Part shown: piece after piece, positions 1 through 64,000 of the stretch
How the letters are laid out: each line of letters starts with the position of its first letter
How positions within the stretch are numbered: the first letter of the stretch is position 1
Assembly: GCA_001917905.1 (NCBI GenBank)
Contig: MNEX01000110.1
Span: forward strand, 526-64,525
Direction of reading: 5' to 3'
DNA from: Acidobacteria bacterium 13_1_40CM_65_14
Lineage (GTDB): Bacteria > Acidobacteriota > Vicinamibacteria > Vicinamibacterales > CAVVIG01
DNA length: 64,000 nt
Translations under genes and position numbers: made by a program
Notes under the pieces: model-generated
What the model was told of the DNA's origin: nothing
What the model saw: only the letters and a program-made list of their open reading frames with translations
The model's database searches: none

Positions 1-768
1 GCCGCCCTCCTGGTCGCCATGGCAATCATGGCGATCATGATGACAGTCGCCATGCCCGTCTGGAAGCAGGCGGCCCAGCGCGAGAAGGAAGAGGAACTGA
101 TCTTTCGCGGCCTGCAGTACACCCACGCGATTGGTTTGTTCCAGCGCAAATACGCGAACGCGTACCCGCCCAACTTCGACGCGCTCGTCGAGCAGCGGTT
201 CCTACGCAAAAAATTCAAGGACCCAATCACCAAAGACGATTTCCAGCCGTTGCTCGCCGGCCAGGGCACACCTGGCAGCGCCACGCCGGGAGGCCAGCCG
301 CAATCACCGGGTGTCGGCGGTGCGGGTCGAGGAGCGATCGGCGCGCCCGGCGCCGGAATGGCCGGTACCGCTGGACGGGGAACGTCGCCGATAGGTGGAA
401 CGTCGCCGATAGGTACGCCAGGTGCGGGTCCTGTGGGCGGCGTCATCGGCGTCACGAGCAAGAGCAAAGAAAAGTCCCTTCGTCTGTACAACGGCCGCAA
501 TCATTACAACGAGTGGGCGTTCGTGTTCACGCCTCAGCTGCAAACACCGGGCGGCGGCGCGCCTGGTAGCGCTGTGCCGGGTCCGCCCGGGCAGCGTGGC
601 CAGCCTGGACAACGCGGCCAGCCGGGTCAACGCGGCCCGGACGCCTCACCGTTCTCGCCAGTTCCTGGCCGCGGTGGACCTGGTGGCGGCCGAACCGGAC
701 CAGGCGGCCAGAATCCATTCCAGCCACAGCCGATCTTTCCGCCGCAACGCGGACGCTCTGGAGGTTAG
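1..768 (+). CDS. Type II secretion / type IV pilin-like pseudopilin, 5' end outside the window, with a Gly/Pro-rich low-complexity tail
   Basis: Frame 1 is open from base 1. The hydrophobic helix AALLVAMAIMAIMMTVAMPVW followed by KQAAQREKEEELIFRGLQY is typical of a GspG-like pseudopilin core. The C-terminal half is Gly/Pro/Arg-rich, with GTSPIG x2 and (Q/P)PGQRG x3. Confidence 0.55.
   Translation, partial: AALLVAMAIMAIMMTVAMPVWKQAAQREKEEELIFRGLQYTHAIGLFQRKYANAYPPNFDALVEQRFLRKKFKDPITKDDFQPLLAGQGTPGSATPGGQPQSPGVGGAGRGAIGAPGAGMAGTAGRGTSPIGGTSPIGTPGAGPVGGVIGVTSKSKEKSLRLYNGRNHYNEWAFVFTPQLQTPGGGAPGSAVPGPPGQRGQPGQRGQPGQRGPDASPFSPVPGRGGPGGGRTGPGGQNPFQPQPIFPPQRGRSGG
379..414 (+). repeat. Perfect 18-bp tandem duplication (GGAACGTCGCCGATAGGT x2) inside the pseudopilin CDS
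   Basis: Read directly: 379-396 is identical to 397-414. It encodes GTSPIG twice. Confidence 0.9.
583..636 (+). repeat. Three degenerate 18-bp units encoding (P/Q)PGQRG, a collagen-like G-X-Y run
   Basis: Codons ccg ccc ggg cag cgt ggc / cag cct gga caa cgc ggc / cag ccg ggt caa cgc ggc. The differences between units are synonymous. Confidence 0.85.
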
Positions 769-2555
769 GACGTCGGAAGGTTTGATGCGGCCGAGTGTGG
801 CTGCGGCTCAGCCTCGAGGTTGCGGGCAATCATGATCGCGGCGAGCGCGGCGATGACGAGCAGCGTGACGCCGAGTGCAACGCTGCGCAGCAGGATTTCT
901 CCCACACCAAACAGCGACGCGTAAACGAGGACGCAGCCGAGAAACGCGTTGAACAGATCGCGGCCAAGCGATCCCTCCGCGAGTGAGACCCCGACCGCAC
1001 GTCGAACAGGACCCCAGCCGCCGCCGTGCGGGCGCACGCGGCGATAAAAATTCTGCAGCGTCGCGTCCGGCTCCGGAGGCGTCATCCACGTGACGGCGAG
1101 CCACGCGATCGTCGTCACCGCGACGGTGACGATCATGATGTACGCGAAATCGCGCGGCCGATCGCTGTCCCACTCGAGCACGAGCTGCAGGTAGAGCGAC
1201 ACGGCGGCCGCGACGGCCATCGCCGAAACCTCCGACCACGCGTTGATGCGCCACCACAACCATCGCAGCAGCAGAACGGATCCGGTTCCCGCGCCCGTCA
1301 CGATGAGCAGCTTCCACGCCTGCTCGATCGACGCCAGGTGCAGCGTCACGTAAATCGACACGAGCATCAGTCCAATCGTCACGAGCTGCGACACGACGAC
1401 GTATTCACGCTCGGTCTTGTCGCGGCGCATGAACCGGCGATAGCAGTCGTTGACGACGTAGGACGCGCCCCAATTGAGCTGCGTGCCAATGGTCGACATG
1501 TACGCCGCGGCGAACGCCGCGAGCATCACGCCGCGGAGCGCCGGCGGAAACACCGCCGGATCCATCAGCGTCCGGACGTAGCCCGATTCCCTGTCGGCGA
1601 GCGTCGGATAGAGCACCAGGGATGCGAGCGCGGTGAGAATCCACGGCCACGGTCGCACGGCGTAGTGCGCGATGTTGAACCAGAGCGTCGCGAAGAGACC
1701 GTGGCGCTCGTCGCGCGCCGAGAAGATCCGCTGCGCGACGTAGCCGCCCCCGCCGGGCTCGGCGCCCGGATACCAGCTCGCCCACCAGTTCACGCCGAGG
1801 TACACGAACAGCGTGATGGCCGGCATCCACGCCGAGTCGGTTGACGGAAAGAACGCGAGCCGCGAGCCGGCGCCCGCCGCGGCGTCGAGCGCCTCGACCT
1901 GCTGCTTCAGCGCGCCGAGGCCGCCGACGGCGCGTACCGCGAAGTAGGCGAGCGCGACGACCATCCCCATCTTCAGCACGAACTGCACGAGGTCGGTCAC
2001 GAGCACGCCCCACAGTCCGGCAATGGTCGTGTAAAAGGCGGTGAATGCCAGCATCGCGATCAGCACCCACAAGGCGTGCGAGGCGTCGAGGCCGAGCGTG
2101 ACCTCGAGGATCTTCAGCATCGCCAGGTTGACCCAGCCGATGATGATGCAGTTGATCGGAATGCCGAGATACAGCGCGCGGAAGCCGCGGAGAAACGCCG
2201 CCGGCGCGCCGGCGTACCTCAGCTCCGCGAACTCGACGTCGGTCATCACGCCGGCGCGGCGCCACAACCGCGCGTAGACGAACACGGTCAGCATGCCGCT
2301 CGCGGCCATGTTCCACCACAGCCAGTTGCCGGCGATGCCGTATCGCGCGACCATGCCGGTCACCACCAGCGGCGTGTCGGCGGCAAATGTGGTCGCCACC
2401 ATCGACGTGCCGGCCAGCCACCACGGCACATCGCGTCCTGAGAGGAAGAACTCGGTCGTGCTGCCGCGGGCGCGGCGCATGTAGTACAGCCCGATCGCGA
2501 GGTTGAGCGCGAAGTAGGCGGCGATGACGAGCCAATCAGTAAACGTCAGGGTCAT
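765..2555 (-). CDS. Sodium:solute symporter (SSS) family transporter
   Basis: 596-aa multi-pass membrane ORF. The N-terminus LVIAAYFALNLAIGLYYMRRARGSTTEFFLSGRDVPWWLAGTSMVATTFAADTPL is SSS-typical. Its ATG overlaps the upstream stop (ATGA). Confidence 0.85.
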   Translation of the reverse strand: MTLTFTDWLVIAAYFALNLAIGLYYMRRARGSTTEFFLSGRDVPWWLAGTSMVATTFAADTPLVVTGMVARYGIAGNWLWWNMAASGMLTVFVYARLWRRAGVMTDVEFAELRYAGAPAAFLRGFRALYLGIPINCIIIGWVNLAMLKILEVTLGLDASHALWVLIAMLAFTAFYTTIAGLWGVLVTDLVQFVLKMGMVVALAYFAVRAVGGLGALKQQVEALDAAAGAGSRLAFFPSTDSAWMPAITLFVYLGVNWWASWYPGAEPGGGGYVAQRIFSARDERHGLFATLWFNIAHYAVRPWPWILTALASLVLYPTLADRESGYVRTLMDPAVFPPALRGVMLAAFAAAYMSTIGTQLNWGASYVVNDCYRRFMRRDKTEREYVVVSQLVTIGLMLVSIYVTLHLASIEQAWKLLIVTGAGTGSVLLLRWLWWRINAWSEVSAMAVAAAVSLYLQLVLEWDSDRPRDFAYIMIVTVAVTTIAWLAVTWMTPPEPDATLQNFYRRVRPHGGGWGPVRRAVGVSLAEGSLGRDLFNAFLGCVLVYASLFGVGEILLRSVALGVTLLVIAALAAIMIARNLEAEPQPHSAASNLPTS

Positions 2556-3619
2556 AGCAGCGCATCGTGGAAGTCGCGCCTGACATGGCGCATCTGATCG
2601 ATCGTGCCGCCGCCGCAGACGCGATTGGTCAGGAGCACGAAATACCGATCGCGATCCGGATCAATCCAGAGCGATGTGCCAGTGAAGCCGACATGGCCGA
2701 ACGCGGAGGACGACATCCGTGTCCCGCACGACGAAGCCGGCAGCATCGTATCCCAGCCAAGCGCGCGCGAGTTGCCGGGGACGGTACTTTTCGTCGTGAA
2801 TTCGCGCACGAGCTCCGCTGAGAAGGGGGGCGGCATGGTGGTGTCGCCGCGTGCCGCTCGAAGCATCGTACGCGCGAACCGGCCGACAGCCGGCGCCGAG
2901 CCGAAGAGTCCAGCGTGGCCCGCGATCCCGCCGAGCGCGGCCGCGTAGTTGTCGTGAACTTCGCCGACGAGCATCTCGCCGCGCCGACGGTCTTCGTCCA
3001 TTGGCAGCGTCGGTGCCGCGCGGCGGCGCGCCTCCGGCGAGAGCGTGAACGTCAAACCCTCGTACGTGCTCAAACCCTCGTCGGTGGTGTCCGGCTTCAG
3101 CCGGACCTCACCATCCGGCGACCGACCGCCGCGATCGGCGACGATGAACCCGAGGAGGATGAACCCGAGATCGCTGTAGATCGATCGCGACCGCGGTGCG
3201 TATTCGAGCTTCATGGTGCAGATGTCGTGCTCGAACTCACGGCGCGCTTCGCCGGGCGGATCGACGAGGCGCGCCGACAGACCGGACGTGTGCTCCAGCA
3301 AATCGCGAACGGTCACCGCCTCTCGATCGGTTCCGCGCCACTCGTCGAAGAACGACGACACCGCGTCCTCGAGGCGCAACGCGCGTCCGTGGACCAGCCG
3401 CATGACGCCGGTGGCGGTGGCGATGACTTTCGTCAGCGAGGCGAGATCGAACGGCGTGTCGAGCTCAGTCCGGGCGGATGCGTCGTCGAACGTGAGCGTG
3501 CCGAGCGCCTCCTGCCACAAGACGCCATCGCTCGCGCCGACTTCGGCCGTCGCCGCGGGAAACACCCGCGCCCCGATCGCATCTCGAAGCACACGGGACA
3601 CATCGTCGAACCCGCTCAT
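2552..3619 (-). CDS. Beta-lactamase-fold serine hydrolase (possibly an AmiE-like muropeptide amidase)
   Basis: Only the C-terminal 355 aa of the 790-aa ORF are credible. The start MSGFDDV at 3619 overlaps the upstream stop (ATGA). It has an SxxK motif (ASLTKV), YSD, and HVGFTGTS. The amidase role is inferred from genomic context only. Confidence 0.75.
   Translation of the reverse strand: MSGFDDVSRVLRDAIGARVFPAATAEVGASDGVLWQEALGTLTFDDASARTELDTPFDLASLTKVIATATGVMRLVHGRALRLEDAVSSFFDEWRGTDREAVTVRDLLEHTSGLSARLVDPPGEARREFEHDICTMKLEYAPRSRSIYSDLGFILLGFIVADRGGRSPDGEVRLKPDTTDEGLSTYEGLTFTLSPEARRRAAPTLPMDEDRRRGEMLVGEVHDNYAAALGGIAGHAGLFGSAPAVGRFARTMLRAARGDTTMPPPFSAELVREFTTKSTVPGNSRALGWDTMLPASSCGTRMSSSAFGHVGFTGTSLWIDPDRDRYFVLLTNRVCGGGTIDQMRHVRRDFHDALL
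3052..3106. repeat. Composite repeat inside the hydrolase CDS: TCAAACCCTCGT x2, then the hairpin GTCCGGC-TTCA-GCCGGAC
   Basis: Direct repeats lie at 3052-3063 and 3070-3081, with a 7-bp-stem hairpin at 3089-3106. Together they encode EVRLKPDTTDEGLSTYEGLTF on the minus strand. Confidence 0.7.
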
Positions 3620-5052
3620 GCCGCACGCGGACGGCGACTCGCGACGTGCACGAGCCACGCGGTTGCGATTGTCGTCGCCGCTCCGATGAAGATGTACCAA
3701 GTGAACGCGATCGGCGTCCATCCCCACACCACGGTCATCACCACCAGTCCCGCGAGCATTCCGGCGAAGGCCTCTCCCTCGGTGATCGACGGCGCCAGTG
3801 TGCCGAGCAGGAACGCGCCCAGCACCGAACCTGACGCGTACGACAGCACAGCGAGGCCCACGTCGAGGACCGACCTCTGCATCCACTGAGCGGCAATCGC
3901 AACGCCGATCTGCACGACGCCCCAGATCACGGTCCACAGCCGCGAGACGCGCATCAGCCTCTGCTCGTCGGCGTCCGGTCTGAAGTACTTCAGGTAAAAG
4001 TCGTTGACCGTTGTCGCGGCCATGGCGTTGATCGACGGCGAGAGCGCGGCCGCGACGATCGCGGCCACGATGAAGCCGGCGGCGCCGTGCGACAGCGCGG
4101 TCACGATGAACGTCGGGAGCAGCTCGTCGTTGCGCGCCAGCGTCCGCGGCAGCGCGACATGCTGGTAGTACGTGAACAACATGACGCGGATGAGGAGAAA
4201 CAGCACGAACTGCGCGAAGACGAGCACGCCGCTCAACACGAGTCCGCGAGACGCTTCGCGCGACGAGCGCGCTGCGAGCAACCGCTGGACGAGGAATTGA
4301 TCCGTGCCGTGTGTCGAGAGCGTGATCGCGATCCCGCCTGTCACCGCCGCCCAGAAGGTATACGGCTGCGTCAGGATCGTGCGGAAGTCGAACACGCGAA
4401 ATTTGCCGGCCGCCGATCCGGCGCGCATGACTTCCGACCATCCTCCCGGAATCAGCGCGAGGAGCGAGACGAACACCACCGTCGCGCCGGCGAGATAGAC
4501 GAACAACTGCACGACGTCGGTCCAGATGACCGCCGAGGCGCCGCCGCGCACGGTGTACACGATCATTGCGATCCCGAGAACGATGACGGCCCAGGTCACG
4601 GGCACGTGCGTGACGACCGAGATGACGAGCGCCGTGGCGAACAGCCGGATGCCGTCGGCGAGCGCGCGCGTGATCAGGAAGATGACGGCCGACAGGTTCT
4701 TCACACGCGGGCCGAACCGCCGCTGCAGCAGTTCGTACGAGGTGAACAGCTCTCTGCGGAAGTACGCCGGAATGAAGAGCACACTGACCAACACACGACC
4801 GATGACGTACCCGAACACCAGTTGCAGGAACGTCATGTTGCTGCCGTACGCCGTCGCGGGCACGCTGATGAAGGTCAGCGTGCTCGTCTCGGTCGCGACG
4901 ATCGTGAAGCAGATCGCCCACCACGGCACCGACTGACCGGTCAGGAAGTAGTCGCGTGTGGTTTTCTGGAACCGCGCGAAGTAGGAGCCGAAAGCCGTGA
5001 TCGCCAGCAGGTAACCGCCGATCACGAGGTAGTCGATCCAGGTCAGGACCAC
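3616..5052 (-). CDS. Sodium:solute symporter (SSS) family transporter
   Basis: 478-aa multi-pass ORF. The N-terminus IDYLVIGGYLLAITAFGSYFARFQKTTRDYFLTGQSVPWWAICFTIVATETSTLTFISVP is SSS-typical. Confidence 0.85.
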   Translation of the reverse strand: MVLTWIDYLVIGGYLLAITAFGSYFARFQKTTRDYFLTGQSVPWWAICFTIVATETSTLTFISVPATAYGSNMTFLQLVFGYVIGRVLVSVLFIPAYFRRELFTSYELLQRRFGPRVKNLSAVIFLITRALADGIRLFATALVISVVTHVPVTWAVIVLGIAMIVYTVRGGASAVIWTDVVQLFVYLAGATVVFVSLLALIPGGWSEVMRAGSAAGKFRVFDFRTILTQPYTFWAAVTGGIAITLSTHGTDQFLVQRLLAARSSREASRGLVLSGVLVFAQFVLFLLIRVMLFTYYQHVALPRTLARNDELLPTFIVTALSHGAAGFIVAAIVAAALSPSINAMAATTVNDFYLKYFRPDADEQRLMRVSRLWTVIWGVVQIGVAIAAQWMQRSVLDVGLAVLSYASGSVLGAFLLGTLAPSITEGEAFAGMLAGLVVMTVVWGWTPIAFTWYIFIGAATTIATAWLVHVASRRPRAA

Positions 5053-5088
5053 GATTGGCTGGCTTCGTGGACCGGCTCGACTGACTCG

Positions 5089-5217
5089 GTACTAGTCACA
5101 ACAAACCTTCGCCGGCGAGTCTCGGCCCGCGACAACGCCGCGTCCCCGCCGCGCACGCCTGCGCGGTGGGTGCGAGCGGAGCGGCCCGGTAGGGGATTCG
5201 AGAAGCCACTCCACTAG
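5089..5217 (+). promoter_or_regulatory. Conserved leader/promoter element, copy 1, upstream of the sugar kinase
   Basis: Shares ordered exact blocks with 47725-47812 on the minus strand: GTACTAGTCAC, CCTTCG, GGCC(C)GCGACA, GGAGCGGCCCGGTAG (15 nt) and CACTCCACTAG. It has a 43-nt hairpin-forming insertion relative to copy 2. Confidence 0.6.
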
Positions 5218-5237
5218 TAGCATAGAATCCACGACTC

Positions 5238-6176
5238 ATGCACGTGCTCGGCATCGACGCGGGCGGCACCAAGACGGTCTGTCTCCTCGCCGACGAAGGC
5301 GGAACAGTTCTCTCCGAGGGCAGAGGCCCCGGCGCCAATCTGCACGCAGCCGGCGAGCTCGAGGTCGAGAAGGTGCTCCATGAGGTGATGGAGGACGCGC
5401 TCGGCGACCGCGACATCACGCCGGCGGCGATCTGCCTCGGGATCGCGGGCGTGGATCGTGACGACGAGGCGCGCACCGTGCGCGCGATCATGCGGCGCAT
5501 CGGACACAAGTCGCGCGTGCTGGTCGTCAACGACGCGCTCATCGCGCTCGTCGCCGGGGCGAAGGACGCGCCCGGCATCGTCATCATCGCCGGCACCGGG
5601 TCGATCGTGTACGGGCGCAATGCCGGCGGTCAGGCGGCGCGGGCGGGCGGCTGGGGCCACATGATCGGCGACGAGGGAAGCGGCTACTGGATTGGCCGCG
5701 AGGCGGTGGCGGCCGTCATGCGGGCGGCCGACGGTCGCGGTCCGGCCACGCGGCTGAGCGACGACATCCTCGCGCACTTCAGCGTCAACGACGTCTCGCG
5801 CCTGCCGCGGATTGTGTACGACCCCGAGGTCCCGCGGATGCGCGTCGCGGCGCTCGGACCGATTGTGGAAGGCGCGGCGTCGGAGGGCGACGCGGTGGCG
5901 ATGCGCATCCTCGAGCGCGCCGTCGACGAGCTGATGCTCGGCGCGCTGTCGGTCGCGACGCGCCTCGAGATGCGCGGCGACGCGTTCACGTTCTATCTCG
6001 CCGGCGGCATTTTCCGCGTCGTGCCGTCGCTCGCCGCCGTCCTGCCGCGGCGGCTCGTCGAAGTCGCGCCGCGCTGTCAGGTGCAGCTGCTCGACGAGGA
6101 GCCGGCGGTCGGCGCGGTGTGGCTCGCGCTCGCCGAAGCGCGCGAAGGCGCTCAAATCCCGCACTATAAGACGTGA
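5238..6176 (+). CDS. BadF/BadG/BcrA/BcrD-type ATPase: N-acetylglucosamine (or MurNAc/GlcNAc, MurK-like) kinase
   Basis: MHVLGIDAGGTKTVCLL..., IIAGTGSIVYG and GGWGHMIGDEGSGYWIG are hallmark motifs of this sugar-kinase family. It is adjacent to nagB and murQ. Confidence 0.8.
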   Translation: MHVLGIDAGGTKTVCLLADEGGTVLSEGRGPGANLHAAGELEVEKVLHEVMEDALGDRDITPAAICLGIAGVDRDDEARTVRAIMRRIGHKSRVLVVNDALIALVAGAKDAPGIVIIAGTGSIVYGRNAGGQAARAGGWGHMIGDEGSGYWIGREAVAAVMRAADGRGPATRLSDDILAHFSVNDVSRLPRIVYDPEVPRMRVAALGPIVEGAASEGDAVAMRILERAVDELMLGALSVATRLEMRGDAFTFYLAGGIFRVVPSLAAVLPRRLVEVAPRCQVQLLDEEPAVGAVWLALAEAREGAQIPHYKT

Positions 6177-6904
6177 TGCGTGTGCGTGTGCTTGCGACGC
6201 CGGAGACCGTCGCGCGGGTGCTGGCGCATGACATCGCGCGCCGCCTCGCGCGCGACCGGCGCCTCGTGCTCGGCCTGCCGACCGGCCGCACGCCCATTCC
6301 GCTCTACCGCGAGCTCGTGCGGCTGCATCGGGCGGGGCAGGCCGATTTCTCGCGCGCCACATCATTCAACCTCGACGAGTTCCTCGGCCTGCCCGGATCC
6401 GATCCGCGCAGCTATCGCGCGTTCATGCAGCGTCACCTGTTCGACGGCATCAACCTCCCGCCCCGACGCATTCACGTGCTGGACGGGATGGCGCGCAATG
6501 TCGCTCGAGAATGCCTGCGCTACGAGCGGGCGATCGATCGAGCCGGCGGCATCGATCTGCAGATCCTGGGTCTCGGCGCCAACGGACACATCGGGTTCAA
6601 CGAGCCGGCGCGCGCGCTCGTCGCGCGCACGCACCGCACGCGGCTCCGTGCCGCGACACGCCGCGCGAACGCGGCGCTCTTCGGCGGACGGCTCGCCGAC
6701 GTGCCGCACGACGCGCTGTCGATGGGCATGGCGACGATTCTGCACGCCGGGCGGATTGTAATGCTGGCGACGGGCGCGTCGAAGGCGCGCTGCGTGTCGC
6801 GGATGATCCAGGGACCGGTGACGCCCCACGTCCCGGCGTCGTTCTTACAGCTTCATCGGCACGCGGAGGTCTGGCTGGACCGCACGGCTGCTAGCCGACT
6901 TTGA
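6173..6904 (+). CDS. nagB: Glucosamine-6-phosphate deaminase
   Basis: Motifs LGLPTGRTPIPLY, FNLDEFLGL and GANGHIGFNEP. The likely ATG at 6176 overlaps the kinase stop (TGATG). Confidence 0.85.
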   Translation: MMRVRVLATPETVARVLAHDIARRLARDRRLVLGLPTGRTPIPLYRELVRLHRAGQADFSRATSFNLDEFLGLPGSDPRSYRAFMQRHLFDGINLPPRRIHVLDGMARNVARECLRYERAIDRAGGIDLQILGLGANGHIGFNEPARALVARTHRTRLRAATRRANAALFGGRLADVPHDALSMGMATILHAGRIVMLATGASKARCVSRMIQGPVTPHVPASFLQLHRHAEVWLDRTAASRL

Positions 6905-7844
6905 GGAGCGCCTTCAGGCGCGGCTCGACGTCCTCGCCGATGGCTTCGCGGACGAAGTCGCGCGCGCGGCGCAGGCGCGAGAGCGACTGGTTGTAGCTGA
7001 GGTCGCCCTTCTGCATCACGATCGCGGCCTTCACGTTCCAGTGCGCGCGGCGGAGCAATTTGTCGGCGTCGTCGTACTCGAGGCCCGTGACGATCGTGAT
7101 GATCCGCCGCGCGCGATCGCGCAGCTTCTCCGAGCCCATCTGCACGTCGACCATCAGGTTGCCGTACGTCTTGCCGATTCGAATCATCGACGCCGTCGTC
7201 AACATGTTCAGCACCATCTTCGTCGCGGTGCCGGCCTTGAGACGCGTCGATCCCGCGATGACCTCGGGGCCGACGGCTGGCGCAATCGTCAGGTCGACAA
7301 ACGTCTGGAGCTCGGTGCTCGGGTCGCACGTGACGAAGATGATCTTCGAGCCGGCCCGTCGCGCCCTGGTCAGCGCGCCGCGAACGAAGGGCGTCATGCC
7401 GCTCGCCGACACGCCAATGACGACGTCCTTCTTGGTCGGCCGCAGCCGGTTGACCGATCGCGCGCCTTCCTCGTAGTTGTCCTCGACGCCCTCGCGCGCC
7501 CGCAGGACCGCGTTCTGGCCGCCGGCCATGATGGCCTGCACGAGATCGGGTTTGGTTCCGAAGGTCGGCGGCATTTCGGCGGACTCGAGGACGCCCAGGC
7601 GGCCGCTCGTGCCGGCGCCCACGAAGATGATCCGCCCGTTCTTCCTGAGCGCCTGGGTGATGATGTCGACGCCGACGGCAATGCGGTCCTTTTCGTGCTG
7701 AACCGCCGCAACCATCTTCTGGTCCTCGCTCAGCATCCCTTCGACGATGTCGGCGGCGGCGAGCTTGTCGATGCCGAGCGTGGCCGGATTGATTTGCTCG
7801 GTGGGAAGAGACTGCCACTTGGAACGAACAGCCATGCTGGGCAA
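6891..7844 (-). CDS. murQ: N-acetylmuramic acid 6-phosphate etherase
   Basis: SIS-domain protein with LPTEQINPAT, IFVGAGTSGRLGVLESAEMPPTFG and STRLKAGTATKMVLNM. Confidence 0.9.
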   Translation of the reverse strand: MPSMAVRSKWQSLPTEQINPATLGIDKLAAADIVEGMLSEDQKMVAAVQHEKDRIAVGVDIITQALRKNGRIIFVGAGTSGRLGVLESAEMPPTFGTKPDLVQAIMAGGQNAVLRAREGVEDNYEEGARSVNRLRPTKKDVVIGVSASGMTPFVRGALTRARRAGSKIIFVTCDPSTELQTFVDLTIAPAVGPEVIAGSTRLKAGTATKMVLNMLTTASMIRIGKTYGNLMVDVQMGSEKLRDRARRIITIVTGLEYDDADKLLRRAHWNVKAAIVMQKGDLSYNQSLSRLRRARDFVREAIGEDVEPRLKALLKVG

Positions 7845-7884
7845 AACCTCAGGGACGAACCGCGGATATTATCATAGCGAACCG

Positions 7885-8775
7885 ATGATCGACGCGTATC
7901 TCGATCACTTGCGCGTCGAGCGCCGCCTCGCCGATCACACGCTCGAGAGTTACGGTCGAGATCTCCGCGCCCTCGCGGAGTACGCCGCGGGCGCAGGACG
8001 GCCTCCGGAAGCGCTCGATCGTGTGACGCTCGAAGCGTTCGTCCGGCAGCAACGGACGCGCGGATTGTCGCCCCGGTCGGTCGCGCGGATGGTGGCCACC
8101 CTGCGCGGCTTCTACAAGTTCCTCGTGCTGGACCGCCGCCTCGACCACAGTCCCGCCGACGATCTGACGCCGCCGCGCGCCTGGCCCGCGCTGCCCAAGT
8201 TCCTGTCGCTCGAGGAAGTCGACACGCTGATCGCGCAGCCCGATGTCACCACGCCGCTCGGCATCCGCGACCGCGCGATGATCGAGCTGCTCTATGCGAC
8301 CGGCGTGCGCGTCTCGGAGCTCGTCGGCGTCCGGATGTCCGATCTCCACCTCGATGAGCAGTACATGACGTGCGTAGGAAAGGGCAACAAAGAGCGGCTG
8401 ATTCCAATCGGCGAGCAGGCGGCGCACTGGATTCGCCGGTACCATCGCGAGGCGCGGCCTCAGCTGGTTCGCGCGGTTCGCAGCGCTCGCGGGGTTCGCG
8501 AGGTTCTGTTTGTCAACGCGCGGGGCGGCGCGCTGACGCGCGTCGGCTTCTGGAAGATCCTCAAACGGCACGGGCGCAAGGCGGGCCTGCCGCGTACGCT
8601 CAGCCCGCACGTCGTGCGGCATTCCTTCGCCACGCATCTGCTCGAGCGCGGCGCCGATCTGCGCGCGATTCAAATGATGCTCGGCCACGCCGATCTCTCG
8701 ACGACGCAGATCTACACGCACGTGCTCGAGGCGCGGCTGCGCGCGGTCTACGATCGCTTCCACCCTCGGGCGTGA
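7885..8775 (+). CDS. xerD: Site-specific tyrosine recombinase XerD (XerC/D family)
   Basis: The start [27 protein letters not shown] (ATG at 7885) is preferred over the 7747 ORF start. The C-terminus has [38 protein letters not shown]. Confidence 0.8.
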
Positions 8776-8824
8776 TTCTGCTAGACTTAGCCGTTTCAAC
8801 GGACGACATTCTTAGTGATGTAGT

Positions 8825-8842
8825 GTCCGGCTTCGGCCGGAC
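8825..8842. repeat. GC-rich hairpin GTCCGGC-TTCG-GCCGGAC downstream of xerD
   Basis: Perfect 7-bp stem with a UUCG loop and no U-tract. It has the same design as 3089-3106, 33954-33977 and 57697-57715. Confidence 0.7.
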
Positions 8843-8845
8843 CGG

Positions 8846-8932
8846 AGCGCCTGCGGCCCGCGCGAGGAAAGCGAATCTTCGAGCGCCGCAGCGCGAGCGA
8901 GCGGGGGTGGGGCCCCGCGAGCATAAAAAAGG
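8846..8932 (+). repeat. Dispersed element B, copy 1, ending 10 nt before the metK ATG
   Basis: AGCGCCTGCGGCCCGCGCGAGG...GAGCGAGCGGGGGTGGGGCCCCGCGAGCATAAAAAAGG. Its A-run plus GGAG supplies the metK ribosome-binding site. Confidence 0.75.
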
Positions 8933-8942
8933 AGCGCGCGGC

Positions 8943-10094
8943 ATGAGCCGTAAGGGACGGCATCTATTTACGTCTGAATCGGTCACGGAAGGTCACCCCG
9001 ACAAAATCGCCGATCAGATTTCCGATTCCATTCTCGACGCGATCCTGGCGAAGGACCCCGTGAGCCGCGTCGCCTGCGAAACGCTCGTCACGACCGGCCT
9101 GGCCGTCGTCGCCGGCGAAATCACGACGAGCGCGTACGTCGACTTCCAGGACATCGTGCGCGCGACGATCAACGAGATCGGCTACAACCGGGGCAAGTAC
9201 GGATTCGACGGCGAAACGTGCGCGGTGCTGTCGTCCATTCACAGCCAGTCACCTGACATCGCGTTGGGCGTCGACACGGGGGGCGCCGGCGATCAGGGTC
9301 TGATGTTCGGCTTCGCGTGCATCGAGACCGAAGAGCTGATGCCGTTGCCGATCATGCTCGCGCACAAGCTCGCGAAGGGGCTCTCGTGCGCGCGGCGTGA
9401 CGGCGTCCTCGAGTACCTCCGCCCCGACGGCAAATCCCAAGTCACCATCGAATACGACGGCACCAAGCCGATCCGCGTCGACGCCGTCGTCGTCTCCAGC
9501 CAGCACAGCCCGCTGGTCACGCAGGAGACGATGAAGGAAGACATCGTCGAGAAGATCGTCAACCGCGTGATCCCCGAAGAGCTGCGCGACGAGAACACGA
9601 AGATCTTCGTGAATCCGACCGGACGCTTTGTCGTCGGCGGTCCGCATGGCGATGCCGGCGTCACCGGACGGAAGATCATCGTGGACACCTACGGTGGCGC
9701 CGCCCCGCACGGCGGCGGGGCGTTCTCCGGCAAGGATCCCACGAAGGTCGATCGCTCGGCGTGCTACATGGCGCGCTACATCGCGAAGAACGTTGTCGCG
9801 GCCGGCATCGCCGAGCGCGCCCTCGTCCAGCTCGCGTATGCCATCGGCGTTGCCGATCCGGTATCGGTTGCGGTCCACACGGAGGGGACTGGGCGCATTC
9901 CGGAAGAGAAAATCACCCAGATCGTCCGCGATCACTTCAAGCTGACGCCGCGCGGCATCATGGAGGAGCTCGATCTGCGACGGCCGATCTACAAGAAGAC
10001 CGCCGCGTTCGGCCATTTCGGCCGCAACGAGCCCGAGTTCACGTGGGAACGGACCGACAAGGCGGCCGCGCTTCGCGCCGCCGCCGGAGTGTAG
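8943..10094 (+). CDS. metK: S-adenosylmethionine synthetase
   Basis: [37 protein letters not shown] and [16 protein letters not shown]. The ATG at 8943 follows AAAAAAGGAG. Confidence 0.95.
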
Positions 10095-10116
10095 TCGGTC
10101 GCTCGTCGTTGGTCAG

Positions 10117-11829
10117 GTGAAGAAGCTTCTGCTGGTGACGGCGGCCTTTGCGGCCGCCGTTGCGGTTTTTGTCGTCCTGACGATTCAGCCGCGACGACTC
10201 ATGCTCGCGGCCACGAGCGACGGCACGATTCCCGGCGTCATCCACATTCATACGAATCGATCGGACGGACTGAGCGCTCCTGACGACATCGCGGCCGCAG
10301 CCGCGCGCGCCGGCCTGAAGTTCATCGTATTCACCGATCACGGCGACGCGACCCGGCGTCCGGATCCGCCGGCCTATCGTTCGGGCGTGTTGTGTCTGGA
10401 CGGGGTGGAAATCAGCACGACGGGCGGCCATTACATTGCCCTCGATATGCCGCCCGCGCCGTACCCGCTCGGCGGCGAGCCGCGCGACGTCGTCGAGGAC
10501 GTCCATCGTCTCGGCGGATTCGGCGTGGTGGCGCATCCCGATTCGCCGAAGCTCGAGCTCCGCTGGCGCGAATGGGCGGCGCCGTTCGACGCCATCGAGA
10601 TCCTCAACCCGGACAGCAGCTGGCGCGCGTGGGCGCAGCAGTCCGGCTGGCGCCCGAAGCTGAAACTGTTCGAAGCGCTCGTCGACTATCCGTTCCGTCC
10701 GGCGGAAACCATTGCGGGCCTGCTGCACGAAGCGCTGGATCTTCCGATGCGCATGGCCGCGCTCACCCAGCGCCGGCGCCTCGTCTCGCTCGCAGGCGCG
10801 GACGCCCACGCGAAGCTCGCGCTACCGAACGCCGACCCTGGCGACAGCCGCTTCGCATTGCCGCTGCCTGGCTACGAATCAGCGTTCCGCGTCTTGTCGA
10901 CGCACGTGCGTCTCGAGCGCGCGCTGTCAGGGAACGCGGCCGACGATGGCGGTGTCGTGCTGCGTGCGATTCGCGCAGGACATCTCTACATCGCCATCGA
11001 CGGCCTGGCGACCCCTCCATCGCTGGAGCTGACGGCCTCGAACGCGTCAGGAACGGCAGCCGGCGGAGACGAGCTTGCTGCCGGCAGCCCGGTGACTCTG
11101 CGTGTCCGGACGAACGCGCCGCGTCCGTTCACCACCTCCATCTGGGACGGTGTGAAGCTCGTCAGCGGCGAACATCACGAGCAAGAGTTTTCGGTCACGC
11201 TGGCTGACACGCCGGCCGTGTACTGGGTCGGCATTCGATCGACCGGGCGCACGCCGGAGTTGACATGGGCGAGAAGTAACCCCATCTACGTGCGGGGGCT
11301 GGCACCCGTCACGCGTCCGTTCACCCGTCCGCCCGTGCGGACGAATCAGCCGATGTTCGACGGCACGTCGGCCGCCGAGTGGCGCGTGGAGCAGGACTCG
11401 ACGTCGGTCGCCGCCGTGGAGCTCGCGCCGGTGTTCGGCGGTCCCGAGCTTCGGTTTCGTTACGGCTTGTCGGGACAAATCACGCCGCCGCCGTTCGCCG
11501 CGCTCGTCTTCGACACACCGGGCGGTATTGCGCCAAACGATCGACTGGCGTTCACGATCCGCGCTGAACGTCCCATGCGAATGTCGGTGCAGCTTCGGGC
11601 GCCGCGTGAAGGTGGGGAAGCGGAACGTTGGCAGCGATCCGTCTACATCAGCCCGACGAGCGAAGAGCGCATCGTCTATTTCGACGAAGTGTCGCCGATC
11701 GGCGCGACACAGACCTTGAAGTCGGCGCTCAATCTGGTCCGCAGCATCCTGTTCGTCGTCGATCCGGTGAACACGAGACGCGAGTCGTCTGGCCGGATCT
11801 GGATCAAGCGGGCGGCGCTCCAGCGTTAA
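10117..11829 (+). CDS. PHP-domain (CehA/McbA-like) metallohydrolase with a large uncharacterised C-terminal region
   Basis: GTG start, an N-terminal signal/anchor, and GVIHIHTNRSDGLSAPDDIAAAAARAGLKFIVFTDHGD. Residues from about 250 to 570 have no motif I recognise. Confidence 0.7.
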   Translation: MKKLLLVTAAFAAAVAVFVVLTIQPRRLMLAATSDGTIPGVIHIHTNRSDGLSAPDDIAAAAARAGLKFIVFTDHGDATRRPDPPAYRSGVLCLDGVEISTTGGHYIALDMPPAPYPLGGEPRDVVEDVHRLGGFGVVAHPDSPKLELRWREWAAPFDAIEILNPDSSWRAWAQQSGWRPKLKLFEALVDYPFRPAETIAGLLHEALDLPMRMAALTQRRRLVSLAGADAHAKLALPNADPGDSRFALPLPGYESAFRVLSTHVRLERALSGNAADDGGVVLRAIRAGHLYIAIDGLATPPSLELTASNASGTAAGGDELAAGSPVTLRVRTNAPRPFTTSIWDGVKLVSGEHHEQEFSVTLADTPAVYWVGIRSTGRTPELTWARSNPIYVRGLAPVTRPFTRPPVRTNQPMFDGTSAAEWRVEQDSTSVAAVELAPVFGGPELRFRYGLSGQITPPPFAALVFDTPGGIAPNDRLAFTIRAERPMRMSVQLRAPREGGEAERWQRSVYISPTSEERIVYFDEVSPIGATQTLKSALNLVRSILFVVDPVNTRRESSGRIWIKRAALQR

Positions 11830-14195
11830 GTTCTGACAGTCAGGAGCATCACGGCGGCGGCGGCGCTGAAGAGAATGTTCGGCGCCCACGCAGCGAGCAC
11901 CGGCGACATGGCGCCACCGGATCCCAGCGCCGCGAACACGCTCAGCGCAATCCAATACACGATCGCCATCACGATGCCGATCCCGATCCCGTACAGCGCG
12001 CCGCGGCGGCCGGTCGTGACCGCAAACGGCAGCGCGAGCAACGTCATGATGACGGTGACAAACGGAAACGCCACCTTTCGCTGCAACTGCACCAGGTACG
12101 CGACGACGGAGTAGCCGCTGGCCTGCAACTCGGTGACGTAGCGTTTGAGCTCGCCGTACGTCATCCGCTCCGCATCCGGCTCTGGTGTGTTGAAGAACTT
12201 CGGCGGCTCGAGCGACACAGGCCGCTCCGCAAACGCCTGGTAGTTCACGACGGTCTCGACGCGGTTGTGCCGCCTGGCCGTCTTGAGCTCGCGCATCCAC
12301 CCTTGATGCGCGACCCACGTCAGCGACGGCTGAGCGCTGTCGCCAGGCTGTCGCACAAGGCTCACGTCCTTCGCGTACGTCAAGGAATCCAGCCGCCAGG
12401 CCGCGTGATCGACGTGGAACATCGACAGGCGGCTGAACTGGTTTACGGCAGGGTTGAAGATCTCGTAGTGATAGATGTCACCGCCCGTGCCGACGATCCA
12501 GCGGCGGTCGAGCACGCCGAAGGTTTGCACGGGCCACCCGCGAATCACCGCATTCAGCCGCTGTGCCTGGCGATTGGAATTCGCCAGCACGTGTTCCTCG
12601 AGCATGAACAACACGCCGCTGAAGACAACCGCGAACACCAGAATCGGCAGCGCCGATCGGTACAGGCTGATGCCGCACGCGCGCATCACAATCAGTTCGC
12701 TGTTCTTCGTCAGCAGGCCCATCGTGACGAGCGTCGCGACGAGGGCGGCCAGCGGGATGATGTAGTACACATACTGCGGTGTCTGCCAATAGAAGTACCG
12801 CAGCAGCATGCGGGATGTCGCGGTACCCCGGAAGAGCTTGTCGGCCAGGTCAATGAAGGTCGAGATGTAGAAGAGGCCAACGAGCGAGACGAACGAGAGC
12901 ACGAACACGCGCAGGTACTCACGCGACACGTACAGATCGAGCAGCGTCGGCCTCGGTAGATCCATGTGCGGCACACGGATGACGAGAACCACTCGCCGAG
13001 TGCCGGCGCCACTCCGCGATCCGTCGACGAGAGTTGCCGGCGCATCTCGGCGCGAGCGCCAGAACGTGGGCACGCTAATCCGGATCGGTTGATCGGCGGA
13101 TCCCGCGCGCCAGATCACGAGACCGACGCCGACGATGCCGAGCACGACGTTTGCGATCCACGGCGCGAAGGCCGGCCAGAGCCGGCCGCTGATGGCACCC
13201 GCGCGCGACGTCCAGAGCAGCACGTAGTACACGAAAATCACGCCGATGCCGACCACGAACCCGGCGAGCTTGCCGTCCTTCCGGTTGCTGACGCCGAGCG
13301 CCACACCGATCAGGGCGAGGACGAGACAGGCGATCGGAATCGAAAACTTCTGCTGGATCGTGAAGTACTGGCTGCCGGTCGGCGCGCCATGCTGCGCGTT
13401 CTCGGCGGCCGTGGCGCGCAGCTCGGCAATCGTTTTCTCGTTGTCGCCCTTCATCAGCTGCGTGCGCGGAAACACCGTCTCGGCGTCCATGTTGAGCACG
13501 AGCCGATCGAACGAGCTGCCTTCGTAGTCTTCGGGCTTGTTCGCGAACGTCGTGTGCCGCGTGCCCTGTTCGAGCACGAGCTCGACCGTCTGCTTCGCAC
13601 GGTCGACGTTCAGGCGCCCCTGCCTCGCGAAATATGCCGTGGTCTCGCCGGACCGCGTCGCATCGGCGAGAAACACGTCGCGCCAGCCGCCTGATGGCGG
13701 CACGTCGCGCACGTACAGGACGCGGTTCGGAAACTGATCGAAGAAGACGCGCGGCTTGATGTCGCTTTCGGCCTTCGACGCAATGACGTTGAACGTGATG
13801 GTGCGGAAGGTCTGATTCGCATTGGGCAGCGCGACGATCATCACGTGCGCCGTGGCCGCGCACGCCGCGAGCGACAGGACGACGATCGGGCGCATCACGC
13901 GGAAAATGCTGACGCCGCAAGCCTGCAGCGCCACGAACTCGCGGTCCGCAGACAGCCGGCCCAGCCCAATGAGGATCCCGAGGAGGAGCGCCATCGGAAT
14001 CGTGATGCCCAACGCCTGCGGCACCAGCGTCAGCAGGACGCGCAGCACGATCGGCCACGCGACCCCTTTGGCGATGAGCTGCTCCGCGTTCTGCAGGATC
14101 GGCGGCATGATCAGGACGAACGTGAGCAGCAGCAGCCACAGGAAGAAGGGCAGCACGATCTCGCGGAGGAGATACCGATCGAGGATCTTGGGCAT
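11826..14195 (-). CDS. Fused LptF-LptG LPS export permease (two YjgP/YjgQ modules in one 789-aa protein)
   Basis: The N-terminal module starts MPKILDRYLLREIVLPFF. The second module starts near residue 410 with LLDLYVSREYLRVFVLSFVSLVGLFYISTFIDL. Each has the TM1-3 / periplasmic domain / TM4-6 layout. Confidence 0.8.
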   Translation of the reverse strand: MPKILDRYLLREIVLPFFLWLLLLTFVLIMPPILQNAEQLIAKGVAWPIVLRVLLTLVPQALGITIPMALLLGILIGLGRLSADREFVALQACGVSIFRVMRPIVVLSLAACAATAHVMIVALPNANQTFRTITFNVIASKAESDIKPRVFFDQFPNRVLYVRDVPPSGGWRDVFLADATRSGETTAYFARQGRLNVDRAKQTVELVLEQGTRHTTFANKPEDYEGSSFDRLVLNMDAETVFPRTQLMKGDNEKTIAELRATAAENAQHGAPTGSQYFTIQQKFSIPIACLVLALIGVALGVSNRKDGKLAGFVVGIGVIFVYYVLLWTSRAGAISGRLWPAFAPWIANVVLGIVGVGLVIWRAGSADQPIRISVPTFWRSRRDAPATLVDGSRSGAGTRRVVLVIRVPHMDLPRPTLLDLYVSREYLRVFVLSFVSLVGLFYISTFIDLADKLFRGTATSRMLLRYFYWQTPQYVYYIIPLAALVATLVTMGLLTKNSELIVMRACGISLYRSALPILVFAVVFSGVLFMLEEHVLANSNRQAQRLNAVIRGWPVQTFGVLDRRWIVGTGGDIYHYEIFNPAVNQFSRLSMFHVDHAAWRLDSLTYAKDVSLVRQPGDSAQPSLTWVAHQGWMRELKTARRHNRVETVVNYQAFAERPVSLEPPKFFNTPEPDAERMTYGELKRYVTELQASGYSVVAYLVQLQRKVAFPFVTVIMTLLALPFAVTTGRRGALYGIGIGIVMAIVYWIALSVFAALGSGGAMSPVLAAWAPNILFSAAAAVMLLTVRT

Positions 14196-14236
14196 CAGCC
14201 AGTACGCGCCGGACGGCTACGACTAGACTACACCGT

Positions 14237-16389
14237 ATGACGCGCGTCGCCATCCTGTGGCACATGCATCAGCCCTTCTACGAGGACCTCGCGACCGGCG
14301 AGCACGTCCTCCCGTGGGTCCGGCTGCATGCGCTGAAGGACTACTACGGCATGGCCGCAATTCTTCGCGAGTTCCCCGACGTCAAGATGACGTTCAACCT
14401 GGTGCCGTCGCTGCTCGTCCAGCTGGAAGCGTTCGCCGAGAATCGCGCCCGCGATCGCTACCTCGACCTGAGTCTCAAACCGGCGGCGAATCTGGACGAG
14501 CAGGATATCGACTTCATCCTCGAGAATTTCTTCCACGCGCAACGGCAGCGGATGATCGACGTGTATCCACGCTACGCGGAACTGATGGCACGGCGGATCT
14601 GCAGGTGTGGCACAAACTTGTCTGGATCGACCCGTTTTATCTCGAGGGTGACGCGCGGATCCGAGGTCTGCTGGCCAAAGGGCGCGACTTCACCGAGGAA
14701 GACAAAGCGGTGCTGCGCACCGTCGAGCTCGAAGTTCTGAACAAGGTGATTCCCGAGTACCGAGAGGCGGCCAGACGCGGGCAAATCGAGCTGTCGGCGT
14801 CACCGTTCTATCACCCGATCCTTCCACTCCTGTGCGACACGGATATCTACCGGCGAACACATCCCGACTCGCGGATGCCGCGCCGGCGCTTCGTTCATCC
14901 GGAGGATGCGGTCGAACAGCTTGAACGCGCCGCCAGTTCTCACGAGCGGCTGTTCGGGCAGCGTCCGGTCGGCCTGTGGCCGTCCGAAGGATCGGTATCG
15001 GACGCGATCGTGCCGCTCGTCGCGGCGGCCGGCTTTACATGGATGGCCACTGACGAGCTGATCCTGGCGCGCACGCTGAACGCGACGTTCTCGCGCGACG
15101 CCCGGGGACACGTCGACCATCCGGAGCGGCTCTACACGGCGTACGCCGTCCGCGCCGGCGGCGCGTCGGTGGCGTGCGCTTTCCGGGACCACGTGCTGTC
15201 GGACTTGATTGGCTTCAGCTATGCCGGCTGGGGCGCAGACGCCGCGGCGGACGATTTCGTCGGGCGGCTCGTCGAAGCCGGACGCCGGTTTCGTGAGCGG
15301 ACCGGCGGGGGAGACGCGCTCATCCCCATCATCCTGGACGGCGAAAACGCGTGGGAGCACTTTGAAGGTGGAGGCCGGCCGTTCCTGCGCGCGCTGTACC
15401 GACGGCTGTCAACACACGCGGAGCTGCGGACCGTCACCATGGCCGACGCGTGCCGGATGCCGGCGCGCGAGTTGCCGGGCATCTTTCCGGGATCGTGGAT
15501 CGACGCCAACTTCTACATCTGGATTGGTCACGCTGACGATCGGAAGGCCTGGAGCCAGCTGGCCGACGCGCGGCAGGCGCTCGAATCGGCGACCGCCGAT
15601 ACGCAGGCGCTCGGCGGGGCCCGCGAGGAAATCCTGATCGCGGAAGGCAGCGACTGGTTCTGGTGGTACGGCGACGACCACTCATCGGCCCACGATCTCG
15701 AGTTCGACGACCTCTTTCGCCGCCACGTCCGCAACGCGTACCGGCTGATGCAGAAGCCGGCGCCGGATGAGCTCTTCGTCAGCAACATCAGCAGCGCAGC
15801 GCCGCCGGAGGCGCAAACCTATCCCACAGCCTTGCTGTGTCCCACAGTCGACGGGGACGAGACGAGTTATTTCGAATGGCTCGGCGCCGGCAGCCTCGAG
15901 ATTCGTGAAACCGCCGGAGCGATGCACCGGTCCGACCGGCGCGTGCCACTGCTGACGCTCGTGCAGTTCGGGTTCGACCGCGAGCGGCTGTTCGTGCGCG
16001 TGGACGCTGTGCGGCCGATGGTGGATCTGCTGGCGGACGGCCACGAGATCTCCCTGAAATTTCTGCAGCCCGACGGCGTTCGGTTTTCGGTCTGCCAGAG
16101 GCTGGGGCGTCTCATCGGACGGTTCTGGGACCGGCAATCCTCATCAACCGCGATCGTCGGATCCGCACCGTGGACCGAACGCGGTCCGAGCCACGCCGTG
16201 GTGGCGGCGGGAACCGTCCTCGAACTGTCGCTCCCGACACGCGAGCTGCGAGTCGGCGCCGGCGATTCGCTCGCATTCTTCGTCGCCGTGTACGACGAAG
16301 GCGTGGAAACCGAGCGCCATCCGGAACATCGACCCATCGAGCTCACGGTGCCCGACGCGCTGTTCGAAGCGCGCAACTGGCGAGCCTGA
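14237..16389 (+). pseudogene. Glycoside hydrolase family 57 (alpha-glucan enzyme) interrupted by a frameshift near 14590-14600
   Basis: The N-terminal 120 aa (AILWHMHQPFY...YPRYAELMARR) are in the frame of 14237. The rest (DLQVWHKLVWIDPFY...SASPFYHPILPLL...) is in the frame of 14257. A short conserved stretch appears to be missing at the junction. This could be a sequencing or assembly error. Confidence 0.7.
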
Positions 16390-16577
16390 TTGATTGACAA
16401 CGCCTGCTCGGGCGAACGCCCGCGCGTCGCCTCCGCAAACGATGCACAGCTCATTTTTCGAGCTATTTCGTCAGAGTCTGATAATGGATGTTATGTTAAC
16501 TACTGGCTTCGACTCGCAGGCGTGGCTGACGTCTGGACGCGGATCGGTCACGCGCCAGCACGCGGTCGCGATCGCGA

Positions 16578-17399
16578 TTACTTCCCTTTGCGGAGATCCC
16601 GCAGAATGCCTTCCAGCGCCTCGATGACATCGTCACGCGTGGCGCGACTCTTCGTAAAACTCAGCTTGAGGTTGAACGCCTTACTCGGCGGCCGATACGC
16701 GAACACGTAATGCTTCGGACGTCCGGCCTTCGGCTTCGCGGCGGCCTCGCGAAGCTGCTGACGCGTGGCGCCGCCCTGACTGGCGATTTTTTCGACCAGC
16801 GCCGTCATTTTCTCGGGGGTCTCCTGCCGAACTACCTGCAGAAGCAACGACTTAGCGGAAATGTCGGCCAGCCGACACAGATTGCGAACCTCGTCCGGCA
16901 TGCCGTTCAGCGCGAGCGACTCGGTGATTGACGTCCGGGACTTCCCCAGCCGCCGCGCGAGGTCCTCGTGCGTATAGCCGCAGCGCTCGGCGAGGCCGTG
17001 CAGCGCTTCCGACTCCTCGAACGGCGTCAGATCCTTGCGCTGGAGGTTCTCAATCAACGCCAGTTCCAGCATCTCGGTTTCGTCCACGTCTCGGATGACG
17101 ACCGGGAGCTCGCGGAGTCCGACCTGGATCGCCGCCTGATAGCGCCGCTCCCCGGCCACGATCTGGAACCGAGTCCCGCGCTGCCGAACGACCAGCGGCT
17201 CGAGAATCCCCTTTTCGGTAATCGAGGCCATCAGCTCGGACAGGTCGCCCATCACGTGGCGCGGCTGGTTTGGGTTCGGATCGATTTGGTCGATCGGGAC
17301 GAGTCGGCCGATCGGCGCGCCGGCGGACGCCGCCAGCGCTTCCACGTAGTGTTCGTCGTGCCGCATCGCGATCGATTCGGGCAGCCCTCGTCTAGGCAC
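16578..17399 (-). CDS. parB: ParB/Spo0J family partition protein
   Basis: IDPNPNQPR, GILEPLVVR, QIVAGERRYQAA and LIENLQRKDLTPFEE. The GTG at 17399 overlaps the parA stop (ATG alternative at 17366). Confidence 0.8.
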   Translation of the reverse strand: MPRRGLPESIAMRHDEHYVEALAASAGAPIGRLVPIDQIDPNPNQPRHVMGDLSELMASITEKGILEPLVVRQRGTRFQIVAGERRYQAAIQVGLRELPVVIRDVDETEMLELALIENLQRKDLTPFEESEALHGLAERCGYTHEDLARRLGKSRTSITESLALNGMPDEVRNLCRLADISAKSLLLQVVRQETPEKMTALVEKIASQGGATRQQLREAAAKPKAGRPKHYVFAYRPPSKAFNLKLSFTKSRATRDDVIEALEGILRDLRKGK

Positions 17400-18147
17400 G
17401 GTCGATGACCTCCTCACACAGGCTGTAGTACTCGGTGGCGCCCGTCGAGTCGGGCGCAAAGGTGAAGATCGATTCCTTGTACGCGGGGCTTTCTTCGAGA
17501 CGTACGCTTTTGGTGATGACCGTCTTGAACACCTTCCTGCCGAACACCTTTTGAATCTGGCTGCGGATGTCGCGCGCCAGCGCCGTCCGCTTGTCGTGCA
17601 TCGTGATGACGACGCCCAGGATCCGCAGCGCCGGGTTGGGGCGTGCGCGCACCTTCTCAATCGTCTCGAGCAAATCGTCGGTCCCCTCGAGCGCAAAGTA
17701 CGAGGACTGAATGGGAATCAGCAGGTGCGTCGCCGCCACGAGCGCGTTGACCGTCAACAGCCCCAGCGTCGGCGGGCAATCGATGACGATCTGCGGATAC
17801 TCCTTCCGCAACGGCTCGAGCTTGTCCTTCAGCCTGAAGTGCGCGTCCATCTCGCCCACCAACTTGGCTTCGAGCTTGGCCAGCGCGATGCGCGACGGCG
17901 CGATGGCGAGGTTCTCGATCGGCGAGGCCACCACCACGTCCTTCAGCGCGACCTGCGGATCGGCGATCGCGTCGTAGACGCTCTTCGATACCTGCTGCAT
18001 GTCGAGAAACGACATCGTGCTGTTGGCTTGCGGATCGAGATCGATGAGGAGGGTGCGCTTACCCCGCAGCGCGAGCGCGGCGGCCAGATTGATGGCGGTC
18101 GTGGTCTTGCCCACGCCCCCCTTCTGGTTTGCGATGGCGACGATCAT
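17392..18147 (-). CDS. parA: ParA/Soj chromosome partitioning ATPase
   Basis: Deviant Walker A motif IANQKGGVGKTTTAINLAAAL, plus LLIDLDPQANST. Confidence 0.9.
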   Translation of the reverse strand: MIVAIANQKGGVGKTTTAINLAAALALRGKRTLLIDLDPQANSTMSFLDMQQVSKSVYDAIADPQVALKDVVVASPIENLAIAPSRIALAKLEAKLVGEMDAHFRLKDKLEPLRKEYPQIVIDCPPTLGLLTVNALVAATHLLIPIQSSYFALEGTDDLLETIEKVRARPNPALRILGVVITMHDKRTALARDIRSQIQKVFGRKVFKTVITKSVRLEESPAYKESIFTFAPDSTGATEYYSLCEEVIDRA

Positions 18148-18198
18148 GAAATGGACGGGTCGGGCGGAACCCGGCCATTCTAGCAGAGACCAGCCGCG

Positions 18199-18684
18199 CT
18201 ACATTTTGTATTTGCCCAGATCGTCGGGATCCAGACTCTCGAGCCATTTGTGGAGACGATCGGCATCGGTCTTTTCCGCCGACGGGTCCATCGTCTTGGC
18301 GTTATCGATCACCGTGTCCTCGACGAAGATCGGCGCGCGCGTGCGCAGGGCGAGAGCGATCGCGTCGCTCGGGCGCGCATCGACGGCGAGCGTATCGCCA
18401 TTCAGCGAGAGATAAATGAGCGCGTAAAAGGTGTTCTCCTGGAGATCGCACACGACGACCTTCTGGACCGATGCCTTGAGGTCGTGAATGACGTTTCGCA
18501 ACAGGTCGTGCGTCATCGGCCGCGGCGTCGAAATATTCTCGATCTGCAGCGCGATGGCATTGGCCTCGAAGATGCCGACCCAGATCGGCAGCACCCGCTG
18601 CCCGTCCTTGTCGCGCAGGATGACGATCGGCATGTTGGTGATGGGGTCGACCATCAGGCCTTTGATGGTCATCTCGATTTGCAT
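18199..18684 (-). CDS. Bifunctional nuclease (BFN/DUF151) family protein
   Basis: The start MQIEMTIKGLMVDPITNMPIVILRD...VLPIWVGIFEANAI lies just after the miaB stop. ARPSDAIALALR is family-typical. Confidence 0.75.
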   Translation of the reverse strand: MQIEMTIKGLMVDPITNMPIVILRDKDGQRVLPIWVGIFEANAIALQIENISTPRPMTHDLLRNVIHDLKASVQKVVVCDLQENTFYALIYLSLNGDTLAVDARPSDAIALALRTRAPIFVEDTVIDNAKTMDPSAEKTDADRLHKWLESLDPDDLGKYKM

Positions 18685-18688
18685 GGCT

Positions 18689-20083
18689 CTACAACCTAGG
18701 CGCCGCACGCACGCCTGTCAAACGTCCGCGTACCTCATCCACCCGAACGGCACGGCCCCACACGCTGTGCGGTCCGGCGCGTTCGACGCGAACCGCAATC
18801 GTTCGGCCGATCCACTCTGGCGGTCCCGGCAGATTGACGACCACATTGCTGCTCGTCCGCCCCGATAACTCCGTGTCGCGGCGCCGGCTCGCGGCGTCGA
18901 TGAGCACCATGACCGGCTCGCCGATCAGTTGGCCGTTCAGACCGCCCTGAATCTCCCGCTGCAGTCGTTGGAGCGCGACGATCCGCCGCGTCTTCTCCGC
19001 GTCGGGCACGTTGTCCGGGAGCCGCTTCTCCGCCAGCGTGTTCGGCCGTTCGGAATACTTGAAGGAGAACATGCTGTGGAACCGGACCGCCGCCGTCAGC
19101 GACAGCGTCTCGTCGAAGTCCGCGTCGGCCTCTCCCGGGAAACCAACGATCATATCGGTCGATAGCGCCACGTCCGGCAGCATCTGCCGGATGCGGTCCA
19201 CGAGCGCGAGGTAGCTGTCGCGCGTGTAGCGGCGGCGCATCGCGGTCAGCACGCGCGTCGACCCGGATTGCACCGGAAGATGCAGGTGACGGCAGATCTT
19301 CGGCAGCCTCGCCATGGCGGCGAGAAAGCGCTCATCGACATGCCGCGGGTGCGGGCTCGCGAAACGGATCCGGTCCAGGCCCTCGATGTCATGGATCGCC
19401 TCGAGGAGGCCGGTGAAATCGCAGCCGGCATCGTCAGGCGCGTCGTAGTGGTTCACGATCTGTCCGAGGAGTTGGACTTCCCGTCGACCGCTCGCGACCG
19501 CCTCACGCACTTCCGCCACGATGTCGGCCTTGGGACGCATCCGCTCGTGTCCGCGCGTGTACGGGACCACGCAGAAGCTGCAGAACTCGTTGCACCCTTC
19601 GATGATGGTCACGTACGCCTTGACCGGATCGCTCCGTCGCGTGATCCCGAGCGGCCACCTCACATCATCGCACGCACCCAGATCGAGAACGCCTGCGCGA
19701 CGGCGTCGGTGCTCTCGATCCGCTCCGACGGCATCGACGAGCAGCGGCAGGCGGCGAATCGCCTGCGTCCCGAGGACGACGTCTGCGACGCCCGCCGACC
19801 GCTTCAGGACCGTCGCGCCTTCTTGCTGCGCCACGCATCCCGCCACGGCGACGATCGGGTCGTGGCCCTGGTCGCTGGCGAGCTGGCGCAGCTCACCCAG
19901 CCGCGTGTACAGCTTCTCCTCGGCACGCTCACGGACGCTGCAGGTGTTGATCACCACGAGATCCGCGTCGGCGGCGGTGTCTGTGGCCTCAAAACCGGCC
20001 TGCTCGAGGAGGCCCGCCATCCGTTCCGAATCGTGAACGTTCATCTGGCAGCCGAACGTCTCGATGAGATATTTGCGCGCCAC
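18689..20083 (-). CDS. miaB: tRNA-2-methylthio-N6-dimethylallyladenosine synthase
   Basis: YLIETFGCQMNVHDSE, the radical-SAM motif IIEGCNEFCSFCVVP, and a C-terminal TRAM region. Confidence 0.9.
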   Translation of the reverse strand: MARKYLIETFGCQMNVHDSERMAGLLEQAGFEATDTAADADLVVINTCSVRERAEEKLYTRLGELRQLASDQGHDPIVAVAGCVAQQEGATVLKRSAGVADVVLGTQAIRRLPLLVDAVGADREHRRRRAGVLDLGACDDVRWPLGITRRSDPVKAYVTIIEGCNEFCSFCVVPYTRGHERMRPKADIVAEVREAVASGRREVQLLGQIVNHYDAPDDAGCDFTGLLEAIHDIEGLDRIRFASPHPRHVDERFLAAMARLPKICRHLHLPVQSGSTRVLTAMRRRYTRDSYLALVDRIRQMLPDVALSTDMIVGFPGEADADFDETLSLTAAVRFHSMFSFKYSERPNTLAEKRLPDNVPDAEKTRRIVALQRLQREIQGGLNGQLIGEPVMVLIDAASRRRDTELSGRTSSNVVVNLPGPPEWIGRTIAVRVERAGPHSVWGRAVRVDEVRGRLTGVRAAPRL

Positions 20084-20086
20084 GGC

Positions 20087-21853
20087 CTACCGATGCGTCC
20101 TCGGCGCCCGCGGTGGTTTCTCGCCTACGGCGACACGGTTCGCTTTCGCTCTTTCGCTTTCGCCTTTTGCCATCGATTCGCCTTTCGCCTGACCGGCTCG
20201 CTCCCCCAGCATCTCACGCGCGGAGCGCCGAAGGCCATCGCTAATCGCCTCGCCTCCCAGCATGCGCGCGAGCTCGTCGACTCGACGCGCCTCATCGAGT
20301 CGTCGGACGGTCGTCTTGGTGCGGCCGTGGTCGACACGCTTTTCGATCTGAAAGTGCGTGTCGGCGTAGGCGGCGATCTGCGGCAAGTGTGTGATGCACA
20401 GCACCTGAAACGCCGAGCCCAAGCCGCGCAGCTTGCGACCGACGACGTCCGCCACGCGTCCGCCGATCCCGGCGTCGACCTCGTCGAACACCAGACCCGG
20501 CGCCGCGGTGCTCGGCGGCCGATCGGCGGCGTCGTTGAACCCGTGGCGCGACGTCGCGGTGAGCGTCTTGATCGCCAGCATGATGCGTGACAACTCGCCG
20601 CCCGACACGATGCGCGCGAGCGGACGCAGATCTTCGCCGGGATTCGGCGAGACGAAGAACTCGGCGGCGTCGATGCCTCGCGCGCTCCATTCAGCCTCGG
20701 GCAGCGCGCCACCGAACCGCACCTCGAATCGCGTCTGCTCCATCGCCAGTTCGGCCAGCAGCGTCTCGAGTTGCGTCGCAAAGCCTCCGGCGACGCGACG
20801 CCGTGCGTGCGACAGCGCCTGGGCGGCCGCCAAGTAAGCCGTGCGCGCCGCGTCCACCGCGCGCTCGAGCTCGGCGATCCGCTCGTCGCCGCACTCGAGG
20901 TCGGACCGTTCCAGCTGCAGCGCCCGATGGCGGCTGATGACGTCGGCAAGCGTCGGCCCGTATTTCCGCTTCAAGCGCTCGAGCAGCGCCAGACGCTCCT
21001 CGACTTCCTGGAGCCGCGCGGGCGACGCCTCGATGCCCTCGGCATATCGGCGCAGAAACAGCGCCAGATCCTCGAGCTGTGACTTGATGGCTTCACGAGC
21101 CTCGAGGTACGGCTGGAATTGCGGATCGAGATCGGCGAGTTCCGCGACGCGACGCCAGACATTCCCGAGGGCCGACAAAATGGCGTCGTCACGCTCGTAC
21201 AACGACGCGTAGCTCTCCACGCACAACCGCTCGACGCGCTCCGCGCTGGCCAACACGTGTCGCAGCGCGGACAGCTCGTCGTCTTCGCCCGGCTTCGGCG
21301 CGGCGCGGTCGAGTTCGCCGAGCTGGAACGCGATGAGCTCCAACCGCGCGTTCCGATCGCTGGCGGCCGTCCGGACACGTGCGAGCTCCTCCTGGGCGGT
21401 TCGACACGCTTCGAACGCCAGGGCGCACGGCCCGGCGAGCGAATCGAGCGAACCGAATGTGTCGAGGACGCCGAGGTGTGTGGACGGATCGAGCAGTGTC
21501 TGATGCTCGTGTTGACCGTGGAGCTCGATCAACCGGGCCGAAAGATCCTTGAGCGCGCCAGCAGTGGCGAGCGCCCCGTTGATGAACGCGCGGCTCCGCC
21601 CTTGCGCGGTGATTTCGCGGCGGATCAGGAGCTCGTCGCCGCCGCTTTCAAAGAGGGCTTCGATGGCCGCGCTGTCCTCGCCCGTCCGCACCAGGTCTCC
21701 GGAGGCGCGTCCGCCGAGCAGCAGCCCGACGGCTTCGACCAGAATCGACTTGCCGGCGCCAGTTTCACCGGTAAGGACGTTGAGCCCGGGATCGAACTCG
21801 ACCTCGACCGAGTCGATGACGGCGAGATGCTGGATCCGGAGGAAGCGGAGCAT
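20087..21853 (-). CDS. recN: DNA repair protein RecN
   Basis: MLRFLRIQHLAVIDSVEVEFDPGLNVLTGETGAGKSIL, plus LVFDEVDAGIGG near the C-terminus. The last roughly 35 aa are encoded by a tandem-heptamer repeat. Confidence 0.9.
   Translation of the reverse strand: MLRFLRIQHLAVIDSVEVEFDPGLNVLTGETGAGKSILVEAVGLLLGGRASGDLVRTGEDSAAIEALFESGGDELLIRREITAQGRSRAFINGALATAGALKDLSARLIELHGQHEHQTLLDPSTHLGVLDTFGSLDSLAGPCALAFEACRTAQEELARVRTAASDRNARLELIAFQLGELDRAAPKPGEDDELSALRHVLASAERVERLCVESYASLYERDDAILSALGNVWRRVAELADLDPQFQPYLEAREAIKSQLEDLALFLRRYAEGIEASPARLQEVEERLALLERLKRKYGPTLADVISRHRALQLERSDLECGDERIAELERAVDAARTAYLAAAQALSHARRRVAGGFATQLETLLAELAMEQTRFEVRFGGALPEAEWSARGIDAAEFFVSPNPGEDLRPLARIVSGGELSRIMLAIKTLTATSRHGFNDAADRPPSTAAPGLVFDEVDAGIGGRVADVVGRKLRGLGSAFQVLCITHLPQIAAYADTHFQIEKRVDHGRTKTTVRRLDEARRVDELARMLGGEAISDGLRRSAREMLGERAGQAKGESMAKGESERAKANRVAVGEKPPRAPRTHR
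20141..20189. repeat. Single-arm tandem heptamer array (CTTTCGC-type) in the recN 3' end
   Basis: cgctttcgctctttcgctttcgccttttgccatcgattcgcctttcgcc encodes AKGESMAKGESERAKA. Confidence 0.7.
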
Positions 21854-21888
21854 GTGGGAAGCGCGAGAACTCCAATCGTAGCATAGGT

Positions 21889-21917
21889 TTGACAGCTATT
21901 TCACCCCATGATACAGT
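21889..21917 (+). promoter_or_regulatory. Sigma-70-like promoter candidate for the tol operon (TTGACA-N17-TACAGT)
   Basis: Perfect -35 at 21889-21894, a 17-nt spacer, and TACAGT at 21912-21917. Pattern match only. Confidence 0.35.
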
Positions 21918-22741
21918 TTTGCATTCGCGCTGTCCCAGCGGCGCATCGCTATGTCTCGGAGGGCCGTTTGCGCACGCTTGGAAGCCTCCCGCTCGCCTTG
22001 CTCCAGCAGGCGGCCGGCGGGGTTGCGCTCGAAAGCTCGGGTACGAGCATCGTCGGGCGCGTTGCTCATTTCACCCTCGTTTCCAAACTCGCGCTCCTGA
22101 GCCTCGGACTGCTATCAGTCATTTCCTGGGGCATCATCTTTTACAAACTCTGGACGTTCCGGCGGTCCGAGCGCCAAAGCGCACAGTTCCTCGACGTTTT
22201 CCGCCGCAGCAGCAAGTTTTCCGAGGTGCAGGCGGTCTGCCGATCGCTTGACGAGAGTCCGCTTGTCGGCCTGTTTCAATCGGCATACGCTGAGCTCACC
22301 GCGCAGCTGCGACAGAACCAGCCACCGGACGCGGCCGCGCCGGCCAATCCACGCGGCGCTCCCGGTCGTCCAACTCTCAAGAGCCTCTCGGCCGTCGATC
22401 GTGCGCTGATGCGTGCGGCCGTGGTCGAGGTCAACAAACTCGAGCGTCACATCACGTTTCTCGCGACGACCGCGAGCATGGCGCCGTTCATCGGCTTGTT
22501 CGGGACCGTCTGGGGCATCATCGCAGCGTTCGAGAACATTGGCCGGACGGGATCGACGAACCTCAGCGTCGTCGCGCCCGGGATTGCCGAGGCATTGGTC
22601 GCCACGGCTGCCGGTTTGATCGCCGCCATCCCGGCCGTGTACTTCTACAATGCGCTCTCGAACCGCGTGAAATTGTTCGCCTCCGAAATGGACGACTTCG
22701 CCATGGAGTTTCTGAACATCGCGGAAAGGAACTTTACGTAG
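21908..22741 (+). CDS. tolQ: MotA/TolQ/ExbB proton channel protein (TolQ)
   Basis: LLSLGLLSVISWGIIFYKLW and a TolQ-type C-terminal half, followed by tolR-tolA-tolB-pal. The true start is probably downstream (in-frame TTG at 21968 or 21998), because the promoter candidate overlaps the ATG at 21908. Confidence 0.8.
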   Translation: MIQFCIRAVPAAHRYVSEGRLRTLGSLPLALLQQAAGGVALESSGTSIVGRVAHFTLVSKLALLSLGLLSVISWGIIFYKLWTFRRSERQSAQFLDVFRRSSKFSEVQAVCRSLDESPLVGLFQSAYAELTAQLRQNQPPDAAAPANPRGAPGRPTLKSLSAVDRALMRAAVVEVNKLERHITFLATTASMAPFIGLFGTVWGIIAAFENIGRTGSTNLSVVAPGIAEALVATAAGLIAAIPAVYFYNALSNRVKLFASEMDDFAMEFLNIAERNFT

Positions 22742-23203
22742 GTGCCGAAGGTACAGCCTGCAGCGAGCGCCGCGTCGGGACGTCTGGGACGTGGCCGTCG
22801 CGTCAGTACCTCGCTCGCCGAGATCAATGTCGTTCCGCTCGTGGATGTGATGCTCGTGCTGCTGGTGATCTTCATGGTCACCGCACCAATGATTCAGCGC
22901 GGCGTCGACGTCAACATTCCGGTGTCGACGCGCTCGGGACAAATCGCGAACGAGCGGGTGTTCGTCAGCATCCCGCTCGCGTATCGTCAGAATCGCGTCG
23001 TGTATCTCGGCGACGAACCGATTCGCGCGGAGATCTTGCAGGAACGCATCCGGCAGAAGATGGAGAACCGCAGCGACAAAGAGGTCTACCTGCGCGGCGA
23101 CGCTGGCGTGCAGTATCAGGAGCTGATGGAGATATTCGACCGCCTGAAGGCGGCGGGCGTCGAAAAAGTGGGCCTCATCACCAAAATGCCAGGTGAACGC
23201 TAA
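22742..23203 (+). CDS. tolR: ExbD/TolR family biopolymer transport protein
   Basis: LAEINVVPLVDVMLVLLVIFMVTAPM, with a GTG start. Confidence 0.85.
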   Translation: MPKVQPAASAASGRLGRGRRVSTSLAEINVVPLVDVMLVLLVIFMVTAPMIQRGVDVNIPVSTRSGQIANERVFVSIPLAYRQNRVVYLGDEPIRAEILQERIRQKMENRSDKEVYLRGDAGVQYQELMEIFDRLKAAGVEKVGLITKMPGER

Positions 23204-23206
23204 TCC

Positions 23207-23986
23207 ATGGACGTCACCGATGTGCTTCGCGACCGGATGCAGGCCCCCGCTGGACTTCAGCGAATGGTGGCGGTGTCGGTGGCGGCGCATGTCGTGTTCG
23301 GCGCGGGCCTCCTCCTGGCGCCTGCTCGGTTTCTTGGTCGCGAGTCGGCCGCGCCGCGGACGGTGATGACGATTTCGCTCGGCGGCAATGCGGGCGCCGA
23401 CAGCGGCGGCATGACGCAAATGGGCCGCCGTGCCGTGCAGGTCCAGACCCCGCCCGAGGAGGCCGCCAAGCGCGAGGCGGTCCGGCCGCCTGCCGCGAAA
23501 GCGCCCGAGATGGTCCTTCCCCGCCGCGACGTCAAGGTGAGCAAAACGACGCCTGCGCCGAACGTGACGCAGGCGCCCGATGACGCGCGTGGCCGCACAC
23601 CAACGAGGGGCGCTCAGACCGCCAAGGGCAGCACGAGCGCGGAAACCGGCATACGGGGCCAAGGATTCGGACTGTCGAGCGGTCAGGGCATTGGCGGCAC
23701 GCTCGACGTCGCGAACTTCTGTTGCCCCGACTATGTGCAGACGATGGTCCAGCGGATTAGAAGCGTCTGGGCGCAGAACCAAGGCGTCACCGCACAAACC
23801 ATCATCAAGTTCACCATCCAACGTGACGGCAAGATCACCGACACGATCGTCGAAGCGAGCAGCGGCAATGACGCGCTCGATCTCGCCGCGCGCCGCGCCG
23901 TCGCCGTCACGCAACTGCCGCCGCTCCCGGATGCGTATCCCAATCCCTCGCTGCCCGTCCACCTCACATTCAAGTACGAAAGATGA
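23207..23986 (+). CDS. TolA/TonB-family energy transducer
   Basis: N-terminal anchor, Pro/Ala/Lys-rich spacer, and a C-terminal TonB-type domain (KFTIQRDGKITDTIVEASSGNDALDLAARRAV). The position matches tolA. Confidence 0.75.
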   Translation: MDVTDVLRDRMQAPAGLQRMVAVSVAAHVVFGAGLLLAPARFLGRESAAPRTVMTISLGGNAGADSGGMTQMGRRAVQVQTPPEEAAKREAVRPPAAKAPEMVLPRRDVKVSKTTPAPNVTQAPDDARGRTPTRGAQTAKGSTSAETGIRGQGFGLSSGQGIGGTLDVANFCCPDYVQTMVQRIRSVWAQNQGVTAQTIIKFTIQRDGKITDTIVEASSGNDALDLAARRAVAVTQLPPLPDAYPNPSLPVHLTFKYER

Positions 23987-25344
23987 AACGGATATCCCTG
24001 ATCGTCGTGCTCGCCGCGGCTATGGCGTCGACGCGTGCGCAGCAACCGCCGCAACCACCTGCGCAGCCGCCGCAACCGCAGGAAATCGAGACCACCATCA
24101 CCGGCGAGCCGGGTTCCCCGCCGCGCCTGGCCGTGCCTGAATTCATCGCCGTCTCGAAAGACACCGAGAGCGTGGCGATCGCCAAGACGATCAGTCAGGT
24201 CCTCTTCGACGACCTGAACTTCGAGCGCGAGTTCGCGCTGATTCCGCGCGACGTCTACTCGACGATTCCGGCCGCAACCTCCTTCAGCGACGTGCCGTTC
24301 GACCGCTGGCGCGAGCTGAATGCCGACGGCCTCGTGGTCGGCACCGTGCAGAAGACGGCCACCGGTCTCAAGGTGGAGCTGCGGCTGTTCAACGTTCGCA
24401 CGCGTCAGTCGGCGTACGGGCGCGAGTATTCCGGTTCAACGGCAAACCCGCGCCTCTACGCGCACCAGATCTCCGACGAGTTGCATCAGTCGCAGCGCGG
24501 GCTGAAAGGCGTCGCGCGGACCAAGCTCGTGTTCGATTCCGATCGCGACGGCGAGCGCATGGGCGGGACCATCGAAAACCGCGGCGTGAAGGAGCTGTAC
24601 ATCGCCGATTACGACGGGGAGAATCAGCGCCGTGTCACGGTGTCCAAGACCCTGAACATCAACCCGGCGTGGTCGCCGGACGGACGATCGATCGCCTACA
24701 CGTCGTATCGCCGCGGGGGGGGACAGATCTTCGTGTCGCACATCTTTCAGGCGCTGCTCGACGAGTTGACCAAAGGAGAAAAAGTCGGCGAGAACTGGCT
24801 GCCCGCCTGGTCGCCGGACGGCACCCGTTTGTGCTTCACGTCAACGCGCGACGGCAACAGCGAAATTTACGTGATGAATCGCGACGGGTCGAATGTGCGC
24901 CGGCTCACGCGCCATCCGGGCATCGACATCTCACCGACCTGGTCGCCGCCCGGCACCCAGATCGCGTTCGTCTCCGATCGCGGCGGCGATCCCCACATCT
25001 ACATCATGGACGCCGACGGCTCAGGCTCGCCGACACTTCTGACGCGCGAGTACTCGGATCGACCCACCTGGTCGCCGGCGCCGTACAACGAGATCGCCTA
25101 TTCGGCCAGGACCGGACCGGGCAACGACATCAAAGTGATCGACTTGGCAAGCCGGCAGGTACGCCAGTTGACGTTCGGCGAAGGCACGAACGAGAGTCCG
25201 ACCTGGTCGGCCAACGGGCGGCATTTGGCCTTCATGTCCACGCGTGCCGGCAAGTCGCAGATTTTCACGATCGCGCGCGATGGCAAGAACGTGCGCCAAC
25301 TCACGCGCACGGGCAGCAACCAACAACCCAACTGGTCAAAATAA
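23983..25344 (+). CDS. tolB: Tol-Pal system beta-propeller protein TolB
   Basis: Signal peptide and repeated PAWSPDG / PTWSP propeller blades. Confidence 0.9.
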
Positions 25345-25355
25345 CGGAGACAACG

Positions 25356-25931
25356 ATGACACGCGTGTGGGGGACCACGGTTCTGTTGCTCATGGTGATG
25401 AGCGTCGCGGGGTGCGGAAAAAAACAAGCGCCCATCGCTCGCCCGATGCCACCGCCCTTCCCCGGGGCGATCTCGACGCCGTCGTCACGGCCGCCGGCCC
25501 CGCCCGAGCCGGTCGCGGAACCGACCATCGTGCCGCCCGAGCCGGTGCGCGACGATGCGATCGCGTCCGCGTCGCTTGACGATCTCAATCGCAATTCGCC
25601 GCTCAAGCCGGTGTTCTTCGATTACAACAGCAGCGATCTGAGTCCTGACGCGCAGCGCGCGCTCGACGAGAACGCCGCCACGATCAAGAAGTATCCCAGC
25701 TGGGCCGTGACGATCGAAGGCCACTGCGATGAACGCGGCACCGCCGAGTACAATTTGGCGTTGGGCGAACGCCGTTCGGTAGCCGCGCGCGCCTATCTCG
25801 TGTCGCTGGGCATCCCTGCCGATCGCGTCCGCACGGTGAGCTACGGCAAGGAGTTTCCGTTCGATCCCGGCCACGACGAAGCGGCGTTCAGGAAGAACCG
25901 GCGCGCGCATTTCGTCATCACCGCGAAGTGA
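25356..25931 (+). CDS. pal: Peptidoglycan-associated lipoprotein Pal (OmpA family)
   Basis: Lipobox [11 protein letters not shown] and the OmpA-like motif [19 protein letters not shown]. The ATG at 25356 lies inside the longer 24669 ORF. Confidence 0.9.
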
Positions 25932-25935
25932 GCCT

Positions 25936-26775
25936 ATGAGACACAGAATTCTCGCCGTGGTTCTCGCCGGCGCGCTGGTCGCTGTCGCCGCGATGCCGGC
26001 GTCGGCCGCGAACAAGGAACATCAACAGCTGATGGCCGACATCCGCATGCTGCAGGAGCAATCGCAGCTGCTGCAGAACATGCTCGCGTCGCTGACCGAC
26101 GTCGTGAAGACGTTGAGCACGCATCTCGATCAGCGGCTGGATCAGCAGAACGCGGCGCTCGTCAAGGGCTTCGCCGATCAGAAGCTGATTCTCGATACGT
26201 TGTCGAACGACGCGCGCGTCATTCGCGAACGTCTCGATGACAACAACGTCCGCATCGGCTCGCTGACGCAGGAAGTCGAAGCGCTCCGTCATGCCCTGCA
26301 GCAGCGTCCCACCTCGACGGAGGTCGATCCGACCGGCGCCGCCGCGACGTCGGGCGGCGGCTCGAACGCCGGCGGATCGGCGCCGCCGGTCGGCTTGTCG
26401 CCGCAGAAGATGCAGGAAACAGCCCAGGCCGACTACGCGGCCGGCCAGTACGATCTGGCGATCGAAGGGTTCCAGGCGTACATCAAGAATTTTCCGAAGT
26501 CCGACTGGGTCGACGACGCGCAGCTGTTCATCTGCAAGTCTTATCTGCTCGAGGGCAAGAACGACAAGGCCGTGGACGCATGCGACGCGGTGATCCGCAA
26601 TTACCCGAGCGGCAACGCGGTTCCTGAGGCGTACTATCGGAAAGGTCTCGCCCTGAGCAATCTCCGCGACGTCGCCGGCGCGCGCGCGGCGTGCGACACC
26701 GTCGTGAAGAATTACAAAGACAGCGACGTCGCGATCCTCGCGCAGCAATGCCTCGACCGATTGCGGCGCCCGTAG
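25936..26775 (+). CDS. cpoB: Tol-Pal system protein CpoB/YbgF
   Basis: Signal peptide, coiled-coil N-terminal domain, and a C-terminal TPR region (YDLAIEGFQAYIKNFPKSDW...). Located downstream of pal. Confidence 0.8.
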   Translation: MRHRILAVVLAGALVAVAAMPASAANKEHQQLMADIRMLQEQSQLLQNMLASLTDVVKTLSTHLDQRLDQQNAALVKGFADQKLILDTLSNDARVIRERLDDNNVRIGSLTQEVEALRHALQQRPTSTEVDPTGAAATSGGGSNAGGSAPPVGLSPQKMQETAQADYAAGQYDLAIEGFQAYIKNFPKSDWVDDAQLFICKSYLLEGKNDKAVDACDAVIRNYPSGNAVPEAYYRKGLALSNLRDVAGARAACDTVVKNYKDSDVAILAQQCLDRLRRP

Positions 26776-26780
26776 CCATT

Positions 26781-26915
26781 CAGAACTTAGAACTTAGAAC
26801 TCAGAACTCAGAACTCAGAACTTAGAAGTTCGGAGCCGACGATGTAGAATGCTTCGGCTCGTTCACCGTTCTCAGTTCTAAGTTCTAAGGTCTGAGTTCT
26901 CATTTCTGAGTTCTC
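26781..26915. repeat. Hairpin with tandem-heptamer arms (AGAACTY x7 / complementary units) between cpoB and ssb
   Basis: Left arm 26781-26828 and right arm 26867-26915. The loop contains its own small stem, GAGCCGA...TCGGCTC. Confidence 0.85.
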
Positions 26916-26932
26916 AACCCCGAAGGGCACCT

Positions 26933-27373
26933 ATGGGCTCAGTCAACAAAGTGATCCTGGTCGGCAACCTCGGACGCGACGCCGAGCTACGCTACACGCC
27001 GGGCGGCGCCGCGGTCGCGACGATCAACATGGCGACCACCGAGGTGTGGAACGACAAGGCGGGCCAGCGGCAGGAAAAAACCGAGTGGCACCGCGTCGTG
27101 CTGTGGGGCAAATCGGCCGAATCGCTCACCGAGTATCTCACCAAGGGCAAGCAGATCTACGTCGAAGGCCGCCTGCAAACGCGCCAATGGGACGACAAGG
27201 ACGGCAACAAGCGCTACACGACTGAGATCCGCGGCGACAAGATCGTCCTGCTGGGCGGCGGCCGCGGTGGCGGCGTGTCGCGCGGCGGTGTCGCCGATGA
27301 GAGCATGGGCGGCCATGCACCGGCACCCGAGCCTGCGGCTGAGCCCCTCACCGACGACGACATTCCATTTTGA
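26933..27373 (+). CDS. ssb: Single-stranded DNA-binding protein
   Basis: [32 protein letters not shown], and the acidic tail DDDIPF. Confidence 0.95.
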
Positions 27374-27391
27374 CGCTGAGGCATTGCGCGA

Positions 27392-28324
27392 CTGATTGAG
27401 CAGGCACGCATAGACGCCGCGGCGCGCTTCATCGCGCGCCATTTTCCTCCGACGCGACTCGTGCGAGCCGCGTCGCTCAGCACGCACGACCGCATCGTCT
27501 ACCTGAAACTCGAGTCCGACCTGCCAACCGCGTCGTTCAAGATCCGCGGTGCGCTGTTCTCGTTGTCAGAACGCGTCCGTGCAGGCGAAGTGGCCGAGGT
27601 CGTCGCCGCCAGTACCGGAAATCATGGCGCGGCCGTGGCGTATGCCGGCCGGCAGCTCCGCGTCCGGACCACGATCTTTCTTCCCACTCGCCCGAATCCC
27701 GTCAAGGCGCCGCGGATTCGCGAGCTCGGCGCGTCGCTGGTCGAGACGGGACCGGATCTGACGGCGGCGATTGACGCGGCGCACGAGTACGCGGCGCGTA
27801 TCGGTGCGTTTTTTCTGCACGACGCGAGCGATCCCGACGTGCCGGTCGGCCGCGACGATTGGACGCGAGATTCTCCTCGAGCGGCCGGAGACCGGCGTCA
27901 TCTACGTGCCAGTCGGCGACTCCGCGCTCATCCGCGGCGTGGCCTCGGCCGCCAAACATCTTCGGCCCGCCAGCCGTATCGTCGGCGTTGTCGCCGAGCG
28001 CGGCCCGGCCTACTACTTGTCCTGGCAGCGCGGGCGCGTGGTTGAAACGGCGTCGGCGGACACGATTGCAGATGGGCTCGCTGTGCGGCGACCGCTGGCG
28101 CCCAACGTCGCCGCGATCGGCGAGCTCGTCGACGAGATGCGTCTCGGTGAGCGACGACGAGTTGCGCACGGCGATCGCGTTTTCTCGCACGGCACGAACA
28201 GGTCGTGGCGGAGCCCGCCGCGGCCGCTTCCGTGGCCGCGCTGCTGAAAGAAGAGGGACACGCTCGGGGAACGATCGCGCTCCTGGTCACCGGCGCCAAT
28301 ATCGCGCCGGATCTCAGGCTTTAG
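27392..28324 (+). pseudogene. PLP-dependent threonine dehydratase/ammonia-lyase-like gene with at least three frameshifts and no canonical start
   Basis: YLKLESDLPTASFKIRGAL and ASTGNHGAAVAY are in the frame of 27461. ATIGREILLERPETGVIYVPVGDSALIRG is in the frame of 27771. VSDDELRTAIAF is in a third frame. LARHEQVVAEPAAAASVAALL...GANIAPDLRL returns to the first frame, ending at 28324. One shift sits in a TTTT run. Confidence 0.7.
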
Positions 28325-28685
28325 GTTTGTGTGTGTCTTCGCGGCCGTAGCGATCTTCCAGGCGCACGACATCGTGCAGCTCGGGCGTGGACACCTCGAA
28401 GATGTCGCTGTCCTCGATGGCCGTCATGCGGTGGATCGTCTTCGGCGTGATGTGGACGCGTTCACCTGGGCGCATCTCCCGCTTCGTCAAGCCGCCGCCC
28501 TCGTCGATCTCGAAGAGCAGCTTGCCCGAGTGCAGATAGATCGTCTCGTCCTTCACGTTGTGATACTGCAGGCTCAGGGCGTGGCCAGCGTTGACGTGAA
28601 TGAGCTTGCCGACGTACCGATCGGTTTTCGCCCAGTGCAGCTCGTAGCCCCACGGTTTCTCGATGCGTGTGATCTCGCCGCTCAC
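28314..28685 (-). CDS. Cupin-domain protein (mannose-6-phosphate isomerase type II C-terminal-like)
   Basis: KPWGYELHWA, LSLQYHNVKDETIYLHSG and RVHITPKTIHR. Confidence 0.75.
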   Translation of the reverse strand: MSGEITRIEKPWGYELHWAKTDRYVGKLIHVNAGHALSLQYHNVKDETIYLHSGKLLFEIDEGGGLTKREMRPGERVHITPKTIHRMTAIEDSDIFEVSTPELHDVVRLEDRYGREDTHKPKA

Positions 28686-30457
28686 GAATCACTCCTCAGA
28701 AGCGTCAGCTTGCCGAGCGCCGCGAGCAGCTCGTGCTCGATCTCGTCGATCGTCGGCAGTTTCAAAATCCGGCGCGCCAGCGCGCGCAGCTCGTCGCGGC
28801 GCAGCTCGCGGAGCACCTGTTTGGCGACTGGAATGGCGCCCGGCGTCATGCTGAAATCGGTCAGCCCCAGTCCGACGAGCAGCGTCAGCAGCGCCGGATC
28901 CGAGGCCATCTCGCCACAGAGCGACACCGGAATCCGCTGACGCTCGGCCGCGCGGCGGACCATCAGAATCATGCGCAGAATCGCCGGGTGCAGCGGCTCG
29001 TACAGCTGCGACACACGTTCGTCGGCGCGGTCGACCGCGAGGCAGTACTGAATGAGATCGTTGGTGCCGATTGTGAAGAAGTCGACCTCGCGCGCGAGCA
29101 GATCGGCGGTATACGCGGCGGCGGGAATCTCGATCATCACGCCGACCGGCACCGTCGGCACCTGCTCGCCGCGCCGCGCCAGCTCCGCGGCAGCTTCGGC
29201 GATCATGCGGCGCGCTTCGCGCAGCTGCTCCACGCTCGAGACGAACGGAAACATGATGCGGAGGCTGCCGTGCCGCGCGGCGCGCAGCAGCGCGCGCACC
29301 TGGACCTGGAACAACTCGGGCCGCGTGAGGCTGAGGCGCAGTCCCCGAAGGCCCTGGCGGCTTCCGCGCTGCTCGTCCGCCACCCATCCGCCCGCCAGCG
29401 GCTGCTCGACGAGCCACGACGTGATCTGATCTTCGTCGACGTCGAAGGTGCGAACGGTAACCGTGCCTGGCGCCATGCCCTCGAGCATGCCGCGATAGAT
29501 CTCGTACTGACGTTCCTCCTCGCCCACGTGGGCAATCCCGCTGGCCAGCAGGAACTCCGACCGGTACAGCCCAATGCCCTCGGCGCCGGCGTAGCGAGCG
29601 GCCGCGAGATCGTCGGGGAATTCGATGTTGGCGTCCAGCCGGATGGGCACGCCGTCTGCCGTCGAGGCGGGACGCCGGCGCTCGGCATCGGCGCCGGCCG
29701 CCGGACGCCGGTCGTCGGCGTGCCGTGCCGCGCGTGCGAGTTCCTCGACCGTCGGATCCACGATCACCTGGCTCGACGAGCCGTCGATGATGACGATCTG
29801 CCCGGGCTGCACCTGCCGGCTCGCATCGTGAAGGCCGACAACCGCCGGCACGTCGAGCGATCGCGCCAGGATCGCGGTGTGATACGTGCGGCTGCCCGCG
29901 TCGGTCGCAAAACCGCGGACTTTGGTCCAGTCCACCTGCGCGGCCAGCGACGGCGTCAGCTCGTCGGCGATCAGCACTGAGGCTTCGTCGAGTTCCCGGA
30001 GCAGATCTCTCGGCGTCGATACGCCCTGACGCAGGTTCATTCGCAGCCGCCCGACGAGATCGGCGACGTCGCCGGTGCGCTCGCGGAGGTACGGATCGGC
30101 CACCTCGTCCAACACGGCGCTGAACTCGTGGAACACCTGCTGCACGGCCCACTCGGCGTTGACGCGCTGGTCGCGGACGATGTCGGCGGCGCGCGGGACG
30201 AGCATCGGATCGTCGAGCATCAGGAGCTGCGCGTCGAAGAGCGACGCCATCTCCGGCAGACGCTTGGCGACGCGCGCGCGGATGTCCACGAGCTGCTCGC
30301 GCGATCGCACGCGGCTCTCGTCGAGCCGCCGCAGCTCGTGGTCGACGCGCCGCTGCGCGATCTGATACCGCAGCACCTGCGCGCGCTGGATCAGAATGAC
30401 CGCGCGGCCCGAGACGACGCCGGGCGACACGCCGATACCGGTCAGGCGCTGCATCAC
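28682..30457 (-). CDS. ptsI: Phosphoenolpyruvate-protein phosphotransferase (PTS Enzyme I)
   Basis: GIGVSPGVVSGRAV, GSRTYHTAILARSLDVPAVVG, the LRLSLTR region and FFTIGTNDLIQY. Confidence 0.9.
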   Translation of the reverse strand: MMQRLTGIGVSPGVVSGRAVILIQRAQVLRYQIAQRRVDHELRRLDESRVRSREQLVDIRARVAKRLPEMASLFDAQLLMLDDPMLVPRAADIVRDQRVNAEWAVQQVFHEFSAVLDEVADPYLRERTGDVADLVGRLRMNLRQGVSTPRDLLRELDEASVLIADELTPSLAAQVDWTKVRGFATDAGSRTYHTAILARSLDVPAVVGLHDASRQVQPGQIVIIDGSSSQVIVDPTVEELARAARHADDRRPAAGADAERRRPASTADGVPIRLDANIEFPDDLAAARYAGAEGIGLYRSEFLLASGIAHVGEEERQYEIYRGMLEGMAPGTVTVRTFDVDEDQITSWLVEQPLAGGWVADEQRGSRQGLRGLRLSLTRPELFQVQVRALLRAARHGSLRIMFPFVSSVEQLREARRMIAEAAAELARRGEQVPTVPVGVMIEIPAAAYTADLLAREVDFFTIGTNDLIQYCLAVDRADERVSQLYEPLHPAILRMILMVRRAAERQRIPVSLCGEMASDPALLTLLVGLGLTDFSMTPGAIPVAKQVLRELRRDELRALARRILKLPTIDEIEHELLAALGKLTLLRSDS

Positions 30458-30798
30458 TTTTTACCGCTCGTGGGGCCCCACCCCCACTCGCTGCGGCTCG
30501 TCTCGCTGTGCTCGCTCGCCGCGGCCGCAGGCGCTTCTTCGCCGAACCCTGACGCCACGAGGGCGACCAGCGCGCTCACCGCATCGCTCTCGTCGTGGCC
30601 GTCCGCGCTGATGGTGATCGTCGATCCGCGCGCGGCGGCGAGCAGCAGGATGCCCATGATGCTCTTGCCGTCCATCTCGCGTGAATCGCGTGCGACGCGC
30701 ACGCGCGACTGATACCGCGTGGCGAGGTGCACGAACTTCGCGGCCGCCCGCGCGTGCATGCCCAGCTGGTTCACGACGGTGACCGACTGCGAGATCAT
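30454..30798 (-). CDS. ptsH: HPr phosphocarrier protein with a roughly 25-aa repeat-encoded C-terminal tail
   Basis: VVNQLGMHARAAAKFV (His-15 region) and GKSIMGILLLAA (Ser-46 region). The tail EEAPAAAASEHSETSRSEWGWGPTSGKK is encoded by element B copy 2. Confidence 0.85.
   Translation of the reverse strand: MISQSVTVVNQLGMHARAAAKFVHLATRYQSRVRVARDSREMDGKSIMGILLLAAARGSTITISADGHDESDAVSALVALVASGFGEEAPAAAASEHSETSRSEWGWGPTSGKK
30458..30537 (-). repeat. Dispersed element B, copy 2, at the HPr 3' end, ending at the ptsI start
   Basis: The minus-strand sequence reads GAAGCGCCTGCGGCCGCGGCGAGCGAGC...GCGAGTGGGGGTGGGGCCCCACGAGCGGTAAAAAGTGATG. Confidence 0.75.
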
Positions 30799-31208
30799 GC
30801 GGGACTCTTCTCGCCCCGCAGCAGATCGGACGCGACCCAGATGGCGTTCCGCCCGTGCTCACGCATCTCTTTGGCGACCGCGAGGAGATTCGACGACTCG
30901 CGGAGGCCCGCGAGCTTGATCAGCATCGGGAGGTTGACGCCCGTGATCACTTCGAGCCGATCGGTTTCAAGAAACGTCATGCCGAGGTTCGACGGCGTCC
31001 CGCCGAACATGTCGGTCAGCAGCAGGACACCCTCGCTGCCGCCAACGCGCTCGATCGCCTGTGCGATGTCTTCTCGTGCGTCGTTCACGTCGTCGTGCCA
31101 GCCGATCGAGACCGCCGTGAACCGCGGCAGGTCGCCGACAATCATCTCGGCGGCGTTCACGAGCTCGGTCGCGAGCTGTCCGTGGGTCACCACGACGACG
31201 CCAATCAC
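30795..31208 (-). CDS. PTS mannose/fructose-family EIIA component
   Basis: MIGVVVVTHGQLATEL (active-site His region) and LLLTDMFGGTPSN. Confidence 0.85.
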   Translation of the reverse strand: MIGVVVVTHGQLATELVNAAEMIVGDLPRFTAVSIGWHDDVNDAREDIAQAIERVGGSEGVLLLTDMFGGTPSNLGMTFLETDRLEVITGVNLPMLIKLAGLRESSNLLAVAKEMREHGRNAIWVASDLLRGEKSPA

Positions 31209-31218
31209 AGCTTCTATC

Positions 31219-31314
31219 GTAAGGCAGGATAGGCAGGATGGGCAGGATAGGCAGGATCGGCGGCGCCTCCCCTCCCATCCAGCCCGTCCCGCCTATCCCG
31301 CCCTTCCCGCCTAC
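31219..31314. repeat. Hairpin with tandem-octamer arms (GGCAGGAT x4 / ATCCCGCC-type) between rapZ and EIIA
   Basis: Left arm 31219-31260 and right arm 31274-31314, with a loop of about 13 nt. The right arm touches the rapZ stop. Confidence 0.8.
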
Positions 31315-32348
31315 GAATGGCCAATATCACGATGACGGACGCGCACGCGCGCCCCGGCGACGTCGGCGAGAGCTTTTCGCAGACGTTCGGCGATCATCAC
31401 CGATCGGTGGCGGCCGCCCGTGCAGCCGACGGCGATGGTCAGGTAGCTCTTCCCTTCCGCGATGTAGTACGGCACGACGTAGCGGACGTATTCCGTGAGC
31501 CGGTCCATGAATGCGCGCGACGAGGTGTCGCGCTCCATGAACTCGGCGACGGCGCGATCGCGGCCGGTCCGGCGCCGCAGCGCGGGCACGAAGTGCGGAT
31601 TCGGCAGACAGCGCGCGTCGAACACGAGATCGGCGTCGACCGGCACGCCATGCTTGAAGCCGAAACTGAGCAGCGTGATCGTCAGCCGGGCCGCGGATCG
31701 ATCGCGCGAGAGCCCCATGAAGAACTGCCGCAGCTCGTGGACGGTCATGTCCGACGTGTCGACGATCTCGTCCGCGAGATCGCGGATCGCGTTCATCCGC
31801 TCACGCTCATCGCGAATGCCTTCGGTGACCGATCGATCCGGCGCGAGCGGATGCGGGCGGCGCGTTTCGCTGAACCGGCGGACGAGCGTGGCATGGCTCG
31901 CCTCCAGAAAAATCAGGATCGGGTTGAGCCGCGGCATCTTCCGCAGATTCTCGAAGACCTTGGCGAATGACGACAGGAATCCGCCTTCGCGCACGTCGAC
32001 GACGATTGCGACCTTGGTGATGTCGCCGCCCGTCTGCAGCGACAGCTTGGCGAGCGTGGGAATCAGCGTGGTCGGCAGGTTGTCGACGCAGAAGTACCCG
32101 AGGTCTTCGAGCGCCCGGATCGCCTGCGATTTTCCCGAGCCGGACAGACCTGTCAGCACGATGAACGGCTGGCCGCCCTTCTTTTTCCGATGCTCGCGGG
32201 GCCCGACTTTTCTCACCCGCTCCGGGGTCCCACCCCCCTCGCCGTTGCTCAGCGCACGCGCGCTTCGCGACGGCTCACGGCTGCCGCTCGCTCGCGCCGA
32301 CCTCCCAGCCTTACCCGTCACACCGGCCCGACCTGCCCGAGGACTCAT
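31311..32348 (-). CDS. rapZ: RNase adapter / nucleotide-binding protein RapZ (YvcJ family)
   Basis: FIVLTGLSGSGKSQAIRALEDLGYFCVDNLP and CTGGRHRSV. The ATG at 32348 overlaps the hprK stop (ATGA) but adds about 55 aa encoded by element B copy 3. An alternative GTG start lies at 32216. Confidence 0.85.
   Translation of the reverse strand: MSPRAGRAGVTGKAGRSARASGSREPSRSARALSNGEGGGTPERVRKVGPREHRKKKGGQPFIVLTGLSGSGKSQAIRALEDLGYFCVDNLPTTLIPTLAKLSLQTGGDITKVAIVVDVREGGFLSSFAKVFENLRKMPRLNPILIFLEASHATLVRRFSETRRPHPLAPDRSVTEGIRDERERMNAIRDLADEIVDTSDMTVHELRQFFMGLSRDRSAARLTITLLSFGFKHGVPVDADLVFDARCLPNPHFVPALRRRTGRDRAVAEFMERDTSSRAFMDRLTEYVRYVVPYYIAEGKSYLTIAVGCTGGRHRSVMIAERLRKALADVAGARVRVRHRDIGHS
32181..32298 (-). 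repeat. Dispersed element B, copy 3 (3' module partly duplicated), in the rapZ 5' region
   Basis: The minus strand reads GCGCGAGCGAGCGGCAGCC...GGCGAGGGGGGTGGGACCCCGGAGCGGGTGAGAAAAGTCGGGCCCCGCGAGCATCGGAAAAAG. Confidence 0.65.
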
Positions 32349-33346
32349 CGGCTCCCGCCCGGCTCGAGCTCCTCATCCTCTTCATCCGGCGAGGGCAGCG
32401 ACGGCTGACGCAGCGTCGCCTCGAGCCGTTCGGCGAGCGCACGCGCCGCGTGATGGCCGCGGGCCTTGAGCAGCTGATTCCGGGCGGCGACCTCCACCAG
32501 GATGGCGATGTTGCGGCCGGGCGCGACCGGCATGCGAATGAGCGGCACGCGCAGTCCGAGAATCTCGTACGAATCGTCGTCGAGCCCGAGCCGCTCGTAC
32601 TCGCGCGACGGATCCCAGCGTTCGAGCTGCACGACGAGCTCGACGCGTTTAGAGGACCGCGTGGACGCGATGCCGAACAGCTCCTTCACGTTGATCACGC
32701 CGAGGCCGCGCAGCTCCATGTGGTGGCGCGTCAGCTCGGGACAGGTGCCGATGAGCATCGTGTCCTGACGCCGGCGCATTTCGACCGTGTCGTCGGCGAC
32801 CAGGCGATGGCCGCGCACGATCAGGTCGAGCGCGCATTCGCTCTTGCCGATGCCGCTCTCACCGGCGATGAGCACGCCAAGCCCGAGCACGTCCATCAGC
32901 ACCGCGTGTAGCATCGTCCGCTCGGCGAGCGAGTCTTCGAGAATCGACGTCAGCTTCGCAATGGCGGTCGGCGTCGGAATCCCCGTCTTCAGCAGCGGCA
33001 GGCCGGCGCGCTCGGCTTCCACGATCAGTTCCACGGGCGGCGTGAAGCCGCCAGTGACGAGCACGCATGGAACATCGAGCGTCAGCGCGAGGCGCATCGA
33101 CGACACGCGCGCCGCGGTCTCCAGGCTTTCGAGATAGCGGATTTCACTCTCGCCGAAAATGAGGACGCGGCCTGGCTTGAGGTACTCGTGGAATCCCGCG
33201 AGCGCGAGACCGGTTTTCTGGATGTGCGGGCTGGTGATGGCGCGGTCGAGGCCATCGGCACCGGCCAGCAGGTCGAGCGGCAGACCAAACGCCTCGGGTC
33301 GGCTGCGCAGCAGCCCGCCGACGGTGATGCCAGCTTGCGGGGCCAC
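32345..33346 (-). CDS. hprK: HPr kinase/phosphorylase
   Basis: Only the last 333 aa of the 940-aa ORF are credible. P-loop GLGVLIAGESGIGKSECALDLI, plus HRLVADD and ELRGLGVINV. GTG start at 33346. Confidence 0.85.
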   Translation of the reverse strand: MAPQAGITVGGLLRSRPEAFGLPLDLLAGADGLDRAITSPHIQKTGLALAGFHEYLKPGRVLIFGESEIRYLESLETAARVSSMRLALTLDVPCVLVTGGFTPPVELIVEAERAGLPLLKTGIPTPTAIAKLTSILEDSLAERTMLHAVLMDVLGLGVLIAGESGIGKSECALDLIVRGHRLVADDTVEMRRRQDTMLIGTCPELTRHHMELRGLGVINVKELFGIASTRSSKRVELVVQLERWDPSREYERLGLDDDSYEILGLRVPLIRMPVAPGRNIAILVEVAARNQLLKARGHHAARALAERLEATLRQPSLPSPDEEDEELEPGGSR

Positions 33347-33360
33347 GCCTCGATTATCGG

Positions 33361-33936
33361 TCAGGCTTCGGTTTCGACCAGTGTGAGCTCGCCGTTGTGC
33401 CGGTACAGCACGCTGATGGCCGACGTCTCGACATCGCGGAACACGACGATGCCTTCGTTCCCGTCCCCGATTTCGCGCGCGGCCTCGGCGAGCGACATCG
33501 GCTTGAGCGACTGGCGCGACGCGCGCAGAATGCGCGGCATCCGCGCGCGCTCGCGCTTCGGCTTCGCGGGCCCGGCGGGCTTGACGGCAATCGCTTCGCG
33601 TTCCTCGCCGATGATCGGCACGCCCTTGCCGGCGCCGCGCCGCTTGCGCTCCTGCCACTTGCCTTTGATCTTGTGCGCCTGCTGCGTGATTTTGTCGATC
33701 GCGACGCTCAGCGACGTTTCCCAGCTGCCGGAATCGCCGACCCCATGCAGGAACTTCTCGCCCCGGGCGTGCAACGTGATGTCGGCGCGGTGCCGGTGCT
33801 TCTCGCGCGTCAGCACCGCATGCGCCGACACGGCGCTGTCGTTGAGCGCGCGTTCGAGCTTGGCGAGCTTGGTGTCGACGAGGCGGCGAAGCGTGGGAGT
33901 GATGTCGACGTGACGGCCGGTGAGTTCGAGTCGCAT
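33361..33936 (-). CDS. hpf: Ribosome hibernation promoting factor (long HPF)
   Basis: MRLELTGRHVDITPTLRRLV...KLERAL, with a C-terminal dimerisation domain. Located downstream of rpoN. Confidence 0.85.
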   Translation of the reverse strand: MRLELTGRHVDITPTLRRLVDTKLAKLERALNDSAVSAHAVLTREKHRHRADITLHARGEKFLHGVGDSGSWETSLSVAIDKITQQAHKIKGKWQERKRRGAGKGVPIIGEEREAIAVKPAGPAKPKRERARMPRILRASRQSLKPMSLAEAAREIGDGNEGIVVFRDVETSAISVLYRHNGELTLVETEA

Positions 33937-33953
33937 AGGGATGTCCGCCGTAG

Positions 33954-33977
33954 CGCCGGGCCTTGTCAGGCCCGGCG
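33954..33977. repeat. GC-rich hairpin CGCCGGGCC-TTGTCA-GGCCCGGCG between rpoN and hpf
   Basis: Perfect 9-bp stem. The flank GTAGCGCCGGGCCTTGTCAGGCC resembles 57691-57715. Confidence 0.7.
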
Positions 33978-33978
33978 A

Positions 33979-35406
33979 TCAGTAGAGAACCTTGCGTTGA
34001 TTGGACGTGGGAATCTTCAGCTCTTCGCGGTACTTCGCGATCGTGCGCCGCGCGAGCACGAGTCCCTCGCGCTGCAGGATGCTGACGATCTTCGAATCGC
34101 TGAGCGGCTTGCGCGGATCTTCGTTCTCGATGATCTTCCGGATCCGCTGCTTGATCGTCACCGACGAGACGCTCTCGCCGTACGAGCTGCTGATGCCGCT
34201 GTGGAAGAAGTACTTCATCTCGAACACGCCCTGGGGCGTGTGCATGTACTTGTTCGTCACCACGCGGCTGACCGTCGACTCGTGCATGCCGATGTCGTTC
34301 GCCACGTCGCGCAGCACCAGCGGCCGCAGGTGCTCGATGCCGTGATCCAGGAAGTCCCGCTGGAAATTGACGATGCTTTTGGCGACCTTGAAGATCGTCT
34401 TCTGCCGCTGCTCGACCGATTTGATCAGCCAGAGCGCCGATCGGAACTTGTCCTTCACGTAGGCGCGCGTCTCGTCGTTGTCGCTCGCGCCCTTGTCGAG
34501 CAGCCGGCGATAGACCGGGCTGATCCGCATCTGCGGCAACCCGTCCTCGTTCAGGACGACGACGTATTCGTCCTCGACCTTCATGACGTACACGTCGGGG
34601 ATGACGTATTGGGACTGCGTCGGGTTGTAGCGGCTGCCCGGCTTCGGATCGAGATGCCGGATGATCTCGATGTGCTCCTTGAGATCGTCGATCGTCATCC
34701 CGAGCTTGCGCGCGATTTCCGGCACCTGATGGTTCTGAAGGAGGCGCAGATGATCGGTCACGACTTTCTCGGTCGGCGTGCCTTCGAGCCCGAGGTGACG
34801 GAGCTGCAGCAGCAGGCACTCTTGGAGATCGCGCGCGGCGACGCCGGTCGGATCGAACGCTTGAACGAGCTTGAGCGCGCGCTCGACCTCGGCGACCGGC
34901 CACGGTCCCATCCCGGCCAGCTCGTCGAAGGACGCGACCAGATAGCCGTCGTCGTCGAGGTTGCCGATGATGGCCGACCCGATCTCGCGTATCAACGAGT
35001 CGTCGGTCTGCATTGAAAGCTGCCACATCAGGTGATCGGACAGCGAGCTGGCGGTGGACAGCGTGTTTTCGATCGGCGGGAGCTCTTTGACTTCCTGCGG
35101 CGCGCGCGGCCGGTAGCCGTCGTCGAGGTAGTCGCCGAAGAAATACTCGTAATCCTGATCGTCCCACGTATCCGTTTTGTTGCTTTGCTGTTCCGGTTCG
35201 GCCTTTTCGGGCGCGGCTGCGGCCTCGGCGGGCTGCAGTTCCTCGGTCGGCACCTCTTCGAGCATCGGGTTCTCGACCATCTCCTGGTTCAGGAGGTCCG
35301 AGAGCTCGAGCGTCGACATCGGCAACAGCTTGATCGCCTGCTGCAGCGAGGGCGTGAGGATCAGTTTCTGAACGAGTTTGGTGTGGAGTTTTTGCTGGAT
35401 GCCCAT
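33979..35406 (-). CDS. rpoN: RNA polymerase sigma-54 factor
   Basis: LTPSLQQAIKLLPMSTLEL, and an RpoN box near the C-terminus (ARRTIAKYRE). Confidence 0.95.
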   Translation of the reverse strand: MGIQQKLHTKLVQKLILTPSLQQAIKLLPMSTLELSDLLNQEMVENPMLEEVPTEELQPAEAAAAPEKAEPEQQSNKTDTWDDQDYEYFFGDYLDDGYRPRAPQEVKELPPIENTLSTASSLSDHLMWQLSMQTDDSLIREIGSAIIGNLDDDGYLVASFDELAGMGPWPVAEVERALKLVQAFDPTGVAARDLQECLLLQLRHLGLEGTPTEKVVTDHLRLLQNHQVPEIARKLGMTIDDLKEHIEIIRHLDPKPGSRYNPTQSQYVIPDVYVMKVEDEYVVVLNEDGLPQMRISPVYRRLLDKGASDNDETRAYVKDKFRSALWLIKSVEQRQKTIFKVAKSIVNFQRDFLDHGIEHLRPLVLRDVANDIGMHESTVSRVVTNKYMHTPQGVFEMKYFFHSGISSSYGESVSSVTIKQRIRKIIENEDPRKPLSDSKIVSILQREGLVLARRTIAKYREELKIPTSNQRKVLY

Positions 35407-35524
35407 GAAGCCGCGCGTCAGTCAGCTAAGTCGTTATCTCGATGCTACTTGCATGGATCAATCAACGCCCTGCGTGCCAAGCGGTGTTCACGCCGCCTCA
35501 CATGATGCAATTCCCACGCCTATT

Positions 35525-36250
35525 TTAGTCCAATCGGAACTCGGTCCCCAGATAAATCCGTCGGACCTCATCGTCGGCGGTGAGCGTGTCGGGCGTCCCG
35601 CTCTTGAAGATCACGCCTTCGTTCACGATGTAGGCGCGATCGGTGATGCGCAGCGTCTCGCGCACGTTGTGATCGGTGACGAGCACGCCGATGCCGCGAT
35701 CTTTCAGGTGAAAAATGATTTTCTGGATGTCGGACACGGCGATCGGATCGATCCCGGCAAACGGCTCGTCGAGCAGGATGAATTTCGGCGAGACGACAAG
35801 GGCGCGCGTGATCTCGGCGCGGCGGCGCTCGCCGCCCGACAGCGTGTGCGCCGGCGCCTGCGCGAGCGGCGTCAGGTTCAGCTCCGCGAGCAGCGCGCGC
35901 AGCCGTGCGCGCCGCGTCGCCGAGTCGAGGCCCATCGTCTCGAGGATCGCGAGAATGTTCTGTTCGACGGTGAGGCCGCGAAAGATCGACGGCTCCTGCG
36001 GCAGATAGCCGATCCCCTTGCGCGCGCGGATGTACATCGGATCGTCGGTGATGTCGTGGCCGTCCAGCTCGACGCGTCCGGTATCAGGCGTCGTCAGGCC
36101 GACCGTCATGTAGAAGGTCGTGGTCTTGCCGGCGCCGTTCGGTCCGAGGAGCCCGACGATTTCGCCGGAGCTGACGTCCAGGTTGACGCCGCGTACGACC
36201 GTGCGTCCGCCGTACGATTTGGTGAGATTGTGCGTGCGGAGTGTCGCCAT
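35525..36250 (-). CDS. lptB: LPS export ABC transporter ATP-binding protein LptB
   Basis: The start [16 protein letters not shown] (36250) is preferred over 36301, which runs into a repeat. Motifs [19 protein letters not shown] and [12 protein letters not shown]. Confidence 0.9.
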
Positions 36251-36266
36251 CGAAACGTTAAACGCG

Positions 36267-36352
36267 CCACCACAGAGGACACGGGGGACACGGAGGAACA
36301 AACCTGTTCCGGTTGGCTTTACCCTCTGTGTCCTCCACGTCCTCCGTGGTGG
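36267..36352. repeat. Hairpin CCACCACAGAGGACACGGGGGACACGGAGG / complement, between the lptC/A gene and lptB
   Basis: Arms at 36267-36296 and 36323-36352. The arms are near-identical to those at 54791-54876. Confidence 0.85.
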
Positions 36353-36358
36353 AGAGTT

Positions 36359-38494
36359 TCACGACTGACACTTACCGCCGCCTTTGGTCTGCGTGCGGGT
36401 CTGTTGATTGCCGTCGACGACGATACTATCGGTCGATTTGAGGAAGGTCAACGTCTTGCCGGTCGTCTCGCGCTCGCACTCGTCGATGATCTTCACCGGC
36501 GCGCCGACGATGACGTAGCGCTCGTCGGCGGTGGTGTAGGTCATGCGCATGCCGGTGGTTTTCCGATTCTGCTCGCGCAACGTGACGTTGTCGTAGGCCT
36601 CGGCGCGATCGAGCTCGTCGCCTGACGGCTTCAAGTACAGCTCGATCTTCGCGGCGGTCATGTCGCCCTCGGGGCTGCTCATGTGCGCGTCGCCGGTGTA
36701 GGTGAGGCGCCGCGGCGCGTCTTCGTATGTGAGATCCTTGGCCGTCGCCACCGAGCGGACCCGTTCTTTCTTGTTCTCCTTGTTGGTCTGCTCGAGCATG
36801 GTGGCGCTGGTGACTGCCGACGCGGTGAGATCGCCGGTCTTCGAGTCGATCAGGATCGATTCGCCTTTGATCGACGTGTCGCCCTGCCAGAGCTGCGCTG
36901 CGCCGGTGTACGCCGTCTTCGACGTGGTGCCGTCGTAATCGAGAGCCGTCGCCGTTACGTTCACCGGCTGATCCTGTTTCAGCATGGACGGCATTTTCGC
37001 GGTGTTTTCTCCAGCGCGCGGGGCCCCGCCCCCACTCGCGCCGGCCTCGCCAGCCTTCTTCGTCGGCTGGAGCACGCTTTTCACTTTGTCGGTTCCCGTC
37101 GCCGTGGCTTGGACTTTCGGTCCGTCGAGCGTGACGTCGATCTTGGCGGCATCGACGGCGATCTGCTCGTTCACGACGCGCGGCGCGGCGGCGCCCGGTT
37201 CGGATCCACTGAGCTCCAAAGTGCCTTTGTCGACGTCGTAGCGGGCCGTCGCGGCGACCGCCAACAGCTTCCCTTCTTCGAAGCGCACCGTGTGCGTGAA
37301 CTTGGCGTCCTCGATCGCGCTCATGCCGCGCTTGAGTCCGACGTCGAGGGTCGCGGAGCTCGCGGCGCGATTCACGTTCTGTCCGCGCTCGCGGAACTGG
37401 ACGTTGCCGGAGAACAGCGCGCGCGTGAGGCCGCGGCCAGCCTCGCCCTTCGCATTGAGCGTCGCCGACTGAATCGTGCGGCCCGGCGTGTCCGCCTCTG
37501 GCGGGATCGTCAACCGCACGGCGTCACGCGCGACGAGCGCGGTGGGCGTCGAGCCGTCGCGATCGAGCGTGATGTCCATCATCCCGGCGACGATCTCGCG
37601 CCCGGCCTTCCCCGCTTCTCCCGCGACCTGAACGGACGCGGCGCTGCCGATCGTCGCGTGCTCGAGCGTCTCGTCGGCGGCGTATTTCAGCGTGACGTCA
37701 CGCCCGCTCAGCGCTTGCAGCGCGCCAGGAGCCGCCTTCGCCGTCGTGATTTTCGTGTCGCCCCGCAGCTCGATCATCTCGATGCGCTTGCCGTCCTCAC
37801 TCAGATGCGCGACGGCGGTGTCCGCCTCGATGAGTTGTTCCCCGCGCTGCATGCGGACGTTCTTGTCGAACTGCCGGTACCGCTCGCGCCGGGCGAACGT
37901 GGCATTGCCGGACGTAATCTCGGTCGCGCCGCCGCCTCCGTCTGCGGCCGTGGTGATGACCGCCTGATCGAGAATCGAGAGCACGTCGCGCTCGCGGTCG
38001 AACGTCATGCCGACGCCCTTCGCGGTGGTCTTTCCCTCGGTGAGCTCGACCGGACCCGGCGCGCGGACGGTGTTGTCGCTCTTCGCGAACGTCGCATGCT
38101 CGGTGTGCGCGCGAACCTCGGACGAGACGAGCTGGACGTCGCCGTTCAACACGATCGTCGAGCCGTCAGCGCCGACCTCCGCTTCCTTCCCGGAGGCCTT
38201 GAGCGTGCCCTTGCCGTCTTTCTCGTCGGCCGTGATCGTGACGCCGTAGAGCTTCATCGATCCGTTGGCGTATATCTGCTGCGTCTGGAATTCGACGCTG
38301 ACATCCTGACGAGACAATTTGAAGCGCTCGAGCCGGCCCCCGGCCACTTCAATGGCAGCGCCGGGGTCGGACCGAGGGATGGGCGTCGAGGCCGCCGGCG
38401 GGTGGCGCGGCTTCCACTGCCGAGCAACGATTACGACAAACACCACGGCGAACGCGGCGATGATCAGCCGGGCTCTTCGTTGCCAGCGTGTCAC
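36359..38494 (-). CDS. Giant LptC/LptA (OstA-fold) LPS transport protein, membrane-anchored, 711 aa
   Basis: GTG start and an N-terminal anchor LIIAAFAVVFVVIV. After that it is all-beta with repetitive OstA-like segments. It occupies the lptC-lptA position upstream of lptB-rpoN. Element B copy 4 lies in frame about 210 aa from the C-terminus. Confidence 0.7.
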   Translation of the reverse strand: MTRWQRRARLIIAAFAVVFVVIVARQWKPRHPPAASTPIPRSDPGAAIEVAGGRLERFKLSRQDVSVEFQTQQIYANGSMKLYGVTITADEKDGKGTLKASGKEAEVGADGSTIVLNGDVQLVSSEVRAHTEHATFAKSDNTVRAPGPVELTEGKTTAKGVGMTFDRERDVLSILDQAVITTAADGGGGATEITSGNATFARRERYRQFDKNVRMQRGEQLIEADTAVAHLSEDGKRIEMIELRGDTKITTAKAAPGALQALSGRDVTLKYAADETLEHATIGSAASVQVAGEAGKAGREIVAGMMDITLDRDGSTPTALVARDAVRLTIPPEADTPGRTIQSATLNAKGEAGRGLTRALFSGNVQFRERGQNVNRAASSATLDVGLKRGMSAIEDAKFTHTVRFEEGKLLAVAATARYDVDKGTLELSGSEPGAAAPRVVNEQIAVDAAKIDVTLDGPKVQATATGTDKVKSVLQPTKKAGEAGASGGGAPRAGENTAKMPSMLKQDQPVNVTATALDYDGTTSKTAYTGAAQLWQGDTSIKGESILIDSKTGDLTASAVTSATMLEQTNKENKKERVRSVATAKDLTYEDAPRRLTYTGDAHMSSPEGDMTAAKIELYLKPSGDELDRAEAYDNVTLREQNRKTTGMRMTYTTADERYVIVGAPVKIIDECERETTGKTLTFLKSTDSIVVDGNQQTRTQTKGGGKCQS
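37004..37062 (-). repeat. Dispersed element B, copy 4 (short), in frame inside the lptC/A ORF
   Basis: The minus strand reads ...GGCGCGAGTGGGGGCGGGGCCCCGCGCGCTGGAGAAAACACCGCGAAAATG, followed by an in-frame ATG at 36994. Confidence 0.55.
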
Positions 38495-38496
38495 AA

Positions 38497-38530
38497 CAGT
38501 TCAGACTTCAAACGTCAGACTTCAGACTGC
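38497..38530. repeat. Single-arm tandem repeat (TCAGACTTCA-type) at the recJ stop / lptC/A start
   Basis: cagttcagacttcaaacgtcagacttcagactgc. The recJ stop codon lies inside it. Confidence 0.6.
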
Positions 38531-40233
38531 CGGAGATCGGCGAGGGTCAGCTCGACGAACGTTTCTCCATTGTACTGATTCTGTTCGAGGGAGAAGGCGA
38601 CGTCGAGTGCCGCCTTGTGCTCGGTGAGGTAGTCGTGGCGCTCGGCCGCGCGCCAGGCGATGGCGCGGAAGATGCGGCCGTCCTGCTTGAGCGCCATCTT
38701 GAGGTGTCGCTCCTTCAGCTTGCGCGGACCATCGATGATCTCGACTCGTCTGGCGGCAAATACCGGTCGCGGGTTCCCGGCGCCGAAGGGCGCGAGCGCT
38801 GCGACGCCGTAGGCGACGTCGCCCGTGATGCCGCGGAACGTGAGGTCGCCGTCGATACGCAGCCGCGGCATGAGATCGTCAGGACCCAGCGTTTCGTCGG
38901 CGACGGCGTTCACGGCCAACCGCAGCTCTTTGATGCGCGACGCCTCGAGCGCCAGCCCCGCGGCTTGCCTGTGCCCGCCAAATCGCATGAGCAGGTGCGC
39001 GCATCGCTCGAGCGCACCGAGCATGTCGAACTTCGAAATGCTGCGGCACGACCCGTGGGCCACGCCGTCTTCGACCGACAACACAATGGCGGGACGATGG
39101 AACGCGTCGACGAGCTTGGAGGCCACGATGCCAATCACGCCCCGGTGCCAGCCGTCGCCGGCCACGACCAGCACGGACCGCGCGCCGATGTCCGGATCCG
39201 TTTGAACGATCTTTTTGGCGGCGGCGAGGATGTCCGCTTCTTCTTCCTGCCGCTTGAGGTTCTCGCCGTCGAGCGTCATCGCCAGCTGCCGCACTTCTTC
39301 CGCCATCGCTTCGTCGGCGGCGAGGAGCAGCCGCGTGGCGATGTCGGGCGTGCTCATGCGGCCGGCGGCGTTGACCCGCGGCGCCAGCAGGAACGAGATG
39401 TGATAGCTGTCGATCGTCTTGCCCGTCAGCCCTGAGATGTCGAGCAGCGATCGCAACCCGATCTTGTGCGGCCCGCGCGTCAGCAGATCGAGACCCAGTT
39501 TCGCGATCACGCGGTTCTCGCCGACGAGCGGGACGACGTCGGCCAGCGTGCCAATCGCCGCGACCTTGATGAAGCCCGGCATCCAGCCGTCCCGATCCGC
39601 GCGGCGGCAGAGGGCCTGCACCAGCTTCAGCGCGACGCCGACGCCGGCGAGGTACTTGTCCGGATAGCTGCAGTCGCGGCGCTTCGGATTGATGACCGCC
39701 AGGGCCGGCGGCAGCTCGGCGTCCGGTTCGTGGTGATCGGTGATGATCAGATCGACGCCGAGCTCGCGTGCCCGGCGCGCCGCCTCGGCGCCGCGAATAC
39801 CGCAGTCGACCGACACGACCAGCGCGACACCGTCCGCGTGGAGCCGCTCGATCGCGACGGGTTGCAGGCCGTAGCCGTCCTTCAATCGCTCCGGAATGAA
39901 GTGCACGACGTCGGCGCCGAGCATCTCCAGCGCGCGCCGCAGAATGACCGTCGACGTGATGCCATCCACGTCGTAGTCGCCGTGAATCGCGATCCGCTCC
40001 TTCCGCTCGATGGCGGCCATGATCCGATCGACCGCCACGCGCATGTCGGCGAGCAGCAGCGGATCGTGCAGGTGGTCGAGCGATGGATTGAGGAAGCGCT
40101 GCGCCGTTTCCGGATCGCCGAGGCCGCGCTGACACAGCAACCGCGCCACGATCGGCGCAATGCCAAGGACCGCCGCGAGGCGCTCGGAGGCCGGATCGTC
40201 ACAGGGTTGGAGATCCCAGCGCGGTGAAATCAT
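38515..40233 (-). CDS. recJ: Single-stranded-DNA-specific exonuclease RecJ
   Basis: DHH motifs IAIHGDYDVDGITS, VVSVDCG and IITDHH, plus DHHA1 GGHRQAAG. Confidence 0.9.
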   Translation of the reverse strand: MISPRWDLQPCDDPASERLAAVLGIAPIVARLLCQRGLGDPETAQRFLNPSLDHLHDPLLLADMRVAVDRIMAAIERKERIAIHGDYDVDGITSTVILRRALEMLGADVVHFIPERLKDGYGLQPVAIERLHADGVALVVSVDCGIRGAEAARRARELGVDLIITDHHEPDAELPPALAVINPKRRDCSYPDKYLAGVGVALKLVQALCRRADRDGWMPGFIKVAAIGTLADVVPLVGENRVIAKLGLDLLTRGPHKIGLRSLLDISGLTGKTIDSYHISFLLAPRVNAAGRMSTPDIATRLLLAADEAMAEEVRQLAMTLDGENLKRQEEEADILAAAKKIVQTDPDIGARSVLVVAGDGWHRGVIGIVASKLVDAFHRPAIVLSVEDGVAHGSCRSISKFDMLGALERCAHLLMRFGGHRQAAGLALEASRIKELRLAVNAVADETLGPDDLMPRLRIDGDLTFRGITGDVAYGVAALAPFGAGNPRPVFAARRVEIIDGPRKLKERHLKMALKQDGRIFRAIAWRAAERHDYLTEHKAALDVAFSLEQNQYNGETFVELTLADLRQSEV

Positions 40234-40278
40234 CCTCCTTCACTCAATCGGTACACGGGTTGCTCGATGCGCTTAATC

Positions 40279-40756
40279 AACACAAAGGGCACAAAGGACA
40301 CAAAGCTTTTTTATGGGACCGAACGCCGTGAGTCGTCGGGTCATCGGCTCCGCCATCAAAGTCCACAACGCTCTGGGCGCCGGTGTTCTCGAAAGCGCAT
40401 ACCACGCTTGCCTTTGTCATCAATTCGCCGAAGACGGCCTGCAGTTTCAACACCAGGTGCGGTTGCCGATCGTCTACGAAGGAGTCGAGCTGCCAGCTGT
40501 CTATCGGGTCGACTTCATCGTCGAAAAATGCCTCATCGTCGAGGTCAAGTGTGTGGAAAAACTGCTACCCGTTCACTCCGCGCAGCTGCTTTCCTACCTG
40601 CGACTAAGCGGCTACAAGCTCGGACTGCTAATCAACTTCAATGTTGCTCATCTCCGCGACGGCATCCGGCGGAAGATCAACGGTCCTGAAAGCGAGTTGT
40701 GACCGTCTCCTGAGGGGACTGGGTTTTCCCTTTGTGTCCTTTGTGTCCTTTGTGTT
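40279..40756 (+). mobile_element. Tandem-heptamer hairpin cassette carrying a GxxExxY ORF in its loop (putative selfish insertion)
   Basis: The left arm AACACAAAGGGCACAAAGGACACAAAG (40279-40305) and the right arm CCCTTTGTGTCCTTTGTGTCCTTTGTGTT (40728-40756) are inverted arrays of CACAAAG units. The interior has lower GC than its surroundings. Confidence 0.45.
40313..40702 (+). CDS. GxxExxY protein (PD-(D/E)XK nuclease-like small protein family)
   Basis: 129 aa with HNALGAGVLESAYHACL (G-x-x-E-x-x-Y) and RVDFIVEKCLIVEVK (D...E-x-K-like), followed by QLLSYLRLSGYKLGLLINF. Confidence 0.8.
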   Translation: MGPNAVSRRVIGSAIKVHNALGAGVLESAYHACLCHQFAEDGLQFQHQVRLPIVYEGVELPAVYRVDFIVEKCLIVEVKCVEKLLPVHSAQLLSYLRLSGYKLGLLINFNVAHLRDGIRRKINGPESEL

Positions 40757-40790
40757 CACTCAGCGATGGAACAAGCTACCCGTCCGAGTA

Positions 40791-41762
40791 TCAGCTTCCC
40801 TCGTCGCGGAAATCGGTTCCCAACCGGCCCATGTTCCGGAACTTGTCATAACGGAGGGCCAGCCGCGTCTCCCCATCCAGCGCGCTCACGTCGCTCAACA
40901 TTCTGGTGAGCACATCGTCGACCTGCTTGGCGGCGGCAGCGGGATCGGTGTGAGCGCCGCCGATCGGCTCGCCGATGATCTCGTCGATGATGCCGGCGTG
41001 AAGCAGATCCGGCGCCGTGAGCTTGAGCGCTGCCGCGGCTTCGATTTTCTTGGTGGCATCGCGCCACAGGATGGCGGCGCAGCCTTCGGGCGGAATCACG
41101 CTGTAGATCGCGAACTCCTGCATCAGCACCCGATCGCCAATTGCGATGCCGAGCGCGCCACCGCTGCCGCCTTCGCCGCTGACGATGACGACGATCGGCG
41201 TGTCGAGCATCATCATGTCGCGCAGGTTGACCGCAATCGCCTCGGCGACGCCGCGCTCCTCGGACTCGATGCCGGGATACGCCGCCGGCGTGTCGACGAA
41301 GACGATGATCGGGCGGCTGAATTTCTCGGCGAGGCGCATCGCGCGCAGCGCCTTGCGGTACCCTTCGGGCCGCGCGTACCCGAAGTTCCGGTAGATCTTC
41401 TCCTTGGTGTCGCGGCCCTTGACGTGACCCACGAGCAGCACCGGCCGATCTTTGTAATCCGCAAAGCCGGTCATGATGGCGTGGTCGTCGGCGTAGCGGC
41501 GATCGCCGTGGATCTCGACGAAATTCGTGAACAACCGGTGGATGAAATCTTCGAGGTCGGGCCGGCTCGGATGGCGCGCGACGAGCACCCGCTGCCACGG
41601 CGTCAGCGAGCGATAGAGCTCGGCGCGGACCGACTCGACGCGCCGCCGCAGCACCTCGATCTCACGATCGCGCGCGTCGGTGCGCGGCTGGAGCGTCAAC
41701 GCCTCGATCTCCTTCAGGAGAACGGCGATCGGCTCCTCGAATTCGAGGTTCTCCAGAGCCAT
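40791..41762 (-). CDS. accA: Acetyl-CoA carboxylase carboxyltransferase subunit alpha
   Basis: LTPWQRVLVARHPSRP, IIVFVDTPAAYPGIESEERG and SGEGGSGGALGIA. Confidence 0.9.
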   Translation of the reverse strand: MALENLEFEEPIAVLLKEIEALTLQPRTDARDREIEVLRRRVESVRAELYRSLTPWQRVLVARHPSRPDLEDFIHRLFTNFVEIHGDRRYADDHAIMTGFADYKDRPVLLVGHVKGRDTKEKIYRNFGYARPEGYRKALRAMRLAEKFSRPIIVFVDTPAAYPGIESEERGVAEAIAVNLRDMMMLDTPIVVIVSGEGGSGGALGIAIGDRVLMQEFAIYSVIPPEGCAAILWRDATKKIEAAAALKLTAPDLLHAGIIDEIIGEPIGGAHTDPAAAAKQVDDVLTRMLSDVSALDGETRLALRYDKFRNMGRLGTDFRDEGS

Positions 41763-41777
41763 CTACAGCAGGTCTCT

Positions 41778-41879
41778 CCACGAAAACACGAAACCGCGAA
41801 AACACCCTTCGACGAGCTCAGGGCAAGCGCCTGTGGTGAGCGTGTCGAACCATGGTTTCGTGCTTTCGTGGTTTCGTGG
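41778..41879. repeat. Hairpin with tandem-heptamer arms (CGAAAAC-type) between accA and dnaE
   Basis: Left arm CCACGAAAACACGAAACCGCGAAAACAC and right arm GGTTTCGTGCTTTCGTGGTTTCGTGG. The 48-nt loop has nested stems TTCGAC/GTCGAA and GCTCA/TGAGC. Confidence 0.85.
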
Positions 41880-41896
41880 CCGATCGTCGTGGCTGT

Positions 41897-44800
41897 TCAT
41901 CGCAGCTCCACGGATCCGGCGCCGACCACCTGCTCCAGTTCGGCGATCAGGTTCGGCGACGGCCGTACGCGAATCTGTGAGCTGACCTCGACTTTGACCC
42001 GCAGCCGGTTCGGCGGCTCGCCGGTTTCGACCTCGAACGATACCTTGCGGTCGCCGCGGTGGCGCGAAAAGATTTCGCCGAGCGTCTCGAGCGTGTTCCG
42101 GTCGGCCGGCTTGCGCAGGTGGATCGCGACCTCGCGCGCCAGACGCTCGCGGACGCTGTCGATCGGCGTGATCTCCGACGCGAGAATGCGCACCGTCTCG
42201 TCGTCTCGTTCCAGCTTCCCGCGGACGAGGACCATCGTGCCGGTCTCGATCAAGCCGGCGCTACGCTGATACGTTTCAGGGAACGCGATAACTTCGACGC
42301 CGCCTTGCGAATCCTCGAGGGTGAACACCGCCATGCGATCGCCCTTGCGCGTTTTGAGCTGACGGCACGCGGCGACGATGCCGCCGATGCTGGTGTCGGG
42401 CTCGATCGGCTTCGGTCCGGCCGGGCCCCAACCGTTGTCGCGCGAAGCGCCCGGCTGAACGTCCGCGAGCTCGGCGACCGACTTCGCGCCGAGCTCTTTC
42501 AGCGCCGGCGCGTACCGATCGACCGGATGGCCGCTCCAGTACAGGCCGAGCGTCTCTTTCTCAAAGGCCAACTGCTCGGCATCGGTCCACGGTTTCGCAT
42601 CGGGTAGCGTGACGCCTCGCCCGGGGACGGTCTGAAGCCCGTCCCCTTCATCCGATGGGTGGCCATCGTCGAAGCCGCCGAACAACTGGGCCTGGCCTTG
42701 ATCGCGATCGCGCTGGGCGCGCGCCCCGTACTCGCACGCGCCGTCGACGGCCGCGAGCAGCCGCGGCCTCAAGGCGACCGACGGAAGCGACTCGTAGGCC
42801 GTGCCCTTCGCAAGCGAGTCGAACGCCCCCGCCTTCGTCAGGCTCTCGAACACGCGCTTGTTGACGAGCCGCAGGTCGAGGTCCTCGCATAGCGAGACGA
42901 GCGACGTGATGCGGCCCTGCTTCTTTCGCACGTCGAGGAGCGACTGAATCGCGCCTTCGCCGACGTTCTTGATCGCGAACAGCCCAAACCGGACGCCGTG
43001 GCCTGGTTCGACGGTGAACCGCAGCTGGCTTTCGTTGATGTCCGGCGGCAGCACCGGAATTCCGCGTTCGCGGCACTCGCCGAGGTACAGCGCGAGCTTG
43101 TCGGTGTTCTCCGCTTCGATCGTCAACAGCGACGCAGCGAAGTGCCACGGGTAATTCGCCTTCAGATACGCGGTCTGGTAGGCGAGAAACGCGTAGGCCG
43201 TCGAGTGCGCTTTCGGGAATCCGTAACCGGCGAAGTGCTCCATCAAGTCGAAAATCTGCCCGGCCTTCTTGTCGTTGACGCTGTTTTTCTTCGCGCCCTC
43301 GACGAACTTGCCGCGCTGCTTCGCCATCACCTCAGGGTTCTTCTTGCCCATCGCCTTGCGGAGGATGTCGGCTTCGCCGAGCGTGAAGCCGGCGAGCTCG
43401 CGCGCGATCCGCATCACCTGTTCCTGATACGCGATGACGCCGTAGGTCTCGCGAAGAATCGGCTCGAGCTGCGGCAGCTCGTACTTGACTTCGGTCTTGC
43501 CCTGCTTGCGCGCGATGTAGTCGTCGACCATGCCGCTGCGAAGCGGTCCCGGCCGGTACAGCGCGTTCAACGCGATGAGATCCTCGAGCGTGTGCGGCTT
43601 CGCCTTCCGCAGAATGTCGCGCATGCCGCTCGATTCGAACTGGAAGATGCCGTAGGTCTGGCCGTCCTGAAAGATCTGATACGTTTTTGCATCGTCGAGC
43701 GGCACGCGGCCGATGTCGAGCTCCTCGCCCGTCGTCTGTTCGATCGCCGCCACGGCGTCGGTGATGAGCGTCAGCGTGCTGAGGCCGAGGAAGTCCATCT
43801 TCAGCAGGCCCACGCGCTCGATGTCCTTCATCGACCACTGCGTGACGATTTCGTCGTGGGCGCCGCGATAGAGCGGCGCGTACTCCGTGATCGCCCGCGG
43901 CGCAATCACGACGCCGGCGGCGTGCACGGACGCATGGCGAGTCATGCCTTCGAGGCGCTTGGCGACGCTGAGCAGCTCCTTGACCTTCGGATCGTTCTGC
44001 TCCATCTGCCGCAGCGGCTCGCTCTCCTCGAGCGCCTTGTCGAGCGTCATGTCGAGCGCTGCGGGAATCAGCTTCGCGACCTTGTCGACGTCCGCAAACG
44101 GCATCTCGAGCACGCGGCCGACGTCGCGCACGACGGCCTTCGCCTTCATCGTCCCGAACGTGATGATCTGCGCGACGTTCTCGCGGCCGTACTTCTGCGT
44201 GACGTACTCGATGACCTCGCCGCGGCGCCGCTCGCAGAAGTCGATGTCGATGTCCGGCATCGACACGCGCTCGGGGTTCAGAAACCGCTCGAAAATGAGG
44301 TCGAAGTCCAGCGGATCGACGTCGGTGATGCGAAGACAGTAGGCCACCAGGCTGCCGGCGGCGGATCCGCGGCCCGGCCCGACCGGAATGCCGCGCTCGC
44401 GCGCGTAGCGGATGAAGTCCCAGACGATCAGGAAGTATCCCGGATACTTCATCTTCTTGATCATCTCGACTTCGTACGAGAGGCGGCGCTCGTACTCGTC
44501 GATGGTGTGGCGCAGCGCACCTGACGCCGACAGCTGTTGCAGCCGTGGAAGCCGATGCGTGAATCCTTCGCGGACAACATGCTCGAAGTAATCGTCGAGT
44601 GTGAATCCGGCCGGCACGTCGAAGTTCGGCAGGTAGTTCTCGCCTTCGCCGATCGTCACGTCGCAGCGGTCGGCGATGCGGACCGTGTTGGCGACCGCGT
44701 CCGGGAAATCCTTGAAGACGTCCGCCATCTCCTCTGATGTTTTCAGGAAGAATTGCCGCGCCTCGTAGCGCAACCGCTTCGGATCACTGAAAGCTTTGCC

Positions 44801-45478
44801 CGTGCCGATGCACAGCAGGATGTCATGTGGATGCGCGTCGCTGTCGCGCAGGTAGTGGACGTCGTTGGTGCAGACGAGGCCCAGGCCGAGATCCTTCGCA
44901 ATCGCCGGGATGCCGCTGTTGACGACGCGCTGCTCCTCGATGCCGTGCCACTGCATCTCGAGAAAAAAGTTCTCGGGGCCGAGGATGTCCTTGTACGCGG
45001 CCGCCGCGTCGCGCGCTTTCCTCTCCTGCTGATGCGAGAGGCCCTCGGCGACCTCGCCTTTCAAGCAGCTGCTGAGACCGATGAGACCCTTGGCATGCTG
45101 CGCGAGCAGCTCCTTGTCGATGCGAGGCTTGTAGTAGAAACCTTCGGTGTACCCGGCCGACACGAGCTTGATCAGATTGTGGTAGCCCTCGCTGGTCTCG
45201 GCGAGCAGCACGAGATGATTCGCCGTCTCCCCCGGATTCCCGCTCTTGTGACGGCGATCGCCCGGCGCGACGTACACCTCACACCCGAGAATCGGCTTCA
45301 CGCCCTTCTTGCGGGCCTGATCGTGGAACATCACCGACGAAAAGAGGTTCCCGTGCTCGGTGATCGCAATCGCCGGCATCTTCAGCTTCGCTGCGTGGTC
45401 CAGCAGCTCGTCGATGCGGCACGCGCCGTCGAGCAGCGAGAACTCGGTGTGGAGATGCAAATGAACGAATTCGGTCAT
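41897..45478 (-). CDS. dnaE: DNA polymerase III alpha subunit
   Basis: N-terminal PHP domain FVHLHLHTEFSLLDGA and a 1193-aa collinear DnaE architecture including the OB-fold region. Confidence 0.95.
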   Translation of the reverse strand: MTEFVHLHLHTEFSLLDGACRIDELLDHAAKLKMPAIAITEHGNLFSSVMFHDQARKKGVKPILGCEVYVAPGDRRHKSGNPGETANHLVLLAETSEGYHNLIKLVSAGYTEGFYYKPRIDKELLAQHAKGLIGLSSCLKGEVAEGLSHQQERKARDAAAAYKDILGPENFFLEMQWHGIEEQRVVNSGIPAIAKDLGLGLVCTNDVHYLRDSDAHPHDILLCIGTGKAFSDPKRLRYEARQFFLKTSEEMADVFKDFPDAVANTVRIADRCDVTIGEGENYLPNFDVPAGFTLDDYFEHVVREGFTHRLPRLQQLSASGALRHTIDEYERRLSYEVEMIKKMKYPGYFLIVWDFIRYARERGIPVGPGRGSAAGSLVAYCLRITDVDPLDFDLIFERFLNPERVSMPDIDIDFCERRRGEVIEYVTQKYGRENVAQIITFGTMKAKAVVRDVGRVLEMPFADVDKVAKLIPAALDMTLDKALEESEPLRQMEQNDPKVKELLSVAKRLEGMTRHASVHAAGVVIAPRAITEYAPLYRGAHDEIVTQWSMKDIERVGLLKMDFLGLSTLTLITDAVAAIEQTTGEELDIGRVPLDDAKTYQIFQDGQTYGIFQFESSGMRDILRKAKPHTLEDLIALNALYRPGPLRSGMVDDYIARKQGKTEVKYELPQLEPILRETYGVIAYQEQVMRIARELAGFTLGEADILRKAMGKKNPEVMAKQRGKFVEGAKKNSVNDKKAGQIFDLMEHFAGYGFPKAHSTAYAFLAYQTAYLKANYPWHFAASLLTIEAENTDKLALYLGECRERGIPVLPPDINESQLRFTVEPGHGVRFGLFAIKNVGEGAIQSLLDVRKKQGRITSLVSLCEDLDLRLVNKRVFESLTKAGAFDSLAKGTAYESLPSVALRPRLLAAVDGACEYGARAQRDRDQGQAQLFGGFDDGHPSDEGDGLQTVPGRGVTLPDAKPWTDAEQLAFEKETLGLYWSGHPVDRYAPALKELGAKSVAELADVQPGASRDNGWGPAGPKPIEPDTSIGGIVAACRQLKTRKGDRMAVFTLEDSQGGVEVIAFPETYQRSAGLIETGTMVLVRGKLERDDETVRILASEITPIDSVRERLAREVAIHLRKPADRNTLETLGEIFSRHRGDRKVSFEVETGEPPNRLRVKVEVSSQIRVRPSPNLIAELEQVVGAGSVELR

Positions 45479-45651
45479 TACTCGGTGTCCGCGTCCGCGC
45501 GCCGAACCAGCTCCTTCAGGCGAGCACGATCACGCTCTGGATCGGCACTCCTCTTGATAAGGCGGCCCTCGATGCGAATCACCTTTGGCTTGACTCCGCT
45601 TCCGGTCGTCGTTTTTCTCTCCTTCGAATCCGATACGCCCGTTTTAGCCAC
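45478..45651 (-). CDS. Hypothetical 57-aa basic protein, with its stop overlapping the dnaE ATG (TAATG)
   Basis: GTG start 5 nt after GAGG. Translation: VAKTGVSDSKERKTTTGSGVKPKVIRIEGRLIKRSADPERDRARLKELVRRADADTE. It is below the ORF-track cutoff, and I found it by reading the minus strand. Confidence 0.3.
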   Translation of the reverse strand: MAKTGVSDSKERKTTTGSGVKPKVIRIEGRLIKRSADPERDRARLKELVRRADADTE

Positions 45652-45657
45652 GCTGCC

Positions 45658-45774
45658 TCACTTGTCTCTTGGAACCGGCGGTTCATCGCGAATGATCGGT
45701 CGCGTCGGTATCTTCACGATGGTCGGCTTTCGCGGTTCATGGTCCTGGGGCTCGTCATCGTCAGGCTGTGGCAT
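45658..45774 (-). CDS. Hypothetical 38-aa acidic/Pro-rich peptide
   Basis: ATG 6 nt after GGAGG. Translation: MPQPDDDEPQDHEPRKPTIVKIPTRPIIRDEPPVPRDK. Very short, with no family recognised. Confidence 0.25.
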   Translation of the reverse strand: MPQPDDDEPQDHEPRKPTIVKIPTRPIIRDEPPVPRDK

Positions 45775-45777
45775 AAG

Positions 45778-46281
45778 TCACCTCCACGAAAGTACCGTCT
45801 TGAATGCGACGAATCCCATCAATGTGATCACGGCAAGCGCAAGAAACCGAATGCTCAGACGCAGCCATCGGGCTTTCAGTCCATTCGCGAGAGCGTTAAC
45901 TTCCGTCGCGCGATCGAAAAAATCTGCCATCGACGCGAGGACAGTCAGCTCATCCTGCTCACCGAGAGCATCGACGATGACCCGTGGTTGAGGATACGTC
46001 CGATACTCGGTCACGGAAATAGCTGAAACGCCACACGCCACCGCTATAAACAGGAAAACGCCGCTGCCGGCATAGAGGCCGATGGCCGTCCAACCGCGCC
46101 AATCGGCCCTCACGAACAACGTGTCCACCGACGCGTCCTTGAGCACGAACACAAGAAGTGCGCCGGCGACCGCGAAGACAATTTGTGCCTTGCGATCATA
46201 CGATTCGACGCGCCGGTGCTCGTCGTCGAAAGTCTCCTTCGCGATGTTGTAAATGAGCCGGTATATCTCGAGTGCCGCCAC
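45778..46281 (-). CDS. Three-TM membrane protein of unknown function (weak resemblance to DUF5706/SLATT-like small TM effector modules)
   Basis: 167 aa with a GTG start. The N-terminal cytoplasmic helix ends in [20 protein letters not shown], followed by two more TM segments. A 60-nt sample I counted is 53% GC, well below the flanking sequence. Confidence 0.6.
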
Positions 46282-46285
46282 CCGG

Positions 46286-47724
46286 CTACTCCCACTCGAT
46301 CGTCGATGCGCGACGAGATGCGTGCGAGCAGGTCGTGCGGCAGGCGCGCCCAGTCAGCCGTCATGCCGTCCTTGCTCTCGACCGCGCGAATCGCGGCGGT
46401 GTATTCGTAGGTCCGCTCGTCACCCATCACACCGACGCTCTGCACTGGCAGCAGCACCGCGAAGCTTTGCCACAGACGCGCGTACCAGCCCTCGCGCCGC
46501 ACTTCCTCCGCGACGATCGCGTCGGCCCGCCGCAACAGGGCGAGGCGATCCGGTGTCACCGCGCCGAGAATCCTGACGGCCAATCCAGGCCCGGGAAATG
46601 GCTGGCGGACGACGAATTCCTCGTCCAGTCCGAGCTGACGGCCGACGACCCGGACTTCGTCCTTGAAGAGCTCGCGCAGCGGCTCGACGAGCGTCATGCG
46701 CATGCGATCGGGCAGGCCGCCGACGTTGTGGTGACTCTTGATGACCGACGATTGTCCGACAATCGCAACCGATTCGATGACGTCCGGATACAGCGTCCCT
46801 TGAGCGAGAAAATCGACCCGACCGAGGTTCGTCGCTTGCTCCTCGAACACGTCGATGAACGTCGCACCGATGATTTTGCGCTTCTGTTCGGGATCGACGA
46901 CGCCGGCGAGTCGATTGAGAAACAGCTGCGATGCATCGACGAACACGAGTGGAAGCTGCAGTCGCTCGAAGCGCTTCCGTACCTGACTCGCTTCGTCGAG
47001 TCGCAGGACGCCGTTGTCGACGAAGACGCACGTCAGCTGATCGCCGACGGCGCGACGAATGAGCAACGCCGCGACCGTCGAGTCGACGCCGCCGCTCAGC
47101 GCGCAGACGACGCGTCCGCTGCCTACTTGCTTTCTGATCCGCGTCGTCGCCTCGTCGACAAACGACGCCATCGTCCAGTCGCCGGTGCAGCCGCAGACGC
47201 CGAACGCGAAGTTACGCAGGATCTCGAGGCCGCGCTCGGTGTGCACGACCTCCGGATGGAACAGCAACGCGTAGAGCTGGCGCTCCGGATGCGCCATCGC
47301 GGCCACAGGCGCATTCGCGCTGGTCGCGACGACGGCGAAGCCAGCCGGCGCGGCGGCGACGAAGTCACCGTGGCTGGCCCACACGCGGATCTCGTCGGGC
47401 ACCTCGCTGAACAACGCGGCCGGATCGGGCCGGCGCGACGCGACCGCCGAGCGCGTCCGCCATCAACTGCATGCCGTAGCAGATGCCGAGCACCGGTTTG
47501 CCGAGGTCGTAGACCTGCGGATCGCATTTCGGCGCGCCCGGCTCCGACACGCTCTTGGGTCCGCCCGAGAGGATGATCCCCACCGGATTCCGCGCGCGGA
47601 TTTTTTCGATCGGCGTGTCCGGCGGCCACACTTCCGAGTACACCGACAGTTCTCGCAGCCGCCGAGCGATGAGTTGGGTGTACTGAGAGCCGAAATCCAG
47701 AACGATGATGGTTTGGTGGTTCAC
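46286..47724 (-). pseudogene. guaA: GMP synthase (glutamine-hydrolysing) interrupted by two frameshifting deletions
   Basis: GATase part [20 protein letters not shown]...[17 protein letters not shown] is in the frame of 47724. VWASHGD...[12 protein letters not shown]...ARISSRI is in the frame of 47414. The canonical end TIEWE-stop (46286-46303) is in a third frame. About 10 aa are missing near 47425-47440 and about 20 aa near 46300-46310. Confidence 0.75.
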
Positions 47725-47812
47725 CTAGTGGAGTGTCTCTTCCAAATTACTACCGGGCCGCTCCGATGTCGCGGCCCGAAAATCGCGGTCGAAGGCTCGT
47801 GGTGACTAGTAC
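47725..47812 (-). promoter_or_regulatory. Conserved leader/promoter element, copy 2, abutting the guaA GTG
   Basis: The minus strand reads GTACTAGTCACCACGAGCCTTCGACCGCGATTTTCGGGCCGCGACATCGGAGCGGCCCGGTAGTAATTTGGAAGAGACACTCCACTAG-GTG. It contains an 8-bp stem CGGGCCGC/GCGGCCCG. Confidence 0.6.
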
Positions 47813-47866
47813 TCATCCAGCTGATGCCGCCCACTAGGAGCCTGAGGTTAACGCTATTATAACGGT

Positions 47867-49078
47867 GTGTCCGATCGGCTCACCACAAGATGTTGTAGTG
47901 CACTTGCCCTGATCGCTTCGTGCTCGTTGGCGTTTTGCGGGCAGGCGGCCGGGCCCGCGCCCTTTCCGACGCCGCGCGCGCACAAAGGCAAGATCGACAA
48001 CACGCCGCCCGCGCTTCTTCCGATCCGAACGGTGTGGACGCTTGCGCTGAAGAACCCGCTCGCCTTTGCGCCGGCGTACGACAAGACGCTTGCGTTCTTC
48101 CCCATCGCCGGCGATCGCGTCGCCGCGTACGATCTTCCGACGGGAAAACAGCAATGGCTCGTGTCCGCTCGACCGCAGAGCGATCCGGTGGCCGGTGACG
48201 GATTGCTGTTTCTCGTCGAGCCGGACACGCTGATGGCGCTGCGCGCCAGTGACGGCGGCGTCGCGTGGCGGCTGCCGTTTGCGGAACCTCTCGCAGTTCA
48301 TCCCGTGTGGGACAACGGCTGGCTGATCGTGGCCTCGAAGGCCGGATCGATTCTGGCCTTCCGCGCAACCGATGGTCAGTTGATCTGGTCGCACGACGTC
48401 GGCTCGCCCGCTCACGCGCTGCCGGCACTCGCCGCGGATCGCGTCTACGTCCCAACTGGAGACGGACGCGTCGTCGCCCTGCGCGTCGATACTGGCGCAC
48501 CGGTCTGGGAGCGCCGGCTCGGCGGCCCGCCCGATGACATCCTCGCGCTCACCGATCGCGTGTACGTCGGATCGGAGGACAACTACTTCTACTCACTGGC
48601 GACGAAAGATGGACGCGTCGACTGGCGATGGCGCACCGGCGGCGACGTCATCGGTCTTCCACTCGTCGACGAACATCGGGTGTACTTCGTCGCGCTCGAT
48701 AACGTCCTCCGCGCGCTCAATCGCGACTCGGGCGTGCAGCAGTGGATGCGAGCGTTGCCGCTGCGGCCGATGACCGGCCCGACTCGAGCGGGCTCGACGA
48801 TTGTCGTGACGGGGCTCGCTCCCTCGCTGCGAGCGTTCAATCTGTCGGATGGGGCCGCTGCCGGGGAGATTCCGGCGGCGCCTGAAGTCGGCGCACCGCC
48901 GTACGTCTTCGACGATTCGGTGACGAAGCTTCCACAGCTTCTCTACGTGACGCGCGACATCGCCGCCGGCGCGACGGCCACGCTCGTGACGCACAGTTTC
49001 GAGCCGACGATGAGTCCGGTGAGTCCGCTGCCCAACCTGATCACGTTCGGACCGCCGGCTCCCGCGACAACAAAGTAG
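47867..49078 (+). CDS. PQQ-like beta-propeller repeat protein (BamB-like outer-membrane assembly lipoprotein candidate)
   Basis: GTG start, a signal/lipobox-like CSLAFCG, and repeated motifs of the type DG..W...: ASDGGVAWR, ATDGQLIWS, VDTGAPVWE, TKDGRVDWR and RDSGVQQW. Confidence 0.7.
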   Translation: MSDRLTTRCCSALALIASCSLAFCGQAAGPAPFPTPRAHKGKIDNTPPALLPIRTVWTLALKNPLAFAPAYDKTLAFFPIAGDRVAAYDLPTGKQQWLVSARPQSDPVAGDGLLFLVEPDTLMALRASDGGVAWRLPFAEPLAVHPVWDNGWLIVASKAGSILAFRATDGQLIWSHDVGSPAHALPALAADRVYVPTGDGRVVALRVDTGAPVWERRLGGPPDDILALTDRVYVGSEDNYFYSLATKDGRVDWRWRTGGDVIGLPLVDEHRVYFVALDNVLRALNRDSGVQQWMRALPLRPMTGPTRAGSTIVVTGLAPSLRAFNLSDGAAAGEIPAAPEVGAPPYVFDDSVTKLPQLLYVTRDIAAGATATLVTHSFEPTMSPVSPLPNLITFGPPAPATTK

Positions 49079-49110
49079 CCTACCGCCTGGTGGCGTCCGC
49101 TAGAGAGGAT

Positions 49111-49219
49111 GTGAAGAAATCACGTGAACGCAAAGGCCGCTAAGACCGCAAAGACGAATCTTTTCGAAAAAGATGCTTTGCGCGCTTTGCGATCTTTGCG
49201 TTCAACGTGATTCTTTCAC
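49111..49219. repeat. Hairpin with tandem-heptamer arms (CGCAAAG-type) downstream of the BamB-like gene
   Basis: Left arm GTGAAGAAATCACGTGAACGCAAAGGCCGCTAAGACCGCAAAGACG and right arm GCTTTGCGCGCTTTGCGATCTTTGCGTTCAACGTGATTCTTTCAC. The loop is the palindrome-like AATCTTTTCGAAAAAGAT. Confidence 0.85.
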
Positions 49220-49224
49220 AAGCG

Positions 49225-49719
49225 CTAAAGCCTTCGCGCTATGTCCGTCAAAGCTTTCGCGCTCCGATCGACATGTTCGCGGACGGCCTTGGCGAGACGG
49301 CGGATGCCCTCTTCGATCCGCTCGTGCGACGGCGCGGAGAACGCGAGCCGCGCGAAGCTGCTGCGCCGCCCGTCGACGAAAAACGCGCTTCCAGCCACAT
49401 AGACGACGCCGTGCGCGACTGCGCGGTCGAGAAGCGCGTCAGTGTCCACCTCGCTCGCGAACGACGCCCAGAGAAAGAAGCCGCCCTCTGGCTGGGGCCA
49501 CGACATGAGATCGCCGAGCTCGCGACCGAGCGCCCGTTCCATGACGCATCGCTTGGCCTGGTCGTAAGTCCAGGCGAAGATGTCAGGCGCCGGGAACCCC
49601 GGAGCGAACGAAATCAGGTCCGGCACTCGCAGGCCGAGCGCGCCCATCTTCCGGATGGCCGATTCCTGCATCGTGGCCGCCGCGCGCGAAAACACTCTGT
49701 CGTAATTGATAACCGGCAT
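49225..49719 (-). pseudogene. Remnant of a class I/II (LysN/2-aminoadipate-type) PLP aminotransferase lacking about 250 central residues
   Basis: The N-terminal roughly 50 aa (MQESAIRKMG...LISFAPGFPAPDIF) are joined in frame directly to the C-terminal roughly 110 aa (WPQPEGGFFLWASF...ARLAFSAPSHERIEEGIRRL). The PLP-lysine region is absent. Confidence 0.7.
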
Positions 49720-50650
49720 AGAGGGTGATGTAGGCGCCGAGCGCCGTGAGACCGAGATACTGGAACACGAGGCCGCGCAGCAGCAGCGCGGCGAGCTGCA
49801 GCGGGAAGACCGCGAGGCCGACGAGCGGCACGAACGCAATCAGCCCGACGCCCGACCACGCGAGCGCCGACGCGACGGTGGCCGCGATGACGAGTGCGAA
49901 AACGATGACGAAGACTCCGGCGAGCGGGCGGAACTCGGCGCGCACGAAGCGCGCCACCGCGCGGGCGGCACGGCCGACGCCGACGCCTTCCACCGCCATC
50001 GCAATCTGCGTCAGCAGATACAGCAGGTTGACGAGCGTGATCCACGCGACGAGCGCCGCGGCGGTGACCGCCGCGATGAAGGTCCACCCGACAATCAGCA
50101 CTCGTCCGCTGACCGCCTGATAGCCGCGAACGATCACGATCAGATAGCTGCCGACCGACAGCGCGTAGACGCTCATCAGCAGCAGCCCGAGCACGAGATA
50201 CGAACGGAAGAGGCGCGCGCAGCCGTCGGTGAACCGCTGCAGCGTGAAGCGCGACGCGCCACGCAGATTCTCAAAGGTGATCGGCTCGCGCTCGATCGGG
50301 CCAGCGGCGCTGTTGGCGGCGAGCAGCACGTCCACCGTGCCGCCCTTGACCAGGAACATCAGCACCGACCCGCCCAACAGCACGACGCTGAACGCGGTCA
50401 TGAAGGCCACGAACGCGACCGGCTCGGAGAGCAGCGTGCTCGCAATGGTCGTGAAGATGTCGCGCAGACTGCCCTGCAGCAGATCCGCGAGGTCGGCGCC
50501 GAGCAGCACCGCGACGAGGATCGCGGCACCGAGGATCGGCACGGCGAGCAGCACCTGAAACGTCGTCTCGGCGACGAACTGAATCGCGACCGTCTGCCAG
50601 TTCGCGGCGGCGAGCAGCGCGCCGCGCTTGAGCAAGTGCTTGAGGTCCAA
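49583..50650 (-). CDS. Multi-pass membrane protein of unknown function
   Basis: 355-aa hydrophobic ORF with about 8 predicted TM segments and a TTG start. Its last roughly 45 codons run out of frame into the aminotransferase remnant. Confidence 0.6.
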   Translation of the reverse strand: MDLKHLLKRGALLAAANWQTVAIQFVAETTFQVLLAVPILGAAILVAVLLGADLADLLQGSLRDIFTTIASTLLSEPVAFVAFMTAFSVVLLGGSVLMFLVKGGTVDVLLAANSAAGPIEREPITFENLRGASRFTLQRFTDGCARLFRSYLVLGLLLMSVYALSVGSYLIVIVRGYQAVSGRVLIVGWTFIAAVTAAALVAWITLVNLLYLLTQIAMAVEGVGVGRAARAVARFVRAEFRPLAGVFVIVFALVIAATVASALAWSGVGLIAFVPLVGLAVFPLQLAALLLRGLVFQYLGLTALGAYITLYAGYQLRQSVFARGGHDAGIGHPEDGRARPASAGPDFVRSGVPGA

Positions 50651-50653
50651 GTC

Positions 50654-50757
50654 GTTTTCTATGCTCGCGAGGCCCCACCCCGCTCGCGGCTCGCTCGGCG
50701 GCGCCGCGTTGCGCGGCGCTTCCCTCCGGCGCCTCGCTCGGGCCGCAGGCGCTTTTC
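50654..50757 (-). repeat. Dispersed element B, copy 5, ending 3 nt before the TTG start at 50650
   Basis: The minus strand reads AAAGCGCCTGCGGCCCGAGCGAGG...GAGCGAGCCGCGAGCGGGGTGGGGCCTCGCGAGCATAGAAAACGACTTG. Confidence 0.75.
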
Positions 50758-50789
50758 ACTATAGCACCCGTGTATTCTTAGATCTCACC

Positions 50790-53700
50790 GTGTCCGTCAT
50801 CCTGCGTGTGGCCCGAGCGGGGCTCGTCGCCGCACTGCTCGTCGCCCTCGTCGGCTGGGCGTCCGAGCGTCAGCGCTTCGGCTCCTCGGACCAGGCCGCG
50901 CTCGCACGCGTGGAGCGCGAGCTGCGCCAGCGCTTCGACGCGAGCGCCGACACGCTCGGCAGCCTGGCGGCGCGCGTGGCGTCCAACCGCGAGGCCTTTG
51001 GCGCGGCGCCGCGCGACGCCGCGGAGGTCAAGCGGCTCTTCGACGCTTGCGCCGCCGCGATTCCCAGCGATCAGGCGGGGCGCACCGGCATCAGCATCTA
51101 CGACCCGACGGCGGCGCCGCTCGCGTGGGCCGGCCGCGTCTCCGACCTCCCGCGGGCTCGCATCGACGGTCCCGCGGCCTTGTTCGTCGCGCCCGGCGCG
51201 CTCGGACCGCGACTCATCCGGATCGAGCCGGTGATGAACGGCGATCGATCGTCTGCGGTGCGCCTCGCGACGGTCGTCGTGGAACAAACACTCGGCACGG
51301 CAGCCGGCGCGCCGGGCCCCGCGGACAGCTTCGTTCTGGCCACATCGATCGCCCCAGCGGCGGTACGAACACCACTCCCAATCTCCAATCAACAATCAAT
51401 CCGCAATCCGCAACCCGCAATCCGCACTGACAGCACCGGTCCGTACTCCTTCGTGATCCCGTCGCCGAATGGCGGTGTGCTCGTTGAGGCGGCGGTGTCA
51501 CCGCAGGACCTTGCGTCCGCGCGCGACGGCTGGTCGCGCGGTGTGCGCGCGACCGTCATCTCGGTGCTGGGCGTGACGCTGCTCCTCTGCGCCTGGCCCA
51601 CCGTCGAACTGCGTCGGCGGACGCCAAGCGCGCGAACGTTCCTCCTCGCCACGGCCGCGACCATCGCGATGTTGCTCGCCGCCCGCTTCACGTTCTGGAT
51701 CGCCGCGGCTGCGGTCGTCGATGCGCTGGGCGCCGGATCTCCGCTCAATCTGCTGCTCACCGCGCTGACCACGGCCGCGCTCGCGTGGCTGGCGATCGAT
51801 CTCATCGAGCGGCGGCGGCTCGCCCGGCCGCGGCCGCGCGTCTTGACCCCGTCGCTGCCCGTGGGCGCGTTGTGGACCGCCGCGTTTGCCATGGCGGGGC
51901 TCGCCGGCACGTGGCTCGTCTGGCTCTACGAACGGATCGTGCAGAGGGTGATATCGCACACCGATCTCGACCTCCTGCACTTCTCCCTGCATCCGATTAG
52001 CGCTGCGCGGCTCGGACTGACCTGCGCGCTCGTGCTGCTCGACGCCGCGATCATCTGGAGCGCCGCCGCAATGATTCGCGTGCCGGCGCTGGTCAGCCGT
52101 CCGCCGCGGAGCCGGACGTGGCGCGCCGGCGCCGCCGTGGCGTGGATGGCGGGCGTCGTGCTCGCCACCTTCGTGCTGCGCCTGCCTGGACCGCCCGTGC
52201 CGGTCGGGCCGCTCTGGATCGCGATGCTGGCGGCGGGCGTGTCCGCGATCGTGCTCGCGCGCATCGGCAGCAAGCTCCGGCGGGCGTCACAAGCGGCGCG
52301 GCTCGTCGCCGTCTTCCTCGCACTTCTCGTTCCGGCGGTGGCGATGTATCCGTCGCTCTTCGCCTATGCGACCGAGGCCAAAGAGCTGCTGATCGCCGGC
52401 GAGTACGGGCCGCAGGCGCTGCGCCAGCGAGACGATTTGAAGTTGCGGCTCGCGCACACGCTCGATCAGATCGACGCGCTGCCAACACTCCGGCAGTTCG
52501 TGACCGCGTCGGGAATCTCGAATGGCGCCGCGGGCCCCGCGCCGACCACGGACCGCGCGTTCTTCGTCTGGTCGAAGACGGATCTCGCCACCTACCGCTT
52601 GACGTCCGCCATCGAGCTGTACGGCGCCAACGGCCGTTTGGTGGATCGTTTCTCCAACCTGCCGGAATACACGGCTGCGCCGTACTTCGCGACGAGTTGC
52701 AGCTGGGAGCCGGTCGCCGAGGTGTCGCCATTCGGCTCGGCGATTCGCCAAGTGCTGCGCGCGAGCCGCGGCATCTGTGAGCGCGGCCGGCCGATCGGCG
52801 CCATCGTCGTGCGCGCGATGCTCGACTATCGGACGCTGCCGTTCATTTCCTCGCAAAGCCCGTATCTGGAATCGCTCCGGCCGAACCGCGAGGCGCGGGC
52901 CGAAGGCGTCTTCGGCCGCGACGTGGAATTCGTGGTGTACGGGTGGAGCCGCGCGCCGCTCTTCAGCTCCGGCACCAGCGTCTGGCCGCTGCCCGATCGC
53001 GTCTTCGAGCGGATGGTGGAGTCGCGCGAGCCGTTCTGGGACGAGTTGGAGCGCGACGAGCGCCAGTACCGCGTGGATTTTCTCAACGATCGCGGGGGGA
53101 TCTACGCGCTCGGCTACCCGGTCATCACGTGGTTCGGCCACGTCATCAACATGGCCGAGCTCGTGACGCTGACAGGCGTCCTGTATCTCGCGCTGCTCCT
53201 CGGCGCCACGCTGTTCAACCTGCTCACGTCGCGGACGCCAGCGAGCGGCCGCGCGCTGCTGCGCGAGGTGCGGTCCAGTTTCTATCGCAAGTTGTTTCTC
53301 GCGTTCTGGGCCGTGGCGGTCGTACCGGTCGCCATCCTCGCGATCGGCACGCGGACCTATGTCGCGGCGCAGCTCCGCGCGAGCACCGAGGAAGCGGCGG
53401 CCAGGACGGTGACGGTCGCGCAACGCCTGGTCGAGGACTACGCGTCGCTCCAGCAACGCGGTCCCGGTTCGCTGACGACGATCGACGATCAAATCATGGT
53501 GCTCGTACGGCGCGCGATCGACGAAGACGTGAACCTCTTCGACCGCGACCACCTGCAGGCGACCAGTGCTCGCGATCTGTTCGCCACGCAGCTCCTGCCG
53601 ATGCGGACGCCGGGCGACGTGTACAAGACGATTCTGCTCGACCGGATGCCCACCTTCGTCGGCGAAGAGCAGGTTGGCGATCTGACGGCATATCGCCTCG

Positions 53701-54767
53701 CGGCGGCGCCGGTCCGCGCCGGCGGACGCGAAGGCATCGTCACCGTCCCGCTCACGTCGCGGCAGCAGGAAATCGAGCTGCAGATCGACGAGCTCGATCG
53801 GCGCGTGTTGTCGGCGGCGGTGCTCTTCAGCCTGCTCGGCGCCGCGATCGGCTACTGGATGGCCGAGCGCATCGCCGATCCCGTCAGCCGTCTCACCCGC
53901 GCCACCCATAGGATTGCGCGTGGAGACTTAGACGCGCGCATTGCGACGACGTCGACCGACGAGCTGCGCCGTCTGGTGGAGGATTTCAATCGGATGGCGG
54001 AGGATCTCAAGCGCCAGCGCGCCGAGCTCGAGCACACGCAGCGCATCGAGGCGTGGGCCGACATGGCGCGCCAGGTGGCGCACGACATCAAGAATCCGCT
54101 GACGCCGATCCAGCTGTCGGCGGAACATGCGCGCCGCGTGAACATCGATCGCGGACGTCCGCTGTCGCCAGTCCTCGACGAGTGCGTGAACGCGATCCTC
54201 ACGCAGGTGAAGCTGCTGCGGCAGATCGCGGCCGAGTTCTCCAGTTTCGCGTCGGCGCCCAAGCCGCGGCCGGAGCCGACATCCGTGTCCGCGCTGCTTC
54301 AGGAAGTCGTGGAGCCGTACCGGGCGGGACTCGAAGGCCGCGTGACCATCGAGGTCAACGCGCCGCCGGATCTGCCGGCGGTCAACATCGATCGCACGCT
54401 CTTCGCGCGCGGCCTGACGAACATCATCGAGAACGCACTGCACGCGATGCCCGGAGGAGGAAAGCTGACGATCACCGCCCGTCAGCAACGAGCCTCGAGC
54501 AGCGAACCCAAGCAATCCTCGGTGTCCGACTTTAGCCGGACCGTGGTCGTCGAGGTTTCTGACACGGGCGTCGGCATGGATGCCGACGACCTCGCGAGGA
54601 TCTTCGAGCCGTACTTCTCGACCAAGGCGACCGGCACCGGCCTCGGCCTGACGATCGCCAAGCGCAACGTCGAGTTGATTGGCGGGACGATCGAGGTGCG
54701 CAGTCAGCGCGGCGTGGGAACGACGGTGGTCATTACGCTGCCGCTCGGAAGTAGCGCAGCCCTTTAG
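50790..54767 (+). CDS. Large multi-TM sensor histidine kinase (NtrY-like: HAMP + HisKA + HATPase_c)
   Basis: The GTG at 50790 is preferred, because the longer ORF start lies in element B. HAMP VSRLTRATHRIARGDLDARI, H-box MARQVAHDIKNPLTPI, N-box NIIENALHAM and G-boxes DTGVGM / GTGLGL. The sensor region is about 900 aa with many TM helices. Confidence 0.85.
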   Translation: MSVILRVARAGLVAALLVALVGWASERQRFGSSDQAALARVERELRQRFDASADTLGSLAARVASNREAFGAAPRDAAEVKRLFDACAAAIPSDQAGRTGISIYDPTAAPLAWAGRVSDLPRARIDGPAALFVAPGALGPRLIRIEPVMNGDRSSAVRLATVVVEQTLGTAAGAPGPADSFVLATSIAPAAVRTPLPISNQQSIRNPQPAIRTDSTGPYSFVIPSPNGGVLVEAAVSPQDLASARDGWSRGVRATVISVLGVTLLLCAWPTVELRRRTPSARTFLLATAATIAMLLAARFTFWIAAAAVVDALGAGSPLNLLLTALTTAALAWLAIDLIERRRLARPRPRVLTPSLPVGALWTAAFAMAGLAGTWLVWLYERIVQRVISHTDLDLLHFSLHPISAARLGLTCALVLLDAAIIWSAAAMIRVPALVSRPPRSRTWRAGAAVAWMAGVVLATFVLRLPGPPVPVGPLWIAMLAAGVSAIVLARIGSKLRRASQAARLVAVFLALLVPAVAMYPSLFAYATEAKELLIAGEYGPQALRQRDDLKLRLAHTLDQIDALPTLRQFVTASGISNGAAGPAPTTDRAFFVWSKTDLATYRLTSAIELYGANGRLVDRFSNLPEYTAAPYFATSCSWEPVAEVSPFGSAIRQVLRASRGICERGRPIGAIVVRAMLDYRTLPFISSQSPYLESLRPNREARAEGVFGRDVEFVVYGWSRAPLFSSGTSVWPLPDRVFERMVESREPFWDELERDERQYRVDFLNDRGGIYALGYPVITWFGHVINMAELVTLTGVLYLALLLGATLFNLLTSRTPASGRALLREVRSSFYRKLFLAFWAVAVVPVAILAIGTRTYVAAQLRASTEEAAARTVTVAQRLVEDYASLQQRGPGSLTTIDDQIMVLVRRAIDEDVNLFDRDHLQATSARDLFATQLLPMRTPGDVYKTILLDRMPTFVGEEQVGDLTAYRLAAAPVRAGGREGIVTVPLTSRQQEIELQIDELDRRVLSAAVLFSLLGAAIGYWMAERIADPVSRLTRATHRIARGDLDARIATTSTDELRRLVEDFNRMAEDLKRQRAELEHTQRIEAWADMARQVAHDIKNPLTPIQLSAEHARRVNIDRGRPLSPVLDECVNAILTQVKLLRQIAAEFSSFASAPKPRPEPTSVSALLQEVVEPYRAGLEGRVTIEVNAPPDLPAVNIDRTLFARGLTNIIENALHAMPGGGKLTITARQQRASSSEPKQSSVSDFSRTVVVEVSDTGVGMDADDLARIFEPYFSTKATGTGLGLTIAKRNVELIGGTIEVRSQRGVGTTVVITLPLGSSAAL
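51378..51427. repeat. Single-arm tandem heptamer array (CAATCCG-type) in frame inside the kinase sensor region
   Basis: ccaatctccaatcaacaatcaatccgcaatccgcaacccgcaatccgcac encodes PISNQQSIRNPQPAIR. Confidence 0.7.
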
Positions 54768-54790
54768 AGCGCATTGCAGAATCAAGCGCT

Positions 54791-54876
54791 CCACCACGGA
54801 GGACACGGGGGACGCGGAGGAAAAATCGTGTTTTGGACAGGGTTGACCCTCCTGTCCTCCGTGTCCCCTGTGGTGG
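54791..54876. repeat. Hairpin CCACCACGGAGGACACGGGGGACGCGGAGG / complement, downstream of the kinase
   Basis: Arms at 54791-54820 and 54848-54876. It is a sequence homologue of 36267-36352, including partial loop similarity. Confidence 0.85.
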
Positions 54877-54937
54877 CGAGGTAATTTTCAACGCTCTCTT
54901 GGGGCGGCCGCGGGCAGTCCCCTGGCGGCCTTCGCGT

Positions 54938-56776
54938 TCATCGTCCCTCCACGGTGAACGCGATCAGCACGTTGCCGCTCTTGCCGCCATACGTCGGATA
55001 GCCCGACGTCTGCAGCACCACGCCCTCCGCAATCGCCGGTCCGCCGACGTCGATCGAGCCGCCATGCGCCGTCACCTTGTTCACCGTGTCGAAGTCGCGC
55101 GCGGTGTCGAAGTCCCAGAGAACACGGCCGTCCTCCGCTGAATACGCGCGCAGATGGCCATCGACGGAACCGGAGAAGACGACGCCGGGAATCGCCGTGA
55201 TGGCCGCGGACTGAGCGGGGCTGCACATTGGCCGATCGCCGCACACTGGCGCGGCCGCATTCCAGATTTTCACGCCGTCAGTGAGCCGCAGCGCAAACAG
55301 CCCGCCCCCGATCACTGGATCGAGCGTGGTCATGCCGATCACGACGGGACCGCCGGTTCGCTTGAACGATTGATCCGACAGCGCCACGTACGCCTGCCGT
55401 CCGTCGGTGGCCGATCCCCACTCGACACCGCCGAGCATGCCGCCCTTGCCGATACGCGTGCTCCACAGCACCTTGCCGGTGTTCGCGTCGAGACCGTGCA
55501 CGACACCCGATTTCTGACCGACGATGAGACGCCGCTCGCCTGTCGGCAGCGTGACCAGCATCGGCGGCGATCCGAAATCGAAGTCGGGTCCGTTCGAGGC
55601 GGGACAGTTCGCGGCATCGATGCCGCCGCACGCGAGGTTCCACGCGTCGCCGGCCGTCAGCTGACTCACCCACTTGATCGCGCCCGTATCGAGATCGAGC
55701 GCCATGATGGCATCGCTGGTCGGCGCCGCTGGCTCCGAGTAGCTGTCGCCGGTGCCGATGTAGATCGTCTTGCGCGCGACGTCGATGGTCGGCGACGACC
55801 AGACCGACGCGCCCGACGGTCCGTAGAGCTGCGTGCCCGCTTTGTTCTTGATGGTCGGCTTCGGCGTCTCGCCGATCGTGTACGTCCTCCAGAGCTGGTT
55901 CCCGTTGCTCGCGTCGAGCGCGATGACGCTGCCTCGGAACGTGCAGCATGGATACTTTGGATTGGCGCCGGCGAGCTCTTCGAGCGAGGACATCGGCACG
56001 TAGAGGCGGCCGTCCAGGAATTTCGGCGTCCCGGTGATACGCGCCACCGGATGGTCGTCGCCCCGCTTCTTCCAGCGAAGCTGTCCGGTCGCGGCGTCGA
56101 GGCTGTAGATGTTCGCGGCCACGTCGGCGAAGAACACGCTCGGTGTCGCTGACCCCCGTTCGCGGCCGACCGTCGTCGCCGTTCGTACCTGGGCGTCGGC
56201 GTCGAAGGTCCAGTACGCGCAGCCGTCGCTCAGGCTCAACGCGTACACGCGCCCCGACGAACTGCCGACGAACACGCGCCCATCGACAATGGTGGGCTGA
56301 ATCGCCGCGGAGGTGTCGCCGGCGAAACCGAACGTCCACTTCACCTTCAATTTCGGAACGTCAGCCGCCGTGAGTCCTGCGCCGGGCCGCGGCTGGTAGC
56401 GATCGTTGGTGAACCCTGCGCTCCAACTGTCCCACGCGCTCGGACGCGCGTTGCTGAACGCGGCGGGCGCGCGCGTGCAGCGCGGCGCGGTCACCGGTGC
56501 GGTCATCGAGCCAAGCGGCTTGCCTGACAGGAAGACGGCGATCGCGCGCCGCTGATCGTCGTTCAGCGCACTGCCCTGTGCGCGCATCAAACCGGTCTCG
56601 AGCGAGGCGACAAGGCGCTCCGGCGTCATCTCGCCAAGCGCGCGACGGGCCGGCGCGCGAACCACGCCGCCGTCGTGGCAGACCGCGCAATACTGACCGT
56701 ACAGCGCGGCGCCGTCCTGGGCCAGCGCCGGCACGGCCGTCAACACGAACATCGTCGCGCACGCACTGCGAACCAT
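54938..56776 (-). CDS. Cytochrome c domain fused to a PQQ-like beta-propeller (quinoprotein dehydrogenase-like)
   Basis: Signal peptide, heme motif CAVCH, then about 500 aa of propeller repeats (e.g. DAATGQLRWKK, DLDTGAIKWVS, DANTGKVLWST, AEDGRVLWDF). Confidence 0.75.
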   Translation of the reverse strand: MVRSACATMFVLTAVPALAQDGAALYGQYCAVCHDGGVVRAPARRALGEMTPERLVASLETGLMRAQGSALNDDQRRAIAVFLSGKPLGSMTAPVTAPRCTRAPAAFSNARPSAWDSWSAGFTNDRYQPRPGAGLTAADVPKLKVKWTFGFAGDTSAAIQPTIVDGRVFVGSSSGRVYALSLSDGCAYWTFDADAQVRTATTVGRERGSATPSVFFADVAANIYSLDAATGQLRWKKRGDDHPVARITGTPKFLDGRLYVPMSSLEELAGANPKYPCCTFRGSVIALDASNGNQLWRTYTIGETPKPTIKNKAGTQLYGPSGASVWSSPTIDVARKTIYIGTGDSYSEPAAPTSDAIMALDLDTGAIKWVSQLTAGDAWNLACGGIDAANCPASNGPDFDFGSPPMLVTLPTGERRLIVGQKSGVVHGLDANTGKVLWSTRIGKGGMLGGVEWGSATDGRQAYVALSDQSFKRTGGPVVIGMTTLDPVIGGGLFALRLTDGVKIWNAAAPVCGDRPMCSPAQSAAITAIPGVVFSGSVDGHLRAYSAEDGRVLWDFDTARDFDTVNKVTAHGGSIDVGGPAIAEGVVLQTSGYPTYGGKSGNVLIAFTVEGR

Positions 56777-56804
56777 ACGAAGCCTCCGGTGCGCGGATTA
56801 TATC

Positions 56805-56841
56805 GGGGGATGGGCGATCGGCGATCGGGTGATCGGCGATG
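56805..56841. repeat. GGCGATC-type tandem array immediately downstream of pssA
   Basis: gggggatgggcgatcggcgatcgggtgatcggcgatg. Confidence 0.7.
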
Positions 56842-57687
56842 TCAGCGCGCAGCGCTGTCGCGTGCGGGGGGTTCGCTCGTCGAGACAGGCAGACTGCTGT
56901 CGGACACCTGGCCGCGTCCACCGCGATACTTGAAGCGCGTGATCGCCATGCCGACGAACGCGGACGCGAGATAGCTGTACGCCATCACGACGAGCACGAA
57001 CCGCGGATGCGTGGCGACCGCCACGATACCGGCGGCGATGAAGATGAGCACGGTGTACGGCTGACGAGCCCGGAGGTCCAGCGTTTTGAAACTGCGGAAA
57101 CGAATCGTGCTGACCATCAGGATCGCGGGCACGAGCACCATCGCCAGCGCGGGCAGCGCCTCGCGATAGTCGAAGAGGCCCCACGGGTACGCGTAGACCG
57201 TCGCGGCCGGAACCGCGGCCGCCGCCGGGCTCGGCATCCCGACGAAGTACCGCTTGTCGCTGCCGGACATGCCTTGAATGTTGAACCGCGCCAGCCGCAT
57301 CGCTGCGCAGGCGACGAACATGAAGCCGGCGGCCCAGCCGAGGCGGCCGAGCGAATTGAGTCCCCACGCGAACGACAGGACGGCCGGCGCGATGCCGAAT
57401 GAGATGACGTCGGCCAGCGAGTCGAACTGGAGACCGAACTCGCTCTCGGCGCCCATCAGCCGCGCGATGCGGCCGTCGAGCATGTCGAGCGCGAACGCGA
57501 AGCCGATGAACGGCGCCGCCGTCTCGTACTCGCCGCGCATCGCGTACACGACGCACGCGTAGCCGCAGAACATGTTGCCCATCGTGAACAGGCTGGGCAA
57601 CAGGTACACACCACGGCGGAACCGGCGCCGCGGCCGGTGCGCCCCGCGCCGCAGGAACCTCAGTCGTCCTTCAGGATGATCAACCAC
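56842..57687 (-). CDS. pssA: CDP-diacylglycerol--serine O-phosphatidyltransferase
   Basis: CDP-alcohol phosphatidyltransferase motif LDMLDGRIARLMGAESEFGLQFDSLADVISF. Confidence 0.85.
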   Translation of the reverse strand: MVDHPEGRLRFLRRGAHRPRRRFRRGVYLLPSLFTMGNMFCGYACVVYAMRGEYETAAPFIGFAFALDMLDGRIARLMGAESEFGLQFDSLADVISFGIAPAVLSFAWGLNSLGRLGWAAGFMFVACAAMRLARFNIQGMSGSDKRYFVGMPSPAAAAVPAATVYAYPWGLFDYREALPALAMVLVPAILMVSTIRFRSFKTLDLRARQPYTVLIFIAAGIVAVATHPRFVLVVMAYSYLASAFVGMAITRFKYRGGRGQVSDSSLPVSTSEPPARDSAAR

Positions 57688-57696
57688 AGCTGTAGC

Positions 57697-57715
57697 GCAG
57701 GCCTTTCAGGCCTGC
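57697..57715. repeat. Hairpin GCAGGCC-TTTCA-GGCCTGC between psd and pssA
   Basis: 7-bp stem. The flank GTAGCGCAGGCCTTTCAGGCC resembles 33950-33977. Confidence 0.65.
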
Positions 57716-57717
57716 CG

Positions 57718-58344
57718 TCAGTGTAGCAGAGCGATCACGGTCTCGCCGGCGCGGACGATGTCGCCAACCTTGACCGTCATGGTGGCGGTCATCGGCACAA
57801 ACACATCCATTCGCGACCCGAACTTCATGATGCCGAAACGCTCGCCGGAGCGGACGTCGGCGCCCTTCTCCACACGGCAGACGACGCGCCGGGCGAGGAT
57901 GCCGACGACTTGCCGCACGACGACCGTCTGCCCGTCGTGATCGATCCAGATCTCGCTGCGTTCGTTCGCGCTTCCCGCGTCGTGGCGGTATGCGGGCAAG
58001 AACCGTCCGGGAATATAGCTGACGCTGGTCACGCGTCCGGACACCGGGATGCGATTCACATGCACGTCAACCGGCGAGAGGAAAATACTGATCTGCTGCC
58101 ACTCGCCGGGCGGCGCCGATTCCTTCAGCGCGGGGCCCGCGTGGATCACGCGGCCGTCGGCCGGGGCGAGCACGGCATGCACTTCGGTGGGCGGTACGCG
58201 CTCGGGGTCGCGGAAGAAGAACGCGAAGAACGCGCCGAGCGCGACGAATGGAATCGCCAGAAACCAGGCGACGGCTGCGCCGGCCACGAAGGCGAGCAGC
58301 AGCGCGCCGCCGATGAACGGGAGCCCTGCAGGATCGAAACGCAT
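57718..58344 (-). CDS. psd: Phosphatidylserine decarboxylase (short, membrane-anchored form)
   Basis: Two N-terminal TM helices, FFRDPER, and a GS cleavage-type motif in MKFGSRMDVFVP. Located upstream of pssA. Confidence 0.8.
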   Translation of the reverse strand: MRFDPAGLPFIGGALLLAFVAGAAVAWFLAIPFVALGAFFAFFFRDPERVPPTEVHAVLAPADGRVIHAGPALKESAPPGEWQQISIFLSPVDVHVNRIPVSGRVTSVSYIPGRFLPAYRHDAGSANERSEIWIDHDGQTVVVRQVVGILARRVVCRVEKGADVRSGERFGIMKFGSRMDVFVPMTATMTVKVGDIVRAGETVIALLH

Positions 58345-58413
58345 CGGGTGATCGCGTGATCGGCGATCGAGGTCGACCGCGTATGCGATCGCAGATCACC
58401 CGATCGGCGATGG
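58345..58413. repeat. Hairpin with GGTGATCG/GGCGATCG-type arms immediately upstream of psd
   Basis: Left arm CGGGTGATCGCGTGATCGGCGATCGA, loop GGTCGACCGCGTAT, right arm GCGATCGCAGATCACCCGATCGGCGATGG. Confidence 0.75.
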
Positions 58414-58414
58414 C

Positions 58415-58642
58415 TTACGCCTGCTGGCGATGGCGACGGAGGATGTCCTCCATCCGATCTTTTAACTGGAGCTTGCGCTTTTTGAGGGTGACTTCTTCGA
58501 GTTGTTCGGGTTCGGAAAGGTAATGCTTGGCGGTCAGTTCATGCAGGCGATCTTCAAGTTCGTGATGCTTGGCGGCGAGTTGGTTGAATTCGTGGTCCGT
58601 CTGCAGCAGCTGTGCTTTCAGATCATGCGGCTGTGCATTCAT
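58415..58642 (-). CDS. DUF465 (YdcH-like) small coiled-coil protein
   Basis: The start MNAQPHDLKAQLLQTDHEFNQL follows AAGGAGG. 75 aa, with LSEPEQLEEVTLKKRKLQLKD typical of the family. Confidence 0.75.
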   Translation of the reverse strand: MNAQPHDLKAQLLQTDHEFNQLAAKHHELEDRLHELTAKHYLSEPEQLEEVTLKKRKLQLKDRMEDILRRHRQQA

Positions 58643-58763
58643 GCTCCGCCTCCTTGGACATCGATTAAGCGGGGAACTCGAGAACGGTGGAGAGGGCCGT
58701 GCGGCTGCATCAATTCCGAGTATGTGACGAGCCGAAAGTACCACAACGATACCGGCGTTTCAA

Positions 58764-58830
58764 CCCCAACAGCTGAGACCCCAACAGCTGAGAGCTGATT
58801 GCCGAGAACTGAGAGCTGCGGCTTTCAGTT
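58764..58830. repeat. Perfect 15-bp tandem duplication (CCCCAACAGCTGAGA x2) followed by the hairpin AACTGAGAGC-TGC-GGCTTTCAGTT
   Basis: 58764-58778 is identical to 58779-58793, with a hairpin at 58807-58830 just 3' of the rimI stop. Confidence 0.8.
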
Positions 58831-58833
58831 TTG

Positions 58834-59313
58834 TCAGCCATCAGCGAGCCCCTCACGCCAGAGGACCAGGGCGTCTTCGACCGGCTTGGTGTAATACGCG
58901 CGCCGCACGCCCGCGACGGAGAATCCGAAGCGTTCATACAGCAGACGCGCGGGATCGTTGGACCGGCGAACCTCGAGCGTGGCTCGCTGCGCGCCCATGC
59001 TGCCGCCTTCCCGCAGGACGTGACGCAGCAGCGCCGTCGCGACGCCGGTCCGCCGGGACTCGGGCTTCACGGCCAGGTTGTTGATGTGCAGCTCGTCGAG
59101 CACGCGCCAGAAGGAGCAGAAGCCGACGACGTGCCCTGTCGCGTCGTGTGCCAGAAAGCAGTACGACACCCCACGGTTCTCCAGCTCCGCAAGGTACATG
59201 TCACGGGACCACGGATTCGTGAAAGACGCCTCCTCGATCGCCAGGACGTCGTCGATCTGATCGGGGTCGGTCAGAGGTTCAATCCGCACGTCGGTCTCTC
59301 GCCACCTCAGCAT
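58834..59313 (-). CDS. rimI: Ribosomal-protein-alanine N-acetyltransferase
   Basis: GNAT fold with NLAVKPESRRTGVATALL and LEVRRSNDPARLLYERFGF. Coupled to tsaB (TGATG overlap). Confidence 0.85.
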   Translation of the reverse strand: MLRWRETDVRIEPLTDPDQIDDVLAIEEASFTNPWSRDMYLAELENRGVSYCFLAHDATGHVVGFCSFWRVLDELHINNLAVKPESRRTGVATALLRHVLREGGSMGAQRATLEVRRSNDPARLLYERFGFSVAGVRRAYYTKPVEDALVLWREGLADG

Positions 59314-59921
59314 CAGGGCGCCTTATATATAAAGGATGCAGGCCCGCCGCGTCGACGGTTTCTCCGCGGCGGGCCGACATCCGCGAACAGCACCGCGCCG
59401 TCGCCCATCACATCCACACGCTCTTCGCCGATCTGCCGGCGCCATCGCGCGATCGTGGACGCGGGATCGCCGACCGTCGCGGCGTCCACTTCGATCACAT
59501 GGTCACGCTCGAAGAGCGAAGACGAGGTGACGCGGAACAGCGACGCGAAGACGTCACGTCGATGCGCGTCCATCCACGCGGCGACGTACGCGCCGGGCTG
59601 CACGTCTCGACTCGCCAGCTGGCCGAGCGCCTCGAGCGCCGGCACGCCGACGATCCGCGTCCCGCCGACGAACGCGAGTCCCTGGATCGTCGCGATGCCG
59701 ATGCGCAAGCCGGTGAACGATCCGGGACCGGACGCCACGGCAAACAGATCCACATCCGCGAGCGTGCGATCGTGCGCGTCGAGGAGCGCCAGGATCTCAG
59801 CCGGCAAACGCTCGGCATGCGTGCGCGCCGCGTCGCCGCCGCGCTCGTCGACGACGCGGTCGTCCTCGACCATCGCCGCGCTTCCCGCGCGCGTCGTCGT
59901 GTCCAGTGCCAACACTCGCAT
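59313..59921 (-). CDS. tsaB: tRNA threonylcarbamoyladenosine biosynthesis protein TsaB
   Basis: MRVLALDTTT and VASGPGSFTGLRIGIATIQGLAF. Confidence 0.85.
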   Translation of the reverse strand: MRVLALDTTTRAGSAAMVEDDRVVDERGGDAARTHAERLPAEILALLDAHDRTLADVDLFAVASGPGSFTGLRIGIATIQGLAFVGGTRIVGVPALEALGQLASRDVQPGAYVAAWMDAHRRDVFASLFRVTSSSLFERDHVIEVDAATVGDPASTIARWRRQIGEERVDVMGDGAVLFADVGPPRRNRRRGGPASFIYKAP

Positions 59922-59974
59922 CTCGTCAGCTCCCGGCGCTCGTAAAGGTGACAGCTAGATTAGACTTTAAGCAT

Positions 59975-62644
59975 ATGTCAGCGTCCGCGACGCCCGCGAT
60001 GCGCCAGTATCTGGACGCCAAGCAGCAGCATCGCGATGCCATCCTCTTGTTCCGGATGGGCGACTTCTACGAGATGTTCTACGAAGACGCGCTCGTGGCC
60101 GCGCGCGCACTCGAGCTGACACTCACGTCACGGTCGAAGGACGCCAACGGCGGCGGCATTCCGATGTGTGGCGTTCCGTTTCACGCCGTCGACGGCTACA
60201 TCGCGCGGCTCGTCAAGAAAGGGTTCCGCGTCGCCATCTGCGATCAGGTCGAGGATCCGCGCAAAGCGAAAGGGATCGTCAAGCGCGAGGTCGTCCGCGT
60301 CGTCTCGCCCGGCACGCTGACCGACACGAATTATCTCGACGCGCGCGAGCCCGCGTTTCTGATGTCGATCGTGACGACGGATGTCGCACGAACGCTTCAG
60401 CCGAGCGAACGCGCGCGAGGCCCTCAGCCGACGGTCGGGGTGGCTCTGCTCGATCTTTCCACGGGCGAATTCAGCGCCACGGAGTATTCCGGCGAGGATG
60501 GTCTGCAGGCGCTGGCGGACGAGCTCACGTTGCTGAAGCCCCGCGAGATCGTCGCGCCCAAGAGCGATACCGGCAGTACGGACGCCGTGTTGGCCTCGAT
60601 CGGCGTGAATGGGTTGCCGGTCACGCCGCTCGAGCCGTGGATGTTCGAGCTCGAGTCGGCGCGCCGCACGCTCCTCGATCAGTTACGCGCGGGCGGACTC
60701 GAAGGCTTCGGCCTCGATCGGCATCCGGCCGCCGTGGCCGCTGCCGGCGGTCTCGTGCACTACCTGCGCGAGAGCCAGAAGGTGGACCTCGCGCACGTCC
60801 GCTCGATCACCTATCGCCAGCGGGCCGATGCGCTGCTCATCGATCCGACGACGGTGAAGCATCTCGAGATCGTCGAAGGATCGGAGGGCGGGCGCGACGG
60901 GTCGCTGCTGGACCAGCTCGATCGCACGGTGACGTCGATCGGCAGCCGGATGCTGCGGTCGTGGCTGCTGCGACCGCTCGTCTCGCTCGAGCCGATTCGC
61001 GATCGCCTCGACGCGGTCGAGGAGCTCGCGTTTCGCACGACCGAGCGCGGCAAGTTTCGCGAGACGATCAAGACGGTTCAGGATCTCGAGCGCCTCGTCG
61101 CGCGCGCGGCGCTCGGGACGGCGGGCCCGCGCGATCTCGTCGGCCTGAAGCAGTCGCTCATGGTCGTGCCGCGTGTGCGCACGGTGCTGGCGGAGCTGCA
61201 GGCGCCGCTCGTGCGGTCGCTCGTCGCCCAGCTCGACGAGCTCGTCGACGTCCGCGATCGCATCGATGCCACGCTCATCGACGATCCGCCGGCACTCACC
61301 CGCGAAGGCGGATTCGCCCGCGACGGCGTCGACCGCGAGCTCGACGAGCTGCGGACGATCAGCCGCTCGGGCAAACAGATCATCGCGGAGATGGAGGCGC
61401 GCGAGCGCGCGCGCACCGGCATCCACTCGCTGAAGGTCCGCTACAACCGCGTGTTCGGCTATTACATAGAAGTTTCGAAATCGAACCTCCATGCGGTGCC
61501 GCTGGACTATCACCGCAAGCAGACGATTGCCGGCGGCGAGCGCTTCATCACGCCGGCGCTGAAGGAATACGAGGAGAAGGTGCTCGGCGCCGACGAGCGC
61601 ATCCTCGAGCGCGAGCTGGAGATTTTCGAGATCCTGCGAGCGGCCGTTGCCGAAGAGGCGCCGCGGATTCAGGCGACGGCGCGCGCGCTGGCGACGCTCG
61701 ACGTGCTCTCGACGCTGGCGGAAGACGCCGCGGTCAACAACTACATCAAGCCACAGGTCCACGACGGCGACGATCTGATCGCCGTCGATGCGCGGCATCC
61801 GGTGGTCGAGCGCCGGACATCAATCACGGGCGATGCGTTCGTCCCGAACGACATCTCGCTGAACGGCTCGTCGTGTCAGCTCGTGATTCTCACCGGGCCG
61901 AACATGGGCGGCAAGTCGACGTACCTGCGCCAGACGGCGCTGCTGTGCGTGATGGCGCAGGCGGGATCGTTCGTGCCGGCGCGCGAAGCGAAGCTGCCGA
62001 TCGTCGATCGCATGTTCGCGCGCGTGGGCGCGTCGGACAACATCGCCCGCGGCCACTCGACGTTCATGGTCGAGATGCAGGAGACGGCGAACATCCTGCA
62101 CTGCGCCACGTCGCGATCGCTGGTCGTGCTCGATGAGATCGGCCGCGGGACAGCGACCTTCGACGGCCTCAGCATCGCGTGGGCGGTGGCGGAGTTTCTG
62201 GCGACCAACGCGAAGATGCGGCCCAAGACGCTCTTCGCGACGCACTACCACGAGCTCACCGATCTCGCCGACGCGACGCCCGGCGTCGTCAACTTCCATG
62301 TCGCCGCGCGCGAGTGGAAGGACGACATCGTCTTCCTGCGCAAGATTGTGCCGGGGCGATCCGATCGCAGCTACGGCATTCAGGTCGCGCGGCTCGCGGG
62401 GCTGCCCCGCGCGGTCATCGATCGCGCGCGGGAGATTCTCGCCGCGCTCGAGCGCGACGAGCTCACGCGCGGCGGGCGGCCGTCGGTCAGCGGCACGCCG
62501 TCGGAGCCGCAGCGACAGCTCGGCTTGTTTCAGGCGGCGGCACCCGACGATCGCCTGCGCGAGCGCATCGCCGCGCTCGACGTCGATCGCATGACGCCAA
62601 TCGAAGCGCTCGCACTCCTCGCGGAGTTGAAGAAGGATTTATGA
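59975..62644 (+). CDS. mutS: DNA mismatch repair protein MutS
   Basis: The start MSASATPAMRQYLDAKQQHRDAILLFRMGDFYEMFYEDA (59975) is preferred over 59906. Walker A ILTGPNMGGKSTYLRQ, plus STFMVEMQE and VLDEIGRGT. Confidence 0.95.
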   Translation: MSASATPAMRQYLDAKQQHRDAILLFRMGDFYEMFYEDALVAARALELTLTSRSKDANGGGIPMCGVPFHAVDGYIARLVKKGFRVAICDQVEDPRKAKGIVKREVVRVVSPGTLTDTNYLDAREPAFLMSIVTTDVARTLQPSERARGPQPTVGVALLDLSTGEFSATEYSGEDGLQALADELTLLKPREIVAPKSDTGSTDAVLASIGVNGLPVTPLEPWMFELESARRTLLDQLRAGGLEGFGLDRHPAAVAAAGGLVHYLRESQKVDLAHVRSITYRQRADALLIDPTTVKHLEIVEGSEGGRDGSLLDQLDRTVTSIGSRMLRSWLLRPLVSLEPIRDRLDAVEELAFRTTERGKFRETIKTVQDLERLVARAALGTAGPRDLVGLKQSLMVVPRVRTVLAELQAPLVRSLVAQLDELVDVRDRIDATLIDDPPALTREGGFARDGVDRELDELRTISRSGKQIIAEMEARERARTGIHSLKVRYNRVFGYYIEVSKSNLHAVPLDYHRKQTIAGGERFITPALKEYEEKVLGADERILERELEIFEILRAAVAEEAPRIQATARALATLDVLSTLAEDAAVNNYIKPQVHDGDDLIAVDARHPVVERRTSITGDAFVPNDISLNGSSCQLVILTGPNMGGKSTYLRQTALLCVMAQAGSFVPAREAKLPIVDRMFARVGASDNIARGHSTFMVEMQETANILHCATSRSLVVLDEIGRGTATFDGLSIAWAVAEFLATNAKMRPKTLFATHYHELTDLADATPGVVNFHVAAREWKDDIVFLRKIVPGRSDRSYGIQVARLAGLPRAVIDRAREILAALERDELTRGGRPSVSGTPSEPQRQLGLFQAAAPDDRLRERIAALDVDRMTPIEALALLAELKKDL

Positions 62645-63999
62645 GCGCCGTCAACACGACCGGCACGCGCAAGCGAACGCTCGGCGACGTGGTTGCGTCG
62701 CTCCGCCAGCCGAAGGTGGCGGTGATGCTCGCGTTGGGCTTCTCGTCCGGTTTGCCGTTTTTTCTCAGCGGCAACACGCTTGGCTACTGGCTGCGCGACG
62801 AGGGGACGACGCTCGCGACGATTGGATTCCTGTCGTGGGTCGGGTTGGCGTACTCGCTCAAGTTCCTCTGGGCGCCGGTCATCGACCGGGTCGACGCGCC
62901 GGTGTTCGGTCGCCTCGGCCGCCGGCGCGGCTGGATGATTGTCAGCCAGCTCTTCGTCGCCGCCGGCCTCATCGCGCTCTCTGCGATTGGTCTGAAGGCC
63001 GGACTCGCGACGGTCGGCATCCTGGCTGTCGTCGTCGCGTTCTCCTCGTCCACGCAGGACATCGTGGTCGACGCGTGGCGGATCGAGGCGGCGGCCGACT
63101 CCGATGAGCTCGGGCTTCTCTCGGCGGCCTATCAACTCGGGTACCGATTCGCCATCATCGTGACCGACGCGCTGATTCTGATCGCGGCGAACCACTTCGG
63201 CTGGCGCATCTCGTACGCCGCGATGGCGGCGCTGATGGCGGTCGGCGTGAGCGCGAGCTTCGTGGCCATGGAGCCGCTGCGGGCAAACAAGGTCTTCGCA
63301 TCCCAAGCCGAAGCGCCGCTCTGGACCGCGCGCGGGTTTTTCGACGCCGTGATCGGTCCGTTCAGGGAATTCTTTCGCGTCTACGGCGCGCTCGCGCTGC
63401 TGATGCTCGCGATGATCAGCTTCTACCGATTGCCCGAGTTCATGATGGGTCCGATGGCGAACCCGTACTATCACGATCTGGGTCTGTCGAAGGATGCCGT
63501 CGGCGCCGTCAGGGCATCAATCGGTCTCGTCGCATCGCTCGTCGGCATTGCCGCCGGCGGCTTCAGCGCGCTGCGGTTCGGGTATTTCAAGACGCTGATT
63601 GCGGGCCTCATCATCCAGAGCCTGGTGATCGCCAACTTCGCCACGCTCGCGTACGTCGGTCCTGACATTCGGGTGTTCGGTGCGGTCATGGCTGCCGACA
63701 ACTTCGGGATCGGCTTCGCGGGCGTCGCGCTCGTCACCTACATGTCGAGCCTGACGAGCATCGGCTACACCGCGACGCAGTATGCGCTCCTCAGCTCGAC
63801 GTACACCTACGTCGGCAAGCTCTCGAAGGGTTTCTCGGGCGTGATGGTCGAGCGGCTGGCGGCCGGGCGAACGCTCCTCGACGGGTACGCGCTCTTTTTC
63901 ATCGGCTGCGGTCTCCTTGGTGTCCCCGCGCTCATTCTCTGCATCGTCCTCGCGCGTGCGACGCGTCAGCCGGAGCGCGCGCCTGCTGAGACCCGCTGA
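62641..63999 (+). CDS. ampG: AmpG-family muropeptide MFS permease
   Basis: The ATG overlaps the mutS stop (ATGA). LALGFSSGLPFFLSGNTLGYWLRDEG and LKFLWAPVIDR are AmpG-typical. Confidence 0.8.
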   Translation: MSAVNTTGTRKRTLGDVVASLRQPKVAVMLALGFSSGLPFFLSGNTLGYWLRDEGTTLATIGFLSWVGLAYSLKFLWAPVIDRVDAPVFGRLGRRRGWMIVSQLFVAAGLIALSAIGLKAGLATVGILAVVVAFSSSTQDIVVDAWRIEAAADSDELGLLSAAYQLGYRFAIIVTDALILIAANHFGWRISYAAMAALMAVGVSASFVAMEPLRANKVFASQAEAPLWTARGFFDAVIGPFREFFRVYGALALLMLAMISFYRLPEFMMGPMANPYYHDLGLSKDAVGAVRASIGLVASLVGIAAGGFSALRFGYFKTLIAGLIIQSLVIANFATLAYVGPDIRVFGAVMAADNFGIGFAGVALVTYMSSLTSIGYTATQYALLSSTYTYVGKLSKGFSGVMVERLAAGRTLLDGYALFFIGCGLLGVPALILCIVLARATRQPERAPAETR

Positions 64000-64000
64000 C

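Follow-up and report, generated by a model that had tools for sequence, protein, structure and literature searches.

The mycobacterial MIRUs are among the described bacterial repeats closest to the element examined here. Summarizing Supply et al. 1997, PMC12548453 says of MIRUs that they "insert themselves at start codons" and carry an internal ORF that is coupled. Like our element, they appear there as short, apparently mobile interspersed repeats that sit between operon genes, in gene orientation and at start codons (PMC12548453). An ORF running through or within the MIRU overlaps the flanking stop and start (-4, ATGA), and downstream translation is kept; the same paper describes the use of this stop/start-coupled leader principle in biotechnology (PMC12548453). 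REPs carry a GTAG/CGTC tetranucleotide and are found chiefly 3' of genes, where neighboring ORFs run in one direction or converge (PMC3733652). The element also shares features with the IS200/IS605-derived PATEs, which are considered below. ERIC (IRU) and Correia (NEMIS) elements are transcribed intergenic hairpin repeats whose effect on neighboring genes depends on orientation.

A short hairpin-forming DNA repeat is genuinely present in the window, the whole 64,000-nt stretch of DNA that was analyzed. Its 19-nt core, GGGGTGGGGCCCCGCGAGC, occurs there four times with up to three mismatches (0.11 expected), and its 5' block, AGCGCCTGCGGCC, occurs exactly at 8846(+), 30523(-) and 50741(-). We trained a covariance model (CM) on copies from other genomes and scanned the window with filters off. 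All five copies claimed in the earlier note were recovered at or near their reported places by the CM and core search, and all five rank among the six best CM matches. Three scored 83 bits (50651-50753(-)), 63.9 bits (8846-8933(+)) and 52.3 bits (30454-30535(-)), and the lower group scored 25.2 bits (37002-37087(-)) and 23.3 bits (32180-32282(-)). Accordingly, the window holds three intact copies, in the metK leader, at the HPr|ptsI junction and in the leader of a 355-aa membrane protein, and two degenerate ones, both within reading frames (the rapZ 5' end and an lptC/A-like ORF). Two other CM matches, 20831-20910(-) at 23.4 bits and 7899-7995(-) at 19.7 bits, are without the conserved core and were read as chance. 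A fourth exact AGCGCCTGCGGCC stands at 52408(-) within a histidine-kinase gene, with no adjoining core.

All five loci belong to one lineage-specific family of interspersed repeats of ~55-165 nt, which are mosaic and form hairpins. More than 118 stretches of reference genomes contain the core. Apart from L022, L026 and L101, these stretches come from MAGs of Acidobacteriota/Vicinamibacterales, with one further contig labelled Candidatus Cybelea, and among reference genomes the core was found almost exclusively in the Vicinamibacterales (Acidobacteriota subdivision 6). A full element has a conserved 5' block (family consensus AGCGCCTGCGGC), followed by a middle hairpin that varies in size, contains tandem G·A pairs and is usually capped by a C-GNA-G triloop. 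The core hairpin of ~26 nt then runs from a variable arm through GGGG-GTGGGG-CCCC, with an invariant apex, to the complementary arm; the sampled loci, 0.96 Mb in all, contain 174 apex matches. The element closes with an A-rich, C-poor tail of 7-12 nt (consensus ATTGAGAAATG). Subfamilies are near-identical between species, module combinations are mosaic and tandem arrays occur. Because the element is 82% G+C with GAGCGAGC-like repeats, and three copies are translated at least in part, the similarity might be suspected of being a by-product of GC-rich low complexity or of a shared encoded peptide. This reading is refuted by the core enrichment in the window, by hundreds of near-identical copies in other genomes and by the covariation described below, and by our own reading the translated copies use different frames; we give it practically no weight.

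The base pairs of the hairpins are kept by compensatory changes, as in a structured element, whether RNA or single-stranded DNA. Covariation, a check named in the earlier note, proved strong. RNAalifold found seven covarying pairs in 18 sequences. In 114 CM matches, aligned by fitting to the CM itself, paired cells reached 97.1% vs. 87.1% in shuffles and 39-50% in slid controls, and 136 double-change cells were seen vs. 28 in shuffles, with double changes at 21 of the 24 pairs. The shared blocks that had been reported are real, and their C/T and G/A variation is compensatory (C-G 89 or more, T-A 14, T-G 4, C-A 0). The core arms covary around the invariant apex, and on the sense strand G·U outnumbers A·C by 32 to 13 (p = 0.007). 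Single-sequence folding energies were no better than those of shuffles (z = -1.2 to +0.2). In agreement with the earlier failure to recognize a riboswitch or RNA motif, no Rfam family matches the element: Rfam 15 gave no match at gathering thresholds in the window, and when three element-bearing loci were searched by E-value, the sole matches were sub-threshold ones to microRNA precursors, which fell on other long hairpins and never on the element.

Copy 1 (89-nt class; 8842..8930, plus strand) is an insertion in the metK 5' UTR. Its ends are set by the empty orthologous site in L137, which reads ...GCCGGA|AGGAGCGCGCGGCATG. It consists of the 5' block (8846-8858), a middle hairpin, the core hairpin (8897-8922) and an A-rich tail (8923-8930) that finishes 12 nt upstream of the metK ATG at 8943; the MetK domains were confirmed with Pfam. 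Outside the element, the target sequence at 8931..8945(+) holds a Shine-Dalgarno GGAG (8931-8934) and the ATG (8943-8945), and the GGAG is native because the same AGGAGCGCGCGGCATG stands in the empty L137 site. Of the ribosome-binding site proposed earlier as an A-run plus GGAG, then, the A-run is element-derived and the GGAG is not. Comparison of metK upstream regions revealed an extended -10-like box, TGCTAGACT, at 8779..8787(+), directly past the stop of the xerD-like gene and upstream of the element. The box is kept in the metK loci of close relatives, empty sites included, and was not called by a consensus promoter scan; its position would put copy 1 within the transcribed metK leader. 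None of 75 other metK loci matches the CM, including loci whose MetK is 88-93% identical. At the L127 metK locus, a diverged core-plus-tail stands at the same place, unscored by the CM.

Copy 2 (82-nt class; 30455..30535, minus strand) lies between HPr and ptsI, and the corresponding empty sites of relatives (L119, L120, L123 and L124) read ...GGCGAAGACGT|ATGCAGCGCC. Its 5' block (30535-30523) and core hairpin (30491-30466) are followed by the tail GGTAAAAAGTG (30465-30455), which directly adjoins the ptsI ATG (30454-30452). The HPr ORF reads through the copy, giving an HPr of 114 aa here vs. the lineage norm of 92 aa. According to the sequence, the ORF list and the empty-site alignment, the HPr stop TGA (30456-30454) overlaps the ptsI ATG as TGATG (30452..30456, minus strand). 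At the ptsI site, the window and L121 share a copy with 97.5% identity, against 86-89% for the flanking genes; this points to constraint on the element, although gene conversion or independent insertion, instead of selection, could also account for it.

Copy 5 (101-103-nt class; 50651..50753, minus strand), delimited with the CM and the RNAalifold alignment, fills most of a 139-nt divergent intergenic region before the 355-aa membrane protein. Its 5' block (50753-50741) leads into a P2/P3 hairpin with an 8-bp inner stem and an AAC triloop, in place of the 7 bp and C-GNA-G triloop seen in most of the family. The core (50687-50663) and the 12-nt tail ATAGAAAACGAC (50662-50651) follow, the latter adjoining the TTG start (50650-50648). 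Four nucleotides upstream of the copy, at 50758..50766(-), stands another extended -10-like box, TGCTATAGT, which resembles the conserved metK box and was likewise not called by the consensus promoter scan; in L098 and L018, hexamers resembling it precede the element by 4-5 nt. Given this arrangement, copy 5 may form the entire 5' UTR of the membrane protein gene.

The elements face genes, and some tails run on as AAATGCNGACAG or TTGACA, as would suit a portable promoter in which an A-rich, UP-like tail and an NGACA -35-like box drive the downstream gene; a promoter module was among the suggestions of the earlier note. However, a scan of two window copies, 1 and 5, and their surroundings for sigma-70 -35/-10 hexamers with 16-18 nt spacing found no match, and the metK -10-like box is upstream of the element and conserved at empty sites too. 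Many copies end 0-12 nt before a start, with no room for a -10 box and leader, and others lie inside the ribosomal-protein operon, where a promoter is needless. We therefore regard a promoter role as very improbable. No intrinsic terminator (GC-rich hairpin plus U-tract) was found at copies 1 and 5; on the antisense strand, a T-run precedes the hairpin (the tail being A-rich on the sense strand).

The description of each copy as ending just before a start codon holds for metK, ptsI and the membrane protein, but the rapZ and lpt copies lie inside ORFs. Copy 3 (32180..32298, minus strand), placed by the CM, its sequence and the gene call, is a degenerate copy in the 5' part of the rapZ ORF, its core interrupted by ~27 extra nt that form a partial tandem duplication. 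The ORF begins at ATG 32348 (ATGA overlap with hprK) or GTG 32216, and the RapZ domain begins at ORF residue 63 (Pfam). By our own reading there is no start codon between the 3' end of the element and the P-loop, so copy 3 is translated at least in part. Copy 4 (37002..37087, minus strand) is also degenerate, having lost its 5' block and keeping GAGTGGGGGCGGGGCCCCGCGCGC as its core. Its translation is in frame, encoding a linker within one continuous 711-aa LptC/LptA-like ORF (Pfam LptC at residues 92-177, LptA at 512-622). In these respects the HPr tail, the rapZ N-terminus and the LptC/A linker are reminiscent of Rickettsia palindromic elements (RPE), which can lie in frame inside protein-coding genes, but in the Vicinamibacterales family this is a minority state and most copies are extragenic. 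That two of the window's five copies are decaying speaks against the element being indispensable wherever it sits.

Judged by comparison of loci, the element is an insertion and evidently a mobile dispersed repeat. It is not a conserved gene-specific leader, because close relatives have empty sites at both metK and ptsI, with flanks near-identical to those of the filled sites, and because different ribosomal-protein junctions are occupied in the operons of three relatives: rpsJ|rplC in L105, rplC|rplD and rplB|rpsS in L078, and rplN|rplX in L110. Each occupied junction spans just 0-36 nt in at least one of the other genomes of these three. The downstream genes are functionally diverse, with ribosomal proteins, metK and ptsI among them; further ones, by our own reading of N-terminal sequences, appear to be pth, ruvA, ubiD, atpA and ilvC. 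The idea of a conserved cis-regulatory leader for particular genes fails on the empty metK and ptsI sites, the unmatched metK loci and the varying junctions. The earlier note would have taken a match to IS/MITE termini as a refutation; the element lacks the hallmarks of a MITE. With AGCGCCTGCGGC at one end (5') and GCGAGC plus the A-rich tail at the other (3'), its termini are not inverted copies of each other, and neither of the two clean empty/filled pairs (metK, ptsI) has a target-site duplication. Left and right flanks matched barely above shuffled pairings, with exceptions mostly in tandem arrays or flanking repeats. ERIC and Correia elements, transcribed and folding into intergenic hairpins, differ in carrying terminal inverted repeats (and, for Correia, a TA duplication) and in having no start-abutting tail.

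The gene downstream of a copy was on the same strand as the copy in 99 cases and on the opposite strand in 25. Between co-directional genes, 72 copies were sense and 16 antisense (p = 1e-9); 18 copies lay in divergent regions and 4 in convergent ones. Sense outnumbered antisense by 33 to 2 at 30 nt or less from the next start, compared with 34 to 12 farther away (Fisher p = 0.019), and sense copies lay a median of 34 nt from the next start vs. 55 nt from the previous stop. In the sampled loci, both orientation and distance are thus strongly non-random. Together with the covariation and the excess of G·U over A·C, this speaks against a random or neutral-looking repeat, in line with the earlier note. 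Still, the sense bias is strong, not absolute. Approximately 18-20% of copies are antisense and intact, so sense orientation is not obligatory, and the claim that copies are always sense was too strict (among exact-core copies elsewhere, ~80% face the downstream gene). The placement typical of MIRUs, in operon spacers or at start codons in gene orientation, is nonetheless found here, at 72 to 16 overall and 33 to 2 within 30 nt.

The same bias could arise without any role for RNA. A purely DNA-level selfish repeat, of REP/BIME or IS200/IS605-derived (PATE) type, would use its hairpins as recognition structures for a tyrosine (HUH) transposase on single-stranded DNA. Its orientation would follow from the insertion mechanism (an exposed non-template or lagging strand, AT-richer RBS regions) or from polarity avoidance, as an antisense copy would yield a C-rich, Rho-attracting transcript; with 48% G against 34% C on the sense strand, antisense RNA would indeed be rich in C. 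Moreover, a 74% sense bias is still present more than 30 nt from the next start, and G·U tolerance is predicted just as well by hairpins that matter as single-stranded top-strand DNA during transposition. C-GNA-G triloops and tandem G·A pairs are textbook features of stable DNA mini-hairpins. The core hairpin is, as in REPs, a high-copy, extragenic imperfect palindrome within 20-40 nt, and its invariant apex with covarying arms is REP-like. As in the REP/BIME/REPIN repeats of proteobacteria, the family combines compensatory stems with near-identical subfamilies across species, BIME-like mosaic modules and tandem arrays, and probable co-transcription. Like PATEs, it has no terminal inverted repeats or target duplication, has asymmetric ends with hairpins near both and a short single-stranded tail 3' of the right-end hairpin, and behaves strand-specifically.

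Several observations, however, make this explanation rather unlikely in our view. Unlike in PATEs, there is no conserved target tetra- or pentanucleotide 5' of the element (the left-flank logo is just purine-rich), and orientation tracks the gene, not replication, as far as visible. Nor is there a GTAG/CGTC tag in the flank or arm logos. Inverted arrangements are rare, with only five opposite-strand core pairs 250-3000 nt apart, in three of the sampled loci; the intervening genes (Ldh-like, BON, GDPD and AAA) include no transposase, and no tnpA, tnpB or RAYT was seen near the element in the sampled loci. Whereas REPs are mostly 3' of genes (PMC3733652), the Vicinamibacterales family lies 5', upstream of starts with a polar A-rich tail, and favors divergent over convergent regions (18 vs. 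4). The sense bias also climbs to 33:2 beside start codons, and for essential ribosomal-protein genes the tail provides the sole initiation context.

This last observation indicates that the tail is at least compatible with translation. Of 128 copies, 79 have a stop codon in the tail and 37 an ATG, which is the gene start itself in 19 copies, including those at the genes of ribosomal proteins L4, L24 and L3 (the tail at L3 has one extra A). Twenty mini-ORFs begin in the tail; six end in an ATGA overlap with the called start and three more overlap it by 4-10 nt. The ATGA excess is modest, with ~2 of 20 expected by our estimate, and it depends on our own crude gene caller, from which the starts were taken. 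These mini-ORFs, the 19 genes started by a tail ATG and the HPr read-through to TGATG may parallel the MIRU arrangement. By contrast, the tail is not always the functional RBS, since the metK Shine-Dalgarno is native and 60 of the 99 sense copies have no tail ATG. The predicted unpaired probability at positions -18..+5 was 0.51 next to elements vs. 0.41 at 566 other starts (p = 3e-7), a comparison in which the controls come from the same gene caller and the tail is, by construction, rich in A. When the element was flipped in silico, this prediction fell from 0.50 to 0.36 (p = 1e-4).

A cis-acting regulatory or processing RNA module would account for part of this evidence. Here, the GGGG-GUGGGG-CCCC hairpin or the GGA-rich internal loop CCGGAGGGAA would be bound by a global RNA-binding protein or cut by an RNase, placing many unrelated genes under one post-transcriptional control or stabilizing flanking cistrons. 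Transcribed ERIC and Correia repeats set a precedent as RNase targets that alter mRNA stability. The invariant apex with covarying arms, the tolerance of G·U over A·C on the sense strand, the sense bias and the sites in 5' UTRs and between cistrons all fit, as does sequence conservation exceeding that of the flanking genes and the needs of structure. Yet the downstream genes have no common functional theme, close relatives differ in whether a given gene carries the element, antisense copies persist, two window copies are decaying and we can point to no candidate binding protein. We consider such a module distinctly unlikely.

Overall, we favor the view that the element is probably an interspersed repeat of the MIRU-like kind, one that is transcribed together with its neighbor and whose tail maintains translation of the gene that follows. 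Both transcription through the element and use of the tail are what we infer from sequence. Co-transcribed with the downstream gene, the G-rich, T-poor body would fold on itself, and the A-rich tail, having almost no pairing partner, would stay single-stranded and supply or preserve an accessible initiation region. The frequent tail stop (TGA or TAA, tail positions 3-5) would end ribosomes reading through from upstream, and the frequent tail ATG (positions 9-11) would serve as the downstream start or open a mini-ORF ending at or near it. Synthetic insulators (bicistronic design, RiboJ-type) similarly combine a self-folding upstream structure with a mini-cistron stop overlapping the start for context-independent initiation; these are engineered, whereas our analogy draws on sequence statistics and predicted accessibility.

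The likeness to MIRUs is one of architecture, and only analogy is claimed, as sequence and phylum appear unrelated. The Vicinamibacterales element has strongly covarying hairpins, is mosaic, is mostly single-copy rather than in VNTR-like tandem arrays and also lies in 5' UTRs, and 60% of its sense copies have no tail ATG. To our knowledge, MIRUs have been described without such dyad symmetry. We conclude that this family adds a new case to a known class of bacterial repeats and is not a new regulatory switch. Given the self-folding body and the accessible tail with its stop and ATG, only sense-oriented insertions at a start codon would be tolerated, and these might even be useful, by the same logic as described for the mycobacterial MIRUs.

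By searching the window for the 19-nt core GGGGTGGGGCCCCGCGAGC (≤3 mismatches), we found four occurrences, at 8904(+), 30466(-), 37014(-) and 50663(-), where shuffles predict 0.11. Exact copies of the 13-mer AGCGCCTGCGGCC lie at 8846(+), 30523(-) and 50741(-). The five dispersed copies described in the earlier note (mapped here to 8842..8930 on the plus strand; 30455..30535, 32180..32298, 37002..37087 and 50651..50753 on the minus strand) are real and statistically solid. All five fell within the top six matches when the whole window was scanned, with filters off, using a covariance model trained only on copies from other genomes. Three of them are intact (83, 63.9 and 52.3 bits) and two degenerate (25.2 and 23.3 bits). 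Two further matches, at 20831-20910 (23.4 bits) and 7899-7995 (19.7 bits), lack the conserved core and are read as chance. A fourth exact AGCGCCTGCGGCC at 52408-52420(-) is antisense within a histidine-kinase gene, has neither core nor tail and scores 12 bits; it is probably a codon-driven coincidence and possibly a relic.

To place these copies relative to genes, we used Pfam and our own ORF-based gene caller, which reproduced the Pfam-supported genes of the window and superseded a cruder first frame caller. The metK copy lies in that gene's leader. The second copy sits between HPr and ptsI in the minus-strand cluster lptC/A – lptB – rpoN – hprK – rapZ – EIIA(Man) – HPr – ptsI, in which lptB and rpoN are presumed from gene order rather than from Pfam. 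The fifth occupies most of a 139-nt divergent region between a 1325-aa histidine kinase and a 355-aa protein, whose TTG start it abuts and for which a Pfam search of this supposed membrane protein returned no match. The proposed placement just before a start codon was thus borne out at these three sites and failed at the other two: the third copy falls within the rapZ ORF, towards its 5' end, with no start codon between its 3' end and the P-loop, and the fourth lies in frame within a single continuous 711-aa LptC/LptA-like ORF. Judged by covariance-model scores, these reading-frame-embedded copies are decaying, in contrast to the ptsI-site copy. The HPr ORF also runs through its copy, stopping at a TGATG that overlaps the ptsI start. 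Because the reading frames through the element differ between HPr and rapZ, the repeat is conserved as nucleotides and not as a peptide, and we rejected a conserved-peptide reading.

The 711-aa ORF (36359-38494, minus strand) joins LptC-like and LptA-like modules without interruption behind a transmembrane segment at the N-terminus. Directly before the last LptA module, the decayed copy is translated as a Gly/Ala-rich linker, and the internal ATG would yield LptA without a signal peptide. The copy may mark a former gene boundary turned fusion.

Comparison with orthologous junctions showed the element to be an insertion. In contigs whose HPr is 93-95% identical to that of the window, the ptsI site is empty and reads ...GGCGAAGACGT/ATGCAGCGCC (the slash marks the insertion point), with the HPr stop inside ptsI, while the filled site in the window reads ...GGCGAAGA[81 nt]ATGCAGCGCC with near-identical flanks. 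HPr is 92 aa as the lineage standard vs. 114 aa in the window (30454-30798, minus strand), where the insertion extended it by the tail EEAPAAAASEHSETSRSEWGWGPTSGKK. In two loci from other genomes, L121 and L122, a further nested insertion has brought HPr to 132 aa; the overlap of HPr stop and ptsI start is retained in all alleles. The L121 copy contains a nested 42-nt hairpin, and the ptsI-site copy that it has in common with the window is 97.5% identical (79/81) vs. 86-89% for the flanking EIIA, HPr and ptsI genes. The higher identity of the copy speaks for selection, for homogenisation among copies or for repeated insertion.

At metK, the empty site of locus L137 reads ...GCCGGA/AGGAGCGCGCGGCATG, and the window has an 88-nt insert at that point. 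The GGAG before metK, which the earlier note had named together with the A-run as the ribosome-binding site, is therefore native, as it is present in the empty site. The covariance model had no match among 75 other metK loci; in one of them, L127, a diverged core and tail occupy the equivalent position without being scored by the model. Within the ribosomal-protein operon of three genomes, with gene identities confirmed by Pfam, the element occurs at rpsJ-rplC (L105), at rplC-rplD and rplB-rpsS (L078) and at rplN-rplX (L110), with a degenerate copy at rplD-rplW in L110. These junctions measure 0-36 nt in at least one of the other genomes.

Neither a target duplication nor terminal inverted repeats nor a conserved left-flank motif was found, and both target-site duplication and a conserved target were rejected. 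At both empty sites compared with the window, sequence resembling the 5' block of the element lies just downstream of the insertion point (ATGC-AGCGCCTG at ptsI, GGAGCGCGCGGC at metK). We rejected homology-anchored insertion as a general route, as 5'-block matches in the 36 nt past the tail averaged 6.39/12 vs. 6.8-7.2 at control positions. In a small sample of 8-kb pieces, no transposase or RAYT gene was found between inverted core pairs, and the genes there were housekeeping genes. Blastn against plasmid and phage collections returned no match to the element, and an origin in either was rejected.

To determine how widely the family extends, we searched one genome per species for GGGGTGGGGCCYCRCGAGC, which matched at least 118 stretches. 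Among the matches listed, all but three come from Acidobacteriota/Vicinamibacterales (“gp6”) MAGs, plus one Candidatus Cybelea contig; the three exceptions (Solimonas, Singulisphaera and a Phycisphaeraceae MAG) are obvious chance matches. All element-bearing genomes found are MAGs. The Candidatus Cybelea sp. contig (L015, DASRSZ010000017.1, 3.8 kb) carries the label of what we take to be a non-acidobacterial lineage, and it may be mis-binned. Among the matches listed, 79 of the 131 exact cores have the 5' block, in length classes of ~80, 82, 89 and 101 nt, and the three intact copies of the window represent three different classes. In the remaining 52, that core and tail follow different recurring 5' modules; tandem arrays occur as well, as do nested insertions. 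The general unit is a hairpin that runs from a variable arm through GGGG-GTGGGG-CCCC to the complementary arm. One extra 5' module, GGCCGTGCTGRGMTG...GWATCAGC, is present at L078 2060-2117, L105 4664-4735 and L110 1945-2010 and also in L040, L082, L087, L093 and L117. Its stem covaries (GCTGA/TCAGC vs. GCCGA/TCGGC, G·U wobbles included), and with the element it makes a composite of ~150 nt.

RNAalifold on 18 sequences of the 101-nt class gave four structural elements: P1, a small invariant hairpin in the 5' block; P2, in which GC..GGCG pairs with CGCC..GC around a 2x2 internal loop of tandem G·A; P3, a 7-bp stem with a C-GNA-G triloop, preceded by a 10-nt asymmetric loop, CCGGAGGGAA; and P4, the core hairpin. 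Each P3 pair shows compensatory changes in 3-9 of the 18 sequences. Across 114 model hits from 100 sources, standard pairs fill 97.1% of cells vs. 87.1% in column shuffles and 39-50% with slid partners; double changes occur at 21/24 pairs, in 136 cells vs. 28 expected, in an alignment that was itself fitted to the covariance model. An alignment-free count of the core's variable pair (C-G at least 89, T-A 14, T-G 4, C-A 0) agrees with this covariation. Single-sequence folding energies were not better than those of shuffles (z from -1.2 to +0.2), so we dropped thermodynamic stability as evidence and relied on covariation instead, because at such a high GC content these z-scores carry no information. 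G·U pairs are more frequent than A·C on the sense strand (32 vs. 13, p = 0.007), indicating that the structure matters in that strand, whether in RNA or in single-stranded DNA of the top strand. Base composition is 48% G, 34% C, 13% A and 5% T in the body; the tail has 49% A and 5% C.

The element, which the earlier note did not recognise as a known RNA motif, has no match in Rfam, either in the window at gathering thresholds or in three loci by E-value. We also found no description of it in a full-text literature search on Acidobacteria/Vicinamibacter repeats and the core string, for which the sole match was an unrelated S. aureus CRISPR paper. The further proposal of a novel regulatory RNA or promoter is unsupported. 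The element is an insertion-polymorphic repeat, and a consensus scan for promoters and terminators in or beside copies 1 and 5 found nothing; a terminator or sigma-70 promoter identity was rejected on the basis of those two copies. Just past the xerD-like stop upstream of metK lies TGCTAGACT, common to close relatives with or without the element; a similar box, TGCTATAGT, is 4 nt upstream of copy 5, and copies in L098 and L018 are preceded, at a distance of 4-5 nt, by TAGAAT and TATATT. From these boxes, we infer that the element is transcribed within the leader and sometimes makes up all of it. The extended-(-10)-like TGCTAnAnT is conserved after the xerD-like stop in metK loci L125-L137 and in the window (8779-8787, plus strand), with a near-copy before copy 5 (50758-50766, minus strand). 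The standard consensus scan misses this box, which may be the lineage's common form of the promoter -10.

Orientation and position were counted for exact-core copies relative to genes from our own caller. The claim that copies are always in sense orientation proved wrong, since intact antisense copies exist, although the bias is strong: the downstream gene is on the same strand in 99 cases and on the opposite strand in 25. Orientation and position are far from random. Between co-directional genes, 72 copies are sense and 16 antisense (p = 1e-9), and divergent regions hold 18 copies vs. 4 in convergent regions (p = 0.004). Within 30 nt of the next start, the sense/antisense ratio is 33/2, compared to 34/12 farther away (Fisher p = 0.019). 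The orientation is thus biased to the sense strand, most strongly beside start codons. A start lies ≤35 nt from the core in 41 of the 99 same-strand copies, and the commonest offset is the tail's own ATG.

The tail consensus is A-N-T-R-A-R-A-A-A-W-G. A stop codon occupies positions 3-5 in 79/128 copies and an ATG positions 9-11 in 37/128; 24 have both, in the same frame. In 19 copies the tail ATG is the gene start, including those of ribosomal proteins L4, L24 and L3 (for L3, the tail is longer by one A). For these essential genes the tail is the sole initiation context. In practice, it acts as the initiation region for some essential genes. Another 20 copies have a tail ATG that opens a mini-ORF, of which 6 end in an ATGA overlap with the called start (~2 expected by chance, by our estimate) and 3 more overlap it by 4-10 nt. 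The predicted unpaired probability from -18 to +5 is 0.51 at element-adjacent starts vs. 0.41 at 566 further starts from those loci (p = 3e-7); with the element reversed in silico, it falls from 0.50 to 0.36 (p = 1e-4).

A second common motif of ~110-150 nt (CTAGTGGAGTG..CTACCGGGCCGCTC..GTCGCGGCCCGA..CGAAGG..GTGACTAGTAC) occurs at 5050-5240(-) and 47700-47835(+), upstream of two unrelated genes encoding an SSF sodium:solute symporter (3616-5052) and a BamB/PQQ-like beta-propeller (47927-49078). Rfam has no match to this motif, and a tRNA-like reading of its inverted repeat (5067-5217 and 47725-47834) was rejected because ARAGORN finds no tRNA there; this separate motif may represent a further repeat family or a regulatory site common to the two genes. 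Spacers at 26775-26928, 36260-36356 and 54784-54880, as well as intercistronic spacers in L078, L105 and L110, hold purine-rich tandem repeats of short period (6-9 nt), set as long inverted repeats that would form long hairpins. Their sequences vary by genome ((AGAACTY)n and GGAGGACACGGGGGACAC... in the window, GCTGGAAGCTGG.. and GATCGGGC.. in other genomes), and they are present even within ribosomal-protein operons. At 40270-40765, a 129-aa PD-(D/E)XK nuclease gene (PDDEXK_3, 40313-40702) lies between inverted (CACAAAGG)n repeats whose arms are 89% complementary with 424 nt between them; gene and repeats look like a small discrete unit.

These results show that the element is a dispersed, insertion-polymorphic, structured repeat family. 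We infer that its sense bias reflects selection acting on the transcript. In sense orientation, the self-folding G-rich body would keep the A-rich tail free, with a stop and start that could permit termination-reinitiation. In antisense orientation, a GC-rich paired segment would precede the start, in a C-rich transcript that might be sensitive to Rho. The same logic has been proposed for MIRUs, which “insert themselves at start codons” with a coupled internal ORF (PMC12548453; Supply et al. 1997). REP/BIME mosaics are closer in anatomy, but the element does not share their REP tags or their location 3' of genes (PMC3733652). It does not qualify as a MITE and lacks the conserved target expected of IS200/IS605 elements. 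As far as we have searched, it is a previously undescribed MIRU-like, REP-like repeat family of Vicinamibacterales.

A more ambitious reading, which we think improbable, is that the element is a mobile, host-exploited translation-initiation cassette rather than merely a tolerated parasite. The self-folding body would then shield the ribosome-binding region from the surrounding 67% G+C mRNA, while the tail, with its stop, start and mini-ORF, would deliver ribosomes to the next cistron. Hops between junctions would rewire or standardise translation, even in the ribosomal-protein operons of Vicinamibacterales, and would occasionally fuse or extend proteins, as in LptC-LptA and the HPr tail. Such a cassette would be a natural counterpart of synthetic hairpin-insulator and bicistronic designs. 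In a bolder variant, the element would be copied through an RNA intermediate; its sense bias, A-rich 3' tail and variable 5' ends hint at this.

Vicinamibacterales rank among the most abundant bacteria of soils, and their intergenic “repeatome” affects gene calling, start-codon annotation, assembly and binning; in the window, the effects on gene calling include an HPr lengthened by 22 aa, a rapZ start that is ambiguous and a putative LptC/A fusion. We consider the finding of moderate interest, for its value to genome annotation and as a natural system for start-codon-proximal insertions. The insertion polymorphisms are ready-made strain markers, and the hairpin-plus-tail module could serve as an insulator part in high-GC hosts. 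The element also offers a natural test of initiation accessibility in very GC-rich mRNAs, made feasible by the many empty/filled pairs. A repeat with an apparent initiation region of its own, placed exactly at the start codons of essential operons, would be a second, independent case of the MIRU principle, in an unrelated phylum.

Follow-up and report, generated by a model that had tools for sequence, protein, structure and literature searches.

Tandem-repeat hairpins between the genes of a Vicinamibacterales acidobacterium as candidate REPIN-like dispersed repeats, some of them with the arms of GxxExxY nuclease cassettes

The window, a stretch of 64,000 nucleotides from a Vicinamibacterales acidobacterium, carries short tandem repeats in the gaps between conserved genes. 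A preliminary description read about 13 loci as hairpins with arms of tandem 7-8-nt units, and did not recognise in them a described class of element. This raises the question of which of these loci are true hairpins, and what could have generated and kept them. TRF recovered the tandem arrays at the coordinates first given, with periods of 7-9 nt; the arrays are real, and their unit length is somewhat wider than had been claimed. The fold of each locus was compared with those of 200 dinucleotide shuffles. Seven loci were far more stable than their shuffles (z of -4.8 to -8.2), with 0 of 200 shuffles matching the real fold at each of them (no strand assigned; GX-type denotes the class described below):

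26780-26916, heptamer-armed palindrome in the cpoB/ssb gap, not of the GX class; TCAGAAC x6.9 on the left, GTTCTNA x7 on the right, loop of 41 nt, arms of 63 nt and 78% complementary by inverted-repeat finder (TRF, inverted-repeat finder, fold; z -6.7 over 26775-26920)
31222-31313, 9-mer-armed palindrome of a variant 9-mer type in the rapZ/EIIA gap; unit AGGCAGGAT, x4.4 in the left arm and x3 in the right, loop of 25 nt (TRF, fold; z -6.0 over 31215-31318)
36267-36352, gene-less GX-type hairpin in the lptCA/lptB gap; arms of CCACCAC followed by three CACGGAGGA-like units (fold, paralogue alignment; z -6.2 over 36262-36356)
41778-41879, GX-type hairpin in the dnaE/accA gap; CACGAAAA-like units x3.4 at a spacing of 8 nt, loop of 48 nt (fold; z -5.8 over 41774-41883)
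49111-49219, GX-type hairpin with three CGCAAAGAC-like units, in a convergent gap after a BamB-like gene; outer stem longer than the repeats alone (fold, TRF, gene context; z -8.2 over 49108-49222)
54791-54876, gene-less GX-type hairpin with three CACGGAGGA-like units, in a convergent gap between a histidine kinase and a PQQ-repeat protein (fold, paralogue alignment; z -7.8 over 54786-54880)
58763-58850, a 15-mer x2, then a degenerate heptamer (AGCTGAG) hairpin at 58794-58845, which is the strong locus (TRF, fold; z -4.8 over 58760-58850)

The architecture of left units, loop and complementary units is real, and it recurs with other units at orthologous gaps in relatives. The elements do fill gaps between co-directional housekeeping genes, and the neighbours cpoB/ssb, rapZ/EIIA, lptCA/lptB and accA/dnaE are as first named. 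One further locus folded weakly, and four flagged loci, two of them within ORFs, were unpaired tandem arrays that formed no hairpin when compared with their shuffles:

58345-58413, no strand assigned, weak imperfect GATC-rich hairpin of GGCGATC-like units (fold; z -2.3 over 58340-58416, 5 of 200 shuffles equally good)
20139-20190, minus strand, tandem heptamers coding for a 39-aa C-terminal tail of RecN (fold, RecN models; z +0.8 over 20141-20189); RecN models stop at residue 549 of 588
38497-38530, minus strand, orphan tandem array AGTCTGA x4 overlapping the recJ stop codon (fold, partner search; z +1.4); the search for a complementary arm found none
51378-51427, plus strand, orphan CAATCCG array in frame within a histidine-kinase ORF (fold, coding potential; z 0); coding potential dips only over 51348-51437, with the same frame after
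56805-56841, no strand assigned, orphan GGCGATC-like tandem array (fold, partner search; z +0.2); the search for a complementary partner found none

The 13 or so hairpins are thus reduced to seven strong ones, a weak one and a pair of arms round a gene (see below).

We surveyed the window together with 80 related loci (1.46 Mb). The survey returned 108 elements, nearly all intergenic, spread over 21 orthologous gaps in 50 genomes, sites that are non-independent because a single 20-kb neighbourhood was sampled again in each relative. The 116 kb of intergenic DNA in this sample contained 248 arrays and 86 paired elements, versus 13-20 arrays and no paired element in five dinucleotide shuffles of the same DNA. 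An adjacent reverse-complement partner accompanied 177 of 274 intergenic arrays (65%) and only 21 of 402 coding arrays (5%). Orthologous gaps were filled in some relatives and empty in many, with stop and start codons adjoining, and both presence/absence and turnover of the unit were seen. Elements at different sites of the same genome shared their unit in 23% of pairs, compared with 3% between genomes (OR 9.7, p 1e-4). Target-site duplications were looked for at the elements and none was found, nor was a transposase. Divergent (promoter) gaps rarely held an element (2 of 100, or 0.07 per kb) in comparison with co-directional gaps (82 of 872, or 0.98 per kb). The elements start a median of 5 nt past the stop codon and end a median of 16.5 nt (about 16) ahead of the next start codon. 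Avoidance of divergent gaps and the spacing of about 16 nt would be equally expected if the elements had an RNA-level role or were constrained by one.

The individual sites illustrate this turnover. At cpoB/ssb, the relative L045 carries a TGAGAAC unit; the rapZ/EIIA site holds GX-type 9-mers or 7-mers in relatives, and a hairpin with ACAGGATGA x3, similar to the element at 31222-31313, occurs in Gemmatirosa. The lptCA/lptB site is empty in most relatives, stop and start codons adjoining. The recJ/lptC site has full hairpins in L001 and L002 and is empty in others, and the orphan array at 38497-38530 is probably what is left of an element that these two relatives have in full. The dnaE/accA element has orthologues in 13 relatives, with CACGAAGC, CACGAAGA and GACGCAGA units, and double-sided changes in 9 of 17 stem pairs.

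The claim that nearly every locus has its own unit is only partly true, in that the elements at 36267, 54791, 41778 and 49111 and the arms at 40279/40728 belong to one unit family. By alignment, 54791 is a paralogue of 36267, with 75 of 95 nt identical (79%), loop included, between 36262-36356 and 54786-54880. On sequence criteria, these four hairpins and the arms 40270-40305 and 40730-40765 make up the GX class of the window, in which an arm consists of a TTCAC-like sequence followed by three CRCRRAG(G/A)N units at a spacing of 8-9 nt. The two arms, originally delimited as 40279-40305 and 40728-40756, do pair as inverted repeats over 36 nt (89% complementary); what they enclose is a gene for a protein of 129 aa and not a loop:

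40270-40765, plus strand, complete GxxExxY cassette, arms and gene
40270-40305, plus strand, 5' arm, three CACAAAGG(A/G) units (inverted repeat; TRF period 9, x2.9)
40313-40702, plus strand, GxxExxY / PDDEXK_3 gene, 129 aa (TIGR04256, E 5e-42; PF13366, E 5e-41)
40730-40765, plus strand, 3' arm, three CCTTTGTGT units (TRF, inverted repeat)

The catalytic residues D67, E77 and K79 are invariant, leaving the D...ExK motif intact, and the AF2 model (pLDDT 92) has Cas4 SSO0001 as its best PDB fold match. The product is predicted to be a minimal PD-(D/E)XK nuclease with a Cas4/lambda-exonuclease-like fold. About 26 relatives carry GxxExxY at accA/recJ, most with 9-mer arms (20 called by the detector) and some with a frameshifted or deleted copy. 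The copy at this site is inherited vertically and not visibly mobile, a reading made because the close homologues of the window gene all share it.

The GxxExxY (PDDEXK_3) gene has the GX arms as its terminal inverted repeat, and this association extends far beyond the Acidobacteria. GX-like arms flank GxxExxY in Bacteroides, Bernardetia and Gemmatirosa, and looser CGCGAAGG-type arms do so in Sphingomonas; with these related arms in Bacteroidota, Gemmatimonadota and Alphaproteobacteria, triple-repeat arms with GxxExxY span at least four bacterial phyla. Among metagenome loci, the gene was arm-flanked in 57 of 72, and 105 of 143 arms had exactly three units, spaced by 9 nt (162 cases) or 8 nt (67 cases). 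The unit variant tracks GxxExxY protein similarity (equalled in 0 of 1000 permutations), with a small correlation (identity 0.58 vs 0.55) that may reflect shared ancestry. Gene-less GX copies greatly outnumber the genes: in Gemmatirosa, two replicons together bear at least 79 copies of the hairpin, yet only three genes were detected, and a gene-less hairpin in L023 can be aligned to the two ends of full cassettes. Of the true hairpins, about half are of the GX family, either cassette ends or gene-less remnants. GX elements and their flanks diverge at about the same rate, the elements no faster; recent GX movement was not caught.

Three evenly spaced conserved motifs per GX arm, in a dyad symmetry without strand bias, would also suit duplex-DNA binding arrays for a host protein (iteron- or nucleoid-protein-like) that serve regulation or chromosome organisation. 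We regard this as very improbable, given that 7-8-mer units are too variable for one protein, orthologous sites are polymorphic for presence/absence, and promoter regions are avoided.

The second class, of 7-8-mer units, is represented in the window by 26780 and 58794. Its unit sequence and copy number are hypervariable, yet the families are genome-specific, and no gene was found associated with it. These elements diverge much faster than their flanks (e.g. identity 0.54 vs 0.95), and in the sister genomes L060 and L061, whose flanks are identical, changes of the unit are mirrored in both arms. The statement that architecture is conserved without sequence is half right because two classes exist: it fits the 7-mer class, whereas the primary sequence of the GX class is conserved, its arms being kept across phyla and tied to the GxxExxY gene. 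A format-specific generating mechanism, as had been proposed, likewise fits the 7-mer class, where L060 and L061 are consistent with a repeat-specific mutational process. Carried further, all the elements could be mutational by-products, namely slipped-strand arrays mirrored by quasipalindrome template switching, with no mobility, protein or function; the mirrored changes, the rapid divergence, arms often unequal in copy number, arrays that can be nested and orphan arrays even within ORFs would all follow. This explanation is nevertheless rather unlikely, as it leaves unexplained the conservation of unit and terminal sequence across phyla, with the copies fixed at three, the linkage to one gene family, the presence of one unit at several sites of a genome, and the at least 79 near-identical Gemmatirosa copies.

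An RNA-level role was the other proposal. As operon punctuation, the hairpins could be processed by RNase III or another enzyme, stabilise 3' ends, act as U-less terminators or insulate the translation of neighbouring cistrons; in the cassette, the GxxExxY mRNA would be cut out or insulated by its long terminal stem, like 23S rRNA intervening sequences. Consistent with this, the occupied gaps are transcribed, divergent gaps are depleted, the elements sit close to the stop and start codons, both convergent gaps in the second half of the window hold an element, and the double-sided changes at dnaE/accA are compensatory. The cassette RNA (511 nt) is closed by a 32-bp terminal stem (z -4.7, whole-cassette fold), GxxExxY genes are co-directional with their neighbours in 27 cases and not in 6, and transcript stabilisation has been proposed for cyanobacterial STRR hairpins (PMC2670836). 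However, folds, G-U pairs and T-tracts gave no strand-specific RNA signature: of 71 elements, 35 folded more stably on the sense strand and 35 on the antisense strand, G-U pairs numbered 217 vs 221, no T-tracts followed the hairpins, terminator-like sites were not enriched, and a search of Rfam returned no match. An element is not required at a gap because many close relatives lack it there; units and copy number are hypervariable, and the window cassette is antisense to its operon, in which accA and recJ flank it. The strand-specific form of a structure-level RNA function is therefore not supported, and operon punctuation as a whole appears unlikely.

Comparison with known systems gives two heptamer precedents for the architecture, the cyanobacterial STRR hairpins (PMC2670836) and the convergently paired GGGAATC arrays of Xanthomonas (Rehm et al., 2015, PMC4692102). 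The Xanthomonas arrays are likewise intergenic, and the 70-75 per genome that are paired on opposite strands therefore have stem-loop or cruciform potential; their length varies by species while the type is kept, and among the relatives here L001 and L002 contain GGGATTC and GGGATTT units. Unlike the present elements, they have just one unit sequence, which has been investigated for its G-quadruplex formation (G4 cannot form from most units here), and another host phylum. STRR repeats share with the present elements tandem 7-bp units, intergenic hairpins and several unit sequences per genome, and the GGGGATT unit of L055 equals Nostoc GGGGA(T/C)T; they differ in being described only in heterocystous cyanobacteria, with no associated gene reported. 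STRR heptamers reportedly include the hupS-hupL and RNase P RNA P12 hairpins, in work attributed to Mazel in 1990 and Vioque in 1997, and our comparison with STRR2 and STRR3 used what we take to be their sequences. Eukaryotic foldback (FB) transposons and MITEs resemble the elements in long terminal inverted repeats built from short tandem repeats, a central region that bears a gene or is nearly absent, and non-autonomous deletion derivatives, but FB elements depend on a transposase. Small ORFs also occur in the 23S rRNA intervening sequences of Leptospira and Coxiella, inside a long stem of flanking inverted repeats within the host transcript; those are found in rRNA, from which RNase III removes them, and code for a four-helix-bundle protein, whereas the host transcripts here are mRNAs and excision is putative.

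A close parallel is with REP/REPIN sequences and the RAYT transposases that accompany them (Nunvar, 2010; Bertels and Rainey, 2011, PMC3116915). The preliminary description had set REP/BIME and MITE families apart as behaving in the opposite way, but the elements resemble REP/REPIN or MITE populations in their unit sharing, presence/absence, gene-less derivatives and the Gemmatirosa copies. Both they and REPINs are short extragenic palindromes, inverted doublets forming long hairpins, with many gene-less copies and few repeat-flanked small nuclease or transposase genes; in both, inheritance is mostly vertical, the copies occupy transcribed gaps and seldom promoter regions, and the families are genome-specific. 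In contrast to REPs of 20-40 nt, the arms here are tandem 7-9-nt units, the gene encodes a PD-(D/E)XK protein of about 125 aa and not an IS200/IS605-type Y1 transposase, it can be multi-copy, and the link of protein to repeat is putative, drawn from sequence association.

Considering together the observed architecture and its statistics, the turnover at orthologous sites, the association of gene and repeat across phyla and the excess of gene-less copies, we favour, at a probability of roughly 0.55, the reading that the hairpins are REPIN-like or foldback-like dispersed palindromic DNA repeats, the short GX ones stemming from the GxxExxY cassette. They would form a lineage-wide population, with arms of tandem 7-9-nt units, that occupies short transcribed stop-to-start gaps and is gained and lost at orthologous sites. 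Short GX hairpins would be gene-less internal-deletion derivatives or copies of the cassette. We infer that the nuclease may recognise the arms with their triple repeats, either in duplex form or once extruded into a hairpin or cruciform, and then help in trans to copy or maintain both the cassettes and the gene-less hairpins, much as RAYT transposases are thought to act on REPINs. To our knowledge, nuclease activity, binding and transposition of GxxExxY proteins are all putative. The 7-8-mer arrays would expand and contract by replication slippage, while intrastrand (quasipalindrome) templating, or copying from one locus to another, would keep their arms complementary. In soil Acidobacteria, the elements behave like a family of dispersed selfish repeats.

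The repeat loci listed in the preliminary description were each folded against 200 dinucleotide-preserving shuffles. TRF recovers the arrays at all of these loci, with periods of 7-9, and the described layout of units, loop and complementary units is seen on reading the sequence. The estimate of about 13 hairpins stands in part: seven loci fold as strong hairpins and one as a weak hairpin, whereas four form no hairpin (z at least 0), and the remaining arm pair encloses a gene.

Repeat loci in the window and their fold z-scores against shuffled sequence
26775-26920: strong hairpin, z -6.7
31215-31318: strong hairpin, z -6.0
36262-36356: strong hairpin, z -6.2
41774-41883: strong hairpin, z -5.8
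49108-49222: strong hairpin, z -8.2
54786-54880: strong hairpin, z -7.8
58760-58850: strong hairpin, z -4.8
58340-58416: weak hairpin, z -2.3
20135-20195: array without hairpin, z at least 0; codes for the RecN tail
38490-38535: array without hairpin, z at least 0
51375-51430: array without hairpin, z at least 0; in frame within a histidine-kinase ORF
56800-56875: array without hairpin, z at least 0
40279-40305 with 40728-40756: genuine inverted pair of 36 nt, gene enclosed

Our conclusion is that the flagged loci are heterogeneous. They comprise one complete GxxExxY cassette (a GxxExxY gene between GX arms, that is, arms of three CRCRRAG(G/A)N units), four gene-less GX hairpins, one variant 9-mer hairpin, two heptamer hairpins of which one is decayed, one weak case and four orphan arrays. 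The GX members in the window are those at 36267, 54791, 41778 and 49111 and the arms around the gene at 40313-40702; of these, the elements at 36267 and 54791 share 79% identity across 95 nt, including the loop. Two of the orphan arrays lie in coding sequence. The 39-aa C-terminal tail of RecN (20087-20203, minus strand) extends past the end of RecN models; its coding sequence consists of tandem GCGAAAG-type heptamers, and the array thus appears to have lengthened the ORF. The CAATCCG heptamer array at 51348-51437 lies in frame within a histidine-kinase ORF of 1,325-1,379 aa, in which the drop in coding potential is confined to the array (LLR -12) and the same frame continues afterwards; it has the look of a repeat inserted in frame. 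Separately, two short ORFs beside long non-coding gaps (27804-28247 and 47365-47724) match only fragments of larger enzymes (PALP and GATase class I, respectively) and are possibly gene remnants or split genes.

A wider sample was assembled by a RecJ-anchored scan with one genome per species, giving 80 loci, nearly all from Vicinamibacterales or Acidobacteriota MAGs. Gene calling used a window-trained codon model, and an element was defined as a TRF array with an adjacent reverse-complement match found by local alignment. In the 1.46 Mb of the window plus these loci, 90% of it coding, a reverse-complement partner accompanied 177 of 274 intergenic arrays vs. 21 of 402 coding arrays. The 116 kb of real intergenic DNA held 248 arrays and 86 paired elements, as against 13-20 arrays and no paired element in five dinucleotide shuffles of it. 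The claim that the architecture is not a product of chance thus survived comparison with both shuffled and coding sequence, and the phenomenon is real and strongly non-random. Assembly artefacts were considered and rejected, since the elements are found again in dozens of independent MAGs built from short or long reads, and CRISPR arrays were likewise rejected on anatomy. Six bins in the sample (L047, L077, L080, L052, L054 and L066) are labelled Bifidobacterium, Betaproteobacteria or Acidimicrobiia; their RecJ proteins are 68-81% identical to the Vicinamibacterales query, which makes mislabelling or contamination of these bins probable.

Across 50 genomes, the 108 elements are distributed over 21 orthologous gaps; these counts come from a single neighbourhood sampled over and over, and the sites therefore lack independence. 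The gaps with the most elements are accA|recJ (22 elements), the region upstream of dnaE (15), recJ|lptC (14), dnaE|accA (14) and rapZ|EIIA (11). At each gap the unit sequence, period and copy number vary among relatives, and in many relatives the element is absent, the stop and start codons then being adjacent or overlapping. Where present, an element starts a median of 5 nt past the stop codon and ends a median of 16.5 nt ahead of the next start codon. Elements occupy 82 of 872 gaps between co-directional genes and 5 of 81 between convergent genes, and are rare in divergent gaps (2 of 100).

The GX class accounts for at least 39 elements, with a period of 9 or 8, about three units per arm and a C-R-C-R-R-A-R core; the 5' arm is purine-rich in 39 of 39. 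There are five GX elements per GxxExxY gene in the window, and no other gene was found inside the long loops of elements. A GxxExxY gene occupies accA|recJ in the window and in about 26 relatives, most copies being flanked by 9-mer arms (called for 20) and several being frameshifted or truncated. All close homologues of the window gene lie at accA|recJ, which indicates that the window copy was vertically inherited. At the same site in one relative (L023) the hairpin alone is left; it aligns with both ends of full cassettes and keeps about 40 nt internal to one arm, which identifies it as an internal-deletion derivative of the cassette.

The product of the gene at 40313-40702 matches TIGR04256 with 142.9 bits (cut-off 35, E 5e-42) and PF13366 with 140.2 bits (cut-off 22, E 5e-41), and by these profile scores it is assigned to the GxxExxY/PDDEXK_3 family. 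Across 11 diverse members, no change is seen in residues D67, E77 and K79 (D...ExK) or in the GxxExxY motif. For the AlphaFold2 model (pLDDT 92) the best PDB folds found by Foldseek, all with modest TM-scores, are those of Cas4 SSO0001, lambda-type exonucleases, Bax1 and the PD-(D/E)XK homing endonuclease I-Bth0305I. Alignment and model together predict a PD-(D/E)XK catalytic motif on an alpha-beta nuclease core. A sequence search of the PDB gave no solved relative of this protein, PHROGs gave no match, and PADLOC gave only a marginal match to RTasPDDEXK (E 0.0056). The family comprises 27,036 clusters at 50% identity (E up to 1e-3), and our literature search on GxxExxY, PDDEXK_3 and PF13366, which was incomplete in coverage, returned no paper tying these genes to flanking repeats.

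The association of the gene with repeat arms extends to other taxa. In a plasmid and chromid collection, GxxExxY genes are bracketed by inverted arrays of CACAGAGGA-type units in Bacteroides finegoldii, CACAGAGAN in Bernardetia and CGCAGAGGA in Gemmatirosa, and by a looser CGCGAAGG-type array in Sphingomonas, while in Treponema, Prevotella and a fusobacterium the gene has other flanking repeats; no cyanobacterial cassette was found in the plasmid collection. Among metagenomic loci with enough flank, the upstream/downstream complementarity score was at least 14 in 57 of 72, with a median of 21.5 vs. 9.5 for arms paired across different loci. The core-anchored arm consensus is T-T-C-A-C followed by C-R-C-A/G-G-A-G-(G/A)-N, with exactly three units in 105 of 143 arms and a unit spacing of 9 nt in 162 cases and 8 nt in 67. 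Unit variant and protein similarity show a weak but significant correlation, matched by none of 1,000 label shuffles. Among co-directional neighbours, the gene has the same orientation in 27 cases and the opposite in 6. A purely mutational origin of the hairpins cannot explain the GX arms, since it leaves unaccounted for their conserved three-unit form and their linkage to a gene.

An excess of gene-less copies is seen in Gemmatirosa, where a single GX hairpin query matched at least 40 sites on one megaplasmid and at least 39 on the other (at least 79 in all) vs. three detected GxxExxY genes, all on one replicon. A 50-kb sample of that replicon holds GX hairpins both single and nested, together with a ACAGGATGA x3 variant, resembling the window's element at 31222, and a GGGACTG x7 heptamer hairpin. 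In locus L174, from Gemmatirosa plasmid 1, the nested hairpins at 5493-5647 and 18238-18406 have inner CACAGAGGA x3 within outer CGCAGAGGA x3 arms, which suggests that one element was inserted in the loop of another. Direct rather than inverted repeats flank the gene in a Prevotella locus (L085, arrays of tandem ACAAATNN units) and a Fusobacteria locus (L087, the 22-nt repeat CAGATTTAATCCGTGTACCTAT on either side); tandem arrays of the cassette, or another subfamily, may account for these cases. Many of the top library matches (P0121-P0131 and others) are 270-295-aa proteins with two GxxExxY domains, representing either tandem cassettes or gene-caller fusions through stop-free 9-mer arms. Contigs with close GxxExxY homologues are mostly very short, about 0.5-2 kb, which fits the idea that palindromic arms break metagenome assemblies.

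The 69 non-GX elements consist of 38 heptamers, 18 octamers, nine variant 9-mers and four with other periods. Their 7- and 8-mer arms have a mean GC content of 47% vs. 66% for the genome and a median of 4.4 copies; copy numbers are often unequal between arms, and arrays are sometimes nested. The octamers belong mostly to one AGGATTTG-like family found at several sites in several genomes. In one pair of loci (L012, 18770-18896; L050, 18903-19030) an AGATTTA heptamer hairpin has two GX units (CACGGAGGACACGGAGG) in its loop. General nesting of heptamer hairpins around GX elements was rejected, as it was seen in this pair alone.

The two classes differ in how fast they change. Between closely related genomes compared in pairs, the divergence of GX elements is about that of their flanks (identity 0.96 vs. 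0.98, 0.93 vs. 0.96 and 0.92 vs. 0.92), whereas heptamer elements diverge far faster (0.91 vs. 0.985, 0.76 vs. 0.94 and 0.54 vs. 0.95). In the pair L060/L061 the flanks are identical and the unit changes are mirrored in both arms, which requires information transfer from arm to arm, or replacement. Units were shared (at most one mismatch) in 23% of different-site pairs of non-GX elements within one genome vs. 3% between genomes (OR 9.7, p 1e-4), which argues for copying or homogenisation between loci and against independent local birth. We infer that the heptamer class is shaped by slippage, intrastrand templating and copying between loci.

A selected role at the level of RNA is the main rival to a reading of these elements as DNA repeats. 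It is kept alive by positional biases, as the elements avoid promoter gaps and leave space for the next ribosome-binding site; in addition, compensatory changes occur in 9 of 17 pairs of the dnaE|accA element, and the cassette transcript is closed by a 32-bp stem. All four features would fit elements that are constrained by an RNA role or have been co-opted for one. The rival is weakened by the strand-symmetry test. In 71 short-loop elements between co-directional genes, the sense and antisense strands were each the more stable one in 35, and G-U pairs numbered 217 vs. 221, so pairing is not preferentially kept on the transcribed strand. The termination role proposed in the preliminary description was not borne out: no T-tract follows any element, no terminator-like site matches a whole stem, and a terminator scan gave 17 sites vs. 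12.4 ± 3.5 expected, with the few matches within elements all being short sub-stems. With T-tracts lacking and terminator-like sites not enriched, identity with Rho-independent terminators was rejected. The sole canonical-looking intrinsic terminator in the 20 kb scanned lies 3' of ssb (27421-27450; a 7-bp GC stem followed by ATTTTCC) and sets the repeat-armed hairpins apart as features of another kind. The Rfam check named in the preliminary description, run on the window and also on cassettes from other phyla, gave no match at the gathering score; below it, with an E-value threshold, only spurious matches to eukaryotic miRNA precursors appeared.

The preliminary description held that the elements behave in the opposite way to REP/BIME or MITE families. 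We conclude instead that the population behaves like REPIN or foldback-type dispersed DNA repeats. As with REPINs, extragenic inverted doublets greatly outnumber the gene. A REP, however, is a 20-40-nt imperfect palindrome with a family consensus, whereas here there are tandem 7-9-nt units and no REP-like unit; and the RAYT gene is a Y1 (IS200/IS605-like) transposase flanked by repeats, whereas the flanked gene here encodes a PD-(D/E)XK protein. No RAYT gene was found in the window. As to MITEs, terminal inverted repeats are present, a comparison of filled with empty orthologous sites gave no clear target-site duplication, and the gene-less hairpins derive from the GxxExxY cassette, whose protein is not a known transposase. 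Integron attC sites were rejected on anatomy, tandem units lying on both sides of the ORF, and no integrase was found among the flanking genes scanned against NCBIfam or Pfam.

Hairpins with tandem heptamer arms have been described in two systems, in each case with no mechanism given. The STRR of heterocystous cyanobacteria include tandem-heptamer-armed hairpins in hupS-hupL and other gaps (PMC2670836), and Xanthomonas has convergent pairs of GGGAATC heptamers, while Nostoc has GGGGA(T/C)T arrays (PMC4692102). The 38 heptamer elements of our sample, including the one at 26780-26916, fit this pattern of intergenic heptamers that often lie in convergent pairs with stem-loop potential, but the host is Acidobacteriota and most units differ, only GGGGATT and GGGATTC-like units coinciding.

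GxxExxY genes are associated with the repeat arms, and gene-less copies are in surplus; by analogy with RAYT/REPIN (PMC3116915), the nuclease may act on the arms and mobilise or maintain them. The most far-reaching interpretation, to which we give a probability of roughly 0.3, is that GxxExxY proteins are the dedicated nucleases of a multi-phylum, previously unrecognised class of hairpin repeats, a PD-(D/E)XK counterpart of RAYT-REPIN, with the STRR and Xanthomonas arrays reflecting the same process or a sister one. The enzyme would recognise arms consisting of three 9-nt units and would propagate or maintain both the gene-bearing cassettes and the gene-less hairpins, which would number in the hundreds, in the intercistronic gaps of housekeeping operons. 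In an even bolder variant, the nuclease would cut the RNA stem and the cassette would be an intervening sequence in bacterial mRNA.

In practical terms, soil metagenome assemblies are likely to break at the palindromes, the arrays give rise to spurious ORF extensions and fusions (the RecN tail, the kinase-ORF array and the predicted two-domain GxxExxY proteins), and the elements could be usable as strain-typing markers. Tandem-heptamer hairpins were already known; hairpin repeats linked to a PD-(D/E)XK nuclease across phyla are a potentially important extension, tying the unexplained cyanobacterial and Xanthomonas heptamer hairpins to similar elements in Acidobacteriota and Gemmatimonadota. 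The very large GxxExxY/PDDEXK_3 family, whose function is unassigned and whose genes are often wedged among housekeeping genes, gains a concrete, testable substrate, and may represent a second system that pairs a nuclease with hairpin repeats, one independent of RAYT/REPIN.

Follow-up and report, generated by a model that had tools for sequence, protein, structure and literature searches.

Inverted CRCRRAG arrays bracket a GxxExxY nuclease-family gene between recJ and accA: a candidate IVS-like hairpin cassette with ORF-less relatives

The intervening sequences (IVSs) of 23S rRNA, found in Coxiella, Leptospira and others, pair their terminal inverted repeats into a stem whose loop carries a small ORF for an S23p/four-helix-bundle protein. 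In Coxiella the terminal stem measures 28 bp and the ORF in its loop is preceded by three tandem heptamers (GACAGAT); RNase III cleaves at the first of these, their number varies between strains, and IVSs are regarded as selfish elements that lack a transposase (PMC4990558). REPIN/RAYT systems, in which a gene is flanked by inverted copies of a repeat class that is also scattered through the genome, are described as vertical and persistent (doi 10.1101/2021.07.10.451892; PMC5581495). Two further systems are relevant here, MITEs with their longer autonomous parents and free-standing homing endonuclease genes, including those of the PD-(D/E)XK fold. In cyanobacteria, STRRs are tandem heptanucleotide repeats of intergenic regions, often as hairpin-forming arrays, and their classical units (CCCCAGT, TTGGTCA and CAACAGT) differ from the CRCRRAG motif described below. 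We know of no described link between STRRs and GxxExxY genes. Database curators may have noted repeats near the GxxExxY family. Our full-text literature searches by family names returned no description of arrays flanking GxxExxY genes.

We analyzed a 64,000-nt stretch of contig MNEX01000110.1 from Acidobacteria bacterium 13_1_40CM_65_14, hereafter the window. On its plus strand, positions 40313-40702 encode an intact 129-aa GxxExxY/PDDEXK_3 protein, which matches PF13366 (PDDEXK_3; E 5e-41, 140.2 bits, cut-off 22) and TIGR04256 (GxxExxY; E 5e-42, 142.9 bits, cut-off 35) and has the motifs G24-x-x-E27-x-x-Y30, D67 and E77-x-K79, with Q91 also intact. The gene lies antisense between recJ (38515-40233) and accA (40791-41762), its conserved left and right neighbors in all relatives, with dnaE (41897-45478) next to accA; all three neighbors are on the minus strand. 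Gene calls up to about 5 kb away comprise sigma-54, lptB, lpt, recJ, accA, dnaE, a PycTM-like gene and guaA, none of them an integrase.

Inverted arrays bracket this gene on both sides. The left arm (40270-40305) consists of three CACAAAG(G)N units with a 9-nt period (40280-40305, ACACAAAGG x2.9) and an outer extension; the right arm (40729-40765), its reverse complement, consists of three CCTTTGTGT units (40729-40755) and likewise an outer extension. These arms, like the hairpins discussed later, have no assigned strand. The best inverted repeat joins 40270-40305 to 40730-40765, with 36 nt at 89% complementarity and 424 nt between them. A chance origin of the arrays is ruled out by the frequency of CRCRRAGNNCRCRRAG in the window (6 occurrences against 0.22 expected) and by 0 of 2,619 control intervals in the flank analysis below. 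When the full cassette is folded, the predicted arm-arm stem is retained on either strand (z -5.1 and -4.1; MFE and centroid). The arms are also ruled out as an intrinsic (rho-independent) terminator, being 25-60 nt long and without a U-tract; the one stem that fits the terminator consensus, and only weakly, is a small plus-strand stem-loop with a T-rich tail at 40705-40719, between the stop codon and the right arm. The GxxExxY gene is the sole ORF of the cassette, which has no transposase; a sigma-70 promoter scan near the cassette found none, and Rfam, run on the whole window at the gathering threshold, found no family, rRNA included.

A first-pass annotation, made from the sequence alone, had described a GxxExxY ORF bracketed by inverted CACAAAG arrays and lower in GC than its surroundings. 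The profile matches and the inverted repeat confirm the bracketing, and the composition is indeed distinct (ORF GC 0.564 and GC3 0.677 against 0.64-0.67 and 0.85-0.86 in the neighbors). Its picture of the arrays as tandem heptamers, 8 nt upstream and 26 nt downstream of the gene, needs revision: the inverted CACAAAG core stands, but each heptamer core is followed by 2 nt to give a period of 9 nt rather than 7, the left array ends 7 nt before the ATG, and the right array begins 26-27 nt after the stop codon. That this is the only plus-strand gene in a run of minus-strand genes is true here but is peculiar to this locus, as 51 of 67 GxxExxY family members are co-directional with both neighbors.

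The function of the PDDEXK_3/GxxExxY family is listed as unknown in the literature (PMC3424549), in which we found no nuclease activity or substrate described; this counts against a reading in which the nuclease drives the cassette. The family is large and widespread, with at least 8,000 relatives scored in many phyla and some archaea. In an alignment of 81 GxxExxY sequences the catalytic residues E27, E77, K79 and Q91 are 100% conserved and D67 98%, so that the loss of catalytic residues, which the first-pass annotation had named as an outcome that would speak against its proposal, is not what we find. An AF2 model of the 129-aa protein, built from a shallow alignment, has a pLDDT of 65, and its alpha-alpha-beta5-alpha order agrees with a PD-(D/E)XK fold. 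Foldseek with this model found nothing significant in the PDB (best Cas4 SSO0001, E 0.16, and AF1548), searches of PDB sequences and PHROGs with the protein gave no match, and PADLOC gave weak matches only, to Cas4 and RT-PDDEXK (E 0.006-0.025). Because the model is only moderate and has no significant structural neighbor, the fold assignment rests on Pfam and on motif conservation. Two database surveys count against a mobile cassette: GxxExxY is rare on plasmids (6 of 72,556), and the patterns used recovered no copy from IMG/VR. Carriage by phages or plasmids was rejected on these counts.

The arrangement seen in the window recurs throughout the family. A genome scan gave 80 GxxExxY loci, 79 of them usable for flank analysis, from Acidobacteriota, Cyanobacteria, Bacteroidota, Planctomycetota, Chloroflexota, Verrucomicrobiota, Gemmatimonadota, Proteobacteria, Spirochaetota and Methanosarcinales. 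Requiring at least two CRCRRAG units within 150 nt upstream and at least two reverse-complement units downstream, we recovered 49 of the 79 loci and none of 2,619 control intervals (background, 0.13 motifs per 150 nt). The consensus units that TRF found de novo at GxxExxY loci all fit C-R-C-R-R-R-G, and spacers of 1-4 nt separate the CRCRRAG units within arms. Polarity is nearly uniform: 5'-CRCRRAG...CTYYGYG-3', its own reverse complement, outnumbers the opposite order 69 to 3 (p = 3e-17). Loop lengths are bimodal, at 3-145 nt and 343-765 nt, and the ORFs found within such hairpins at cellular loci are almost exclusively GxxExxY. Archaeal loci bear the same arms (L044; Methanosarcinales), some genomes have tandem or multiple GxxExxY copies, and at one Bacteroidales locus whole cassettes stand in tandem. 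Gene and arms are therefore one conserved package, shared by bacteria of many phyla and by Methanosarcinales. The gene-in-hairpin design that had been suggested from the single copy in the window is thus a property of the family, but the suggestion that each gene is flanked by arrays of its own fails: one motif, CRCRRAG, is common to loci across phyla, so the arms are not private to each gene. A private repeat for each GxxExxY gene is rejected on the TRF units and the cross-phylum loci alike.

To trace the history of the site we sampled the recJ|accA junction in 13 Vicinamibacterales lineages. Nine were obtained through the GxxExxY protein (the window and eight relatives); because such a sample is biased towards presence, four more were obtained through AccA. 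The junction holds a GxxExxY gene or a remnant of it in all 13 lineages, and no clean empty site was seen among them, which counts against the cassette reading. Identical copies of the protein are found in MAGs from soil and on metagenome contigs, in each case in the order recJ <- [GxxExxY ->] <- accA <- dnaE. Across the eight relatives found via GxxExxY, identity of the protein falls from 82% to 55%, while that of RecJ falls only from 93% to 83%. The dN/dS of the orthologues at this junction is 0.05-0.18, with dS saturated, and every orthologue retains the low ORF GC. The GxxExxY gene at recJ|accA in Vicinamibacterales is an old, mostly vertical resident under purifying selection. A recent insertion at this junction is accordingly rejected, and the window copy is not recently mobile.

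The arms of these orthologues change together. Unit pairs differ between lineages (the window has CACAAAG/CTTTGTG, L022 has CGCAGAG/CTCTGCG and L026 has CACCAAG/CTGGTG). When 11 arm pairs are aligned with their outer ends as anchor, 93.8% of the cells pair, and for 11 of the 25 pairs both sides have changed, a result reached by none of 500 shuffles. Partners that were slid along the arms pair far less than true partners. The alignment shows that arm complementarity is kept by compensatory change, the cause of which could be RNA structure, DNA structure or gene conversion. Arm mismatches comprise 30 G:U and 36 A:C, a neutral result without a strand-specific RNA signature. Several orthologues have an SD-like AGGA or GGAGG 5-14 nt before the start codon.

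The residence is not static. In L351 both arms are intact around about 34 remaining codons (tblastn E 8e-10), which supports the conclusion that a cassette is able to decay to an ORF-less hairpin, and in L029 the right arm is absent. Among the lineages sampled through AccA, L352 has an intact gene, and in L353 a 1-nt frameshift interrupts it; L350 has a degraded copy, an uncertain case on an error-prone contig. Frameshifts affect one or two lineages at this junction. L352 and L353 share a different GxxExxY allele (61-64% identity) with CACGGAGGA-type arms. By the identities of RecJ, AccA, DnaE and Lpt, L353 groups with the window, L018 and L022, whereas its GxxExxY gene and arms group with L352; from this conflict with the host-gene tree it follows that ORF and arms were replaced as a block or that an old polymorphism persists. 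The recJ|accA site displays the life cycle of a selfish element, with apparent block allele replacement, frameshift, arm loss and deletion of the ORF to leave a solo hairpin.

ORF-less hairpins of the same kind stand elsewhere in the window. Two of them, at 36267-36352 (CCACCACAGAGGACACGGGGGACACGGAGG ... CCTCCGTGGTGG, between lptB and an lptC/D-like gene) and at 54791-54876 (between convergent genes), are copies of one element of about 86 nt and share some 80% identity across both arms and loop. At their ends they match, out into the flanks (AAACnCnCCACCAC / GTGGTGGAGAGTT), the cassette ends of the second allele in L353, and L023, L226 and L227 lack the 36267 copy at their lptB|lpt junction. 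No target-site duplication is visible at 36267 in comparison with L023, which counts against the cassette reading with its MITE-like derivatives. At least some solo hairpins are dispersed copies with cassette-type ends and behave like non-autonomous (MITE-like) derivatives. A further ORF-less hairpin of the same motif class, with CGCAAAG units at a period of 9, lies between convergent genes at 49125-49204. Unit variants differ among the hairpins of the window genome, unlike those of a young replicating repeat family, which counts against the cassette reading.

The hairpin between accA and dnaE (41778-41879) has another history. It is built of CACGAAAN units with a period of 8, its 43-nt arms enclose a 16-nt apical loop, and its predicted fold, like the stem of the full cassette, is very stable (-53.8 kcal/mol, z -5.8, for this hairpin). 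Orthologues stand in place in L022 and L026, whereas in L025 and L029 accA directly adjoins dnaE with no hairpin between them; the inner palindrome at 41808-41850 is absent from the orthologues. Units and copy number of this hairpin drift between relatives. It was considered as a decayed copy of the GxxExxY cassette and rejected, having no ORF remnant and being conserved in place. The first-pass annotation was right that this hairpin is real, and its view of the hairpin as an empty or decayed site is not borne out. The broader idea, that ORF-less hairpins are footprints of the gene-bearing element, holds for the L351 decay and for the copies at 36267 and 54791 with their L353 cassette ends, though not for the 41778 hairpin. 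The first-pass annotation had also proposed that vertical conservation of the arms at this site, with no presence/absence variation, would speak against a selfish or homing-type element. With a gene or remnant in all sampled lineages, and purifying selection on the gene, this is largely the pattern at recJ|accA, and the selfish or homing interpretation is partly supported.

Arrays are far more frequent than genes. In samples drawn on three-unit CACARAG arrays without regard to the gene (120 metagenome loci and 120 viral contigs), 61 of 136 metagenome arrays are partnered, mostly with loops of 6-212 nt. GxxExxY is present at 4 of the 120 metagenome loci, which give most of the ORF-sized loops, and at none of the 120 viral loci. 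On phage contigs the genes flanked by arrays are ordinary ones, for instance those for a Mu gpT head protein, SSB and a connector; because the ORFs they enclose are ordinary phage genes, several apparent viral array pairs are probably neighboring hairpins. Short ORF-less hairpins of the CRCRRAG class are far commoner than cassettes. Since most CACARAG arrays are distant from any GxxExxY gene, hairpins can exist without a nuclease encoded in cis, which counts against the cassette reading.

Set beside the described systems, the cassette works like a mix of IVS, REPIN/RAYT, MITE and homing gene and belongs to none of them. With the 23S rRNA IVS it shares a small ORF in the loop of a terminal-inverted-repeat stem, tandem heptamers in the 5' arm just before the ORF and an AG-rich, SD-like sequence inside the stem. 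The IVS cargo, however, is a four-helix bundle (PF05635) where the cassette has a PD-(D/E)XK protein (PDDEXK_3 only), the repeat core is GACAGAT in Coxiella rather than CRCRRAG, and the IVS sits in a 23S rRNA helix rather than in the recJ|accA intergenic gap, with no rRNA in the window. The long enclosing stem is there, but site and cargo are wrong for a 23S IVS proper. Like a RAYT, the GxxExxY gene is mostly vertical, persists over the long term under purifying selection and lies between inverted arrays of a motif class that recurs in the window in noncoding intergenic hairpins, there in other unit variants. RAYT enzymes are HUH tyrosine transposases (IS200/IS605-like Y1), in contrast to the PD-(D/E)XK protein here; REPIN repeats are REP palindromes, whereas the cassette arrays are made of 7-10 nt units whose variants differ between loci; and the GxxExxY family, unlike RAYTs, is horizontally spread and sometimes multi-copy. 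With PDDEXK_3 as the only Pfam match, the enzyme is the wrong one for a REPIN/RAYT proper.

The relation between MITEs and their autonomous parents is matched by short ORF-less copies that share terminal inverted sequences with a longer ORF-bearing element, and by dispersed copies that are present or absent between relatives. The cassette differs from MITE parents in having no transposase, no visible target-site duplication and ends that are internally repetitive arrays; lacking a transposase, and with no target-site duplication at 36267, it was rejected as a MITE or insertion sequence proper. It resembles free-standing homing endonuclease genes as a small nuclease-fold gene of host-unlike composition that lies between conserved housekeeping genes and undergoes pseudogenization, deletion and replacement in relatives. 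Unlike them it has no intron or intein and no empty target allele was seen, and it is under purifying selection across saturated dS. A classical homing gene was rejected on the same ground, as no precise empty site was found, the L351 allele being an internal deletion and the 13 sampled lineages having gene or remnant. An integron cassette would carry a single 3' attC; here inverted arrays stand on both sides of the ORF.

We read the feature as an IVS-like, hairpin-bracketed GxxExxY cassette with a stem of inverted CRCRRAG arrays and with MITE-like solo derivatives, and give this reading a probability of roughly 0.55; how it spreads we infer. The cassette recurs across phyla and has the look of a selfish or domesticated element, free of a transposase and largely undescribed. 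At the RNA level, a stem of 26-36 bp probably forms in transcripts of either strand, and by analogy with the Coxiella IVS, RNase III could cut it as it does in 23S rRNA intervening sequences. Such processing could insulate the insert from the dnaE-accA-recJ operon and so make it harmless within an essential operon. Pairing would also sequester the last unit on the left, which is purine-rich and SD-like, and so may keep expression low. At the DNA level, the nuclease may recognize or cut CRCRRAG hairpins or cruciforms, and the repeated arms could serve as portable homology, so that a break in one hairpin might be repaired from another cassette. Repair of this kind would explain both block replacement and spread without a transposase; homing by the GxxExxY nuclease is likewise hypothetical. 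A bolder version would make GxxExxY nucleases and CRCRRAG hairpins a pan-prokaryotic, transposase-free mobile system, in which the nuclease cuts the repeat hairpin or cruciform, the arms supply the homology for copying into other hairpins, solo hairpins are both non-autonomous copies and landing pads, and the ORF-bearing 23S IVS is a special case with other cargo. We offer this generalization tentatively and think it less likely than not.

If the nuclease does drive copying, it would represent a new, transposase-free route of DNA mobility; if it does not, the hairpins are still widespread and barely described intergenic elements of bacteria and phages. A very large family is given a testable context, as a structure-associated nuclease tied to its own hairpin, and is linked to the ORF-bearing intervening sequences of 23S rRNA, whose origin lacks an explanation.

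Nothing need be mobile if the arrays are host regulatory RNA hairpins (bidirectional terminators or attenuators, RNase III sites, or mRNA stabilizers) that evolve in place by slippage and compensatory change, with GxxExxY as a host or passenger gene and perhaps a hairpin-processing enzyme. Hairpins do occupy many intergenic gaps of the window, between co-directional as well as convergent genes, and the one at accA|dnaE has been passed down in place while its units and copy number drifted. The hairpins of unrelated units at lpt|recJ in relatives, the same arrays between ordinary genes on phage contigs, the vertical stability of the cassette under purifying selection and the 51 of 67 family members co-directional with both neighbors, as operon members would be, are all in keeping with such an origin. 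It leaves unexplained why one motif in one polarity accompanies one gene family across phyla and archaea, why two copies of about 86 nt share a common loop sequence and cassette-type ends, why a hairpin has been gained or lost at lptB|lpt, and why ORF and arms were replaced as a block against the host tree. The stems also lack a U-tract, and arms of 25-60 nt far exceed typical terminator stems. We consider host hairpins an unlikely account of the cassette, though the main rival to our reading.

More improbable still, in our view, is an arrangement like that of REPINs and RAYTs, in which a domesticated, mostly single-copy and vertical GxxExxY protein copies or maintains short CRCRRAG hairpins in trans and its gene is flanked by its substrate repeats as a RAYT is by REP. 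The fixed site, vertical inheritance and purifying selection fit this well, as do the flanking inverted copies of a motif class that is dispersed as ORF-less hairpins and the excess of solo hairpins over cassettes; REPIN-RAYT systems themselves are vertical and persistent. The protein, on the other hand, has a PD-(D/E)XK fold and is not an HUH/Y1 transposase, tandem or multiple copies occur in some genomes, and spread across phyla at about 50% identity argues for horizontal gene transfer, unlike RAYTs. Within the window, flanking and dispersed repeats belong to the same CRCRRAG class, but the cassette arms (CACAAAGG) and the solo hairpins (CACGGAGGA, CGCAAAGAC and CACGAAA) are built of different units.

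Hairpins of other units accompany those of the CRCRRAG class. In the window, one at 26765-26931 is made of TCAGAAC x7 and another at 31222-31313 of AGGCAGGAT x4. The lpt|recJ junction of relatives has hairpins built from the unrelated units TTCAGAC, GGGATTC and GAGGATGTRAG; a single element family does not explain these, and they suggest that some tandem-array hairpins arose in place, which counts against the cassette reading.

Orthologous sites at the lpt/recJ junction carry different repeat units. In the window, a one-sided array of four TTCAGAC units overlaps the recJ stop codon (38500-38528), and the same array is found in the relative L022 (L022:2110-2150). Two further Vicinamibacterales relatives have hairpins at this junction, a GGGATTC-type hairpin in one (L018:2090-2200) and a hairpin of eight GAGGATGTRAG units in the other (L026:2030-2210). 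A single element family does not account for these differing units at one orthologous site.

The window also encodes hairpins whose units fall outside the CRCRRAG motif shared by GxxExxY cassette arms. At 26765-26931, between two plus-strand genes, seven TCAGAAC units oppose seven GTTCTGA-type units across a loop of ~40 nt (predicted fold -59.8 kcal/mol, z -6.2); this unit family is distinct from CRCRRAG. A hairpin flanked by two minus-strand genes (31222-31313; predicted fold -57.3 kcal/mol) has four AGGCAGGAT units opposite ATCCCGCCT-type units and represents a further, unrelated unit family. One-sided tandem arrays occur at 51378-51426, 20139-20190 and 58763-58818, with units CAATCCG (four copies), TTCGCYT, and ACCCCAACAGCTGAG (two copies) plus AGCTGAG. 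No inverted partner was found for these three arrays, some of which lie within long ORFs or at ORF ends.

Within the loop of the ORF-less accA/dnaE hairpin, we observed an inner palindrome (TTCGACGAGCTCAGGGCAAGCGCCTGTGGTGAGCGTGTCGAA, 41808-41850) that occurs only once in the window. It is missing from the orthologues of this hairpin in L022 and L026 and looks like a small nested insertion. Nested hairpins were also seen in two metagenome contigs (L305:200-330 and L337:1250-1650), where an outer CACAAAGGA-type hairpin surrounds an inner one with a different tandem unit.

In five viral contigs (L154, L221, L225, L130 and L148), CACARAG-type and other tandem arrays occupy the gaps flanking ordinary phage genes, among them those for a Mu-like gpT major head protein, SSB and a gp6-like connector. 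No GxxExxY gene was found in these contigs; phages therefore carry intergenic hairpins of this kind even where that gene is missing. In a Bacteroidales MAG, two GxxExxY genes stand in tandem (L103:330-1520), each with its own arrays and with a repeated linker (GTGAAACAAATTACGTAAATGTTTCTCGCAGAGCACGCAAAG) between them, an arrangement resembling a small cassette array.

The GxxExxY ORFs at the recJ/accA site, in the window (40313-40702) and in relatives L018, L022, L025, L026, L029 and L226-L228, have a GC content of 0.53-0.59 and a GC3 of 0.62-0.76, against 0.66-0.70 GC for their hosts. Synonymous sites are saturated among these orthologues, yet the low GC of the ORF has been kept. This absence of amelioration could possibly come from nucleotide-level constraint or from repeated replacement. 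The interval separating the recJ start from the cassette contains a short (G)GTTGCT motif (window ~40255-40265), which lies 20-30 nt beyond the left arm and is conserved at the same position in all relatives. The motif adjoins both cassette alleles and may be part of the recJ leader or of a promoter.
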